The position numbers were made by a program, and so were the translations under genes. 64,000 nt of DNA from Heteronotia binoei (taxonomy: Eukaryota), in NCBI RefSeq assembly GCF_032191835.1, contig NC_083239.1:56854001-56918000 (forward strand), written 5' to 3'. Under the pieces are notes generated by a model. It saw only the letters and a list, made by a program, of their open reading frames with translations, did no database searches and was not told the origin of the DNA. This document shows positions 1 to 64,000 of the stretch, in pieces; within the stretch, counting starts at the first letter, position 1, and each line of letters starts with the position of its first letter.

Positions 1-21
1 CCCAGCAGGGCAACACACGAG

Positions 22-29
22 AAGGATAT
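22..29 (-). other. U12-type (minor spliceosome) AT-AC intron 5' splice site in ZC3H4
   Basis: The minus strand reads ...TAC ATG CAT G|ATATCCTTC. The exon ends exactly where human CPYMH-G continues, no GT donor fits, and ATATCCTT is the U12 donor consensus. Confidence 0.85.
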
Positions 30-3000
30 CATGCATGTAGGGACAGTTTTCTGCTCTGGCACAGTAGCCTGTGATGTAGAACTTGCACAACTCCCGCTTC
101 TTTGGGAGCTCAATGTCATGGCTGAAGTTGCAGTGTTCCCCCTGGGCAGAAAAGCAGAGAGATACAGTGAGCCCCCAAAGACAGCGGGATCTCTCCACCT
201 CTCCTGGCAGCCTGGGTAGGCGAGCGGCTGCGTGGCCTTGTGCGGCTCCTCTCAGCGAGCAGAGAACAAGCAGGAAAGCAGCAACTGTGCCCTGAAAAAG
301 GGAGGCTGCTGTGGAAACAACAGAACACAGTACAATCCTGCCCTCGAGTTATGCACATGGAACGCACCTCTAGGACCACTAACGTGTCCCCTTATACCAG
401 TGGAACCCACCCTTCTGCTGAGAGAGATCTGGCCAGTCGTATCTGCAGGACGCTCCAGGCACAAGGGAGAAAAGTGGTCAGAAACAGAAGCCTTGCGGCA
501 GAGGGGGGACCCTGCGCATGTCACTTAGAGAGTGACGAGGGCGAAAAGGCACTCTGCGTGTCCTCATGAGTGTCCTGCTGCTCCGGCTTGTCTCCTCAGA
601 ACCACCCTCCTCAGCTCACAACTGGGCACAAGCCCCCTGAGAGACCCCCCAAGCACAGCTCTGCCCGCCCCCCGGCATTGTTTTGTTTTATCCTTTGCAG
701 CTGGGAGAGCCAAGGACGGAGGCTGCACACAAAGGAGCCCAGAGGACAAGGCTGCTCCGCCCCCTCTGCCTCTCCTTACCCAGGTGCATCTGCCTTCCAC
801 AAAGTATTTGCAGATGACTTTGCCTTTCTTGTCCGACTGCTGATGAGACTTCTCATGGTCGCCACGCCTGTAATTCCCGCCTCCATCCTGTGGGAAGTGC
901 AAGAGGACGCAGAAATGAGGGCGGTGCCTGAGCCGAGTCTGCACAGCCATGGCGGGGGGACCCCTTTGCCAAGAGAGCCACTCACCCCCAGGTCTTCATC
1001 GTAGTAGTCATCATCTTCGTTCATCCCTCCTCCTTTGCCTGTACCCCCTCTGCCACGCCCTCGTCCCCGGCCCATCCCCTTGCCTCGCCCTCTGGAGCCA
1101 CGGCCACGGCCACGGCCCAGTCCTGAAACGACACCAATGAGATCATTCCCTTCCTTCCCCAAGAGATTACAAATTCAGCTGCAAGACAACCCAAGCCAGC
1201 AGAGGCAGCCCAGCCACAGACCCTGCAAGAAGGGCCCCGAGGCCTGGATGTCGGCTGGCTCTCCTGCCAGGGAGACGCCTCTCTTGCTTCTTACGCGTGG
1301 CCGACCCCACCAGGCACGTACCTCGCCCCCTTCCGTCCTTGCTCCTGCGGTACTGGCTCAGCTCCTTGGAGTAGTCGTCATAGTCCTCCTCCCCTCCCGG
1401 CTCTTCTCCTTCGCAGTACTGCAAGGCAGGAAGGGGAGAGGTCAGCACCGGGAGGTTGGGCCCGCCACTGGGAAGTCCCTGCCCCAGCCTGCGTGCACCT
1501 CACCTCCATTTCCTCCTCGTACATTTCTTCCTCGTCCTCAGGATGATCTCCCCGTCCCCTGCCCCGTCCACCTCTGCCCATGCCTCGCCCTCTCGTTCCT
1601 CCTCTGCTGCCACGGCCACGGTACCCTCGGCCACGGCCACGGCCCCCTGCGGGCACAAACAACACACTGTTAGTCGGCACTCATCTGACTCCAGCCCCAA
1701 GTCACCGTAAAGTCTCTCTAACAGGAAAAGACAAGCACAAAAAGCATTTTGCATCTCATTTCTCCTCCTGGGAACAGCCAAATTCTCCTGCAGCAGCACA
1801 AGGGACACTGACCGCACAGCCCGCTCCTGCCCAGTCCGTCTGAGTTTTAGGAACTGGCAGATGTGAATCCGCTCTTCCGCTAAGGGAAAGCAAGCAGCAG
1901 AAGCAACAGGCCCCAGGCTCTACAGGGAGCAGAAGGCAGCCACAAAGTCCCACCACTCCCAGGCTGACTGGCCTCCAAAACAAACCCGCAGAGAGTAACT
2001 CTCTTGGCCCAAAGGGGCAACTGGCAAAGTCCTCACTGGTGAGGAACAGAAGCCGAAATAAACACCAGATTACATGTCCTGACTGCTGTGTTTGTGCTCA
2101 GTCTGCTGGCGTCTCCTTCTGAGAGTCTGCAGTCACACCCGAGGCGTCAAAATACTTCTCCCCTTCCTCCCCACACCCCCAAAAAGAGGCCGCCATACCT
2201 CGGCCCCGATGCGTCCCTCCTTCCTTGGCCATCCGGTACTGGTTCAGCTCCTTGGCGAAGTCGTCATAATCTTCTTTCCCCCCATCTTCATCCTCCTCTC
2301 CCTCATATTCACAATACCCCTCGTTCTCATAATCCTCATAGGGGGGGTAACTCTTGCTTTCCATTTTGGAATACCCCTTCTTTGGGGCGCCATGAGAAGA
2401 GGAATACTGCGGGTGGGACTGAAGACAGAAATGCCAACGGTTAGGAAGGAAGGAAGGACCCGTGGCACACCTCCTGTGCACCCGCCAGACCCACTGCCTT
2501 CCTCTCCCCCGTCCCCCTCTCTGCACAGCCAGCAACAGTGGAGGCAGCCCTGATGAGGAAGGACGGCCTCTCTCTCTCTGCCAGCAACTTCCCTTCTCCT
2601 GGCCCAGCCTCTCCAGCCCAGAGGCCTTGGCCCGACAGGGACTGCGTGAGCCACAGCTACACCACCAGGCATCCCTGCAGGGTGCGGCCTTCATCCCCCT
2701 TCACTTACGGAGGAGTAGGGAGGGCTGTAATCCCGATACTTCCGGTGCCCCTTCTCGCTAGGGCTGAAGTCTGAATCCTCGCTGTAGTCGGAGAACTCTT
2801 CACTCGAGGAGGCATGGCGCTGCAGGGAAGGACACAGGTGTTACCGAATGCTACGTATTTCCTTTATTAGCCCAGCACAGGACTCCCTGCCTAGGTGGGA
2901 ATTCCATCCCTCTGAATGCAGCAGCCAAGAAAGCAGCTACCAGCCCTCAGTGCTTGAAGAGGAGGGCGAGGAGTTTCCCAAAGTACCAAACACAATGGGA

Positions 3001-3784
3001 GACATGGCTGCCAGAATAAGAGCCTTTAACAGCTTCGTCTGTGATTTTACACATCAGACTTCCAGGTTTTCTACAGGCAGGTCTGAAAATCATCTGTGCC
3101 TTTCCCAAAGGGAACAATACTCTCTACTTAAGAGCCATGCTCTCCCTCCTAGTCACCCTTTTAGCTTTCTGTCCGTTGTCCCTCATTTAAATGCTTCCAC
3201 CTTCTCTGCTACACGCACAACTCCGCAACGAGGCTTCCATCTGCACTGCTTTGCCAGGGTTTCACCCCAACCTGTGCCTGGCCCTGTCCTCCTTCCAGCA
3301 GACTTGGGCAAGCAAGAGGGGAGGGGAGGGGAGGGGAGAGGAGGAGCTGGACACAGGTCCATTCCAGGCTCCTCAAGCCCACCTTGTGCCGGGATTTCCT
3401 TTTCTTCTTCGACCTTCGCTTCTCCTTCTCTCGCTCTTTCCGCCGCTTCCTCTTCCTCCGGTGGGGCTTCTCTTCATCTGAGTCACTGTGATGCTTCTCA
3501 TTTTTCTCTTTCCGACTCCTTTCCCGTGTCTCCGAAACACTGTGGGGCTCCTCGCCCCCATCATCTTCCAGCTCCCCTTCTTCCAGCTCCCCATCCTCCC
3601 TGAAGAAACACAAAGTCAGAATCAGCAAGTACAGCAAAGGGACTGTCCCCTGAAAACCCAGCTGCATTCCACATGCCACAGCTGGAACGGTCCATTCAGC
3701 CCCCACTGCCCCTACCCTGCACGGGACACGCTCCACAGAGAGCAAGCTGGAGGCCACTAAGGACGTGTTCTAAGATGGCATGCG

Positions 3785-3826
<42 letters not shown>

Positions 3827-6800
3827 TATGTCCCCCACAACAGGTTCTCATTTGTTCACGGCTGGAAAATTGGAAGTTCTCCCTGCTAAATAGAAAGTAA
3901 AATATGGTAGTATTTCAAGTGGTTCTAAAGAGAAATGGATGTTGACTTTAATGACCTTTTGGCAGCTTCTACATGTCAATGAGCTTTACAGCAACCCCGC
4001 TCCCCCAAGAGCGTGGCTCAAACAGTCCCTCAGGGCCCCCACCTGGAGTTGCAGTGGACACATCAATTCATCTCCTCACCCCAAGAAAGAAAAACCAATG
4101 GTCTCCCTGGTAGTCCCAAGAAGGAAAATAATTTAGTGAGAAGGCACTGCACTCTTCCTTCAGTTTTCTTATTGATAACAAAACTAGCTGTTAATTGAAA
4201 AGCCCTGGAGAGTTCCTGGTCTGCACAGGGCAGGTGACATCTTTGCACAAGAAGGCTGGGACAATGCGCTCAGAACTCACATTCAGAATTTCTCTCTGCA
4301 TTGGAAAATGTATATATACTTTAATATGTTAAATTTATCAACAGACCTTCCTGGTGGAACCACACTCAGGCCAGTGTGTAACACAGGCCTATCAACACAT
4401 CCACAAAACAAGTGGGATTTAAACAAGACAATACATGATAATTTAGTACTTGTCTTCATTGGCTACAGATGATGCTAAAATCCTAGCAGCCCTGCTGTAT
4501 TGTAGGGAATAGGAAAGGAGAGTGGCAAGGTGGAACTGCCAGAGTCCTCAACCAAATGTCTGGGGGAGCATCTCTGCCTTGCATGCCCTGCAGAACTGTG
4601 AAATGCCCCACAGGACATGGACGTTATAAGGCAGAGAGTTCCACCAGGTTGGAGCCAGGGCAGAGAAGGCTCTGGCTGGGAACAGCTGGATGTCTCTTGG
4701 GCCACCAATAAGTTCTGATCTTTAGAGGGTAACACTCTTCTGGGGGTATACCAGGAGAAGTGGTCCTGGCTGCACCTGTGCTGTCCAGCAGGCAATCGCT
4801 TGCACCCTTCACCAGGAAGGACAGTGCACCACACACAGTCCCTCCTCCCTTCTCTAACCCGTCCACCCAACTGTGGAAACGCCAAAAGATTTCTCAGAGA
4901 CTGCTGACCCCACTACGGCAGAAGGTCCACGGAAGCCCCTAGCTGCCTGATTCCTTCTCGCTGTGCACTGAACTTCTATGTTGACTCTCCAGGCTAGTTG
5001 TGGTTTTGCTGGTTAAACCAGTATCTTAGCAGACTACAAAACCAAAACCATGCAAAGCACGTAACAGCAGCAGCGAATGGAGAACTTCTGGAGATCCTGA
5101 GGCCGCGGGGCAAACACACAACTTGTTCGGCAGTGGGAAGGGAGAGAATGTAGACGTTTTGGGGAAAAAATCAAATTTTCTCTCATCAGATCTAAATTTA
5201 TTTAGTTCCCTAAACTGCAAGATGTAAGTAAACACATACTGCTGTACTGTTTATGAACACCACAAACAAAGATGTTTTGGTTTTGTTCAACCGAGAACTA
5301 CCAACATACTCCCATGTTAGCAAGAGCCCTGACCTCCGGTTACCTAAGAGTTAAAAGGGGAATCCACACAAAGGAAGTTTTGACTAACAGCACCAATGCC
5401 CAGGGCTGAAGAACCTGCTTGGCTGAGCCCAGGGCGGGCTGGCGTCATGGGCTACCATCCCTCCCGCCCTCCCTCTTCCAATGACTTCCGGCTCACTGAA
5501 AACAACCAGCGTCTCCACCCACCCTCACAGATCGCAGCGCTAAGGAAGGGCTGTGCGTGAACTGAAGCAAAAGTCTACAACAATATGAATATCTCCAGCT
5601 GAGCATTGAGAAGGCCACAATAACGGGGGGGGGGGGGGGACAGCCACTTAAAATTCGCACGGTGTCAGCGTGGCGTTTAAAAGGCCACTATCTCAAGTTT
5701 CCTTCTTTAATTTGTTTCTGGAAGGTCAATAGTTCCTGTTTCAGAACCTTAGTTGTATCACCAGGGACTTTTATGATTCTATGACTTCAGAGCAAGGGTG
5801 CCAAACATGCAGCCCAGAGGCCAAATCAGGCCCTCGGAGGCCTCCTATCAGGCCCCTGAACAACTGGCTGTCATCTGCTTCCTTCTCCCTCTCTCTTGCT
5901 TCCTTCTGCATCACAGCTTGCTTTGCAAAGCTTGCTCAATTGCACAGGAGCTACAGAGCAAAACCTCTATTTTCTCCATCGGCTGAGGCTCCTCCCTTGG
6001 GGAGGAAGAGGGGAAGCAGAGCTTGCTTTGCCAGGCTCTTTCAATCGCACAGCAGAGCTACTGAGCCAAGCCTCTCTTCCTTCTATTGGCTGAGGCTCCT
6101 CCCCCTCCTCGTCCCCTGGAGAAGGAGGGAAGGAAGCCAGAGCTTCCTTTGCCCAGTTCCCTGGATCCCAGGGGAGAGATACAAAGAAAGCACCTTTAAG
6201 CCCAATGAGTGAGAATGTTTTGATTGTTTTTAAAGTTTTTTTTTTAAATTGTGTTTGTCTGTGCCCTTTATAAAGTTTATATCTCTGCTACCTAATCATA
6301 AATAGTCACACACAAAGCCCGGCCCAACAAAGTCTCATTTATGTCAGATCCGTCCCTCATAACAAATGAGTTTGACACCCTGGCTTTAGAGAACCGACGG
6401 TCCTCATAGCTTAAAACAAACCATGAGTTCATTTCTACATACAGACCACTTTCTTTTGCATGGGACAGGATGAGAAAATCTATGTCAAGCATGAGGATCT
6501 CGGATATCTACCTGCCTGAAGTATACAAGACCTGGAATTACCCAATACACAGCTGAGTATACAGTTATTAGAAATGCTTCTGGAGGAGTCAAAATAAGTA
6601 CTTTAAAACCTCGCCTTGAAAAGTTAACATAAGTGATTAAGTTCATAAGTGATTAACCCTCCCCCCCCCAAAAAAAGGAGGGAGGGAGAAAGGGATGAAT
6701 GTTGCCCCCCTCCCCGGTCTGTGCATCTCTTAAGGAGGACCTGAGAGCTCTTGGGAAAGGATTCTGCTCCACGATGGGCACACCTGAAGTCCCACCCAGG

Positions 6801-9800
6801 CGTACTTGGCTTCCGCTCTGTCAAGAGAGCTCCTGCCTCAGACAGAAGCACAGACCGGCACAGCAGGACAGACCCCATGGAAGCTCAGCACAGCGCACAG
6901 GTAATGTGGTGCCAAGCCATCAGGGTCCGCCTTTGCGGTCTCCACACTCGTCTCTTGGGCACTGGATATTGGAAAGGAGCCTCCCAATCCTTCTGAAGCT
7001 GTTTCAAAGAAACCACCTTTGCCTGCCTAGACTACAACAATCAGCTTTTGGCTTGAGAACCGAGACTACCCTGCCCAGTGCTGCTTCCTGAAGATCTTCC
7101 TTCGAAGGACGAACTACCTGCAGCAGACGTTCCGGCCAGTATTAACCTTTAAGAGTACTTTGGAGAGAGCCATCAGCATGCCTGCAGGTGGCACAAGCTG
7201 AAGGATTCTCTGCCACTAGACTAGACAGAGGACAGCTTCTCTGAGGTGCAGAGAAAGGAAGAAAAACATAGGGACGGGTGACAGGTTACCTGCCTCTCAC
7301 CTCTACAGAGTCTTCGACACCCCTCCCCTCTGCACACAGCCTGAACCTCACGCAAAGTGCTTGGGAGGTCAGCAGCCGCTCCCCAGAGAGAGAGGTGTTT
7401 TGCTCCCTGGACACCAGCGACTTCCTTCCAAAGAGCCCTCCAGTCCAGGGCGTTCCCTGCCATTCCAGAGCAAGCTGCTTCCTATTACTCAGGACACAAC
7501 ATTTGCCTTTCTCTTGTGATCTGAGGAAAGCATCCTCAGTGGCACCACCTTCTATGACAGCTGTTTGCACATCAGGCAGGGCACAGGCTGCCGCATAAGA
7601 AAAACTGCAGGGAAGAAGAAGAAGATTGCAGATTTATACCCCACCCTTCTCTCTGAATCAGAGACTCAGAGCGGCTTACAATCTCCTATGTCTTCTCCCC
7701 CTCACAACAGGCACCCTGTGAGGTGGGTGGGGCTGAGAGGGCTCTCCCAGCAGCTGCCCTTTCAAGGACAGAGTCTCAGAGCGGATTACAATCTCCTTCC
7801 CCTTCCTCCTCCACAACGGACACCCTGTGAGGTGGGTGGGGCTGAGGGAGTGACTGCCTACATGGTTCACAATGCTTCCACCTGGCAAGGGGGCAAAAGC
7901 AGTTCTTCCTAATCAGAACCAAATCTGGTTGTGCAATTTTCTAGCACAGTCTGCTCTATCATCTCAAGTGAAAAAGCACCTCTCGTAACCCCTACAAATG
8001 ACTGCTTTGGAGAGAGGGAGTTTGAACAGCTCAAAGCCTGTGAGACAGAAAAGGTAACTATGAATCCCAGAGGGGCAGCGCCTCCTTGCCTCTCCCACGC
8101 ACCCTGCTCTGGGAGCACTGGCTCACCACCTAGTACCTCCACTGGGGCACAAACACAAATGGTGACCCTGCACGACACCTGGAGGGTGTTAGTGCACAAC
8201 GCCTTGAGAGCTCCACTGGAGATGCATTTGCTGCCACCTGACTGTCAAACTGAAAACATCAAGGTGATCTAAAACTCAGGCACGGATAGAAAAAAGGATG
8301 GATTAAGGATGTGTGGAAAGTGATTAACCAGCAAGTCTGAGTAAAATTATTATTACTGAATGTGACCAGGCTCTGACAGCTCCATAGTTCCCCCTGGCTA
8401 AGAGAGAGCCAAGCAGCGGAGTTGCCCTGTGGCTTTGGGGTTTTCAGAGGGGAACGACGCTGGGAGAAATAGCACAGCTGGCCCACCACAGCTCTCAAGA
8501 GACTAGCCACAGTTGGCAGCCCCGTTCCCCCCTCTGTAGAATGCTGGGCGCTGTGGAAAACACTGTCTCACAGTCACCCCTGTGACTTCACAGAGCACAT
8601 CACTAGAACCTCTGCTGAGGCGGAAGGGCAGAAGCCTCTCGAAGGAGACAGGAAAACTGGGAAGGGCACCAGAAGGCGGCAAAGGGCAAGGCTGACAAGG
8701 CTCTGGAGCAGAGGCTTATGGGGAAGAGAAGGAGGAACTCCTCCCTCCCCCACACATACCACAATGGAGTCAAAGAAGAACAGTGCCAAGGCCCCAGACT
8801 GAACACCAGCAAAGAAGCAGGACTGTTCCTCGGGGTTCTGCCTTGCTGGACGGAGCATTCAGAGAAAGGAAGCTCCTGAGTTACTGACAGCGTACACGAA
8901 CTCTGAGGAGAATGAGCTCCCTCTTCCTGCTTTCTGCGTCACACTTGACAAACAACCGCCAGCCCTTTCACATGAACAATCGCGATGGAAGCCTCTGCTA
9001 CCCCCTGATGGTGGTGGAAGAAAACATCCAGGGAAAGACACATGAATCTCTGAACTATTTACAACCGAGCGAGAAATAAGGCAAGGAGTGTTTTGTCCTT
9101 GTCGTCTTCCTGCATCCCGCCAGGGAACAGGTCCCAAATGGCAGCTTTGAGACAGACACTGGCACCGGCTGCTGGGCCCCTAGGAAGCCCCAAGCTCTCC
9201 TGCCCAGGCCCACAGCACTCTGGGGCAGAGAACACACCGTTGTTACGACCTAACAAATGAAGAAAAACCAACAAGCTGTGAGAGGAACACTAGCTCACTG
9301 AAGTGAGGAGCAGGGTGCTGGATTTGCACTGTACTAGGAAACCAGCACATCCGCTCAAGTGATAATCTCCAGGACTGAAACTCACGGCCAATGATGCTTC
9401 GTAACGTCTCAATAAGCACATATTTGTACAGCCAACAAAAGCACTTTCTGCAAATGTCCCGCCAGAGACTCCTTTGGGTTAGTAGAACTGCTAACTAACA
9501 AAGTGGTCAACAGCCCCGCCAGAGGCTTGAGAATGCCAGACAGCCTTCTCCCGAAGACAGCCCTTGCAACCTGCCATTCAGCTCCGGGTCTCTCTCTCCT
9601 GCAGGTAATGCTGCAATCGTAGGCATGCTTGCTGACTTCTGCACAGGGCTGGGCCAGAATCTCCCACCTGTACGAGACCCTGAATCTGGTATTCCCTTCT
9701 GCAGCAGGTGTGACGCCTTTCTGGGAGATTTCCATTACAGGGTTGTTCATGGGTTGTGTTTGCCATCCTTTCCTTAAGGAGGAGGCATCTGGATTGTCAG

Positions 9801-12103
9801 GAGGCCAACACCAAAAGCCCCCTCCCCATGAAGCTCCCTAAGTGGCCTACCCCACTTTCATTTGGGAAAACCTGCAATAACTGCTGGAACACCTGACACA
9901 AATCCAAAATTCAACACAGGAAGTTGCTACTGAGCGACAGAAAACTGGGGAACACACAGAAGGCAGCAAAGGCCACAGGACCCCCCCCCCCAACACAATG
10001 ACTTTCTTCTGCTTCGACTGGAAGCAGAGCCCTGCTGGTTCAGATCAAGTCCAGCTCTCAATCCACACAGCAGCCAACCAGTCACCCTGGAGGGCCAAGA
10101 AAGAGGGCTCGGAGGGCAAGGCCTTCCCCCTGATGCTACCTCCTAGCTCTGGGTTTACTCACCAAGCTCCTACTCGCCTCTTTGCTTTGGGGGTCACGCA
10201 GAGAAGGTTCATCGGGGACAACCCTCAGCAGCCCATCAGCCACCATGCGAGGGTCTGCTGCTACCCTCCCCATTTCCAGGCAACTTCAACTGCACACATC
10301 TACTGCCTCGCCAACTGGGGCAGGCAGATATCTTAAGCAAACCAGTACTTTAAAGGGACACATCCAAAGCTGCGGGCTTCCTTTCCACAAAAGAATTAAA
10401 ATGTGATCAAGCGTTCTAAGGACTGTCTTTAAATCACCAGCTCCTGAAGTAACGGGAGCTCTTCCCAAGCCATGCTGGGGTCCTGCTGCTGCGTCATGAT
10501 AGTCTAAGCTGACGGCGCTCACCCAGGGACTCCTGTGCCGGAGCGCACAGGGGACAGGACTGCCCGGAAGGAGTGGGGAATTCGGCAGGTGCTGCTTGCC
10601 AGAGCCATCGGGCAAGTCGGGAGGGGTGGTGGTGGTTTGCATGCCACCCTTCTCCCTTTCAGCAAAACTAACCCGGGCTCAAGATGATCTTCAGCACGGC
10701 CTCAGACGACCCAAGCCCAGCCAAAGAGGGTCCTCTCTTGGGAACCTGATTTCTGGCATTTCTGGGTTTGTACCAAACAGGCCCCAGGCCTGTGATGACA
10801 CGAAAGGCTCAAGCAGCCTGCTCTCTTTTGTGAAACATTAAACAAGTTCTCTACATCATCACCCTGTGCCTCCCCCCCCTCCAACTTTCCAGCCGCATTT
10901 TTTGTCATTAAGCACTGGAAACAAAGGGCTCCAGGCTGCCGGAGGCCACGAGGCCTAGATCATCATGTCAGCAAATCTCACTGGGCACTTGTCCGGTTTA
11001 CAGACTGCTGACAGGATTATCAAAACAATGCATGCCAACGGGCTTTGAGCAGAGACTAATCATTGAAGGAATTTGGAAAGATCAAATCGCAGCGGCAAGA
11101 GGGGATCCCACATCCGAGCAACGTCAAGAACACCTTTGTTCAAAACAGCAGCAGCAGCAGCAGCACAACCCCTCCGCGAGACTTGTGTGCCTCGGTCGGG
11201 GCATCAACAGGGACTGGGTGCCAGGCCCATCAGCAGGAGCAGCTTGTGGTCTGCCAGGGCTACAAGCATCTTGGCGAGATGCCCGAGTTGATTCTGGCCC
11301 CCCGAGCTGCAGACTCCCAGCTGAAGCACAGCAGTCAACCCACACAGCAAAAGGCTGGACAATCAAGAGACGTTTCTGATATAAGCAACGCATAGGAGTA
11401 AAAGTGTCCGTAAGTCTGAAAAAGCCGTTCTGAAAGTTTGATCATCCCCCCCTCCCCCCAATATAGGAATTTCCATTTTCCTCCAAGGCATTGCTCCTTG
11501 CTGGGTCAGCCAGGCACACATTTGCATCCTGGGAGCGAAGGGGAGCCTAAGAGGAATCCGCCGAGGCAGTGTGATTTTTGTCCCCTTCGAATGGCAGCTC
11601 CTGCAGCAGGGCACATGTTGGCGGAGGAGAGGGCCGCGCTGGGGGCAAGGCCCGTTTCCCGCACATGTGGTTGGGCTCAGGTGCTTGCACTGTACAGTAC
11701 TGTGGGGGGCGGGTGGTGTGTCACACTCGGGGCGCTAGGCCGGGGCGCTCTGGGGGGCGGGGGGGGCGTGCTTGGGTGAACTTGCTCCTGCGGAGGCACG
11801 AGGGGAAACCGAACGCGTCAATAAAAGAGGCTACTTACCAGCCCACCCTGCACCAGACAGACAGACAGACGGGCGGGGGGGGGGCGGGGTGGGCGGGCCC
11901 TGGGCGCTCCCTCCCCCCCCACTTACCTGCCCTCCCCTCCCCTCCCCCCCCCAGAGGCAGCCACCGGACCTTTCTTCCGGGCCTGGGCCGGGCGCGTCGC
12001 GCGGGCGGAGGTGGGGCGGGGGGGGGCTGGCGGGGGGGCTGGCGCGGGGGGGGCTGCCGCTGCTGCTGCCGGGCGGGGCCAGGCTCGGGCTCTCCACGGC
12101 CAT
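30..12103 (-). CDS. ZC3H4: Zinc finger CCCH domain-containing protein 4 (Restrictor subunit), 5' part; coding exons 12103-11970, 3599-3383, 2819-2709, 2418-2199, 1646-1504, 1418-1322, 1122-986, 887-780, 141-30; continues beyond the left edge
   Basis: The joined exons keep frame and give MAVESPS...PEER|[14 protein letters not shown]...HSDSDEEK...RHASSS...[12 protein letters not shown]...RG repeats...[16 protein letters not shown]|[37 protein letters not shown], matching recalled human ZC3H4. All acceptors are AG and all donors GT except the last (ATATCCTT). The first-exon donor at 11970 is weak and was chosen by homology (PEER|EDG versus human PDDR|EDG). Confidence 0.95.
3787..3824. repeat. 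(CA)n microsatellite
   Basis: Perfect CA run of about 19 units. Confidence 0.97.
5793..6383. mobile_element. Non-autonomous hAT-type DNA transposon (MITE), about 590 bp
   Basis: 14-bp imperfect TIRs CAAGGGTGCCAAAC / GTTTGACACCCTGG and 8-bp flanks CTTCAGAG / CTTTAGAG (7/8 TSD). Two related copies lie at 42.55-43.09 kb and 50.81-51.42 kb. Confidence 0.8.
7612..7850 (-). mobile_element. 5'-truncated squamate SINE (Squam3-like) with a partial tail duplication
   Basis: (GAA)n tail followed by the same body as the copies at 47.2, 60.0, 62.0 and 63.1 kb (...acaccctgtgaggtgggtggggctgagagggctctc...). The family name is from memory. Confidence 0.8.
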
Positions 12104-12303
12104 CGGGGACGGGGCCGGGCCGGGACGGGGCGCTCCGAGGCTGCACCACACAAAATGGCGCCCGCTCCTCGCTCTCCCGGCCGGCCACGCCCGAGCCCGC
12201 CCGCCCGCCCCGCCGGAAACGCCCGAGCCCGCGCGGAAAGGGCCGAGCGCGCCCCAGAGGGAGAGCGCCTGCGCGTGACGTCAGGGCGCGAGGCGGGGCC
12301 ATC
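12104..12303. promoter_or_regulatory. Compact bidirectional CpG promoter shared by ZC3H4 and SAE1
   Basis: Exactly 200 bp between the two divergent ATGs. It contains YY1 AAAATGGCG (12152-12160), NRF1 GCGCCTGCGC (12265-12274), palindromic CRE TGACGTCA (12276-12283) and a GC box (12291-12299). Confidence 0.85.
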
Positions 12304-15300
12304 ATGGTGGAGGGGAAGGAGGCGGCGGCCAGGGGCATCAGCGACGAGGAGGCCGCGCAGTACGACCGCCAGATCCGCCTCTGGGGGCTGGAGGCGCAGA
12401 AGCGGTGAGGGGGCCGGGGGGGGGGCAGGGGCGGTTGGCTGGCGGGGGCTCCCCTCCCCCTCGAGGCCAGGGGGCGGGGCTTGGGCAGGGGGCGGGGCTT
12501 GGGCGTGAGGGAGGGGCGGGGCGGTTGGCTGGCGGGCTGACTGTAAGTAAGTAAGTAAGTAAAATTTTATTTATATCCCGCCCTCCCCCGCCAGTGCAGG
12601 CTCAGGGCGGCTAACAATATCCATAAGCGAACAATACAGTAGATAAAAACATTAAATTAACATTATTTAAAACCAGTCTCCCCTCCCCCTCGAGGCCAGG
12701 GGGCGGGGCTTGGCCAGGGGGCGGGGCTTGGGCGTGAGGGAGGGGCGGGGCGGTTGGCTGCCGGGGGCTCCCCCCCTCGAGGCCAGGGGGCGGGGCTTGG
12801 GCGTGAGGGAGGGGCGGGTGGTTGGCTGGCGGGCTGACTGGGGGCTCCCCTCCCCCTCGAGGGCTGGGGGCGGGGCTGAGGGAGGGGGCGGGGCCGTGGG
12901 CTGGGGGGCTGCCTCCCGCGGGCCCCGCTGACGTGGGCTCTCCTCTCGTCTCCTCTCCCCTCCTCAGGCTGCGGGCGTCGCGGGTGCTGCTGGTGGGCCT
13001 GCGCGGGCTGGGCGCGGAAGTGGCCAAGAACCTCATCCTGGCGGGCGTGAAGGCGCTCACCCTCCTGGACCCCCAGCAGGTAGGCCCCCCCCCCCATCCC
13101 AGCACTGCGGCCTCGAGGGAAGGAGGCAGCTGTGCCACGCAGGGCCTTCTCCGCAGAAAAGCTGCGGCTCCCTCCCTAGAGCAACACGCCGCCCTCTGGC
13201 TCAGGCCGTCTGCACAGCCACTTCTGCTGAGAGAGGAGGGGCAGCTGGTTGACGTATCAGATATTATGGTGTGTAATCATTACAAGCTTGTGCAAGACAT
13301 CCAGCAACAACGCCAAAAGTAGGACATACATTTCCCCCCCTTGGATTGAAAGATATCATTCAATCACATGAACCTATGAAGCTGCCTTCTACTGATTCAC
13401 ACCCTCCTTCAGTCAGTCTTGTCTGCTCAGACTGGCAGCGGCTCTCCAGGGTCTCATGCCTACTTGCCTGGACCCTTTTCAGCTGGAGATGCTGGGGATT
13501 GAACCTGGACCTTCTAATTACCAAGCAGATGCTCTACCACAGAGCCACTGTCCCTTCCCAAAGAGTTGTGAACCTATGAAGCTGCCTTCTACTGAATCAG
13601 ACCCCCCCTGGGTCCATCAAAGTCAGTCTTGTCCACTAAGACTGGCAGCAGCTCTCCAGGGTCTCAAGCGGAGGTTTTTCACGCCTATTTGCCTGGACCG
13701 TTTTTTGGAGATGCCGAGGATTGAACCTGGGACCTTCTGCTTACCAAGCAGATGCTCTACCACTGAGCCACAGCCCCATTCATGGCTCTCCAGGGTCTCA
13801 AGCTGAGGTTTTTCATGCCTACTTGCCTGGACCCTTTTGAGTTGGAGATGCTGGGGATTGAACCTGGGACCTTCTGCTTACCAAGCAGTTGCTCTACCAC
13901 TGAGCCACTGTCCCTTCCCAAAGAGTTGTGAACCTATGAAGCTGCCTTCTACTGAATCAGACCCCCCTTGGTCCATCAAAGTCAGTATTGTCTACTCAGA
14001 CTGGCTGCAGCTCTCCAGGGTCTCATGCCTACTTGCCTGGACCCTTTTCAGTTGGAGATGCCAGGGATTGAACCTGGGACCTTCTGCTTACCAAGCAGAT
14101 GCTCTACCACAGAGCCACTGTCCCTTCCCAAAGAGTTGTGAACCTATGAAGCTGCCTTCTACTGAATCAGACCCCCCTTGGTCCATCAAAGTCAGTATTG
14201 TCTACTCAGACTGGCTGCAGCTCTCCAGGGTCTCATGCCTACTTGCCTGGACCCTTTTCAGTTGGAGATGCCAGGGATTGAACCTGGGACCTTCTGCTTA
14301 CCAAGCAGATGCTCTACCACTGAGCCACCATCCCTCCCCCAAATCTTTTGTTTGGCCAATTTTTTTTTAAATTATTATTTCAGGCCATGGCTATTAAGAT
14401 ACTCTTAAAACCACTTAAGTCTTGGCAACAGATACTCTTGAATTATTTATCGATGAATAAACAACATAGACTCCAAGCTTTCACATTATACTGGCACTCA
14501 CATAAAGGTGGTATGCATTTTCTAGATATCATAGATTATTATAATACAACACATTTGTCAAAAATTATTATAATGTTAAGAGCAGACAACGCCTGATTGG
14601 ATAACTTCTCAATGAATATATTTCTCCTCATTCTATTAAAGAAACAATTTGGCAACAATCAGCTGGGAGACTCAGCACACTAAATTCTAACAAGTTTTTA
14701 ACACCCATATTGAATGTCTGGGATGAACTAAGGGCATTTCTAGATCTTCCTACTACACAGGGCAGCAGTGGTACCCTCCTGGCATAAATATTAAAAAAAT
14801 AAGGATCTACGTAGAGCAGGATTGAAAAGATTTGACAGACAAAAACAAATTTATGGATAAAACTATTTTGGAGACAGAAATGCAAACTTCAATTAGTTGG
14901 TATAGATATCATCAGTTAACCCATCATTTATACTCAGCTATCTATATGATATCCAGGAAACACCTCTTAACAGAATTAAAACTTATAATAAAGCAAGCAG
15001 ACTCCTGTGCTAAAGGCATCATTTCAAAATTATATCAACTTTTAGAGCTAAGGAAGCAAGACAAACCTCTTCTATCAACAACAATGACAAAAAGAATGTA
15101 AAATTTCATTAAATTCTGCTTGTTGGGACAAAATTTGGAATTCATTTGAAAAGACTACAAGTATTACATGAATTAAATCCCAGACTTTAAAACTTATGTC
15201 TTTTTGGTATTCTACACCATGACAGTTATCGTATGTTACTAGAGGAACTCCACCACTTTGTTGGGAAAACTGTTCGCAGATTGGTACATATTCTCATCAT

Positions 15301-18300
15301 TGGTTATGGTGCCCAAAGATTTATTCATATTGGACGCAGATATTGTAAATAATTAAAACCATAACAGGGATACCTTTGTCTTTAATTCCTGAAATTATTT
15401 TATTGAACTATAGAGAAAAAGTTCAGGTGTTACCTGTAATGAATAGTTTTATTGATCTTTGTGGCTAAACTAGCAAGAGCTCAAAAATGGAAACTAGATG
15501 CAGCCCCTAATTTAACATGGCATTCATATATAATGGCTAAATTTATGAACGTCTAAAATAGAGCTAGAAACAGAAAATAAAAACTTTATTACAATATGGT
15601 ACCCAGTTTTAGATTATCTTCAAACGCAAAAGGAAATTCCTGATACTCTCTCAGTTTTATATCTGGTAATAATAATATGATTTTATTGAGCAATATTTTG
15701 ACTTATGTAAGGTTGTGAATTTTATTGTTTAAATTATTATTAGTCGTACAAATATTGTGTAAAAATCTTGACGGTCCTAATTTTTATGTTTAAGTTTAGA
15801 TGTTTACGTATGATTTTATTTAATTTTGCTTATCTTTTCTTTGTTATATAACAAGATTTAAAATTCAGTAAACTATATTTGAAAAGAGAGAGAGAGAGAG
15901 GTATAGGTAACACTTCCTGTTGCCGGATCTTAGAATCACAGAGTTGGAAGGGGCTCTAGAGGCCATCTAGTCCAGCCCCCTGCTCGGTGCAGGATCAGTT
16001 TAGAGCAGAGGCGTTGAGCTCATTTGTTGCAAGGACAGGATCGGACTTAAATGTCACTTGTTGGGTAAGCCCATGTGTGTCGTGAATGTAGTGCCAGGTG
16101 CTGGAGACTTGCAGCTGGTGAGCTTGGAGTGGGCGTGTCCTCCTTGCAAGGCCCCGTGGGCTGGGCTGGGGTGGTGCAGAGGAAAACCTGCGTGAGTGGA
16201 CTGGAGAGCCAACAGTGCAGCGCTGGGCAGACCCCACAATGCCTGGTGGGAGGGGCAAACCCTTTACCCAGCCTGCTGTCAATGCTGTGAGCCTGGGCCC
16301 CAGGGTAAAATAAAATCATGAAGTGGGTGGGTGTTGCGAGCTCTCTGCTGCCCTGAGCAGCCATGGGAAGGGTCTGGGAAGGTAGGCTGAACTCACATCC
16401 CCCCCCCTGCCTGCAGAAGTGGGGAGGGGGTGGTGGCCCAGGGGCCAGGCCACGTGGGGTGGCGGGGCTGAGCCCAGCAAAGGCTAATAAGCTGGAGACA
16501 CCTGAGTGGCCGTGGTTGCCTGTTCCCAAGGCCGCCGGGCAGTCTGTGGTGGGGCGAGACTGAAGGTTCAAGCCAGACTTTGTCAGCAAGCCACTCCACC
16601 CAATGTGTTGGCAGCTGCCCCAGATGGAAGGCTAGTGGCTTGTCTGATAGGGAAGTGACCACCACACGCTCAAGGCTGTGCATGTGGCAGAGGCCCAAGC
16701 CACACAGTGACCAGTAGAGGCAGAGAGCAGCCCCCGTGAGGCAACTGAAGGCCACCGGGGGAGGAAGGTCTGACTGCCGAGCTGCTTGCTCAGGGGCAGG
16801 GCGAGGCTCCCGATGTGTGGAAGAAACTGCCAAAGCCCTGCTGGCAGATGGCGTGTCTGTGGCAGCACTGGCCACCAGCAGGCCCCAGCAGAGGATCTTC
16901 TGCAAGCCTGATCCCCGTAGCACCCCTGGAGCTGCATCCTCACCTTGGAACCCTGAGTCACCTGGACTGCGGCTTCAGAGGCTCCCAACTCACTGGCGAG
17001 GCTGCCACTGAAGCGAAGGCGTCCTGAACGACCACTGCAGACGAGCATGTTCCGCTGGCCCGGCCCACTTCATAAGAACATAAGAGAGGCCATGTTGGGT
17101 CAGGCCAATGGCCCCTCCAGTCCAACACTGTATCNNNNNNNNNNNNNNNNNNNNNNNNNNNNNNNNNNNNNNNNNNNNNNNNNNNNNNNNNNNNNNNNNN
17201 NNNNNNNNNNNNNNNNNNNNNNNNNNNNNNNNNNNNNNNNNNNNNNNNNNNNNNNNNNNNNNNNNNNNNNNNNNNNNNNNNNNNNNNNNNNNNNNNNNCT
17301 GATGGACCTCTGCTCCATATTTTTATCTAACCCCCTCTTGAAGCTGGCTATGCTTGTAGCTGCCACCACCTCCTGTGGCAGTGAATTCCACATGTTAATC
17401 ACCCTTTGGGTGAAGAAGTACCTCCTTTTATCCGTTCTAACCTGACTGCTCAGCTATTTCATTGAATGCCCACGAGTTCTTGTATTGTGAGAAAGGGAGA
17501 AAAGTACTTCTTTCTCTATGTTCTCCATCCCATGCATAATCTTGTAAACCTCTATCATTTCACCCCGCAGTCGACGTTTCTCCAAGCTAAAGAGCCCCAA
17601 GCATTTTAACCTTTCTTCATAGGGAAAGTGTTCCAAACCTGTAATCATTCTAGTTGCCCTTTTCTGCACTTTTTCCAATGCTATAATATCCTTTTTGAGG
17701 TGCGGTGACCAGAATCGCACACAGTATTCCAAATGAGACCACACCGATTTATACAGGGGCATTATGATACTGGCTGATTTGTTTTCAATTCCCTTCCTAA
17801 TAATACCCAGCATGGCGTTGGCCTTTTTTATTGCAATCACACGCTGTCTTGACATTTTTAGTGAGTTATCTACCATGACCCCAAGATCTCTCTCTTGGTC
17901 AGTCTCTGCCAGTTCACACCCCATCAACTTGTATTTGCAGCTGGTATTCTTGGCCCCAATGTGCATTACTTTGCACTTGGCCACATTGAACCTCATCTGC
18001 CACGTTGACGCGCACTCACCCAGACTCAACAGATCCCTTTGGAGTTCCTCACAAACTTCTCTGGTTCTTACCACCCGGAACAATTTAGTGTCATCCGCAA
18101 ACTTGGCCACTTCACTGCTTACTCTCAACTCCAAATCATTAAAGAGCATGGGACCCAGTACTGAGCCCTGCGGCACTTCACTGCTTACGGTCCTCCACTG
18201 CGAAGACTGCCCATTTATACTCACTCTCTGCTTCCTATTAATTAGCCAGTTTTTGATCCACAAGAGGACCTGTCCTTTTACTCCATGACTCTCAAGCTTA

Positions 18301-21300
18301 CTAAGGAGCCTTTGATGAGGAGCTTTATCAAAAGCTTTCTGGAAGTCAAGGTAAACAATATCTATCAGGTCTCCTTTGTCCACATGTTTGTTCACCCCCT
18401 CAAAGAAATGTAACAGGTTAGTGAGGCAAGATCTTCCCTTACAGAACCCATGCTGAGTCTTCCTCAATAACTCGTGTTCATCAATGTGCCTACTCATTCT
18501 GTCCTTGAAAATGGTTTCTACCAACTTTCCCGGTATTGAAGTCAGACTGACTGGCCTGTAGTTACCCGGATCTCCTCTGGAACCCTTTTTAAAGATGGGG
18601 GTGACATTTGCTACCTTCCAGTCCTCAGGGACGGAGGCAGATTTCAATGAAAGATTACATATTTTTGTCAGGAAATCCACAACTTCACCTTTGAGTTCTT
18701 TCAGAACTCTTGGATGTATGCCATCCAGACCTGGTGACTTATTAGTTTTTAATTCGTCCATCAGTTGTAGGACCTCCTCTCTTGTCACCTCAATCTGGCT
18801 CAGGTCTTTCAACACCCCTTCCAATAGAAGTGGTTCCAGAGCAGGCAAACACTTCTCATCTTCCACAGTGAAGACGGAGGCAAAAAATTCATTTAGCTTC
18901 TCAGCCATTTCCCTATCCTCCTTCAGTAATCCTTTGACCCCTTGGTCATCCAAGGGCCCCACTGCCTCCCTGGCTGGTTTCCTGCTTCTAATATATTTGA
19001 AGAAATTTTTATTGTTGGGCTTTATGTTTTTTGCAATATGCTCCTCATAGTCCCTTTTTGCCTGCCTGATCACAGTCTTGCATTTGATTTGCCACTGCCT
19101 GTGTTCCCTTTTACTAATCTCACTTGGACTAGCTCTCCACCACTTAAAGGAGTCCTCCTTACCTTTTACAGCTTCCATTACTTTGTTTGTTAACCATGCA
19201 GGCCTTCTTTTATACCTGTTTGTACCTTTCCTAACTTGTGGTATATATTTTATCTGAGCTTCTAGGATTGTATTTTTAAATAGCCTCCAATATTTTTAAA
19301 CTTCCTCCCACCCCAGCAGTCTCCTCTTCCCTCTTTCACAGCAGTTGCTCGCTCGTGGGGAGGATAGGAGCCCTGAATGGGCCTTGTGTTTGACAGCCAT
19401 CTCCTAGAGCATCCCTGGCAAGTGTTCGTCCAGCCGCTGCTTGTAGACTGCCGGCGAAGGGGAGCTCATTGCCTCCCTGGGCAGCCAATTCCACTGCTCG
19501 ACTGTTCTTACTGCACCCCGCCCCCCAGTATCCACCCACTAACTTTCTGCCTGTAATTTAAACCCATTACTGTGAGTTCCTGGATCCACCATGCATGGTC
19601 CGGGGAGAGAGTCCTTCCAAAGGAAATGCGCGTTGGGCTCTCAGGCCACAAGGTGGCGCTTCCCGGTTGCTGGGGCTGCTAGCGGGCAGCAGGGGAGGGA
19701 GGGAGGCTTTGCAAGGAATCCAGAGGGGAGGGCTGGGAAGTCCTGCTGGTGCCCATGTCCCCTCCAAGGCCACTCCGCAGGGCCGGCATTTCTGGTCCTG
19801 AAGCAGCACAGAGGCATTTGTTTGCCCTCTTCTGGCAGGGCTCTGGTTCCTCATGTGGCTGCATAATGAGCAAGGCAAGCCTTATGGAACTCTCCCTGAT
19901 GAATTGCCTGAACTTTTGCAAGTCACGCTGCTAATAGAGGCACAGGAGCCCCTGCCGGAGAATAGGCAGACTCTCTAGAGAGCTCTCTTTGCTTTTTGCT
20001 GGTAACCTCAACAGGCGTGGAAACCACTGAAGCGCTGCCTATTGTGGGCTCGTTTCTGGCCTTTGGAGGGGTCTCCCTCTGCCCAGCGCAGTTGTGGGAG
20101 GATGGCATGCCTGCCCTGAGGCTATGGGGAAGCAGCGCCTGGCTCTGGAGAGCAGCAGCCCCAGGCACATCTCTGGCAGCTGAAGCCAGCCTCTTCGGCA
20201 CGAGTCTTCCCTCGACTTCTGCAACAGCGTGTTGGCTGACAGACAGGAAGGACGCCCTCAGTGCTGCCTCTCTTCAACGGAATGCTGCTCTGCGTGTTGC
20301 TTTTCTGTTTAACCAAGAAGCAATCATACTGCTGTGGTGGTGCCATGTATCCTGGAGGTCTTCCAGAGCTGGCTAACCTGATGTCTGGAATCTCTCCCAC
20401 TGCTGAAGTGTTACTGGGAGCTTTGCCGTTTCCAAGGAGAGGAGGAGGCCTTGCTTGCTGATCTCTGCGCTCTTCCTCAGGTGTCACCAGAAGATACCCA
20501 GACGCAGTTCCTGATCCCTTTGGGCTCCGTGGGCAAGAACAGGGCCGAAGCTTCCCTGGAGCGGGCTCGGGACCTGAACCCCATGGTTGACGTGAAAGCA
20601 GACCAGGAGGACGTGGGGCAGAAACCGGAGGCCTTCTTCACCCGCTTTGATGTGGTGGGTCCAGGGAGGAAGGTGGGGGGTGCCTGGCTCAGGCTGCAAG
20701 GGGGGTGGGGGCATGCCGGCTTCTATGAACCCCTCCAGCATTTGGGTGTATTTCTGGCCTTGTGGTCCCACCTTTCCCTGCTCTCAGAGTCACTTGCATC
20801 TTGTTAAAAGACACAGTCTAATGTAAATCCAGCAATTCAGGACTGCAAAGGTAAACACCTTTTATAGCTTTAAAGCTCCCTTTAATTGATTTGTGTATTA
20901 AAACGTTTACATCTCTCCTTTCCTCATGGTTCAGGACGGTCCTTCAGTCTTTACAAAAGCTGAATAGCAAAGTTGCCAGCTTCCAGGGAGCCAATGCTAG
21001 GAGGCTAGTGCCCCCCTCCCCAAAAGTCCCCTTGTTCTCTTGGTTCCAGGCTGAATGTGATCTGGAGGCAGGCAGGCTCCTTTGGAGAGAAGCCCCCAGC
21101 CCCAAAATGACATAGCAGCACCTCAGATTGCAAGACCCACCTGTTGCCTGTCCTGGATATAAGCAAACCAAAATAAGGATCATGCATTGGAGGGATTGAG
21201 AACAAGCTGAAGCTTCCGTGAGCACCAGCCTCTGAACAAACACTCAGACTTCTTAAAGATAGAGATCAAATATTTCGTTGAGATTTCCTGTGCAAATAAC

Positions 21301-24300
21301 ATGAGAAATCTCTCATCGCAAGTACTTTAGCTGTGCATTCTTTACCTTCTATCACTTTTTTGTATGGAAGCAGAAGTTCTTCTGCAAAAAATGTATAAAA
21401 TTCCTCCGGAAAGCCATCCAGACCAGGAGCTTTATTATTTTTCTGTATTCTCATCATATTGACAATTTCTTGGATTGTTATCATTGCAGCTAGGGTCTCT
21501 CTTAAATCCCCGTGTAAAGTTTCAATAGTCTGTAGGTAGCCTACAGGTACTTCTTAGTCTTATATTATACTTGAAGTGGAAAGCTGCAGAAAACATTGTG
21601 AAGCAAGGAGAAGAAGTACCAACTTGTTGCTATAAAAGGTGTGTCCGTGGAAGATTGAATTTCGGAAGTTGTTGAAGATCTCGCTACAAATAATGCTGTG
21701 GACTGGGATTCACCTATGAAAGATTGGGTATCTATGGACTATTGACATTTTACATGGGATTCTCTGTTCTAGCTTAAGAACATAAGAGAAGCCATGTTAA
21801 ATCAGGCCAATGGCCCATCCAGTCCAACACTCTGTGTCACACAGTGGTTATATACACACACACACACTCTGTGGCTAATAGCCACTGATGGACCTCTGCT
21901 CCATATTTTTATCTAAACCCCTCTTGAAGGTGGCCATGCTTGTGGCTGCCACCACCTCCTGTGGCAGTGAATTCCACATGTTCATCACTCTTTGGGTGAA
22001 GAAGTACTTCCTTTTATCCGTTTTAACCTGTCTGCTCAGCAATTTCATCGAATGCCCACGAGTTCTTGTATTGTGAGAAAGGGAGAAAAGTACTTCTTTC
22101 TCTACTTTCTCCATCCCATGCATTATCTTGTAAACCTCTATCATGTCACCCCGCAGTCGACGTTTCTCCAAGCTAAAGAGTCCCAAGCGTTTCAACCTTT
22201 CTTCATAGGGAAAGTGTTCCAGCCCTTTAATCATTCTAGTTGCCCTTTTCTGGACTTTCTCCAATGCTATAAAATCCTTTTTGAGGTGTGGCGACCAGAA
22301 CTGCACACAGTACTCCAAATGAGACTGCACCATCGATTTATACAGGGGCATTATGATACTGGCTGATTTGTTTTCAATTCCCTTCCTAATAATTCCCAGC
22401 ATGGCGTTGGCCTTTGTTATTGCAAACGCACACTGTCTTGACATTTTCAGTGAGTTATCTACCACGACCCCAAGATCTCTCTCTTGGTCAGTCTCTGCCA
22501 GTTCACACCCCATCAACTTGTATTTGTAGCTGGGATTCTTGGCCCCAATGTGCATTACTTTGCACTTGGCCACATTGAACCGCATCTGTTTATTCCATGT
22601 TCATCTGAAAGTACTTGTAATGAAAGGTACTTCATGTGATTTGCATAGGAAATCTCAATGAAATACTTGATCTCTATCTTGTAGGTAGCCTCTGGTTGTT
22701 TGGAGGCTGGTGTCCTGGATATGGCAGGGGAGGGGTGAACGGCTCCTGTGGCGGGGGGGGGGGGGGGGGGCTTGAGCCCAGATGGTGCCCACCAGCTCTG
22801 CCATAGAGACAGAAGCCGTGGAGAGGGAGCACCAGCCGAGATGGTGGGCAATGGGTGATCTTGTGAATTTGGCTCTGAACCAAAGTTCTCCATCTGATGG
22901 CCTGGTGGTGGCGGGGGGGGGGGGGGTTCAGTCCAGCACCTGCTCTGGGCATCACCCTGGGGGTGTTGGTCTTTCTCTCTCCAGGTCTGTCTGACATGCT
23001 GCTCCCAGGAAGTCCTGATGAAAGTGGACCAAATATGCCACAAGAACGGCATCAAATTCTTTGCAGGCGATGTCTTTGGCTACCATGGCTATATGTTTGC
23101 TGACTTGGGTGAACATGAGTTTGTGGAGTGAGTCTGGGGTTGGGAAGCAATGCTGGGGCCGGGGGGGGGGGGAGGGAGGAGGTTCCTGAGAAGGTCCACT
23201 ATGTAGCAGCTTCCACCTGTGGGGCTTCTGGGTCCCCAAGGGGGGGCCTTTGCTTTGAGTCCACTTGTGCTCTTCTCTGTGGAAGGAGCCATCCTGCCTG
23301 CCTGGGTCTCCATGGCCCTTCTGAAGAGGGTCCTACTCCCCCACCCCTGCCTCCCTCGCTCCCAGGAGAGGAGGAGAGAGTTGTGTGTTCATCTGTCTCT
23401 GTGCCTGCAGAGAGAAGGCCAAGCCAGCCAAAGCCAGCCAGCCTGTGGAGGATGGGCCTGATGCGAAGAAGGCCAAGCTGGACTTCATGGAGACCACCAT
23501 GGTGAAGAAGGTGGGTGGAGAGCCCCCCCCCGGGGTCCCTGGAGGAGGACTTGGCTTTTTGCCACTTGTGCTGGAGAAGTTGGCGGGCTGCTATTTTGGA
23601 AGTGCCCTCCCTCCATGCAGCTGCCTGTCATTCTCTGGGCTTCGTCCAAAGAATGCTGTGGGGCTGAGCCCTCCCGTGGCTTCCAGGCACGCCTGCCCTT
23701 GTCCCAGGGGGTTCATTGGGAATGCCTCTCCTTCTTTGTCCCTCTGCTTTGTCCCTCCCTTTCCCTTTGAGAGTCTGGTTGTTGCCAAGGAATGCTGCAT
23801 GGCTCCTCTCACAGGAAATGGCCTGGCTGTAGTGGAGTGATGGTGGCCTTGTGGTGGGCAGTTGCAGTCCCCTGTTGCCCTCCAAGGGAAGGGAGAGCAG
23901 GGCCTGCGCCTGCAGCGGCCTCCTTGAAGGGGTGGGAGAGGAGGAGGCCCTTTGGCAGCTGGCAGGGGAGTTCTCTGCCCAGCAGGTCTGGAGGCTGCCA
24001 CTGGGGTAGGGAGTAGGGGTGTGCAGAAAAAAAAAATCGGTATTACACGGATTCGGAAGTGTACAGGGAAAAAAAATTCGGAATCCCCGTATACTGCTGA
24101 ATACCACATTCAGAATAGCCGCATATGCGGTAGATGCGCGGCTATTTCCGAATATACGGTCCTATTATACCCTATGGGCCATTGAAATCAATGGCAGATA
24201 GGGTATATTTGAAGCCGCCTGGAGGGGAGGTGGTTTGAGGGAGAGCCCCCAAATTTGCAGGGGACTCTCCCCTCCAACCCCCCCAAGTCCCAAAAAGATT

Positions 24301-27300
24301 GGGCCAGGGGATCCCATTCCATCATTATACCCTATGGGCCATTGACATCAATGGCAACATAGGGCATAATTAGAGGCTACTGGGGGGGGGGGCAGGGGGT
24401 TTGAGGCAGACCTGGCTGCAGCAAACCCAGATGCCAGCTCTCCAGCCCTGCCCCAAACAACACGGGGAGAGCTGGCCAACCACAACAAGCCTGCTGGTTC
24501 TGGGTCTCTCACCCAGGTGCCAGCTTCCCTGCCACGGAACACACAATCTACTCTATAAAAACAAGAAAGTGACCCAGCCCACACACACCCTCGCCAACCC
24601 CCACACCAACCAGAGGTAATTTTAAAAAAACCAAAACAAAACCAGCAGAATCACAAAAGGCCAAGTGTTAAAAAAGTGGCCTTTTCACCAACCAGAAAGC
24701 TCAGGCCAAATAAGTCAACAACACCCCCACCTCCAGTCCCCCAGCCCTGCCCCCACCCAAATGCATGCTTTGGATTGGCTGCTGGGGCTCCTCTTCCCCC
24801 TCCCCCCCCCTCCCTGATCCCAGGGAGGCTATGGGAGAGGCGGGAAGAGGCCACTAAAGGCGGGAAAGTAGGCAAGCAGCTCCACTGAGGCTGCAGAAGC
24901 TACTTTCCCGCCTTTTCCATTGACAGCCGTATACTTCCGAATAGCTATTCGGCAGTATACGGTGAGCCGTATTCGGCTGTCGCATAATAGGCGGCAATGG
25001 GAATTGGCTACGGCCAATTCCGTATACAGCCGAATCAGTGTTGATTCGGCTGTATATACGGTTTGGCCCAACCGAATGCACACCCCTAGTAGGGAGCTGG
25101 CCTCTTTCCTGGGGGGAGGTGTGGTTCTTGATGGAGGGAGGCCCTGAAGGTTGGTTCTGAGGACAGAGCTGACCCAGGATGGCTAGAGCTGTGGGGAATG
25201 TCAAAGGCCAAAACCCCTTCAAACAAAGTGGCTCAGAGAAGAGGGTTCAGGAAGACCCCCCCACCCCCCACTTCACCCCTGAATGGCCCTCTGCGTGCCT
25301 GCTGCTTTCCCTGGTGGGTGCCTGTGAATTCTTGGGCGGGTTCTACTTTTTCACATGTTTCTCGTATGAAATCCAAACTTCCCACCTAAGCTGTCAGCAG
25401 GCGGGGGGGGGGGCGGGAATCCATGCAGGTGCCAGAGGCAGCCAGGAGGGAAATCTGGGGGGGCGGGGGGGTGTTGCTTTCCCTCGGGCCTGGCTTGTGC
25501 GCAGGCCTGCCCCAGGTCTGTTACCCCGTGCCTGGTGTTGGCTGGCACAGAGCCGCTTTCTTCCAGGGTCCCCCTTGGCAAGCTGCCAGATGGCCCAGAG
25601 GGAGGGAAGGGGGGGCTTTGTCCCCTGGCACAGAGCCCACCTTCTTCTCCAGGCGCGTGTTGCTGCTGTCACTTGACGGGGGGGGGGGGGGGCACTGCAC
25701 AGTCATGTGCCTCCACAAGTGGGGCGTGAGGCTTCCCTGACCCGGGGGGGGGCGTGTCCTGCAGTGTCCTAGGCCTCGAATGGAGAAGGGAGAGCCGGCT
25801 GAAAAGGCGGGGGGAGGAGCGGGGCTGGTCTCTGCTCTCCTTGCCCACGAGGGACAGGAGGCACAAAGAGGCAAGAGCTGTCCTAAGGCCCGCTGGAGAA
25901 GAGGGGTCAGCGTTGGCTTCCTTGAGAGGTCACAGCTTATGATTATCTTGCCTTGCATGGGGGGGAGGCGGTTCCATAGTAAGGTGCTGGCTTGCCCCCC
26001 TGGACCGGTCTTTGTGCCCCATGTGCTGCTCCCCCCAGAGAAGGCATAGGTTGCCCTGGGTGGTGGGGGGGTGAGGGCCAAGGCAGCTGCTCTGCTGTAG
26101 CCCTGGTGGGGGCTTTCTAGGGCCAGAGCGTTCCCTTCTGTGAGGGTGTGAGTAGGTCTGGCCCAGCGTCTGAGCCACTCTGAAGAAACGGCCCCAGAGG
26201 AAGCTGGGAGTGAAGTGCTGAGGCTGTTTCTCTCTTCCAGAATGTCTGGCCCTGCAGCAGTCCTCTCAAAAGGGGTCTCTGGGCTGTGGCTCTTTCCTGC
26301 TCCTTCAAGGGAAGGCTAGCTGGGGAGCCAGTGTGGTCGAGGAGCCGGGTTTGAGTCCCCACTGGGGCCATGGCAGATCCCTGGATGGTCTTGGGGGTCA
26401 TGCTCTCTCAGCCTCAGCAGCCTCCCCAGATGGTTGTTGGGAGGATGGAAGGGAGGAGAGGAGAGGAGGACGGCGGGAGGGAGGTGGGGATGAATGAATG
26501 GAAGAGGTGCCTTGACTGAGCCGTGGTCCTCTTTCCTCTCCTCTCCCTAGCGCCTGGCTTTCTGCCTCTTGAAGGAGGCCTTCGGCATCAACTGGGGCAC
26601 TGAGAAGGGCAAGGCGACCCTGAAGCGCACCAGCCCAGACTACTTCCTGCTGCAAGGTGAGCTCCGCGCCCCCCTCCCCCCCCCCGGCCAACCTGTGCAG
26701 AAGACTGGGGTGGGGGGCAGAGGAGAGCCTGCTCTGTGGGTGGGAGAGGAGGAAGAGGCCCCTTGTCATTCCTGCAGGGAGGGGTCCTGAGACCAGGCCG
26801 GGGAGGGAGGAGTGAGGCTGGCTTCCACTGGGGAGGGGCTTCTGGGCAGCTGCTCTCTGCCCCAGGCAGAAGGGGGATGGGGCCTTACAGTCATCACAGG
26901 ACAGCAGCAGTTGGGAGGCCCTGCCTGCTCAGAGGCCTGGGGGGGATGGGCCACCCGCTGCTTCCTGCTACGGTCCCTTTTGCCACTGCTCCCCCCTCCT
27001 CCCGTCTGCAGTGCTTCTGAAATTCCGCACAGAAAAGGGCCGTGATCCTTCGCCTCAAGGCTATGCTGAAGATACAGAGGCCCTTCGGCAGACGCGCACG
27101 GGTGTGCTGGAGGCCCTGGGCGTGGGAGCTGACCTGCTTCCTGACGACTTCACCAGGTGAATTGCTGCCTGGGCAGAGAGCCCCTGCCTGCTTGCTCTGG
27201 GATTCTGGGCCGCAGCTGCCTTGTGGGAGTAAAGTCATTGGAGGTGCAGCTGTGGCTCTCTCTGGCTTCTGGGAGCCTCAGCCAGACAGAGCCCCTCCCG

Positions 27301-28740
27301 GCCACGCAGCCTGCCTCTCCCAGCAAGTTGGGAAGTCAGCCTAAGAGACGGGGCAGGAGGGGCAGCACAGACCAGCTCTTTGGAGTCTCTTTCAAACTCC
27401 CAGTACCTAAGGCCAGTTGAAAACGGTTGCTTTATTGGAATAGGGTAAATTTGTAAAACATGCACACACACAAGAGCGATCAAGTGTTACACTCGAGCAA
27501 GACTACAGGAAAAGAAGACAAATAGGGTTGGGTTTTTTCCCAATAGGACCACAGTTACCATTTGGATGTGTAAGAAACCTCGAGGCTGGATCAGGACAGC
27601 CTGTGTGCCTGACTTAGTGACTCAGATGTTTGAGGGTGATCTTCGTGGGTTCCTTTGTGAGTCTCAGAGTCGCACACAAATGTACCAGAACCCAAACGTT
27701 TTATACCCTGTCTTGGGAGGGGTCTTTGGAGTGCAGGTGCAAAAACTTGGACCAAAAGAAGTGGTGTTGCTGTGCTGTAGGCAACCCTGAAGAAATCGTA
27801 AAGCTTTCTACTAGTGGAGAGAATTGAGAGCTTTTACGGTACAAGAGGGTGAGGGTCTTGGAGGTTAAGGACAGAGCAGAGGTCTGGGGGCGAGTAGTGG
27901 GCTGGGAAGTCTTGCTGTCGTGTTCCTTCTCCGCAGGTGCTCTGTGTTGTCCTGCGGTGAAGCTGTCTTCCGTTGCAGAGCATGCAGGGGCTGTGGCATC
28001 TCCTTGCAGGCCTCTCTGCAGAGAGTGCCAGTGCTGCACATTGCCCAACCCACTAGGCCTCTCTGCATTGTGCAGTGCGGGGGGGGGGGGGGGCGCAAGG
28101 GCTGCCGTCTTGATAGGGGGCTGGGAAGTCCCCTGCGTGCCCATCTGGCGGCTGGCTCCCCTTTCTCCCCCCCTCCCTGCATGGCCAGTGGTGGCCCTGG
28201 GGGCTTTGTGTAGCAGGGCTGGCTGGAGTGCCCTTGGCCCTCCCCCCCCCTTATTTGGGCGACTCTTTCTCCAGCTGCTGCTTCTCGGAAATGGCCTCTG
28301 TCTGTGCTGTGGTTGGAGGTGTGCTGGGGCAGGAGATTGTCAAGGTGAGGAGAATTTCTCTTGTGTCTTCCCTCCCCCCCCGGTGCTGTTCTTGTTTGTT
28401 GTCCTGGCCGGGCACAGCTCAGCATGGCAGGGGGGGGGTTCTATTTCCTCCCCTCCGCCCTCCTGTAGCAGGCGAAGTCTCCTGAGGTGGGGACAGGTCT
28501 TGGCCAACAGAAGCCCCCTGCCCTCCTTGCCCTGTGCTGCCTGCGGGGCTTGAGGTGCCCCGTCTTCCTTGACACAGGAAGCTGGTTCCAGAGGAGGCCA
28601 TGGTGGCGTCTTCCTTCATATTGCCCATATTGCCTCTTCTCTTCTAGGCCCTGTCACAGCGGGACGCTCCCCTCAACAACTTCTTCTTCTTCGATGGCAT
28701 GAAGGGCAACGGAATCGTGGAATGCCTGGCCTCCAGCTGA
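12304..28740 (+). CDS. SAE1: SUMO-activating enzyme subunit 1 (Aos1); exons 12304-12404, 12968-13079, 20481-20654, 22985-23127, 23411-23510, 26551-26656, 27012-27156, 28275-28344, 28648-28740 (347 aa)
   Basis: All introns are GT-AG and the exons total 1044 nt in frame. Motifs include YDRQIRLWGLEAQKRLR, GLRGLGAEVAKNLILAGV, NRAEASLERARDLNPMV, FGYHGYMFADLGEHEF, VGGVLGQEIVKALSQRDAPLNNFFFFDGMKGNG. Confidence 0.98.
12425..12915. repeat. G-rich minisatellite (about 4 units of 80-95 bp) in SAE1 intron 1
   Basis: Recurrent ctcccctccccctcgaggccagggggcggggcttgggcgtgagggagg; TCGAGG anchors at 12461, 12690, 12777 and 12857. Confidence 0.8.
12544..12677 (-). mobile_element. Short retroposon 3'-end fragment with a (TAAG)4 tail inserted into the minisatellite
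   Basis: An AT-rich block interrupts a GC unit. The core tttatatcccgccctcccc...caggctcagggcggct recurs at about 48300-48365. Confidence 0.65.
13362..14340 (-). mobile_element. Head-to-tail concatemer of about 5 tRNA-headed SINE copies (about 210-bp unit)
   Basis: Five tRNA-like heads (minus strand TGGCTC(A/T)GTGGTAGAGC A-box and GGTTCAATCC B-box) at plus 13531, 13754, 13891, 14101 and 14311. The junction tcccttcccaaagagttgtgaacctatg occurs three times. Confidence 0.85.
14345..15885 (+). mobile_element. Degenerate L1-like LINE, 3' part of ORF2 plus AT-rich 3'UTR
   Basis: AT-rich block with a broken frame; the ORF 14832-15101 peptide (SWYRYHQL...KGIISKLYQLL) resembles the ORF2 C-terminal region. 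Confidence 0.55.
15925..15995 (-). mobile_element. CR1 3'-terminal fragment
   Basis: tagaatcacagagttggaaggggctctagaggccatctagtccagccccctgc is the reverse complement of a typical CR1 3' end. Confidence 0.6.
17071..19290 (-). mobile_element. 5'-truncated CR1 LINE with an open RT-encoding ORF2 fragment (17454-19178, 574 aa)
   Basis: RT motifs NYRPVSLTS, YLDFQKAFD, PQGSVLGP and FADD; CR1 C-terminus HLEYCVRFWSPH; 3' tail (cataagaa)n. Contains the N gap. Confidence 0.95.
17135..17298. other. Assembly gap (N run)
   Basis: 164 Ns inside the CR1 3'UTR. Confidence 0.99.
21256..22680. mobile_element. Element bounded by 73-bp inverted repeats, carrying an L1 RT relic (about 21330-21770, minus) and a later CR1 insertion
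   Basis: 21256-21328 versus the reverse complement of 22608-22680 gives 62/73 ungapped identity. The internal peptide IQKNNKAPGLDGFPEEFY is L1-type RT. No clean TSD. Confidence 0.55.
21775..22588 (-). mobile_element. 5'-truncated CR1 LINE (ORF2 C-terminal 236 aa plus 3'UTR)
   Basis: ORF 21875-22585 is near-identical to the C-terminus of the 17454-19178 ORF; CR1 tail taagaacataag. Confidence 0.95.
24014..25088. mobile_element. Complete non-autonomous hAT DNA transposon, 1075 bp, in SAE1 intron 5
   Basis: Perfect 12-bp TIRs TAGGGGTGTGCA / TGCACACCCCTA and a perfect 8-bp TSD GTAGGGAG (24006-24013, 25089-25096). Subterminal CCGAAT/ATTCGG/CCGTATAC repeats; no transposase ORF. Confidence 0.9.
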
Positions 28741-28884
28741 GATACACACACACACCCCCGTGCTAGTGAAGCGGCTCCCCCCCCTCCAGCCTGCCTGCAG
28801 TTTCCCTTCCTGGATGGGGGGGATGAGGCTGTGCAGGTAGAACCGCCAGCTGCAACTCGTCTCTGTTGTCCTCCTCGTCTCCCC

Positions 28885-28890
28885 AATAAA
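28885..28890 (+). terminator. SAE1 polyadenylation signal AATAAA
   Basis: 145 nt after the stop codon, followed by GU/U-rich sequence. Confidence 0.8.
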
Positions 28891-29632
28891 GAACTCTGGT
28901 CTTTGTGTAACGTGTCTCTCAGGCAGTGGCTCAGTTGCCACCTTATGTGGAATGGGCGTGTGCGTCTGGGAAATGCTGCATCCATCCAGCGAGTCAGCAC
29001 AGTCCCCCTGTGGGCTGACCCTGGAATAGTCGTGGAAGCCTAGACCTGGAAGGAATCATCCTGCAGGGTGTTGAGCCCCCCCTCCCCCCCCCCCACGCAC
29101 AGTGCACAGCTCTCAAGTTCGAAAGCATTGACTCCCCCCAAACGTGATGGAAGCAGTCGTCCCCTGGAGTCCTGGCGCATGCCCTTCTGGCCTTGCACCC
29201 CATGGGACGCCTTGGGGAGGGGCCAGTCCTGCCTTGCCTCTGCACCCACCCCTCACAGGCCCAGGAGCACCTCCGCAGACAAGATGGACAGGGCCTCTCT
29301 CAAGGCCACCTAAGATCACCTTTCCCTTTTGCACCCTCCTCCCCCTCTGAGACCTTCCCCCAGGAAGTTCCCCACCCACTCTGCCTCCGAGGGGGACGCT
29401 CTGTGGGGTGGCTGCAGCACTGGGGCCAGGCATTCCATGGCCCTGTTGCCCTTCGTGCCAAGAGAGCTGGGCCTCTCTCGGCCTCCTGCTTCAGGAAGTC
29501 TGGGGAGAGGAGGACGGGCTAGCTCTCTGGACATGAGAGAGTAGAAGACTGACCCCCACCCTAGGATGAAGCAGTCACCCCCCCCTTCCCGAAAAGGCAG
29601 GCCTTCAATGCTGCAGATTGGCTCTGTCCAGT

Positions 29633-29638
29633 TTTATT
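29633..29638 (-). terminator. BBC3 polyadenylation signal AATAAA
   Basis: Plus-strand TTTATT about 455 nt past the BBC3 stop. Confidence 0.75.
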
Positions 29639-29700
29639 GAAAAGGAAACATACAAAATTCTCCCTCCCCCCCCCCCCAGGAACAGACAGTTCCCCTCAAG

Positions 29701-29733
29701 TATGTACAGGTAGCACCAAGGTGTCTATGTACA
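29701..29733 (-). promoter_or_regulatory. BBC3 3'UTR cluster: two Pumilio elements flanking a miR-29 8mer site
   Basis: Minus strand TGTACATA (29733-29726), TGGTGCTA (29718-29711), TGTACATA (29708-29701). Confidence 0.7.
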
Positions 29734-30092
29734 GAAGCCCAATACCCCCCCCCCCCCCCTTCTATACACAAGTCCATCTACATCGGCAGCCCCGCCCCCT
29801 CTCCCATGGCTGGCCTTTCTTGCTGGAGGAAGAGCTGCGGCGGCGGGGCTGCCCCGTCTGTACAGGCTCAAGGAACAGGATTCTCGTAGTGCTAAAACTT
29901 CAGGCACGGCTGGCCGGAGCGCCTCCTCTCGCGGGGGGGGGGGGGGGCCGCCCTGGGCCGAGGAGGCGGCGGTAGCAGCAGCGGCGGCGGCCCCGAGTCC
30001 TTGCCTTCCCGCGGCGTGTCCAGCAGGCAAGTCCGGGCGGGCGGATTGCCCCCTCCCCTGGCCAGCAGGAGGCAGGAGCGCGGGGGGGGGGG

Positions 30093-31172
30093 CTAGTTGG
30101 GGCCGAGGCCCAGGCGGCCCCCCTCCGCCGGCAGGTTGTAGAAGACGCCCAGCAGCTGCAGCAGGAAGTGGCAGAAGTGCTCCCAGCCGGGCCTCTGCGG
30201 AGAGAAGCAGGCCGGGTGAGGGAGGGAGAGCCCAACTTGCTGCCCCCTCTGGCTGGGCCGGCCTCCCATCCCCGCCGCGGGCTATTTATAGGTGCTGCGC
30301 CAGCCGCCGCGCCCTGCCCAGCCCAGCCCAGCCGGGAGCACGCCAGAGGGAGGCTGCAGGGGCGCCCCTCTCCCGAGGAGGGGGGGGGGGCGTGGAGGCT
30401 GACCTGTTGCTGCTGCTGGCGCTCTCGGTGGAAGCGGTCTCCGAGGAGGCGCAGGCGGGCGCCGAGGGTCTGCTCCAGGCTGGGCGGGAGGCTCGGCGGG
30501 AGGCGGGCGGGGGGCTCCGGCGGGGGGCTGCTCTCCAGGGCCGCCGGGCTCTCTAGGAAGCAAGGAGGCCAGAAGCGCGCTCAGGCCAGGCGGGCAGGTG
30601 CAGAGCAGCGAGGGGGGAGGGAGCGGCGCTCGTGGGCACCGGAGCATTTCAGGACGCGGCTCCTGGTCCCCCGCCCCGCCCCGGCACCCGGGGAGGGCGA
30701 AAAGTGCGCATTCGGGGGAAGGGCAGCGGGGGACGCCTGGATGGACGCCCCCCTCCCTCCATCGCCCGGCGGCACCTGCCCAGGCCGGGGAAGATGCCGC
30801 GGGAAGGCGCGGCTCTGGCACGCGGCCCCCTCCCCCGGCGGCGAAGGAGAGGTCGCGGGGAGGTCCCGCCAGACGGAGCCCCCTCCTCTTACCGTGGGGC
30901 GGCGGTGCGGGGCGCGTGCGGGGGGGCTGGGCGCCCCGCATGCAGCGGTAGAGGGCGCGGGGCGGCAGCGGGCCGGCGCCGGCGGGGCAGAGGGCGCAGT
31001 TCAGGCCGGGCGGCAGCAGGGCCAGCGTGGCCGTTGTCGCCGTCGGGCTCCGGCAGAGGGGGGGCGGCAGGGCCAGCGTCCCGCCCAGAGCGAAGCCCCC
31101 GCGGCTCCCGGGCGCAGCGGCAGCAGCAGCGGTCGGCTCAGCGCGGCTCCCGTCCGGCAGAGGTCTGGCCAT
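30093..31172 (-). CDS. BBC3: BCL2-binding component 3 / PUMA (BH3-only); coding exons 31172-30893, 30552-30404, 30194-30093 (176 aa)
   Basis: Kozak gagcgccATGG; N-terminus MARPLPDGSRAEP (human MARARQEGSSPEP); phases 1/0; BH3 LEQTLGARLRLLGDRFH; C-terminus ...GLGPN* (human ...EMEPN*); position between SAE1 and CCDC9. Confidence 0.88.
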
Positions 31173-31295
31173 GGCGCTCGCGCAGATCTGCCCAGGAAAA
31201 AGAGGAGAAGGCGGCGGTCACTCACCTCCAGCGGCTCCCGCGGGCGCCCCCGACCGCCCTCTGCCTTGGGGGCGCCCCGCCCCCGCCCCCTGTTT

Positions 31296-31303
31296 GTAAA
31301 CAA
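31296..31303. promoter_or_regulatory. FOXO binding element (TTGTTTAC) in BBC3 intron 1
   Basis: Plus strand GTAAACAA, an AT-rich word inside >80% GC sequence. Mammalian PUMA is a FOXO3 target. Confidence 0.55.
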
Positions 31304-31416
31304 ACCCGCGCCGCCCCCTCCCCCGACAACGCCCTGAGCCGCCGCCCCCCCCCGCCTTCCGCAGCAGCCACGTGCGCCCCCCGACGGCGCCCCTCTGGGG
31401 CTGGCGCGGCACTTAC

Positions 31417-31580
31417 TGCAGCTGCATGAACCCTCCGGGGGCGGCTGGGGGCGGGCGGGCAGGCGGGCAAGCGGGCAGCGAGCGAGGACGGGGCGGGACT
31501 GGACTGGACGGGGCGCGCCACCAGCAGCAGCACCGACCATCCGCCACCACCCGGCTGGAGCTGCGGCTGCCAGAAACTCG
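31417..31580 (-). other. Probable non-coding first exon of BBC3 (5' boundary approximate)
   Basis: Strong donor CAG|GTAAGT-like (GCA|GTAAGT, 31416-31411) upstream of the acceptor at 31188; the p53 element lies about 100 bp further upstream. Confidence 0.6.
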
Positions 31581-31674
31581 CGGCGAGGCGCGCTCCGCCA
31601 GCTGCAGAGCCAGCCTGGCCACGCCCCCCGCCACGTCACGGAGCCCCGCCCCCTCCTTCCCCGCCCGCCCGCCG

Positions 31675-31694
31675 GGGCAAGTTGGGGCTTGTGC
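31675..31694. promoter_or_regulatory. p53 response element of BBC3
   Basis: GGGCAAGTTG GGGCTTGTGC: two adjacent RRRCWWGYYY half-sites with no spacer, each 9/10, both CWWG cores intact. Confidence 0.75.
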
Positions 31695-34309
31695 AGCGCC
31701 GGGGAACCCCCGACGGGCGGCCGCCCTCCCCTCCCCCAATGCGTCCTCCGGCCCCCTTCTGGTCTGCGGAAAGGGGAAGGGCGCCGGCAGGTGTAGTGCT
31801 TGGAGCCGGCCTGGCCTACCTGGCGGGGTTGTCGTGAGGTGGAGGGGCGGGGGGTGGGTGAGAGGTGGGGCGGGGGATTTCCAGGAGGCGCTTCCCCCGC
31901 CCACAGGGGCCTCCGCTGGGGGTCAGTCGGTCATTCTCCAGGCAGCTCCAGCGGGGAGGGGTGTGTGTGTGTGTCCGGGGTCGTTCCGCGCAGCCGGGGG
32001 GCCAGGACGGGCGACAGACCGGGGTGGGGGGCAGGAAGGCTGGCTGCGACGGACGGGGGGCGGGTTGACTGGCAGAGGGGGCGGCCAGCTGGAGAGAGTT
32101 CCCGCTTCCTTCCGTCGGGGGTGGCCTACACTGCAGGCAGGGCCGGGGTGAGATGGGATGCGGGGGGCGGGAAGGCGGCAGGGCGGGCTCCGGGCGCAGA
32201 CTCTGCCGGGCAGCAACAGCAGCAGCAGGAGCCCCTGGCCGGCGACCCCGTGCCCTTGGCCGGCCGCCCTCCTCCTCCCCCTCCGGTCGACGCCGCTTGG
32301 CTGGCTGGCTGGCTGAGTGGAGCGGAGAGGCGGCCGAGCCAACGAGAGCCCCGTTGCAAGGGCGGGCAGGCGGGGCCCAGCCAATGGCAGCGCGCGGCGG
32401 CTGTCTCCAGCGCCCCCCTCAGCCTGCCTGCCTCCCCCGCCCCCCTTGCTGCTGCTGCTGCTGGCCGGGGGGGGGGAGGGGAGGGGGCGGGCGAGGCGCC
32501 TCTCCGGGCCCGGGCGGGCGGGAGGGCGCGGCGCAGGCGGGTGCAGCAGGAGCCGCCTTGGCCGCCGCCGCGGCGCGAGGTGAGTTTGCCCAGTGACAGC
32601 GGCGCGGCCACTCAGCGGCGGAGGCACGCCTGGCGATGATGTCATCCGGGGGGGGAGGGGGCGCTGCACAGCCAAGCCCCGCCGCAGGAGCCCCCCCCGC
32701 CCGCCCGCCAGTGGCCCCACCAGCAGCAACATTGCCTGCCCACCCCCCACCCGCCGGCCAGGGGAGAGGGGAGCCCCTGCGCGCACAGGCCCAGCGGAAG
32801 AGCCAGGCCAGGAGGGGGTGAGGATGGTGACCCGCCTGAGGTCCTGCTGGGGGCAGCAGGGAGGTGGGCTACAGCGGCGACGCCCATCGCTCCAGACCAG
32901 CGGCAGGCCCAGGGGGGTGGGGGCGCCAGGGCCTTCTCTCCCTCCCCCCCCCCGTGGTGTGAAGGCAGCTGGGTGACCTGGGGTCAGGCACAACGTCCGG
33001 CCACCCCTGCCAGTCTCCTGGCGACACACACGGCCCCGGGGAAGAGCAGCCAGAAGCTCTCCCCCTGCAAAGAGCCTGGCAGCAGGAAGGCCTGGCCAGC
33101 CACGGTTGCTTTCCTTTTACGGACGAGGAAACCAGGCCAAGAAGCAGGATTTGCCTCCCAACGCATTGGGGACTGGAGCGGCCTGACCGCCTTCCCCAGC
33201 AGCGTAGTCCTTGCCCTTGGGGCGAAGGGGGCCCTTGAGCGTTGCCTGGGAGAAACTGAGTCCGGGATGGGGGCCAGGCCAGCGTCAGTCAGTCCCCGCC
33301 CCGGGTGGCCGCCCTGCCCGGGCCAGCTGCTGCCCCGTAGCCAAGGGCCCTGAGGAGGAGCCGGAGAGAAGCGGCCTGGAGTGAGTGGGCCCCCTCCGGG
33401 AGAAGCCGGGCCAAGCAAGGGGGCTGGTTCGGCTGCGCTTCCCGGCATCCCGGCGCCGCCGCACTCCCATTGGCTAGGCAGGGCTGCGCGCAGCCACTCA
33501 GCTCGGAGCGGGCGCTTGTTTCCAGAGGAAAGCGCCGCCGAGGAGGCCCGCAACGCCACGGCAACACGGCTGGCTGGCTGGCTGCGGGAGGAGGAGGAGG
33601 AGGCCCGCCCCCGGCCGGCCCGGGCATCTGCAGCCGCAGCAGCAGCGGGGCAGGGGCTCTGGCTGCCTCCCCTCCGCGAGCCGAGCGCCCAGGGGGCTTG
33701 CTGCTGCCACAGCTACAGCCAGGGCAGGGCAGGAGAGCCAAGCAGGGTGAGGAGGGCAGCCGGCGGAGGCTGCCTTCCGCCCGGCCCCGCTCTGGCCCTC
33801 GGGCCGCGGGTGGGATGCGCTTGGCTGGGCTGGGGCAGCTGCCTTCCTGGGGCGCCCGAAGCATCCCTCTGGCCGCGGGGGCTTGTGGGAAACTCCCTGA
33901 CCTCAGCGCGGGGATTCCCCTCGCCTCTTCCCGCCCCTCCTGGAAACAGCGAGAGGCGCCGGCCAATCTGGGAGCTCGAGCGCAGCCCGCGGAGTCCCGC
34001 CCCGGCCAACCCACGCTTCCCCGGCAGCAGCGGCGACCAATCAGCGCCCGCCATCCCAGCAGGAAAAACAACTGCCATGGAAACAGAGCCAGCAGCCCAG
34101 CCCCGCCTCCTGCCCTGCCTGCCGACCCGCCCAGCAGCAGCCGCCGAAGACGGGGAGGAGGAGGACGGGCGTCTGGCGCTTGCTCTGCCCGCCCTGGGGG
34201 CTGCGGGGCCCGGCTTCGTCCCGGTCTTTCAGGTGCACAGCCCCTGCCCCCAGCCTAAGAGCACGCAAGGAGGAGCCATGGTGGGTCAGCCCATACAACA
34301 CCCCCCCCC

Positions 34310-37300
34310 CCGCGCCCCCAGCACCCAGAAGACGGAGCACCCCTGCCCCACACGGGAGACCATGAGAGAAGCCACGTTGGATCAGCCCGGCGGCCCCTCC
34401 AGACCGACACTCTCTGCCCCCCCAGAAGCACCAAGACATACAGAGCACGCCTGCCCCACACTAGGAATGTAAGAGAAGCCACGTTGGATAAGCCCACTGG
34501 CCACTCCAGTACAACACACTGCCCCCCAAGCACCAAGACATACAGAGCACCCCTGCCCCACACTAGGAATGTAAGAGAAGCCACGTTGGATAAGCCCACT
34601 GGCCACTCCAGTACAACACACTGCCCCCCCAAGCACCAAGACATACAGAGCACGCCTGCCCCACACTAGGAACATAAGTGAAGCCACGTTGGATCAGCCT
34701 AGTAGCCCCTCTAGTACAATACTCTCTGCCCCCGCCCCCAAGCACCAAGACATACAGAGCACCTCTGCCCCACACTAGGAACATAAGTGAAGCCACGTTG
34801 GATAAGCCCACTGACCCCTCCAGTAAGTGAAGCCACGCCTGCCCCACACTAGGAACATAAGTGAAGCCACGTTGGATCAGTCCAGTGGCCCCTCCAGTAC
34901 AACACTCTGCCCCCTCCCCCAAGCACGAAGACATACAGAGCACCCCTGCCCCACACTAGGAATGTAAGAGAGGCCATGTTGGATCACCCCAGTGGCCCCT
35001 CCAGTTGAATTCTCTGCCCCCCCAAACACCAAGACATACAAAGCACCCCTGCCCCACACTAGGAATGCAAGAGAAGCCACGTTGGATAAGCCCACTGGCC
35101 ACTCCAGTACAACACTCTCTGCCCTCCAAGCACCAAGACATACAGAGCACGCCTGCCCCACACTAGGAATGTAAGAGAAGCTACGTTGGATAAGCCCACT
35201 GGCCCCTCCAGTACAACACTCTGCCCCCTCTCCCAAGCACGAAGACATACAGAGCACCCCTGCCCCACACTAGGAATGTAAGAGAAGCTACGTTGGATAA
35301 GCCCACTGGCCCCTCTAGTACAACACTCTCTGCCCCCCCAAGCACCAAGACATACAGAGCACCCCTGCCCCACACTAGGAATGTAAGAGAAGCCACGTTG
35401 GATCAGTCCAGTGGCCCCTCCAGTACAACACTCTGCCCCCTCTCCCAAGCACGAAGACATACAGAGCACCCCTGCCCCACACTAGGAATGTAAGAGAAGC
35501 TACGTTGGATAAGCCCACTGGCCCCTCTAGTACAACACTCTCTGCCCCCCCAAGCACCAAGACATACAGAGCACCCCTGCCCCACACTAGGAACATAAGT
35601 GAAGCCACGTTGGATAAGCCCACTGGCCACTCCAGTACAACACACTGCCCCCCAAGCACCAAGACATACAGAGCACGCCTGCCCCACACTAGGAACATAA
35701 GTGAAGCCACGTTGGATCAGCCTAGTAGCCCCTCTAGTACAATACTCTCTGCCCCCGCCCCCAAGCACCAAGACATACAGAGCACCTCTGCCCCACACTA
35801 GGAACATAAGTGAAGCCACGTTGGATAAGCCCACTGACCCCTCCAGTACAACACTCTCTGCCCCCCCAAGCACCAAGACATACAGAGCACTCCTGCCCCA
35901 CACTAGGAATGTAAGAGAAGCCACGTTGGATAAGCCCACTGGCCACTCCAGTACAACACACTGCCCCCCAAGCACCAAGACATACAGAGCACCCCTGCCC
36001 CACACTAGGAATGTAAGAGAAGCCACGTTGGATAAGCCCACTGGCCACTCCAGTACAACACACTGCCCCCCCAAGCACCAAGACATACAGAGCACGCCTG
36101 CCCCACACTAGGAACATAAGTGAAGCCACGTTGGATCAGCCTAGTAGCCCCTCTAGTACAATACTCTCTGCCCCCGCCCCCAAGCACCAAGACATACAGA
36201 GCACCTCTGCCCCACACTAGGAACATAAGTGAAGCCACGTTGGATAAGCCCACTGACCCCTCCAGTACAACACTCTCTGCCCCCCCAAGCACCAAGACAT
36301 ACAGAGCACTCCTGCCCCACACTAGGAACATAAGTGAAGCCACGTTGGATAAGCCCACTGGCCACTCCAGTACAACACTCTGCCCCCCCAAGTACCAAGA
36401 CATACAAAGCAACCCCGCCCCACACTAGGAATGTAAGAGAAGCCACGTTGGATAAGCCCACTGGCCACTCCAGTACAACACACTGCCCCCCCAAGCACCA
36501 AGACATACAGAGCACCCCTTCCCCAAACTAGGAACATAAGTGAAGCCACGTTGGATAAGCCCACTGACCCCTCCAGTACAACACTCTCTGCCCCCCCTCC
36601 AAGCACCAAGACATATAGAGCACTCCTGCCCCACACTAGGAATGTAAGAGAGGCCATGTTGGATCACCCCAGTGGCCCCTCCAGTACAACACTCTCTGCC
36701 CCCCCAAGCACCAAGACATACAGAGCACCCCTGCCCCACACTAGGAATGTAAGAGAAGCCACGTTGGATAAGCCCACTGGCCACTCCAGTACAACACACT
36801 GCCCCCCCCAAGCACCAAGACATACAGAGCACGCCTGCCCCACACTAGGAATGTAAGAGAAGCCACGTTGGATAAGCCCACTGGCCACTCCAGTACAACA
36901 CACTGCCCCCCCAAGTACCAAGACATACAAAGCAACCCCGCCCCACACTAGGAATGTAAGAGAAGCCACGTTGGATAAGTCCACTGGCCACTCCAGTACA
37001 ACACTCTCTGCCCCCCCAAGCACGAAGACATACAAAGCACCCCTGCCCCACACTAGGAATGTAAGAGAAGCCACGTTGGATCAGCCCAGTGGCCCCTCCA
37101 GTACAACACTCTCTGCACCCCAAGCACCAAGACATACAGAGCACGCGTGCCCCACACTAGGAATGTAAGAGAAGCCGCATTGGGTAAGCCCACTGGCCCC
37201 TCCAGTCCAACACTCTCTGCCCCCCCCAAGCACCAAGACATATAGAGCACCCCTGCCCCACACTAGGGAGGCCATGTTGGATCACCCCAGTGGCCCCTCC

Positions 37301-40300
37301 AGTACAACACTCTCTGCCCCCCAAGCACCAAGACATACAGAGCACCCCTGCCCCACAGTAGGAACATAAGGGAAGCCACGTTGGATAAGCCCACTGGCCA
37401 CTCCAGTACAACACTCTGCCCCCCCAAGTACCAAGACATACAAAGCACCCCCGCCCCACACTAGGAATGTAAGAGAAGCCACGTTGGATAAGCCCACTGG
37501 CCACTCCAGTACAACACTCTCTGCCCCCCCAAGCACCAAGACATACAGAGCACGCCTGCCCCACACTAGGAACATAAGTGAAGCCACGTTGGATCAGCCC
37601 AGTGGCCCCTCCAGTCCAACACTCTCTGCCCCCCACGCACCAAGACCTACAGAGCACCCCTGCCCCACACTAGGAACATAAGTGAAGCCACGTTGGATAA
37701 GCCCACTGACCCCTCCAGTACAACACTCTCTGCCCCCCCAAGCACCAAGGCATACAGAGCAGGCCTGCCCCACACTAGCAATGTAAGAGAAGCCACGTTG
37801 GATAAGCCCACTGGCCACTCCAGTACAACACACTGCCCCCCAAGCACCAAGACATACAGAGCACCCCTGCCCCACAGTAGGAACATAAGGGAAGCCACGT
37901 TGGATAAGCCCACTGGCCTCTCCAGTACAACACTCTGCCCCCCCAAGTACCAAGACATACAAAGCACCCCCGCCCCACACTAGGAATGTAAGAGAAGCCA
38001 CGTTGGATAAGCCCACTGGCCACTCCAGTCCAACACACTGCCCCCCAAGCACCAAGACATATAGAGCACCCCTGCCCCACACTAGGAACATAAGTGAAGC
38101 CACGTTGGATAAGCCCACTGACCCCTCCAGTACAACACTCTCTGCCCCCCCAAGCACCAAGACATACAGAGCACTCCTGCCCCACACTAGGAATGTAAGA
38201 GAAGCCACGTTGGATAAGCCCACTGGCCACTCCAGTACAACACACTGCCCCCCAAGCACCAAGACATACAGAGCACCCCTGCCCCACAGTAGGAACATAA
38301 GGGAAGCCACGTTGGATAAGCCCACTGGCCTCTCCAGTACAACACTCTGCCCCCCCAAGTACCAAGACATACAAAGCACCCCCGCCCCACACTAGGAATG
38401 TAAGAGAAGCCACGTTGGATAAGCCCACTGGCCACTCCAGTCCAACACACTGCCCCCCAAGCACCAAGACATACAGAGCACCCCTGCCCCACAGTAGGAA
38501 CATAAGGGAAGCCACGTTGGATAAGCCCACTGGCCTCTCCAGTACAACACTCTGCCCCCCCAAGTACCAAGACATGCAAAGCACCCCCGCCCCACACTAG
38601 GAATGTAAGAGAAGCCACGTTGGATAAGCCCACTGGCCCCTCCAGTACAACACACTGCCCCCCCAAGCACCAAGACATACAGAGCACGCCTGCCCCACAC
38701 TAGGAATGTAAGAGAAGCCACGTTGGATAAGCCCACTGGCCTCTCCAGTACAACACTCTGCCCCCCCAAGTACCAAGACATACAAAGCACCCCCGCCCCA
38801 CACTAGGAATGTAAGAGAAGCCACGTTGGATAAGCCCACTGGCCCCTCCAGTACAACACACTGCCCCCCCAAGCACCAAGACATACAGAGCACCCCTGCC
38901 CCACACTAGGGAGGCCATGTTGGATCACCCCAGTGGCCCCTCCAGTACAACACTCTCTGCCCCCCAAGCACCAAGACATACAGAGCACCCCTGCCCCACA
39001 CTAGGAACAAGAGAAGCCATGTTGGATCAGGTCAGTGGCCCCTCCAGTGCAATACTCTCTGCTCCCCCAAGCACCAAGACATATAGAGCACCCCTGCCCC
39101 ACACTAGGAATGTAAGAGAGGCCATGTTGGATCACCCCAGTGAACCCTCCAGTACAACACTCTACCCCCCAAGCACCAAGACATACAGAGCACGCCTGCC
39201 CCACACTAGGAACATAAGGGAAGCCACTTTGGATAAGCCCACTGGCCCCTCCAGTTGAACACTCTCTGCCCCCCCAACCACCAAGACATATAGAGCACCC
39301 CTGCCCCACACTAGGAATGTAAGAGAGGCCATGTTGGATCACCCCAGTGAACCCTCCAGTACAACACTCTACCCCCCAAGCACCAAGACATACAGAGCAC
39401 GCCTGCCCTACACTAGGAAATTAAAGGAAGCCACGTTGGATAAGCCCACTGGCCCCTCCAGTTGAACACTCTCTGCCCCCCCCAACCACCAAGACATATA
39501 GAGCACCCCTGCCCCACACTAGGAATGTAAGAGAGGCCATGTTGGATCACCCCAGTGAACCCTCCAGTACAACACTCTACCCCCCCAAGCACCAAGACAT
39601 ACAGAGCACCCCTGCCCCACACTAGGAAATTAAAAGAAGCCACGTTGGATAAGCCCACTGGCCCCTCCAGTTGAACACTCTCTGCCCCCCCCCAACCACC
39701 GAGACATATAGAGCACCCCTGCCCCACACTAGGAATGTAAGAGAGGCCATGTTGGATCACCCCAGTGAACCCTCCAGTACAACACTCTGCCCCCCAAGCA
39801 CCAAGACATACAGAGCACCCCTGCCCCACACTAGGAACATAAGTGAAGCCACGTTGGATCAACCCAGTGGCCCCTCCAGTCCAACACTTTCTGCCCCCCA
39901 AGCACCAAGACATACAGAGCACCCCTGCCCCACACTAGGAACATAAGTGAAGCCACGTTGGATCAACCCAGTGGCCCCTCCAGGCCCACACTCTCTGCCC
40001 CCCAAGCACCAAGACATACAGAGCACCCCTGCCCCACACTAGGAACATAAGTGAAGCCACGTTGGATCAACCCAGTGGCCCCTCCAGTCCAACACTCTCT
40101 GGCCCCCACGCACCAAGACATACAGAGCACCCCTGCCCCGCACTAGGAACAAGAGAAGCCATGTTGGATCAGGTTAGTGGCCCCTCCAGTGCAATACTCT
40201 CTGCTCCCCCAAGCGCCAAGACATACAGAGCACCCCCGCCCCACACTAGGAACATAAGTGAAGCCATGTTGGATCAGCCCAGTGGCCCCTCCAGTACAAC

Positions 40301-42365
40301 GCTCTCTGCCCCCCCACGCACCAAGACATACAGAGCACCCCTGCCCCGCACTAGGAACATAAGGGAAGCCACTTTGGATAAGCCCACTGGCCACTCCAGT
40401 ACAACACTCTGCCCCCCAAGCACCAAGACCTATAGAGCACGCCTGCCCCACACTAGGAATGTAAGAGAAGCCGCATTGGATAAGCCCACTGCCCACTCTA
40501 GTACAACACTCTCTGCCCTCCAAGCACCAAGACATACAGAGCACGCCTGCCCCACACTAGGAACATAAGAGAGGCCATGTTGGATCACCCCAGTGACCCC
40601 TCCAGTCCAACACTTTCTGCCCCCCAAGCACCAAGACATACAGAGCACCTCTGCCCCACACTAGGAACATAAGAGAGGCCATGTTGGATCACCCCAGTGA
40701 CCTCTCCAGTCCAACACTCTCTGCCCCCTCAAGCACCAAGACATACAGAGCACCGCTGCCCCACACTAGGAAATTAAAGGAAGCCATGTTGGATCAGCTC
40801 AGTGGCCCCTCCAGTCCAACACTCTCTGCCCCCTCCCCCAAGCACCAAGACATACAGAGCACCCCTGCCCCACACTAGGAAATTAAAAGAAGCCACGTTG
40901 GATAAGCCCACTGGCCCCTCTAGTACAACACTCTCTGCCCCCCCAAGCACCAAGACATACAGAGCACCCCTGCCCCACACTAGGAACATAAGTGAAGCCA
41001 CGTTGGATCAACCCAGTGGCCCCTCCAGGCCCACACTCTCTGCCCCCCAAGCACCAAGACATACAGAGCACCCCTGCCCCACACTAGGAACAAGAGAAGC
41101 CATGTTGGATCAGGTCAGTGGCCCCTCCAGTGCAATACTCTCTGCTCCCCCAAGCGCCAAGACATACAGAGCACCCCTGCCCCACACTAGGAACATAAGT
41201 GAAGCCACGTTGGATCAACCCAGTGGCCCCTCCAGTCCAACACTCTCTGCCCCCCAAGCACCAAGACAAACAGAGCACCCCTGCCCCACACTAGGAACAT
41301 AAGTGAAGCCATGTTGGATCACCCCAGTGGCCCCTCCAGTCCAACACTCTCTGCCCCCCCAAGCACCAAGACATACAGAGCACCCCTGCCCCACACTAGG
41401 AAATTAAAAGAAGCCACGTTGGATAAGCCCACTGGCCCCTCTAGTACAACACTCTCTGCCCCCCCAAGCACCAAGACATACAGAGCACCCCTGCCCCACA
41501 CTAGGAACATAAGTGAAGCCACGTTGGATCAACCCAGTGGCCCCTCCAGGCCCACACTCTCTGCCCCCCAAGCACCAAGACATACAGAGCACCCCTGCCC
41601 CACACTAGGAACAAGAGAAGCCATGTTGGATCAGGTCAGTGGCCCCTCCAGTGCAATACTCTCTGCTCCCCCAAGCGCCAAGACATACAGAGCACCCCTG
41701 CCCCACACTAGGAACATAAGTGAAGCCACGTTGGATCAACCCAGTGGCCCCTCCAGTCCAACACTCTCTGCCCCCCAAGCACCAAGACAAACAGAGCACC
41801 CCTGCCCCACACTAGGAACATAAGTGAAGCCATGTTGGATCACCCCAGTGGCCCCTCCAGTCCAACACTCTCTGCCCCCCCCAAGCACCAAGACATACAG
41901 AGCACCCCTGCCCCACACTAGGAACAAGAGAAGCCATGTTGGATCAGGTCAGTGGCCCCTCCAGTGCAATACTCTCTGCTCCCCCAAGCACCAAGACATA
42001 CAAAGCCCTCGTGCCCCACACTAGGAACATAAGAGAAGCCATGTTGGATCAGCCCAATGGCCCCTCCAGTCCAACACTCTGTACATACAGTGGCCAGTAA
42101 ACCCAGGGGCCCCCAAGAGGTCCATCAGTGGGGCCAGGACACTAGAAGTCCTCCCACTGTGCCCCCTAAGCACCCAGAAGACAGAGCATGCCTGCCCCAG
42201 ATGTAAGACCATGAGAGAAGCCATGTTGGATCAGCCCAGTGGCCTCTCCAGTCCAACACTCTCTGCCCCCCCAAGCACCAAGACATACAGAGCATCCCTG
42301 CCCCACACTAGGAACATAACTGAAGCCATGTTGGATCAGCCCAGTGGCCCCTCCAGTCCAACACT
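34310..42365. repeat. About 8-kb minisatellite, about 104-bp unit (roughly 75 copies), derived from the CR1 3'UTR
   Basis: Unit ctaggaatgtaagagaagccacgttggataagcccactggccactccagtacaacactctctgccccccaagcaccaagacatacagagcacccctgccccaca. Both halves match CR1 3'UTR segments elsewhere in the window (21775-21845; reverse complement of 51800-51840 and 53040-53098). Confidence 0.95.
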
Positions 42366-42549
42366 CTTCCAAACCCAGGGGCTATCAGGAGGTGTATTGT
42401 GTGTTTGTGGGGGAGAACTCTAGAAACCCTCGCACTGTCCCACGCCCCCGAGCACCAAGAGGACAGAGCATCCGTGGTCCAGACATGATTTATTTCTTTA
42501 CTGGTCTTGCTTCAGTTCTGGCGGATTGGGACCTAGGTTGGGGTTTGAG

Positions 42550-43089
42550 CAATCTAACAAACGAAATGAGACCTTGCTGGGCTGGGCCATGTGTGTAGCT
42601 ATTTAAAATTAGGTCGCATAGATATAAACGTTATAAAGAACATGCACAAACATAATTAAATATATATAAACCTGCTTAAAACATTAGCATTCATTGTTCT
42701 TAAAGGTGCTTTCTTTGTATTTCTTTCCTGGGATCCAGGGAACTGGGCGAAGGAAGCTCTGGCTCTTTCCTTCCTTCCCCGGGGGATAAGAAGGGGGAGG
42801 AGCCTCAGCCAACAGAAGGAGGAAAGACTTGGCTCAGTAGCTCTGCTGTGCAATTGAGAGTCTGGCAAAGCAAGCTCTGCGTCCCCCCCTTCCTCCCCAA
42901 GGGAGGAATCTCAGGAGATTGAGAAAAGAGGTTTTGCTCTGTAGCACCTGCGCGATTGAAGAAACCTTGCAAAGCAAGCTGTGCAGCAGAAGGAAGCAAG
43001 AGAAAGGGAGAAGCAAGCGGGCGACACCAGTTGCTGGCGGGGGAGGCGGGGGCGGATGGGGCCCTCGGGCCGCATGGTTGACACCCCTG
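42550..43089. mobile_element. Partial hAT MITE, same family as 5793-6383, opposite orientation
   Basis: TIR GGTTGACACCCCTG at 43076-43089; shared internal sequence (aaaggtgctttctttgtat...ctgggatccagggaactggg). Confidence 0.7.
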
Positions 43090-43284
43090 CTGCGCGTGTA
43101 GACCTTGAGACTCATGGCCGCTGGGGGGGGCCTGTGCCCCTATGCTGCTCCCGCCCCCCTGGGAGCGGTCTGTGCCTGTGGGGCTCTTTTGGGGGGCGGG
43201 GAGGCTGCTGCGGGGTTGCAGGGAGCGCCCAGCCGGGTCTCCCTCCTCCCAGGGCCCGCCCCGTCCAAGGTTCCCCCTCCCCTC

Positions 43285-43345
43285 TCCGGGCGGGGCGGGG
43301 CCGGGGGCGGGGCCAGCGGAGGAAGCGGAAGCGGCGCCCACGTGG
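43285..43345 (+). promoter_or_regulatory. Proximal CCDC9 promoter (GC boxes, tandem ETS/GABP GGAAG motifs)
   Basis: GGGGCGGGGC twice, then GGAGGAAGCGGAAGCGGCG, about 80 bp upstream of the ATG micro-exon. Confidence 0.55.
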
Positions 43346-43414
43346 GGAGGGGGCGGACTGGAGGCGCTTCCTGCTTCTCCTGGGGGGGGTCCGCGCAGAG
43401 CCCCCGCGGGAAGG

Positions 43415-46400
43415 ATGGTGAGGAGGGGGAGGGGAGGGGGGAGGGGGCAGCCCGGCCCGAGAGCCCCCCCGCCCCCCCGCGTGCTGCTCTCACCCCCTCC
43501 CCTCCCCCTCCCCCCTGCAGTCGGCGGCGCTGAAGTCCAAGGAGGAGAAGGACGCCGAGCTGGACAAGCGCATCGAGGCCCTGCGGCGCAAGAACCAGGC
43601 GCTCATCAAGCGCTACCAGGTGCGCCCCCCTCCCTCCCCTCCCCGCCCGGCCCGGGTGTGGGGCGTCCGCCCTGCTTCATCTGGCTTCCCCCCCCCCTTT
43701 CCCCGCAGGAGATCGAGGAGGACCGCAGGAAGGCCGAGCAGGAAGGCATCGCTGTGACCGCCGCGCCCCGCAGAGGCCCCCCTCCCGCCGAGGGCCCGAG
43801 GCACGCGGAGACCCTGACGGTGCAGGTCGTGCTGGCCCCGGAAGTGAGCAGGGGCAGGGGGGAGGGAACGCTCCCTTGCAGGCTCAGGGAAGTGGGCTCA
43901 GCGGCCAGGGCTTCTGCTCTTTCCCCCCTCCAGGAAAAGCGCGTGGTGAGCAACGAGCGGAAACCCCCTCCCTCCCACCGAGTGTCACGCAGCAACCCAA
44001 ACGCCCGGGGCTCGGTCCGTGGAGGGGTCGGTCCACACAGGATCTCCCCACGGGCAGAACGCCTCCCAGAACAGCCTGGCTCGGAAGGGGCTGAGGGAGA
44101 CGGCGTGGGGGTCAGCAAGCGGGGACGAGGAGGCTGGAGGCCACGAGGAGGCCCTGCAGGAGACGCTGCACCAGACAGGAGATCCAAGGTGAGGCCCCCG
44201 CCTGGAGCAAATGCTGCACAGCCAGCCAGCCAGAAAAGGACTCCTTCCAAAGTTTTCTCCCCTCTCCAGGAATGGGAAGAGCGCCGGCGGCAAAACATCG
44301 AGAAGATGAACGAGGAGATGGAAAAGATTGCGGAGTATGAGCGGAGCCAGCGAGTGAGTCTTGGGCCCTGAGACAAACGGGTTTTCCCCCTGTCCGCGGT
44401 CCCTGGGGACACAACAAGTGCACTCCCCCTCCCCCTGCCGTTTCCAGGCTCCCCACAGGGCGGGCTGGACCCCTGGGTGGGGGGAGTCTCTTCTCCCCCC
44501 CACGCGCCTTCTTGGGCTTTTGGCTGCTCCGCAGGATGGGCTGCAAGAGAAGAACCCCGTGCGCAACTTCTTGGACGACCCCCGGCGCAGTGGCCCCTTC
44601 ACAGAGTCGGACCGGCGGGAGGGCAGCCGGCGCCACACCCGCAACTGGGGGGGAGCAGACTTTGACAAGGTCAAGGCTGGGATGGAGCAAGGCAAGGCGT
44701 GGCCCCCTCCGGTATGCGCTGGGAAGGGGTCTGGCAACATGGGTGGGGGTGGGGGGTGGCTCTGCAACTGCTCTCCAGAGCCCTTTCCCTGGTGAGGAGG
44801 AGGGGAGTCATTCTTTTCTTGCTGTCAAAGCTGAAGGCAGAAGAAGCGTGGAGGCGGCTTGCCCTTGGTTGCCTCTGCTCTGTACAGCAGCCCTGGGCTT
44901 CGGGGGGGGGGGGCGGAGGGGTCTCTTGTCCAAATTCTTAGGGCTAATCCTTCTGGGCTTTCCAGGCCTGAGGGGGTCCAGCTGGCCTTTCAGGGGCAGG
45001 TGTGGCCAGAAGGCCCCCCTCCCCGTCCTCACCTGCGTCTGCCTCCCTCCAGGGCCGTGGTGGTGGCGGTGGCCGGCGGAGGGAGGAGGAGGGGGCCATG
45101 GACATGACGCTCTCCATGACGGGCCGGGAGCGGGCCGAATACATCCGCTGGAAGCAGGAGCGGGAGCAGATCGACCGGGAGCGCCTGGCCCGGCACCGGC
45201 AGGCCACAGGCGAGTGGCGCCGAGAGTGGGACGCCGAGAAGATGGACACCATGTAGGGGCCTGAGGCAGGAGGGGGGGGAGCACTGGCTGGACGGATGGC
45301 TGCGGGGCGGGCTCTGTGAAGGGAGGGGGGGTAGGCAGCGCTGCTGAAAGCTTCCACTGGCCACAGGGCTTCCTGGGGGCTCCTTTGCACAGAATCTTTT
45401 CTCCCCCCCCCCCCCCTTGGTTGCAGGTTTAAGGAGGGAGCCAAGGCTGGAGGGCCACCGGGCAGCAAGCAGGGTGAGGACAGCCCTGGGAGACGTTGGG
45501 GGGGCTGGCACGGGGGGAGGTGCCCTGGGGGAACTGCTCAGTAGAGTGGCCATTTCTGGAGAGACGCGGGGGGTGGAACTGTCCGGGGGGGGGGACGGGA
45601 CCCTGTGCACATGCCAAGGGGCAGGCGGGTGCTGCCGGGGGGATGGTCAGCCAGCCCCTGACGGGCTGCTTCTGGATGCTGGTGGGGCCGCTGGCTGGGA
45701 GGCAGAGAGGGACTAAAGCCTGTCTGCCTCCTCCTCTCTCAGATGAGTCTAGGCGCCCCCCCAAGTTGCCCACCCTCGGGGCCTTCCTGCCGGAACCCCG
45801 GCGGCCAGAGCGGCGCAGGAAGGGCAGAGGGCGTGGGTACGCACGGGGCACCCCCAGCAAGCCATACAGGTGAGGCAGGGGGGAGGGGCAACCGAGGGGA
45901 GGGCTGGCATTTCCTGGGGGGCTCCCACCCCACGCCTCGCCCTGCCCTGCTGTCTCTGAGCCAGGCTCAGGGTAGGTCTGATGGTGGACTCCACCTGTCC
46001 CCTCCAGCATGCATGACAATCGCTGGGAGAAGGAGGAGGAGGAGGAGCTGGATCCAGCCCGCCCGGTTGAGGTGAAGTCTGGTGCAGCCTCAGCACAGCA
46101 GGTGAGGCAGACCGGGGGGCTGCTTCTTCTGCCATTCCCATTGCAAACGCTGTTTGGGTCCCGAGGACACAGAGGGGGCTCTGGGCCTAGCGCTCGACAG
46201 TGTGGCCTGAGGCTGTGCTGGGACCCAGATGACCCCCCACCCTGCGTGCTCCGCGTTGACCTCTTGCCCCACTGTCCCTTCCCCAGGAGGAGCCGCCTGC
46301 CTTGCCCGCCTCGACCCACGCGGGGGGGCCGCCTGAGGAGGACGAAGACCAGTGGGAGGACGTGAGTGAGGGGGAGGAGGAGGAGGAGGAAGGCAGCCTC

Positions 46401-49051
46401 GGCCAGGAAGAGGCCCCCCCCTCCCGCCCCGCCGAGGAGGCCCCCCCGCTCTCACTCGCCATGCCCCCCCCTGAGCTGGAGACCTCAAAGCCCTTGACCC
46501 CCTTCTCGCCGGCTGAGGGGTACCAGCCCGTTTCTGACTGGGGGGAGGAGATGGAGCTGAGCTCCCCCCGGACCGACTGCACCAAGAGCCTCCTGCCACC
46601 TGTGGCGCCCCCTCCTGGAGCCCCAGTGGAAGAGACGGGGGAGGAGGAGTGGCACAGCCCCCCGCCTGAGGGGGGGGCAGCCCCCGAGCCCGGAGAGCAA
46701 GGTGATTGGGGGGGTCTTAGTGGGAGGGGCCAGGGTGGGGGGGGCCTTGCTTGGCCCCGCCCTGAAGCTCTCCCTCTCTCCCCTTCAGCTCCCGCTCTGG
46801 CACCTGGCAGCGGCGGCATGGCAGAGGCCCCAGACGTCCAACGGGTGCGTTTCAGTTTGCTCTCCTGCCCCCCCCAGCTCCTGGGCAAGGACCTCCTGCT
46901 GTCTCCCCCCCCCCTTTGGGCTTCCTACCTTGGCTGCTGCTGTGGCCCCCCCTCCCCCCTCCTGGCCCTCCACCTCCCAGGGGGGCCTCCTTCAGATGCG
47001 ATGGGAGGGGAGGGTGCTCTTCAGAAGGCCCCCCCCAGGAGAAATGCGTTCGCGGTTCTCATTGGCTCTGCTTGCCCAAAAGGAACTGTGACCCACTGGG
47101 CATAAGATCTGCAGGGAATGTGGCTCTTGAAGAGGTTGAGCCCCCTTGGCTTAACCCCACCAGCGTCTTCCCTGTCCCCCTGGGCTCTGAGAGCCAGTTT
47201 GGTGCAGTGGTTAAGTGTGCAGACTCTTACATGGGTGAAACAGGTTTGATTTCCCACTCCTGCACTTGCAGCTGCTGGAATGGCCTCTCGCAAGAGTTGT
47301 CCTTGAAAGCGCAGCTTCTGGGAGAGCACTCTCAGCCCTACCCACCTCACACAGTGTCTGTTGTGGGAGAGGAAGGGAAAGGAGATTGTAGGCCGCTCTG
47401 AGACTATGTCCTTGAAAGGGCAGCTGCTGTGAGAGCCCTCTCAACCCCACCCGCCTCACAGGGTGTCTGTTGTGGGGGAGGAAGGGAAAGGAGATTGTGA
47501 GCCGCTCTGAGACTCTTCGGTGTGGAGGGCGGGATATAAATCCAATATCTTCATCTACCTCACAGGGGGTCTGTTGTGGGGGAGGAAGGGAAAGGAGATT
47601 GTGAGCCGCTCTGAGACTCTTCGGAGTGGAGGGCGGGATATAAATCCAATATCTTCATCTACCTCACTGGGGGTCTGTTGTGGGGGAGGAAGGGAAAGGA
47701 GATTGTGAGCCGCTCTGAGACTCTTCGGAGTGGAGGGCGGGATATAAATCCAATATCTTCATCTACCTCACAGGGGGTCTGTTGTGGGGGAGGAAGGGAA
47801 AGGAGATTGTGAGCCGCTCTGAGACTCTTCGGAGTGGAGGGCGGGATATAAATCCAATATCTTCATCTACCTCACAGGGGGTCTGTTGTGGGGGAGGAAG
47901 GGAAAGGAGATTGTGAGCCGCTCTGAGACTCTTCGGAGTGGAGGGCGGGATATAAATCCATTATCTTCAACTACCTCACAGGGTGTCTGTTGTGGGGGAG
48001 GAAGGGAAAGGAGATTGTGAGCCGCTCTGAGACTCTTCGGAGTGGAGGGCGGGATATAAATCCAATATCATCTTCTGAGGGAGGTGGGGGGGACAGAGAA
48101 AGAGAGAAACTCCCCTTTTGCAGCAGAAGGAAACAGCATCCACCAGACACCAAAGCTGGGCCTAGCAGAATAAACAGAGAAGTTGCTGAATTGTTTTATT
48201 TAACCCTTTTTATTTATTTATTTTATCCATGTTGGAAAATTTTTATTAGTTTTCCAGCAAGGTAGGGGGAACAGGGGAAAGGGAAATAGAAAGTTGTTTA
48301 TTTTATTTATTTATTTGGTTTGATTTCTCTCCCGCCCTCCCCGCCGAATCAGGCTCAGGGCGGCTCGGGCAAAAACTTGGCAGATCAATACAGGTGCAAA
48401 TTGATCCGACAAGGCTAGAGACACCCCCCCCCCCCCAGAACTTCTTTAACATTCATCAGAGTTTACCAAACATGTTATAATTACGATTCTGCAAGAGGGA
48501 GACCAATGCCAGTCTTGGGCAGATGCAGAGCGTTGAAGGGGAAGCCCCCGCCCCTCACCCTCTGGCTGGAGGCGGGTGGGGCTGGGAGGGTGAGGGGCGT
48601 GCACTGGGCTTTGTGGAGAGGAAATTTCTGGTCAGAAATAGATTGTCCTAATTTTGATGTGTGGTTGTCCTCTAAATGAAAGGGCCAGAGCCTCCACAGC
48701 TGCCCGGCAGAGGGGCAAACACTAAAGGGGGGGGGGGCTCTGCTGCGCTAGGTCCTCCAACCTGGGGCGGGCGGTGGCGTTCCTCTCTCCTGGCTGACCT
48801 CCGTGCAGCAGCAGCCCACTGAGAGGTGGTGCAGAAGGCAGATGTCGAGGAGCCCTTTCCTCCCTCTGCAGCTGGGCCCCTTGGTGGGGGGGAGGGGGGT
48901 TCTCGGCTTCCATAGGGAACTTGCTGGGGGTGGGGGAGTGCAGGGGCATGTCTACTCCGGGGGCCTTGGTTCAGCAGTCAGCACCTGCATTGTCATTTTT
49001 CTTTCTCTCCCCTCCTGCCTCCCCCCCCCCCAGGAGAAAGCCCAGGTCTGA
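43415..49051 (+). CDS. CCDC9: Coiled-coil domain-containing protein 9; exons 43415-43417 (ATG only), 43521-43619, 43709-43843, 43934-44188, 44270-44353, 44535-44711, 45053-45252, 45427-45473, 45743-45869, 46008-46101, 46287-46701, then tentative 46789-46844 and 49034-49051
   Basis: KSKEEKDAELDKRIEALRRKN, EWEERRRQNIEKMNEEMEKIAEYER, NPVRNFLDDPRR, DMTLSMTGRERAEYIRWKQERE, WRREWDAEK and QPVSDWGEEMEL match recalled human CCDC9. All phases are consistent. The last two exons rest on splice signals, phase and a downstream AATAAA only. Confidence 0.9.
47189..48075 (+). mobile_element. Squam3-like SINE followed by six tandem 104-bp copies of its 3' tail
   Basis: tRNA-like head gagagccagtttggtgcagtggttaag; CTCAC anchors at 47455, 47559, 47663, 47767, 47871 and 47975. 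Confidence 0.9.
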
Positions 49052-49554
49052 AGCCTCAGCGGTCAGTGGTGCACTGAGAACCTTCCTGCTGCCAGGAATG
49101 CTCCCCCCCATAACAGGAGGCTGACTGACCGTCCGTCGGAGGGCAGCAGGATCCAGCCCGTCTGTCTGCTTCCATCTTCTACAAGACTTTCACATCTCTT
49201 GCTGCAGCGGGAGGGGGGTTGTGGCTGCCCCCCTTCACCCCAACCGACATGGCCAAAGCTAAGGCTGTGGCTTGTGCTTCTCTCCTAGGTGGCCTCCAGA
49301 CCCTGTGGGGGGAAGGCCCCTCCCCTGAGCCAAGGGTGTGTCTCCTTTGCTTGTGCTGCAGAGCAGGTGGGGGTGGCTTGGCTCATTCCCTTTCAACCCT
49401 GCCCCCCCCCCAGTTTTATTCTCCTTCCTGCTCCTCTTGGAAGGGGTGGGTGTGGCTGCAGGAAGGGGGGGAGAGGCCGGGGCTTTCCTGACTTTTCTTT
49501 GCACCCTCTGCTTCTGTGGCTTCTCTCGGTGGTGTGCAAAAGAATCCTTGGTAT

Positions 49555-49560
49555 AATAAA
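49555..49560 (+). terminator. Probable CCDC9 polyadenylation signal AATAAA
   Basis: About 500 nt downstream of the tentative terminal stop. Confidence 0.55.
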
Positions 49561-49769
49561 GCCCTCTGCCTCCCTTTCTGTGGATTGGGAGGGGGGGAAG
49601 AGAATGAAGGGGACAGGCAGGTTCCCTGCCTACTTTTGAGGGGGGGGGGTCAGGGAAACAGCTGGACGTGACAAGTGCAGACACACGACGAGGGCAGGGA
49701 GTTGCAGCCTAGGATCAGTCCAGGGGTAGCACATCAACACCTCGTTTCTCGGGGCAAGGGGAACTGCAT

Positions 49770-50004
49770 TCAAGAGTACTAAAAGAGCTTGCGGGTGTAA
49801 TTTCTGAGAATTTTGGAGAACAGGTGAGGTGCTGGAAGACGAGGTGGGCAAATGTAGTCCCCATCTTCAAGAAGGGGGGAAAGGGGATTTCAGTAAGGCT
49901 TTTGATAAGGTCCCACATAATATTCTTGTTGACAAGTTAAGAAATGTAGTTTGACTCCTATGACTGTTAGGTGGATCTGTAACTGGTTGACAGATTGCAC
50001 CCAA
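49770..50004 (+). mobile_element. Degenerate CR1 RT fragment
   Basis: Relic motifs RVLKELA, ANVVPIFKKG, KAFDKVPHNILVDKL across frameshifts. Confidence 0.65.
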
Positions 50005-50505
50005 AGAGCCAGTTTAGTGTAGTGGTGAAGTGCGCAGACTCTTATCTGGGAGAACCAGGTTTGATTCCCCACTCCTCCACTTGAACCTGCTGGAATGGCC
50101 TTGGGTCAGCCAGAGCTCTCTTATCTGGGAGAACCAGGTTTGATTCCCCACTCCTCCACTTGCACCTGCTGGAATGGCCTTGGGTCAGCCAGAGCTCTCT
50201 TCTCTGGGAGAACCGGGTTTGATTCCCCACTCCTCCACTTGCAGCTGCTGGAATGGCCTCGGGTCAACCATAGCTCTTTTATCTGGGAGAACCGGGTTTG
50301 ATTCCCCACTCCTGCACTTGCAGCTGCTGGAATGGCCTTGGGTCAGCCATAGCTCTTTTATCTGGGAGAACTGGTGTGATTCCCCACTCCTCCACTTGCA
50401 CCTGCTGGAATGGCCTCGGGTCAGCCAGAGTTCTCTTATCTGGGAGAACCAGGTTTGATTCCCCACTCCTCCACTTGCAGCTGCTGGAATGGCCTCGGGT
50501 CAGCC
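50005..50505 (+). repeat. SINE head followed by six tandem 79-bp SINE-internal units
   Basis: Head agagccagtttagtgtagtggtgaag; unit starts near 50041, 50120, 50199, 50278, 50357 and 50435. Confidence 0.9.
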
Positions 50506-50809
50506 TTTATTTCGCCTAACTGATTTTGTCGACTTACCTGTATGTATTTTCATTTCTCTGTTGTACATTGCCCAGAGCCTGGCACCAGCTAGGATGGGAC
50601 AATTCATTAAGTTGAATAAATAATAATAATAAATAATACCCCTCCCCTATTCCAGAACCTCTGACTCTTTTACTCTGTGATAAGAATCCGGAGATCCCTA
50701 GCAATTGCAAAATCTGCCTCAGTCCTTTTAGCCTCTGCAAAGAAAGAAAGAAAGAGAGAGAGAGAAACGTCTTGTGCTGCTCAAGATCCAGGAATCAGTG
50801 AACTTCTAG

Positions 50810-51422
50810 CAGGGCTGCCAAACTCATTTGTTGTGAGGGCTGGATCTGACACAAAGGAGACTTGTCAGGCCGGCCCACGAGTATAATGAAATGTAATGGC
50901 AGGTAGTGGAGATATAAGCCTTATAAAGGATAGAAACACAAATATTTTTTTAAATTAAAACTTAAAATAAAGCATGCTTAAAAGAATAGCACTCTTGCAA
51001 TATTTTTTCACAATGCGATAACTGACCCGTCTTCCTTGGAATGGTTGCGTCAGCATCTGAAGACTGCCTGTGCTGTACCAGTCTTGAGTAGGCTGTTCAG
51101 GTGTTGTTTGGGCGTTTCTCTAAGTTGCAAAGCTACGTTTGATTTAATGGCATTCATTACAGAAATCTCATGGTCAGTGCTTTGAGCTTAAGACATGGGA
51201 AAACAAAATGGCTGGGCATTGTGAGCTTTCGTACATAAGTTGTTTCATGTGTTGGTCAGCCAGTGGAGAAAACAGGCTTTGCTCTGTAACTCCTGCACAA
51301 TTGAGCAAGCCTGGCAAAGCAAGCTGTAATGCACAAAGAAGCGAGAGAGAGAAGGAAGCAAATGACAGTGAGTTGTTTGCCGGCCTGATGGGGGCCCTTT
51401 GGGGTCACTTTTGACACCCCTG
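50810..51422. mobile_element. hAT MITE, third family member
   Basis: TIRs CAGGGCTGCCAAAC / TTTTGACACCCCTG; both termini align with the 5793-6383 copy in reverse; TSD not clean. Confidence 0.7.
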
Positions 51423-51504
51423 TTCTAAGGGTATAAAAGGAAAGTGTCCAGATCACATGACATGATGGTATTGCTTTACTCTGCTCTTGTTAGACCTCCC
51501 CTCG

Positions 51505-53098
51505 ATTCAGTTCTGGGCACCACAATTTAAGAAGCATATAGACAAGCTGGAATGTGTCCAGAGGAGGGCAACAAAGATGGTGAGGAGGCCTCTGAGGAAA
51601 GGCTGAAGGAGCTGGGCATGTCTAGCCTGGAGAGGAGGCAGCTGAGAGGTGATCCAATCACCATCTTCAAGGACTTGAAGGGCTGTCCTAGAGAGGATAG
51701 TGCAGGCAGCCACAAGCACAGCCAGCTTCAAGAGGGGATTGGATAAAAATATGGAGCAGAGGTCCATCAGTGGCTATTAGCCACAGCATATTATTGGAAC
51801 TGGCTGGGGCAGTGATGTTCTGTATTCTTGGTGCTTGGGAGGGGGGGGGGGCAAGGTGGAAGGGCTTCTAGACCCACTTGTGAACCTCCTGATGGCACCT
51901 GGGTTTTGTTTTGTTTTCTTTTTTTTTTTTATTTTTATTTTTTTTTTTTTAAGTTTTAAAGTTTTGTTACTAAAAATCAACTACAAACATAACAAAATGC
52001 TAACACACTAATAACATGAAACATATAACATAAAAAACAACACAATACACAACACAATATACATACTACTCCCTACCACATCATCCCCTACCAACTACCA
52101 ACCACCCACACTGGAGAGGGATAGGGGGGTTAAACATAAAAGCATTACACAGTTCAATGCTTCATCTATACATTATCCTGATATACTCTGTTTTTATATG
52201 TCTTATATCATATAACATATGTCATATATCATATATCAAAACCTATCATATATCATAACCTCTGTTTTTAACCCAGTCATATACAGGGTCCCATTCCTCC
52301 CGACATTTCTGCACATTACCACCTCTTAATCGGGTGGTCATCAAATCTGCTTCCGCCGTTTCAAAAAGTTTAGATATAAATTCTTCTCTGTTAGGAGTTC
52401 TGTCCTCCTTCCAGTACTTAGCATATAAGATTCTGGCAATTGTAACTATGTACAACACTAATTTCAACTTGGTCGCTGGTAAATTTTGTCTGCAAATGTT
52501 TATGAGATACAGTTCCGGAACATGCTTTACTTGTATTTTCAGAATTTTTTGAATCCAGATATTGACTTGTGTCCAATATTTCCTGGCCTTTTTACAATGC
52601 CACCATATATGGAACAGAGAACCTTTGACTTCGGTACATTTCCAACATTTATTGGAGTAAGAGGGATATATTTTTGCCAATCTGTCTGGAGTGAGATACC
52701 ATCTATAAACCATTTTATACACATTTTCTTTGAGGTCTGCTGGTTTTATTAACTTCATATTCTGCTTCCATAGCTTCTCCCACTCTTCCAGATCTATATT
52801 GTAACCAAAGTCTTTCAACCATCTAATCCAGGCTTCTTTCACCACTTCATCCTGCATCTTGGCTTGGAGCAGCCATTCATATACCTTGGCAATTAATTTT
52901 TGTTTAGACTCCAAAATCAAATCTAGATCAGAGTCGGAATTCCCAAAACCTATTTCTTTATCTTTTCGAAATCTCGATCTCACTTGACATTGTAGCCACC
53001 AAGATAGCTTTTGTTTTGTTTTCTGGCCCCTGTGTGACCCAGAGTGTTGGACTGGATGGACCATTGGCCTGATTCAACATGACTTCTCTTATGTTCTT
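51505..53098 (+). mobile_element. Old CR1 3' fragment split by an L1 insertion
   Basis: QFWAPQFKKHIDKLECVQRRATKMV relic; the 3'UTR resumes at 53025 and ends tctcttatgttcttag. Confidence 0.8.
51920..53008 (-). mobile_element. 5'-truncated L1 LINE (ORF2 C-terminus with CCHC knuckle, 3'UTR, poly(A))
   Basis: Open frame to 52246 with CWKCTEVKGSLFHIWWHC; T-rich tail 51920-51960; perfect 16-bp TSD TTTTGTTTTGTTTTCT (51904-51919, 53009-53024). Confidence 0.9.
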
Positions 53099-53888
53099 AG
53101 TTGCTTTCTGTGGCCCCAGAAGGTCGGACCAGACAGAACCAACAGGTGGAAATTGTCAAGACTTTTTGACTGAACAGTGAGCCAGACTTTCTGATGATGA
53201 GAGCAGTTCCTCAGTGGAAGAGGCTTCCTTGGGAGGTGGTGGGAACAGGCTCAGGGCCACCTGGCAGCAATGCTGATCCTGGGAACTTTGGCAGAAGAGG
53301 GGGGGGGAGGGAGGGCAGGAAGGGTTGCAGCTGTGCTTGGTCCTCGGGCCCTTCCTGACCCACCCACCCGTTTCTCTCCAGGCTAGCTTGGCCAGGCATC
53401 CTGGAGGGGTTGCTGGGCGGTCTTCTGCAGTGGAGCAGGGTATGTTTGAATGCCCTGCATTGTGCAGGGGGTTGGACCAGATGAGGCGGGAAGTCCCTTC
53501 CAAGTCTCTGATTCTGTGGAGCTGTGTCCAGAAGGGGTGTAAATTGTGCTTCTGGTCCCTCTGGGGCGGGAAGAAGGCTCTCACCCACCCCGCCCCCGGA
53601 GGAAGGTTGTGGAGGAGGGACCAGGGGCTGGTAGCCAGAGGCCTCCTCCAGCTAGGCGCAGAGACCCTCACCCTGGGACTCCCTTCTCCCGGCGGGAGGC
53701 AAGCTCGGGAAGAGCGCCAGGGCCTCTCTGCCGCGGTGTCCTCCCTTAGGAGACAAGGATGCCCGCCGGGCTGCAGGGCCCCTGGGTGGGGTGGGGGGGT
53801 CTCATCCATCCCGCAGGGCTGCACGGAGGACGCGGGCTCTGCAGCCAGCTCCGGCAGCGCCCTATTTGGGAGGGGACGGGCTGGATGA

Positions 53889-54281
<393 letters not shown>

Positions 54282-54954
54282 CGCCTGGGCCCTGCGTTCG
54301 AATCCTGCCCGGCCCGAAGCAGTCTGACGGCGCTGCCGGAATCCTCAATAAACGGCCGGGCCCGCGCCAATGGCTCCTCTGCCGCCGCCTTGTGTTCCTT
54401 GCGCGCCGGGATGCGGGGGGCTGGCGGGCCTCGGCGTGGGCCAGGAAAGGGCGCTGCGGCCTTCTGCGCCTGGCCTTGACAGCGACGAGCCCTTTTCTCT
54501 TCCGCGGGTGGGCAGCTGCCGCCCCCCGGGCCCTGCGCGATCCAGCTGAGCGGCGGGGGCGGGGCCTCGGCTGGGGGCGGGGCGGGCGGAGAGCTGTCCC
54601 AGCGGCACAGAAGGCGAAGGCGCTCCTGGGGAGGGCACTAGCCCCCCGCCGCCTCCCCCCTTCCGGAGAGAGCCCAGCGGGGGCCTGGGCGGAGGGCAGG
54701 GGAGGGGAGGGGTCCTGGGCGGAGGGAGCGCTCTGCAAGCCCCCGAAGGGCAGCCGCTGCCAGGAGCACAGGTGAGGCGGGGAGGCACCGTGCCCCCTTC
54801 CTACCGGCAGCGTCGGGGAGAGGAGGGCAGCGCCCCCTCGGGAGGAACCCGCCCCTCCCGCGCCCTGCTTCGGACACCCGGAGGGAGGCAGGGAAATGCT
54901 GCTGGAGCCAGCCAGCCAGGGGAAGGGCGCCTTCGGTGCAGCCAGAAGAGGGGG

Positions 54955-56602
54955 GATGGCCACAAGGACACGCAGCTTCAACAGGGCATGGAGGAGGCCA
55001 CCAGCCCAGCTCACCCGAGGGGAACTGCCGCCTTCAGAGGCACTACAGTCCTGAAGCTCAGAGCCAGGAGGCAACATGAGGCCTCGGCCTCTCTGCCCTG
55101 TTGTTGGCGCTCCAGAGGAACTGGCTGGCCACTGTGTGAGACAGGAGGCTGGACCTGATGGACCCTCTCTGGTCTGATGCAGCAGGGCTCTTCTGAGGTT
55201 CTTCTCAGGGGAAGGCCTCGGCCTCTGTGCCCTGTTGCAGGTCCTCCAGAGGAACTGGCTGGCCACTGTGTGAGACAGAAGGCTGGACTAGATGGACGCT
55301 CCCTGGTCTGACCCAGCAGGGCTCTTCTGATGTTCTTCTCAGGGGAAGGCCTCGGCCTCTCTGCCCTGTTGTTGGCCCTCCAGAGAAACTGGGTGGCCCC
55401 TGTGTGAGGCAGGAGGCTGGACTAGATGGACCCTCCCTGGTCTGACCCAGCAGGGCTCTTCTGGTGTTCTTTTCAGGGGAAGGCCTCTCTGCCCTGTTGT
55501 TGTCCCTCCAGAGGAACTGGTCGGCCACTGTGTGAGACAGGAGGCTGGATTAGATGGACCCTCCCTGGTCTGACCCAGCAGGGCTCTTCTGATGTTCTTC
55601 TCAGGGGAAGGCCTCGGCCTCTCTGCCCTGTTGTTGGCCCTCCAGAGGAACTGGTTGGCCTCCATGTGAGACAGGAGGCTGGACTAGATGGACCCTGAAT
55701 GGGCTTATCCAGCAGGGCTCTTCTGAGGTTCTTCTCAGGGGAAGGCCTCAGCCTCTCTGCCCTGTTGTTGGCCCTCCAGAGGAACTGGGTGGCCACTGTG
55801 TGAGACAGGAGGCTGGACTAGATGGACGCTCCCTGGTCTGACCCAGCAGGGCTCTTCTGATGTTCTTCTCAGGGGAAGGCCTCGGCCTCTCTGCCCTGTT
55901 GGTGGCCCTCCAGAGGAACTGGCTGGCCACTGTGTGAGACAGGAGGCTGGACTAGATGGACCCTCCCTGGTCTCACTAAGCAGGGCTCTTCTGGTGTTCT
56001 TTTCAGGGGAAGGCCTCTCTGCCCTGTTGTTGGCCCTCCAGAGGAACTGGTCGGCCCCTGTGTGAGACAGGAGGCTGGATTAGATGGACCCTCCCTGGTC
56101 TGACCCAGCAGGGCTCTTCTGATGTTCTTCTCAGGGGAAGGCCTCGGCCTCTCTGCCCTGTTGTTGGCCCTCCAGAGGAACTGGCTGGCCACTGTGTGAG
56201 ACAGGAGGCTGGATTAGATGGACCCTCCCTGGTCTGACCCAGCAGGGCTCTTCTGATGTTCTTCTCAGGGGAAGGCCTCGGCCTCTCTGCCCTGTTGTTG
56301 GCCCTCCAGAGGAACTGGCTGGCCACTGTGTGAGACAGGAGGCTGGATTAGATGGACCCTCCCTGGTCTGACCCAGCAGGGCTCTTCTGATGTTCTTCTC
56401 AGGGGAAGGCCTCGGCCTCTCTGCCCTGTTGTTAGCCTTCCAGAGGAACTGGTCGGCCCCTGTGTGAGACAGGAGGCTGGATTAGATGGACCCTCCCTGG
56501 TCTGATCCAGCAGGGCTCTTCTGATGTTCTTCTCAGGGGAAGGCCTCGGCCTCTCTGCCCTGTTGTTAGCCTTCTAGAGGAACTGGTCGGCCACTGTGTG
56601 AG
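54955..56602 (+). repeat. CR1 3' fragment extended by about 12 tandem 134-bp copies of its terminus
   Basis: Unique CR1 3'UTR at 54955-55075, then units spaced 134/128 bp ending cagcagggctcttctgatgttctt. A 128-bp variant unit recurs 530 bp apart (about 55461 and 55991). Confidence 0.92.
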
Positions 56603-57840
56603 CAGGTCCATAGGTCCTGGGGGTCCTGGGGGTTCAGCCCCACCAATCAAACCCTTGCCTGCTTTCTGGCCCCTGCAATCAGTCCCCGCAGGTGGGTGGG
56701 TGGGGGCCCTCTCCGCCCTCAGTGGAGGGTGAGGCTGGGACTCTGTCTTCTGCTCCAGAACTCTCTCTTCCCTCTCCCTTTGCCCAGCCATGTCCCCCCC
56801 CCCCCTTCTTCCCCAGCCAGGGCGGGTTTGTGAGCATGGCCCCCTCCCCATGCAGAGGCATGCTGGCTCACTGCCCTTTGCAAAACACAGATGAAAACCA
56901 AACCGAGTCGCTGAGGTTTTGCAGAAAAGCCTCCCCTCAGTTCCAAATGAACCAGAGTTGCCGCGCATCTTACAATGGCCTCGCTTGGTATTAGAGACGA
57001 GCCCCTTGAAAGATGAACAGAACTTGGGTCGAGGCTGGAGAGCGGGCTCGGCATCCTTATGGCTTCCTCACGAGCAGGCGTCGGGGCACCGGGGGCGACG
57101 GGCTTCTGGGGGGTGCAGCCCCTGCCGGCTCCCCCCACAATTGGCAACCGGGCTCTGGGTGTGAGGCAGGAGGCGGCCGGAGGAGAGGGACCCCCTTCCG
57201 TGCTCTGGCCCAGCAGCCGGGGCTCTTCCCACGCGGACGGGGCGGGGGGACTGGAGGCTGCCCAGCGCAGCGAGGCAAACCAGGGGAGGAGGCTCCACGA
57301 ACTCTCGGCAGGGGAAGGAAACGGGCCGCGGAGGAGGCAATTGCGACACTGCGGGGGGGGGGGGGGCGGCCCAAGGGACGCCCAGAGGACACTCCCCGGG
57401 ACCCCAGCGCTTGCAGGAGTCGGGGAGGGGCTGAGGGGGCTGTAGGATCCCGGCTGGCAGAGGGATGCCCAGTAGGATGGGGGAGGGGTCGCCCTTCTGC
57501 CCCCTCCGGGAACTACCACCCCCCCCGCCTCCCCCGCCCATGGCCCCCAGGTGGAGAGCGGTCCTGGGCCAAGGACGCCAGTTCAGGGCTGAGGAGGCTG
57601 CGGGCAGGGCAGGGCGGGGCGAGGGTGGTGGTGGGGGGGCTCTGTTGGCAGCTGGCCCCTCCACTGGGGAGCAGGTCCCGGCGTCTCCCCCCCCCCCCCG
57701 CCTCCCGACACAGCTGGGCAGGACCCGCCGGCAGCCCAAGAAGAGCAGGCGCCCCCTGCGGGAACCCGGAGGGCGAGCGAGCGGCGAGGGGGGGCATCCG
57801 GGGTAGGTTCGGGGAGTTTCCTCTCCCCCCCCCTCGAGGG

Positions 57841-57911
57841 TATAAAAGCCCCGCGTTGGCGGCGGGGCGGGCCAGAACGAGGCGGTGTCCAGCGGCGTCT
57901 TGCTCCCCGGG
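57841..57911 (+). promoter_or_regulatory. TATA box plus short non-coding first exon of an unidentified transcript
   Basis: GGGTATAAAAGCC (TATA at 57841), GC box, YR initiator about 31 nt downstream, donor GG|GTGAGT at 57912, and a polypyrimidine-CAG acceptor at 57983, all in a CpG island. Confidence 0.55.
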
Positions 57912-58478
57912 GTGAGTGGCGGGGTGGGGGGAGGCTGTTGCCCCCGGGGGGCTCCGACTCCCTCTCCTGTTGTTGCCCCCCAGCCGGGAGCCTCCTGGGG
58001 CGGGAAACTGGAGGCCCGCTTGACCCCAAAAGCGCTTCCAAGGGGCGCCGCCGCCGCCGCTGGGGGGGGGGGGGAGACGGGAGTGGGTGGGCTGGGGAGG
58101 GAGGACGGCAGCGGCCACGTGGGAGGGCCCGGCTCTCTCTGCCCACCTGCCCGGCCGCGGAGGAGGGGATGCGGGCTGCCTGTCGCCCGCCTCGCTGCCC
58201 CCCACGGACGACGGTTCCCTGCCCAAAGTAGGAGGCGCGCCCCGGGCGGGAGAGACTGAGTGAGGGCTCCCTCCTCCCGGAATGCCCCGGAGCCACGGCG
58301 GCCCCCTCTCCCTGGGCCCCGGGGGTGGCGGCAGGGCTGGGGGGAGGTGCCTGGGGGGTTCAGGCCCAGCAGCAGCCGGGGCGGAGGGAGGGGGCTGGGG
58401 AGCAGGCTTCTCCTTGCCGAGCTGGGGGCGTTCCAGTTGTGCGCTCCTGCATCACTTGGTTTGCTCTGGGGCCCTCCG

Positions 58479-58517
58479 ACCGTCCGTCCGTCCGTCCGTC
58501 CGTCGGACCGTCCGTCC
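58479..58517. repeat. (CCGT)n tetranucleotide repeat
   Basis: ccgaccgtccgtccgtccgtccgtccgtcggaccgtccgtcc. Confidence 0.85.
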
Positions 58518-59221
58518 TTCCTGACCGAAGAGAAGAATGTGAACGACTGGGAGGCAACTCAGCGCAGCGCAGCTCTGCGGGAACGGAGAGGGAGGGAAGG
58601 AGAAGTCGCCTCCAAAAGGGGAAGGAGAGGAGGGGAGAGGCTCTTGGGAAAGAAGAGGCTCTCGGGCAGGCCCCATCCGCACCTCGCGCGCTTCCACCCG
58701 CCAGCCCGGACCTGCGTGTTGCGCTCTGCCTGTCTCTCTCGCTCTGAGACGGGCCAGGGAGACCCGAGCGAGTTCTTCCCGTCGCGGCCCTTTGAAGTCA
58801 AAGGCAGCTTTGATCTGACCCCCAGAAGTGGGCCCGGGAATTCCACCCCCCCCCATTGCACGCCTTCTTCTTCTTCCCCCCCTCCCTCCCGGTCTGGCGG
58901 GACTCGCCTGAGAAAGGAGCCCGTCTCGCGTGCGGCCCGGCAGGGGGGGCGCTATGGTCCTGTCCCCCCACCCCGGAGTCTGCGAGCCGGGCCCCTGCCT
59001 GCCTGCCTGCCTGCGGGGGTGGGGGGCTGAGAGGCCGGGCCTGACTCCTGGCCAAAGGCGCCCTTCTTCTTCAGCCGGGCCGGCTGGCCTGCCGCGGGGG
59101 GAGGGGCGGGGGGCAGGAAAACTGCCGAGAGTTGCAGAGCAAGCCGCCCCCCCGAAAGAGGCCTCAGGAAAGACAAGCCTGTGGGAAGGAAGAAGCAAGT
59201 GGCCAAACGATCAACCTGAAG

Positions 59222-59350
59222 TGTGAGGAAGTGGGCTTCCAGAGCACCCGGAAGCTTCCGTTCTGAATAAAACTCTGCTGGTCTTAGAGGTGCCCCTTGA
59301 CTCCTGTTTTGTTCTACTGCTTCAGACCAGCACGGCTGCCCACTTGGATC
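59222..59350 (+). mobile_element. Relic of a Penelope-like element terminal repeat
   Basis: ...tgaggaagtgggc...gaagct...gaataaaactctgctggtcttagaggtgcc...ctcctgttttgttctactgcttcagaccagcacggctgccc resembles the recalled reptile Penelope repeat. A shorter relic lies at about 62880-62935. Confidence 0.55.
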
Positions 59351-60019
59351 GATCAACCATATCAGCATCAATGCCACTTTTCGGGGGCTTTTCGAATTTC
59401 CTCCTAAAGACTCCAGTCTCGCCCCGCGCAGAAATCTCCCCGAATTGCTTGGGAGTGGGAGGGTTCCAGTCAAAGACTTCTGTGCTTAGCACGTTAATGC
59501 ATTTATAAACGACAAATAGCAGTTATCCCTTATGCTAAATTGCTTTTATCTGAAACGTATGACTGTCCTATAGATAAATGATCGGTTCTTAACTATTGAT
59601 GAGACAAGCAAACATCTACAGCTAAGAATGCATCTAGTGTGTGCTCCTTCTCTTTCCTAAGCAAGGGCAGAAGGCCAAGTTTAGCTCTTGATCTCTATTA
59701 GAAGCCAGCAAGTCCCATATTGCTCTCACTGTTTTGCCCATTAAGTGCCAAAGTTAAAAAAAGAAGCCTGTTGCAACCAGTTGGCCAAGAGCTGAACCCG
59801 GTATTGGTTCATAAGGGCAGGGAAACAAGCCTGGCGGGAAGCCGGGACCCCAGTGCTGCTTTGGGGGAGGGAGGGGAGGGGGGGGAGGGGGAGATCTGGG
59901 TGCCCTTGGGGCTACCCACTCCCTGCCAGCCTGAGGCGTTGGGGGTCAGTGGGGAAGGAAGGGCCAGGAATCAAACATGTCCTGGAGTGGAAGGAGCTCT
60001 GCCATGAACCCCTGAGGCT

Positions 60020-61998
60020 GAAGCAGCAGAAGATATTGGAGTTATATCCCGCCCTCCACTCCGAAGAGTCTCAGAGCGGCTCACAATCTCCTTTCCCTTC
60101 CTCCCCCACAACAGACACCCTGTGAGGTAGATGAAGATATTGGATTTATATCCCGCCCTCCACTCCGAAGAGTCTCAGAGCGGCTTACAATCTCCTTTAT
60201 CTTCCTCCCCCACAACAGACACCCTGTGAGGTGGGTGGGGCTGAGAGGGCTCTCACAGCAGCTGCCCTTTCAGGGACAACCTCTGCCAGAGCTATGGCTG
60301 ACCCAAGGCCATTCCAGGAGATGCAAGTGGAGGAGCAGGGAATCAAACCCAGTTCTCCCAGATAAGAGAGCTATGGCTGACCCAAGGCCATTCCAGCAGC
60401 TGCAAGTGGAGGAGTGGGGAATCCAACCCGGTTCTCCCAGATAAGAGAGCTCTGGCTGACCCAAGGCCATTCCAGCAGCTGCAAGTGGAGGAGTGGGGAA
60501 TCCAACCCGGTTCTCCCAGATAAGAGAGCTCTGGCTGACCCAAGGCCATTCCAGCAGCTGCAAGTGGAGGAGTGGGGAATCCAACCCGGTTCTCCCAGAT
60601 AAGAGAGCTCTGGCTGACCCAAGGCCATTCCAGCAGCTGCAAGAGGAGGAGTGGGGAATCCAACCCGGTTCTCCCAGATAAGAGAGCTCTGGCTGACCCA
60701 AGGCCATTCCAGCAGCTGCAAGTGGAGGAGTGGGGAATCCAACCCGGTTCTCCCAGAGAAGAGAGCTCTGGCTGACCCAAGGCCCTTCCAGCAGGTGCAA
60801 GTGGAGGAGTGGGGAATCCAACCCGGTTCTCCCAGAGAAGAGAGCTCTGGCTGACCCAAGGCCCTTCCAGCAGGTGCAAGTGGAGGAGTGGGGAATCCAA
60901 CCCGGTTCTCCCAGAGAAGAGAGCTATGGCTGACCCAAGGCCATTCCAGCAGGTGCAAGTGGAGGAGTGGGGAATCAAACCCGGTTCTCCCAGATAAGAG
61001 AGCTATGACTGACCCAAAGCCATTCCAGCAGCTGCAAGTGGAGGAGTGGGGAATCCAACCCGGTTCTCCCAGAGAAGAGAGCTCTGGCTGACCCAAGGCC
61101 CTTCCAGCAGGTGCAAGTGGAGGAGTGGGGAATCCAACCCGGTTCTCCCAGAGAAGAGAGCTCTGGCTGACCCAAGGCCCTTCCAGCAGGTGCAAGTGGA
61201 GGAGTGGGGAATCCAACCCGGTTCTCCCAGAGAAGAGAGCTCTGGCTGACCCAAGGCCCTTCCAGCAGGTGCAAGTGGAGGAGTGGGGAATCCAACCCGG
61301 TTCTCCCAGAGAAGAGAGCTCTGGCTGACCCAAGGCCCTTCCAGCAGGTGCAAGTGGAGGAGTGGGGAATCCAACCCGGTTCTCCCAGAGAAGAGAGCTC
61401 TGGCTGACCCAAGGCCCTTCCAGCAGGTGCAAGTGGAGGAGTGGGGAATCCAACCCGGTTCTCCCAGAGAAGAGAGCTCTGGCTGACCCAAGGCCCTTCC
61501 AGCAGGTGCAAGTGGAGGAGTGGGGAATCCAACCCGGTTCTCCCAGAGAAGAGAGCTCTGGCTGACCCAAGGCCCTTCCAGCAGGTGCAAGTGGAGGAGT
61601 GGGGAATCCAACCCGGTTCTCCCAGATAAGAGCGCTCTGGCTGACCCAAGGCCCTTCCAGCAGGTGCAAGTGGAGGAGTGGGGAATCCAACCCGGTTCTC
61701 CCAGATAAGAGAGCTCTGGCTGACCCAAGGCTATTCCAGCAGCTGCAAGCGGAGGAGTGGGGAATCAAACCCGGTTCTCCCAGGTAAGAGAGCTCTGGCT
61801 GACCCAAGGCCATTCCAGCAGCTGCAAGTGGAGGAGGGGGGAATCAGTTCTCCCAGATAAGAGAGCTCTGGCTGACCCACGGCCATTCCAGCAGGTGCAA
61901 GTGGCGGAGTGGGGAATCAAACCCGGTTCTCCCAGATAAGAGAGCTATGGCTGACCCAAGGCCATTCCAGCAGCTGCAAGTGGAGGAGTGGGGAATCA
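60020..61998 (-). repeat. SINE with a duplicated 104-bp tail and about 21 tandem 79-bp internal units
   Basis: Unit agagctctggctgacccaaggccattccagcagctgcaagtggaggagtggggaatccaacccggttctcccagataag; the ORF track shows 79-nt periodicity (60414, 60493, 60572 and onward). Confidence 0.95.
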
Positions 61999-62000
61999 AA

Positions 62001-62754
62001 GAAGAAGACGACTGCAGATTTATACCCCGCCCTTCTCTCTGAATCAGAGACTCAGAGTGGCTCACAATCTCCTATATCTTCTCCTCCCACAACAGACACC
62101 CTGTGAGGTGGGTGGGGCTGAGAGGGCTCTCCCAGCAGCTGCCCTTTCAAGGACAACCTCTGCCAGGGCTATGGCTGACCCAAGGCCCTTCCAGCAGGTG
62201 CAAGTGGAGGAGTGGGGAATCAAACCCGGTTCTCCCAGATAAGAGAGCTCTGGCTGCCCCAAGGCCATTCCAGCAGCTGCAAGTGGAGGAGTGGGGAATC
62301 CAACCCGGTTCTCCCAGAGAAGAGAGCTCTGGCTGCCCCAAGGCCATTCCAGCAGCTGCAAATGGAGGAGTGGGGAATCCAACCCGGTTCTCCCAGAGAA
62401 GAGAGCTCTGGCTGACCCAAGGCCATTCCAGCAGCTGCAAGTGGAGGAGTGGGGAATCAAACCCGGTTCTCCCAGATAAGAGAGCTCTGGCTGACCCAAG
62501 GCCATTCCAGCAGCTGCAAGTGGAGGAGTGGGGAATCCAACCCGGTTCTCCCAGAGAAGAGAGCTCTGGCTGACCCAAGGCCATTCCAGCAGCTGCAAGT
62601 GGAGGAGTGGGGAATCAAACTCGGTTCTCCCAGATAAGAGAGCTCTGGCTGACCCAAGGCCATTCCAGCAGCTGCAAGTGGAGGAGTGGGGAATCCAACC
62701 CGGTTCTCCCAGATAAGAGTCCGCACACTTAACCACTACACCAAAGTGGCTCTC
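62001..62754 (-). repeat. Full-length SINE with about 7 tandem 79-bp internal units
   Basis: (GAA)n tail at 62001, body, the array, then the tRNA-like head ending at ...aaccactacaccaaagtggctctc. Confidence 0.92.
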
Positions 62755-63080
62755 CACACCAAACTGGCAGGCGGAGTCCAGCAGGGGCCCCTCAGTGAAG
62801 ACCCACCAAGTTGGCTTCCAGGGTTGCAGCAGCAGCAGCGGCACATGACTCCGCAGAAGCGCCTGCACACAAAGGGTTACACTCAGAAGGAAACTGTGTT
62901 GGTCTTAGAGGTGCCCCCCCCACTCTGTGGATCAGCTGTGAAATGGACACCAGGTTTGGGCCTTGCCTACCCCCTACCCTTCCTGGACATAAAAGGCAGG
63001 GATCACACCTGGCGTGAAGACTGAACACGCTCACCTTCCATATCTGTCCATCTGCAGCATTACAGGAGCATTTGGCAAAC

Positions 63081-63356
63081 AGAAGAAGAAGAAGACAACG
63101 ACCACATATTTATACTCCGCCATTCTCTCTGAACCAGAGTCTCAGAGCGGCTCACAATCTCCTATCTCTTCTTCCCCCACAACAGACACCCTGTGAGGTG
63201 GGTGAGGCTGAGAGGGCTCTCCCAGAAGCTATCCTTTCAAGGACAACTCCTGCTGACCCAAGGCCATTCCCACAACCGCAACTGGAGGAGTGAGGAAGCA
63301 AACCCAGTTCTCCCAGAACAGCCCACACAATTAACCACTACACCAAACTGGTTCTC
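63081..63356 (-). mobile_element. Single-unit full-length Squam3-like SINE
   Basis: (GAA)n tail, body, one copy of the 79-bp region, head aaccactacaccaaactggttctc. Confidence 0.85.
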
Positions 63357-63459
63357 CACCAAACTGTATGGCAAGACCATTAGGCAGGGGCTCTAGGGCC
63401 TGTTTCTATCCTCTCCCAGCATGCCCTGTTTCTCCCCATCCCTCCCAACCTTGCAGAGA

Positions 63460-64000
63460 GGAGGGAGGGAGAGAGAGGGGGAGAGAGGAGGGAGAGAAAG
63501 AGGGGAGAGAGAGGGAGGGAGAGAGGCAGAGAGCGACACACAGAGAAAGAGAGAAACAGAGAGAGACAGAGAAACAGAGTGTGAGAGAGACAGAGAGAGC
63601 GAGAGAGACACACAGAGAGAAACAGAGAGAGCGAAACAGAGAGACACNNNNNNNNNNNNNNNNNNNNNNNNNNNNNNNNNNNNNNNNNNNNNNNNNNNNN
63701 NNNNNNNNNNNNNNNNNNNNNNNNNNNNNNNNNNNNNNNNNNNNNNNNNNNNNNNNNNNNNNNNNNNNNNNNNNNNNNNNNNNNNNNNNNNNCAGAGAGA
63801 AAGATGGAGAGAAAGACAGAGAGAGAAACAGAGAGACAGAGACACACACAGAGAGACAGAGAGACAGAGAGAGACACACAGAGAGAAACACAGAGAGAGA
63901 CGCACAGGGAAACAGAGAGAGAGTGAAAGAGATAGAGACAGAGTGAGAGAGGAAAGAGAGAGACAGACAGATAGAGACAGAGAGAGTGAGTGAGACAAAG
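63460..64000. repeat. Compound (GA)n/(GAGACA)n purine-rich low-complexity repeat
   Basis: Continuous GA/GACA/GAAA units to the window end. Confidence 0.95.
63648..63792. other. Assembly gap (N run)
   Basis: 145 Ns within the GA repeat. Confidence 0.99.

Follow-up and report, generated by a model that had tools for sequence, protein, structure and literature searches.

RESULTS

The locus and its arrays

The window, by which we mean the whole 64-kb stretch of DNA analyzed from the gecko Heteronotia binoei, includes a GC-rich 50-kb stretch in which TRF identifies seven or eight tandem arrays made of SINE and CR1 pieces. Retroposon-derived tandem repeats amount to about 14.4 kb, or 23% of the window, and the TRF scores of the arrays, from 380 to more than 10,000, are well above chance. 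The original prediction of at least seven retroposon arrays in 50 kb held at every site, with TRF recovering all of them (arrays A, B, C, D, E, G1, and G2) and adding an unlisted one, array F. The units are also retroposon derived, as had been proposed, with the 79- and 104-bp SINE units matching the Squam3B consensus and the CR1 units matching 3'UTR copies within the window (nhmmer). To call the sources four unrelated segments was too strong, in that B and E come from one CR1 3'UTR region and the 79-mers and 104-mers from one SINE. Five retroposon segments lie side by side at different stages, with unit identities from 98% down to 87% and 2 to about 75 units; these copy numbers and the timing of the expansion are both based on a single assembly, which has two N gaps in the window.

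SINE copies and their internal repeats

An unduplicated copy of a Squam3B-type SINE at 63091-63372 (minus strand; sequence, nhmmer) served to map the unit registers, placing the 79-mer at positions 53-131 of the element, a body duplication at 128-238, and the tail unit at 164-270. In a comparison by eye with the published consensus (supplement of PMC7983390), the match to Squam3B runs segment by segment through the start of the head, the box-B region, the stretch from 'tctctcagcccc' through 'cctcacag', and the tail with (CTT)n; the tRNA-derived head, CORE-like body, L2-derived 3' region, and (CTT)n tail of Squam3B are all recognizable in this comparison.

Copy C, which is Squam3B-like (47189-48075, plus strand; sequence, TRF, unit map, and nhmmer against the 63-kb copy), comprises a head, one 79-bp segment, a 109-bp body duplication (47298-47453), and six 104-bp tail units, the last forming array C (47454-48075, plus strand; TRF) with 98% identity between units. 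Copy D (50005-50505, plus strand; sequence, unit variant map), adjoining a CR1 RT fragment at 49850-49990, has a head and six 79-bp units (array D, 50039-50505, plus strand; TRF) and is 3'-truncated mid-unit. On the minus strand, the 5'-truncated copy G1 (60029-62000; sequence, variant maps) carries 22 units of 79 bp (60288-62000), the body, and two 104-bp tail units, which constitute the eighth array, F (60029-60232, minus strand; TRF). It is abutted by G2 (62001-62754, minus strand; sequence, variant map), a complete Squam3B-like SINE with seven 79-bp units (62165-62719) and a single tail, of the other subtype than the tail of C and G1. A further 5'-truncated copy of this type at 7615-7915 (minus strand; sequence, self-BLAST, nhmmer) bears the 109-bp body duplication and likewise the other tail subtype than C.

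Judged by sequence, the 79-mers and 104-mers are internal repeats within single copies of one SINE, Squam3B, and the 79-mers are located inside their SINEs, away from the 3' ends. More than four tandem SINE units within 100 bp of each other, which defines a SINE-derived satellite (sSat), are found in C (6), D (6), G1 (22), and G2 (7); array F has only two units, and array A consists of five whole SINE copies. The longer terminal unit of sSats is likewise present, with both SINE termini in G2, a head and body ahead of the array in C, and a body and tail behind it in G1. A local inverted duplication linking the plus-strand copies (C and D) to the minus-strand copies (F and G) was considered and rejected, as self-BLAST revealed no flanks in common and the copies are not alike in internal structure.

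Array A (13369-14342, minus strand; TRF period 210/137) is made of five head-to-tail copies of a different, tRNA-derived SINE of about 200 bp with a CR1-like 3' end. Its five tRNA-like heads, all on the minus strand, score 33-60 bits against the Rfam tRNA model at spacings of 210, 210, 137, and 223 bp, and they were the only Rfam matches at the gathering threshold, with the Squam3 heads falling below it. An identical 8-10-nt spacer occurs at three junctions, and copy 3 is 3'-truncated.

CR1 copies and arrays

A CR1 copy at 17073-19178 (minus strand) contains a 574-aa RT ORF (17454-19178; Pfam RVT_1, 6.6e-29) and a terminus at 17073-17133. An assembly gap at 17135-17298 falls within its 3'UTR and in no array; the right flank ends in the ORF2 C terminus and the left picks up again in the terminal UTR, with strand and order both preserved, so the two flanks are colinear. 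A single CR1 3' end at 21775-22600 (minus strand), with the ORF2 C terminus, stop, short 3'UTR, and terminus, is 94% identical to 17299-17999, and its terminus was used for reading the junctions of arrays B and E. On the plus strand lie an ORF2 C terminus with the 5' part of a long 3'UTR (51650-51906; sequence, alignment, nhmmer) and a short, 5'-truncated single terminus (53018-53100; sequence, nhmmer). The assignment to CR1 is based on in-window copies with the RVT_1 ORF and with ORF2 C terminus, stop, and UTR, and the clade call rests on the motifs FADDTKL and C-terminal FKRGLD, which we take to be those of the CR1 clade, rather than on a clade-specific profile. Typing of the LINE clade with ESM Atlas returned generic RVT_1 clusters only, and the CR1 RT was the sole Pfam match among the GC-rich ORFs of the window.

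Array B (34307-42481, minus strand; TRF, unit spacings, sequences, alignment, nhmmer) contains about 75 units of CR1 3'UTR, mostly of 102-109 bp with an internal deletion of about 76 nt. The units end at the CR1 terminus and start about 25 nt past the ORF2 stop; undeleted 181-bp units lie at 42481-42306 and 42199-42019 (minus strand), and the copy at 51650-51906 identifies this long unit as the UTR minus its first 25 nt or so. Array E (55079-56606, plus strand; TRF, spacings, variant map, sequences), with 11.5 units of 134 bp of which two are 128-bp variants, repeats the 3' terminus of a second CR1 subfamily and ends mid-unit. Its parent CR1 3' end (54930-55212, plus strand; alignment, sequence, nhmmer) shows homology to the ORF2 C terminus and then 3'UTR up to the first terminus. 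The 105-mer of B and the 134-mer of E occupy the same positions of one CR1 3'UTR, in two subfamilies and on opposite strands (nhmmer, alignment), and nhmmer matches to the CR1 UTR have E values of 1e-5 to 1e-12 for B units and 1e-4 to 1e-6 for E units. The expectation of a longer parent copy 5' of the array stood for C (a SINE that starts at 47189) and E (a CR1 that starts at about 54930) and failed for B, in which the first unit (42481 to 42306) shares its start point with all other units, and the supposed parent is a 181-nt unit without the 76-nt internal deletion.

Junctions between units

Comparison with single copies confirmed that the units of A, B, C/F, and E are bounded by the 3' terminus of the element. 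Of the six types of junction, four thus lie at such a terminus, three of them tail-to-internal or tail-to-insert-start and the fourth that of the whole-SINE array A with its short spacer. The units of B, C/F, and E stop within a few nucleotides of the single-copy terminus and have no flanking DNA between them, the distance to the next unit being 0-5 nt in these arrays and 8-10 nt, the spacer, in A. The 79-mer and the 109-bp body duplication have internal-to-internal junctions. A double-insertion model predicts tail-to-internal or tail-to-head junctions with minimal flanking DNA, which we found in A, B, C/F, and E and not in the 79-mer or the body duplication. Arrays E and D end mid-unit, indicating that later deletions blurred their 3' boundaries.

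Several SINE junctions recur in separate insertions. C and F have an identical 104-mer junction despite different flanks and upstream structures; D, G1, and G2 likewise agree exactly in the 79-mer junction, and C and the 7.6-kb copy in that of the body duplication. These shared junctions, seen in two or three copies per type, suggest that the SINE seed duplications were probably inherited from source SINEs rather than made at this locus and were then expanded in place. The three SINE duplications combine in all ways with two tail subtypes, which calls for recombination, mosaic SINEs, or a repeated origin of the same junction and weakens a simple subfamily account. Neither the B nor the E junction turned up at a second locus in the window, so the argument from shared junctions applies to the SINE seeds and not to those of CR1.

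Growth of the arrays

The arrays grew at the DNA level, by unequal exchange, as in the original prediction, or by block duplication, and this follows from four kinds of positional structure. In array E, a four-unit block of 530 bp (55213-55742) is duplicated at 55743-56272 (variant map). In array B, whose mean unit identity is 87%, identity drops with distance (Mantel permutation, p <= 0.0005) and shows a two-unit periodicity, lag 2 exceeding lag 1 (0.888 versus 0.871). In G1, eight neighboring units are identical. Each array also has private variants (variant maps), and units within arrays are 92-98% identical versus 80-94% between SINE copies. Reiterative reverse transcription predicts a star-like similarity without positional structure, which is not what the arrays display; their positional structure excludes a one-step origin, though not a two-unit seed made by RT. 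Within-array unit identity spans 87% to 98%, which argues against a single locus-wide event.

DISCUSSION

Our results lead us to favor, as reasonably probable, the view that these arrays are minisatellites that grew in place at the DNA level from small seed duplications supplied by retroposons. Growth would proceed from the seed duplication by unequal exchange or slippage on DNA, without leaving the site. Squam3B would supply three seeds, from its B box (79 bp), body (109 bp), and tail (104 bp); variants among the source SINEs would already bear them, retrotransposition would spread them, and the insertions would expand independently. In B and E, from two CR1 subfamilies, and in A, from the second SINE, the seed would have been a tail-to-internal or tail-to-head dimer formed at or around insertion, either by two successive insertions or by a template jump of the RT. 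The 3'-terminal junctions fit such an insertion-linked seed, and these two routes to it are indistinguishable here. Tail-to-internal tandems are a regular product of the transposition of non-LTR elements (PMC5932611), and few target-site duplications are left by Squam3 and CR1 (PMC7983390). The arrays most likely cluster here because the region is GC-rich and active in recombination, within a genome in which such arrays are common, rather than through a locus-specific conversion.

A larger role for reverse transcription has a small though real chance of being correct. A LINE RT might repeatedly re-prime at, or jump back to, the 3' end of its template during target-primed reverse transcription, yielding multi-tail copies in one event that unequal exchange enlarges later. 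End-to-end template jumping is a known property of the R2 RT, and it would give units such as those of B, a whole 5'-truncated insert, and A, a whole SINE with a short spacer; the boundaries of A, B, C/F, and E at a retroposon 3' terminus and the mosaic SINE combinations of duplications and tail subtypes also count in its favor. Jumping, however, would be expected to vary the truncation points, whereas unit lengths are uniform, and array E has no complete tail at its end. Block duplication, two-unit periodicity, distance decay, and identical runs mark most units as later, DNA-level products. The 79-mer and the 109-bp body duplication, being internal-to-internal, cannot arise by the 3' re-priming that had been put forward. 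A long copy followed by shorter units is the outcome of any tail-to-internal dimer and does not discriminate between an RT jump, a double insertion, and a DNA break in the tail, and the junction microhomology, only 1-4 nt, is compatible with every model.

A wider version of this idea holds that in this gecko the L2- and CR1-type RTs frequently leave the template at an internal or 5' point and resume at a 3' end, routinely yielding multi-tail or concatemeric retrocopies such as whole SINEs, whole truncated UTRs, and tail dimers, from which the minisatellites of recombination-active, GC-rich regions would mainly stem, in several families at once. We regard this as quite doubtful; if true, frequent RT jumping would amount to an RT-driven satellite nursery across several retroposon families.

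We also find it improbable that the origin was purely at the DNA level, seeds included, by replication slippage, microhomology-mediated repair, or exchange between short flanking repeats, with microsatellite-like tails acting as fragile sites that fix one boundary. The internal duplications indeed require no RT, the 79-mer junction has a 4-nt microhomology (CTCT), and slippage between 5-10-bp flanking repeats is cited in reviews as the usual first step of a minisatellite (PMC6947457). Random duplications are nevertheless unlikely to give boundaries that coincide with the terminus, without flanking DNA, in several independent families, and inheritance accounts for identical junctions across separate insertions more simply than recurrent slippage does. 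Misassembly of the arrays or their copy numbers is very improbable, given the many distinct, ordered variants (87% mean identity in B, an ordered four-unit block in E), the clean unique flanks and sensible element boundaries, and the same kinds of array published in other gecko assemblies (PMC10702118), even if the window has two N gaps and the number of units in G1, with eight consecutive identical ones, could be wrong.

Taken as seeded in retroposons and grown on DNA, the arrays add to the retroposon-derived satellites described before, and no new mechanism of reverse transcription is shown by the data. That SINE-derived satellites are known in geckos, as the original prediction stated, is published; in geckos and snakes they have a longer unit at the end, subvariants that alternate, and a preference for subtelomeric regions (PMC10702118). 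The sSat3 satellites of squamates (Vassetzky et al. 2023; PMC10702118) resemble the present SINE arrays in that their units are parts of Squam3, with a longer terminal unit reaching to the SINE terminus and more than four units per locus, the units are more alike than SINE copies are, and subvariants alternate; gecko variants are diverse and include one that combines the central with the 3'-terminal part, and snakes have a box-B unit. They differ in unit length, which, compared by stated lengths only, is 67 nt for the box-B unit of snakes and about 107-150 nt in geckos, versus 79 bp here. The four such loci within 16 kb at this site are without counterpart in that paper (PMC10702118).

The dimers described by McGurk and Barbash (2018; PMC5932611) likewise join an element's 3' end to an internal 5'-truncation point and can be expanded by unequal exchange, but they are from Drosophila, involve elements such as jockey and R1, and are mostly dimers, whereas the gecko arrays involve CR1 and L2-dependent elements in 6 to about 75 units. 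The notion that arrays derived from CR1 were unknown is wrong in general, since chicken HinfI and Cen satellites are listed in two sources (PMC9659126, PMC6947457). As listed there, the HinfI repeat and Cen2/3/4/7/11 are similarly tandem repeats of CR1 3'UTR and adjacent sequence, but with longer units, and they include ORF2 parts or are centromeric (PMC9659126, PMC6947457). The gecko CR1 units, in comparison, contain only the last 105-181 nt of the UTR and lie in a gene-rich, GC-rich region.

In SVA, a composite retroposon, the VNTR is part of the active element. Both there and here, the internal tandem repeat of a nonautonomous retroposon varies in copy number between insertions; in contrast to SVA, the gecko 22-unit arrays are probably too long, and their variants too locus specific, to have moved by retrotransposition in this form.

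Satellite biology has long asked how dispersed repeats become tandem arrays, and the window offers a convenient natural series for testing seed-and-expand models, with single copies close by that allow an exact reading of each junction. It also adds CR1 3'UTRs to the SINE-derived satellites already published for squamates.

Two structural candidates were considered. In a search for a conserved RT-recognition hairpin, RNA of the CR1 units folded no better than shuffled sequences (z = -0.6 to +0.95), and G-quadruplex instability as a driver of array B was dismissed in view of 0-3 canonical motifs in 8 kb, below the rest of the window. Single CR1 copies carry an octamer-like microsatellite tail (sequence), and among the units the SINE tail unit alone folds well, with z = -2.6 relative to shuffles.

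Tandem arrays and gaps

Our analysis indicates that the observation of retroposon-derived tandem arrays is real and was well described, while its anatomy is partly reinterpreted, and that the arrays would most likely have formed by the known seed-and-expand route. Tandem Repeats Finder recovered every array of the original prediction and one more (F): A (13369-14342; periods 210/137), B (34307-42481; about 75 units by unit spacings, most of them 102-109 bp), C (47454-48075; six 104-bp units), D (50039-50505; six 79-bp units), E (55079-56606; 11.5 units of 134 bp), F (60029-60232; two 104-bp units), G1 (60288-62000; 22 of 79 bp), and G2 (62165-62719; seven of 79 bp). Their combined length of about 14.4 kb makes up 23% of the window and 29% of the span 13362-62754. 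Neither run of N (17135-17298 and 63648-63792) touches an array. The first lies within the 3'UTR of one CR1 copy; read along the minus strand, sequence leads from the ORF2 C-terminus into the gap and picks up again beyond it in the terminal UTR, with the CR1 terminus at 17073, so the flanks are colinear parts of one element. The second breaks up some 540 bp of purine-rich, (AG)n-like low-complexity sequence (63455-63995).

Arrays within Squam3B-like SINEs

The arrays had been attributed to four unrelated retroposon segments, an overstatement, since the 79-mers and 104-mers share one SINE family and B and E are homologous CR1 segments. Rather than being free-standing, each 79-mer and 104-mer array lies inside a copy of that SINE. 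Copy G2 (62754->62001, minus) is complete, running from a tRNA-like head through seven 79-bp units, the body, and the tail to (CTT)n; copy G1 (62000->60029, minus) begins mid-unit and has 22 units, a body, and a doubled 104-bp tail (array F); copy D (50005-50505) has a head and six units and ends abruptly mid-unit; and copy C (47189-48075) combines a single 79-bp segment with a 109-bp body duplication and six copies of the tail unit. Placed by nhmmer on the unduplicated copy 63372->63091, the repeat registers are 53-131 (box B included), 128-238, and 164-270. By-eye reading against the published Squam3B consensus (supplement of PMC7983390) gave segment-by-segment agreement, and the (CTT)n tail and scarce target-site duplications are as that study describes. 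Four of the six Squam3B insertions in the window carry arrays of at least six units, which looks like local enrichment as judged from this window alone.

A 14-nt SINE-head fragment (62755-62768, minus) lies directly upstream of the G2 head, and G1 begins mid-unit right after the G2 tail, an arrangement that could reflect nesting of G2 within the G1 head and loss of about 40 nt from G1. The 104-nt tail unit at 47558-47661 (plus) folds as RNA distinctly better than its shuffles (-39.4 kcal/mol, z = -2.6), whereas the CR1 units fold no better than their shuffles.

Arrays derived from CR1 and from a second SINE

The CR1 references in the window are a 574-aa reverse transcriptase (RT) ORF (17454-19178, minus; Pfam RVT_1, 6.6e-29), a copy (22000->21775, minus) intact from the ORF2 C-terminus through the stop codon and short UTR to the terminus, an ORF2 C-terminus followed by the 5' portion of a longer UTR (51650-51906), and a short terminus (53018-53100). 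A T-rich tract (51904-51965) ends the third of these at 51906, without the terminus. The first element and the one at 21775-22600 (minus) are 94% identical across 704 bp, and the uninterrupted RT ORF of the former suggests recent activity of the family in Heteronotia binoei.

Alignment and nhmmer identify the minus strand of array B as CR1 3'UTR; its 181-nt units correspond to the UTR without the ~25 nt that directly follow the stop codon, and about 76 internal nt are missing from its common 105-nt unit. The same methods place array E (plus) on the same UTR positions of a more distant subfamily, with a dispersed relative at 10156->10023; the two arrays are thus homologous segments on opposite strands. 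A longer parent copy 5' of the array had been proposed and is found for E, where about 150 nt upstream continue as ORF2 C-terminal homology (54930-55079), but not for B. No ORF2 continuation was found upstream of B, and its first unit (42481->42306) begins at the start shared by the other units, which makes B a tandem repetition of one whole insert truncated at its 5' end.

The upstream end of B adjoins one copy of an unclassified interspersed repeat of about 550 bp (5791-6340; 42564-43091, inverted; 50810-51398; 72-80% identical), which has its own internal duplication of about 105 bp (5912-5996 versus 6017-6103). The decayed 3' end of B directly borders an extremely GC-rich block (30000-34300; 74-76% GC, CpG observed/expected 0.6-0.73) that probably represents one CpG island or several.

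Array A consists of five head-to-tail copies (five Rfam tRNA matches) of a different tRNA-derived SINE of about 200 bp with a CR1-like 3' end, possibly Squam2; three of the junctions have the same 8-10-nt spacer, and one of the copies is truncated. A CpG-rich stretch (12400-12910) contains GC-box-like 18-24-bp tandem repeats, and an 88-bp pair (12449-12536 and 12678-12765) is 98% identical at a spacing of 229 bp.

Growth of the arrays

Array growth shows the signature of unequal exchange or block duplication proceeding in steps, and an origin of the units in one event does not fit; the original prediction had proposed unequal exchange for this step. This follows from E, where a 530-bp four-unit block marked by a 6-bp deletion and linked substitutions occurs twice in succession, and from B, where units are less alike the farther apart they lie (identity 0.888 at lag 2 but 0.856 for separations above 32 units; permutation p <= 0.0005), lag 2 gives a higher value than lag 1, the closest relative of a unit is mostly 2, 4, or 5 positions off, and longer or more decayed units occupy the edges. 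Some unit pairs in B are identical despite a mean of 87%. Each 79-mer array has private variants, and G1 contains eight consecutive identical units. Units average 98% identity in C, 95% in G, and 92% in D, while SINE copies compared with one another across the window share 80-94%. A single locus-wide episode is argued against by means from 87% (B) to 98% (C), which point to different ages.

Origin of the seeds

In B, C/F, and E, each unit stops no more than a few nt from the terminus that single copies define and gives way to the next without intervening flanking DNA, and A is joined tail-to-head with a short spacer; these junctions fit an insertion-linked seed and make random DNA duplications unlikely. 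The seed could be two successive insertions, giving tail-to-internal tandems as in McGurk and Barbash (PMC5932611), an RT template jump, or a break at the microsatellite-like tail, and the junction evidence cannot separate these three. RT re-priming, which the original prediction had proposed, survives only as one unproven option for the seed step. That arrays lie 3' of longer parents is no help in this choice, since a-b-b-b arises from any tail-to-internal a-b-b dimer. A separate origin is required for the 79-mer and the body duplication, whose junctions are internal-to-internal.

Some junctions recur: the 104-mer junction is identical in C and F, which differ in flanks and upstream structures; the 79-mer junction, with CTCT microhomology, is identical in D, G1, and G2; and the body-duplication junction is identical in C and the copy 7915->7615. 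Such sharing among separate copies points to seeds carried by source SINEs and spread through retrotransposition. A complication for such inheritance remains, as all four combinations of the three internal duplications with two clearly different tail subtypes occur (47189-48075, 60029-62754, 7615-7915, and 63091-63372). This four-gamete pattern implies that the SINEs are mosaic or recombinant, or that the same junctions arose repeatedly.

Comparison with known satellites

We found no paper on squamate CR1-UTR minisatellites in the literature searched. LINE-UTR-derived satellites are listed in reviews, among them the chicken CR1-derived HinfI and centromeric repeats and a cetacean L1 3'UTR satellite (PMC9659126, PMC6947457, PMC12628747). 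SINE-derived satellites from Squam1/2/3 were described across 56 squamate genomes, geckos among them, with terminal units that are longer, subvariants that alternate, greater homogeneity among units than among the SINE copies, and a subtelomeric preference (PMC10702118).
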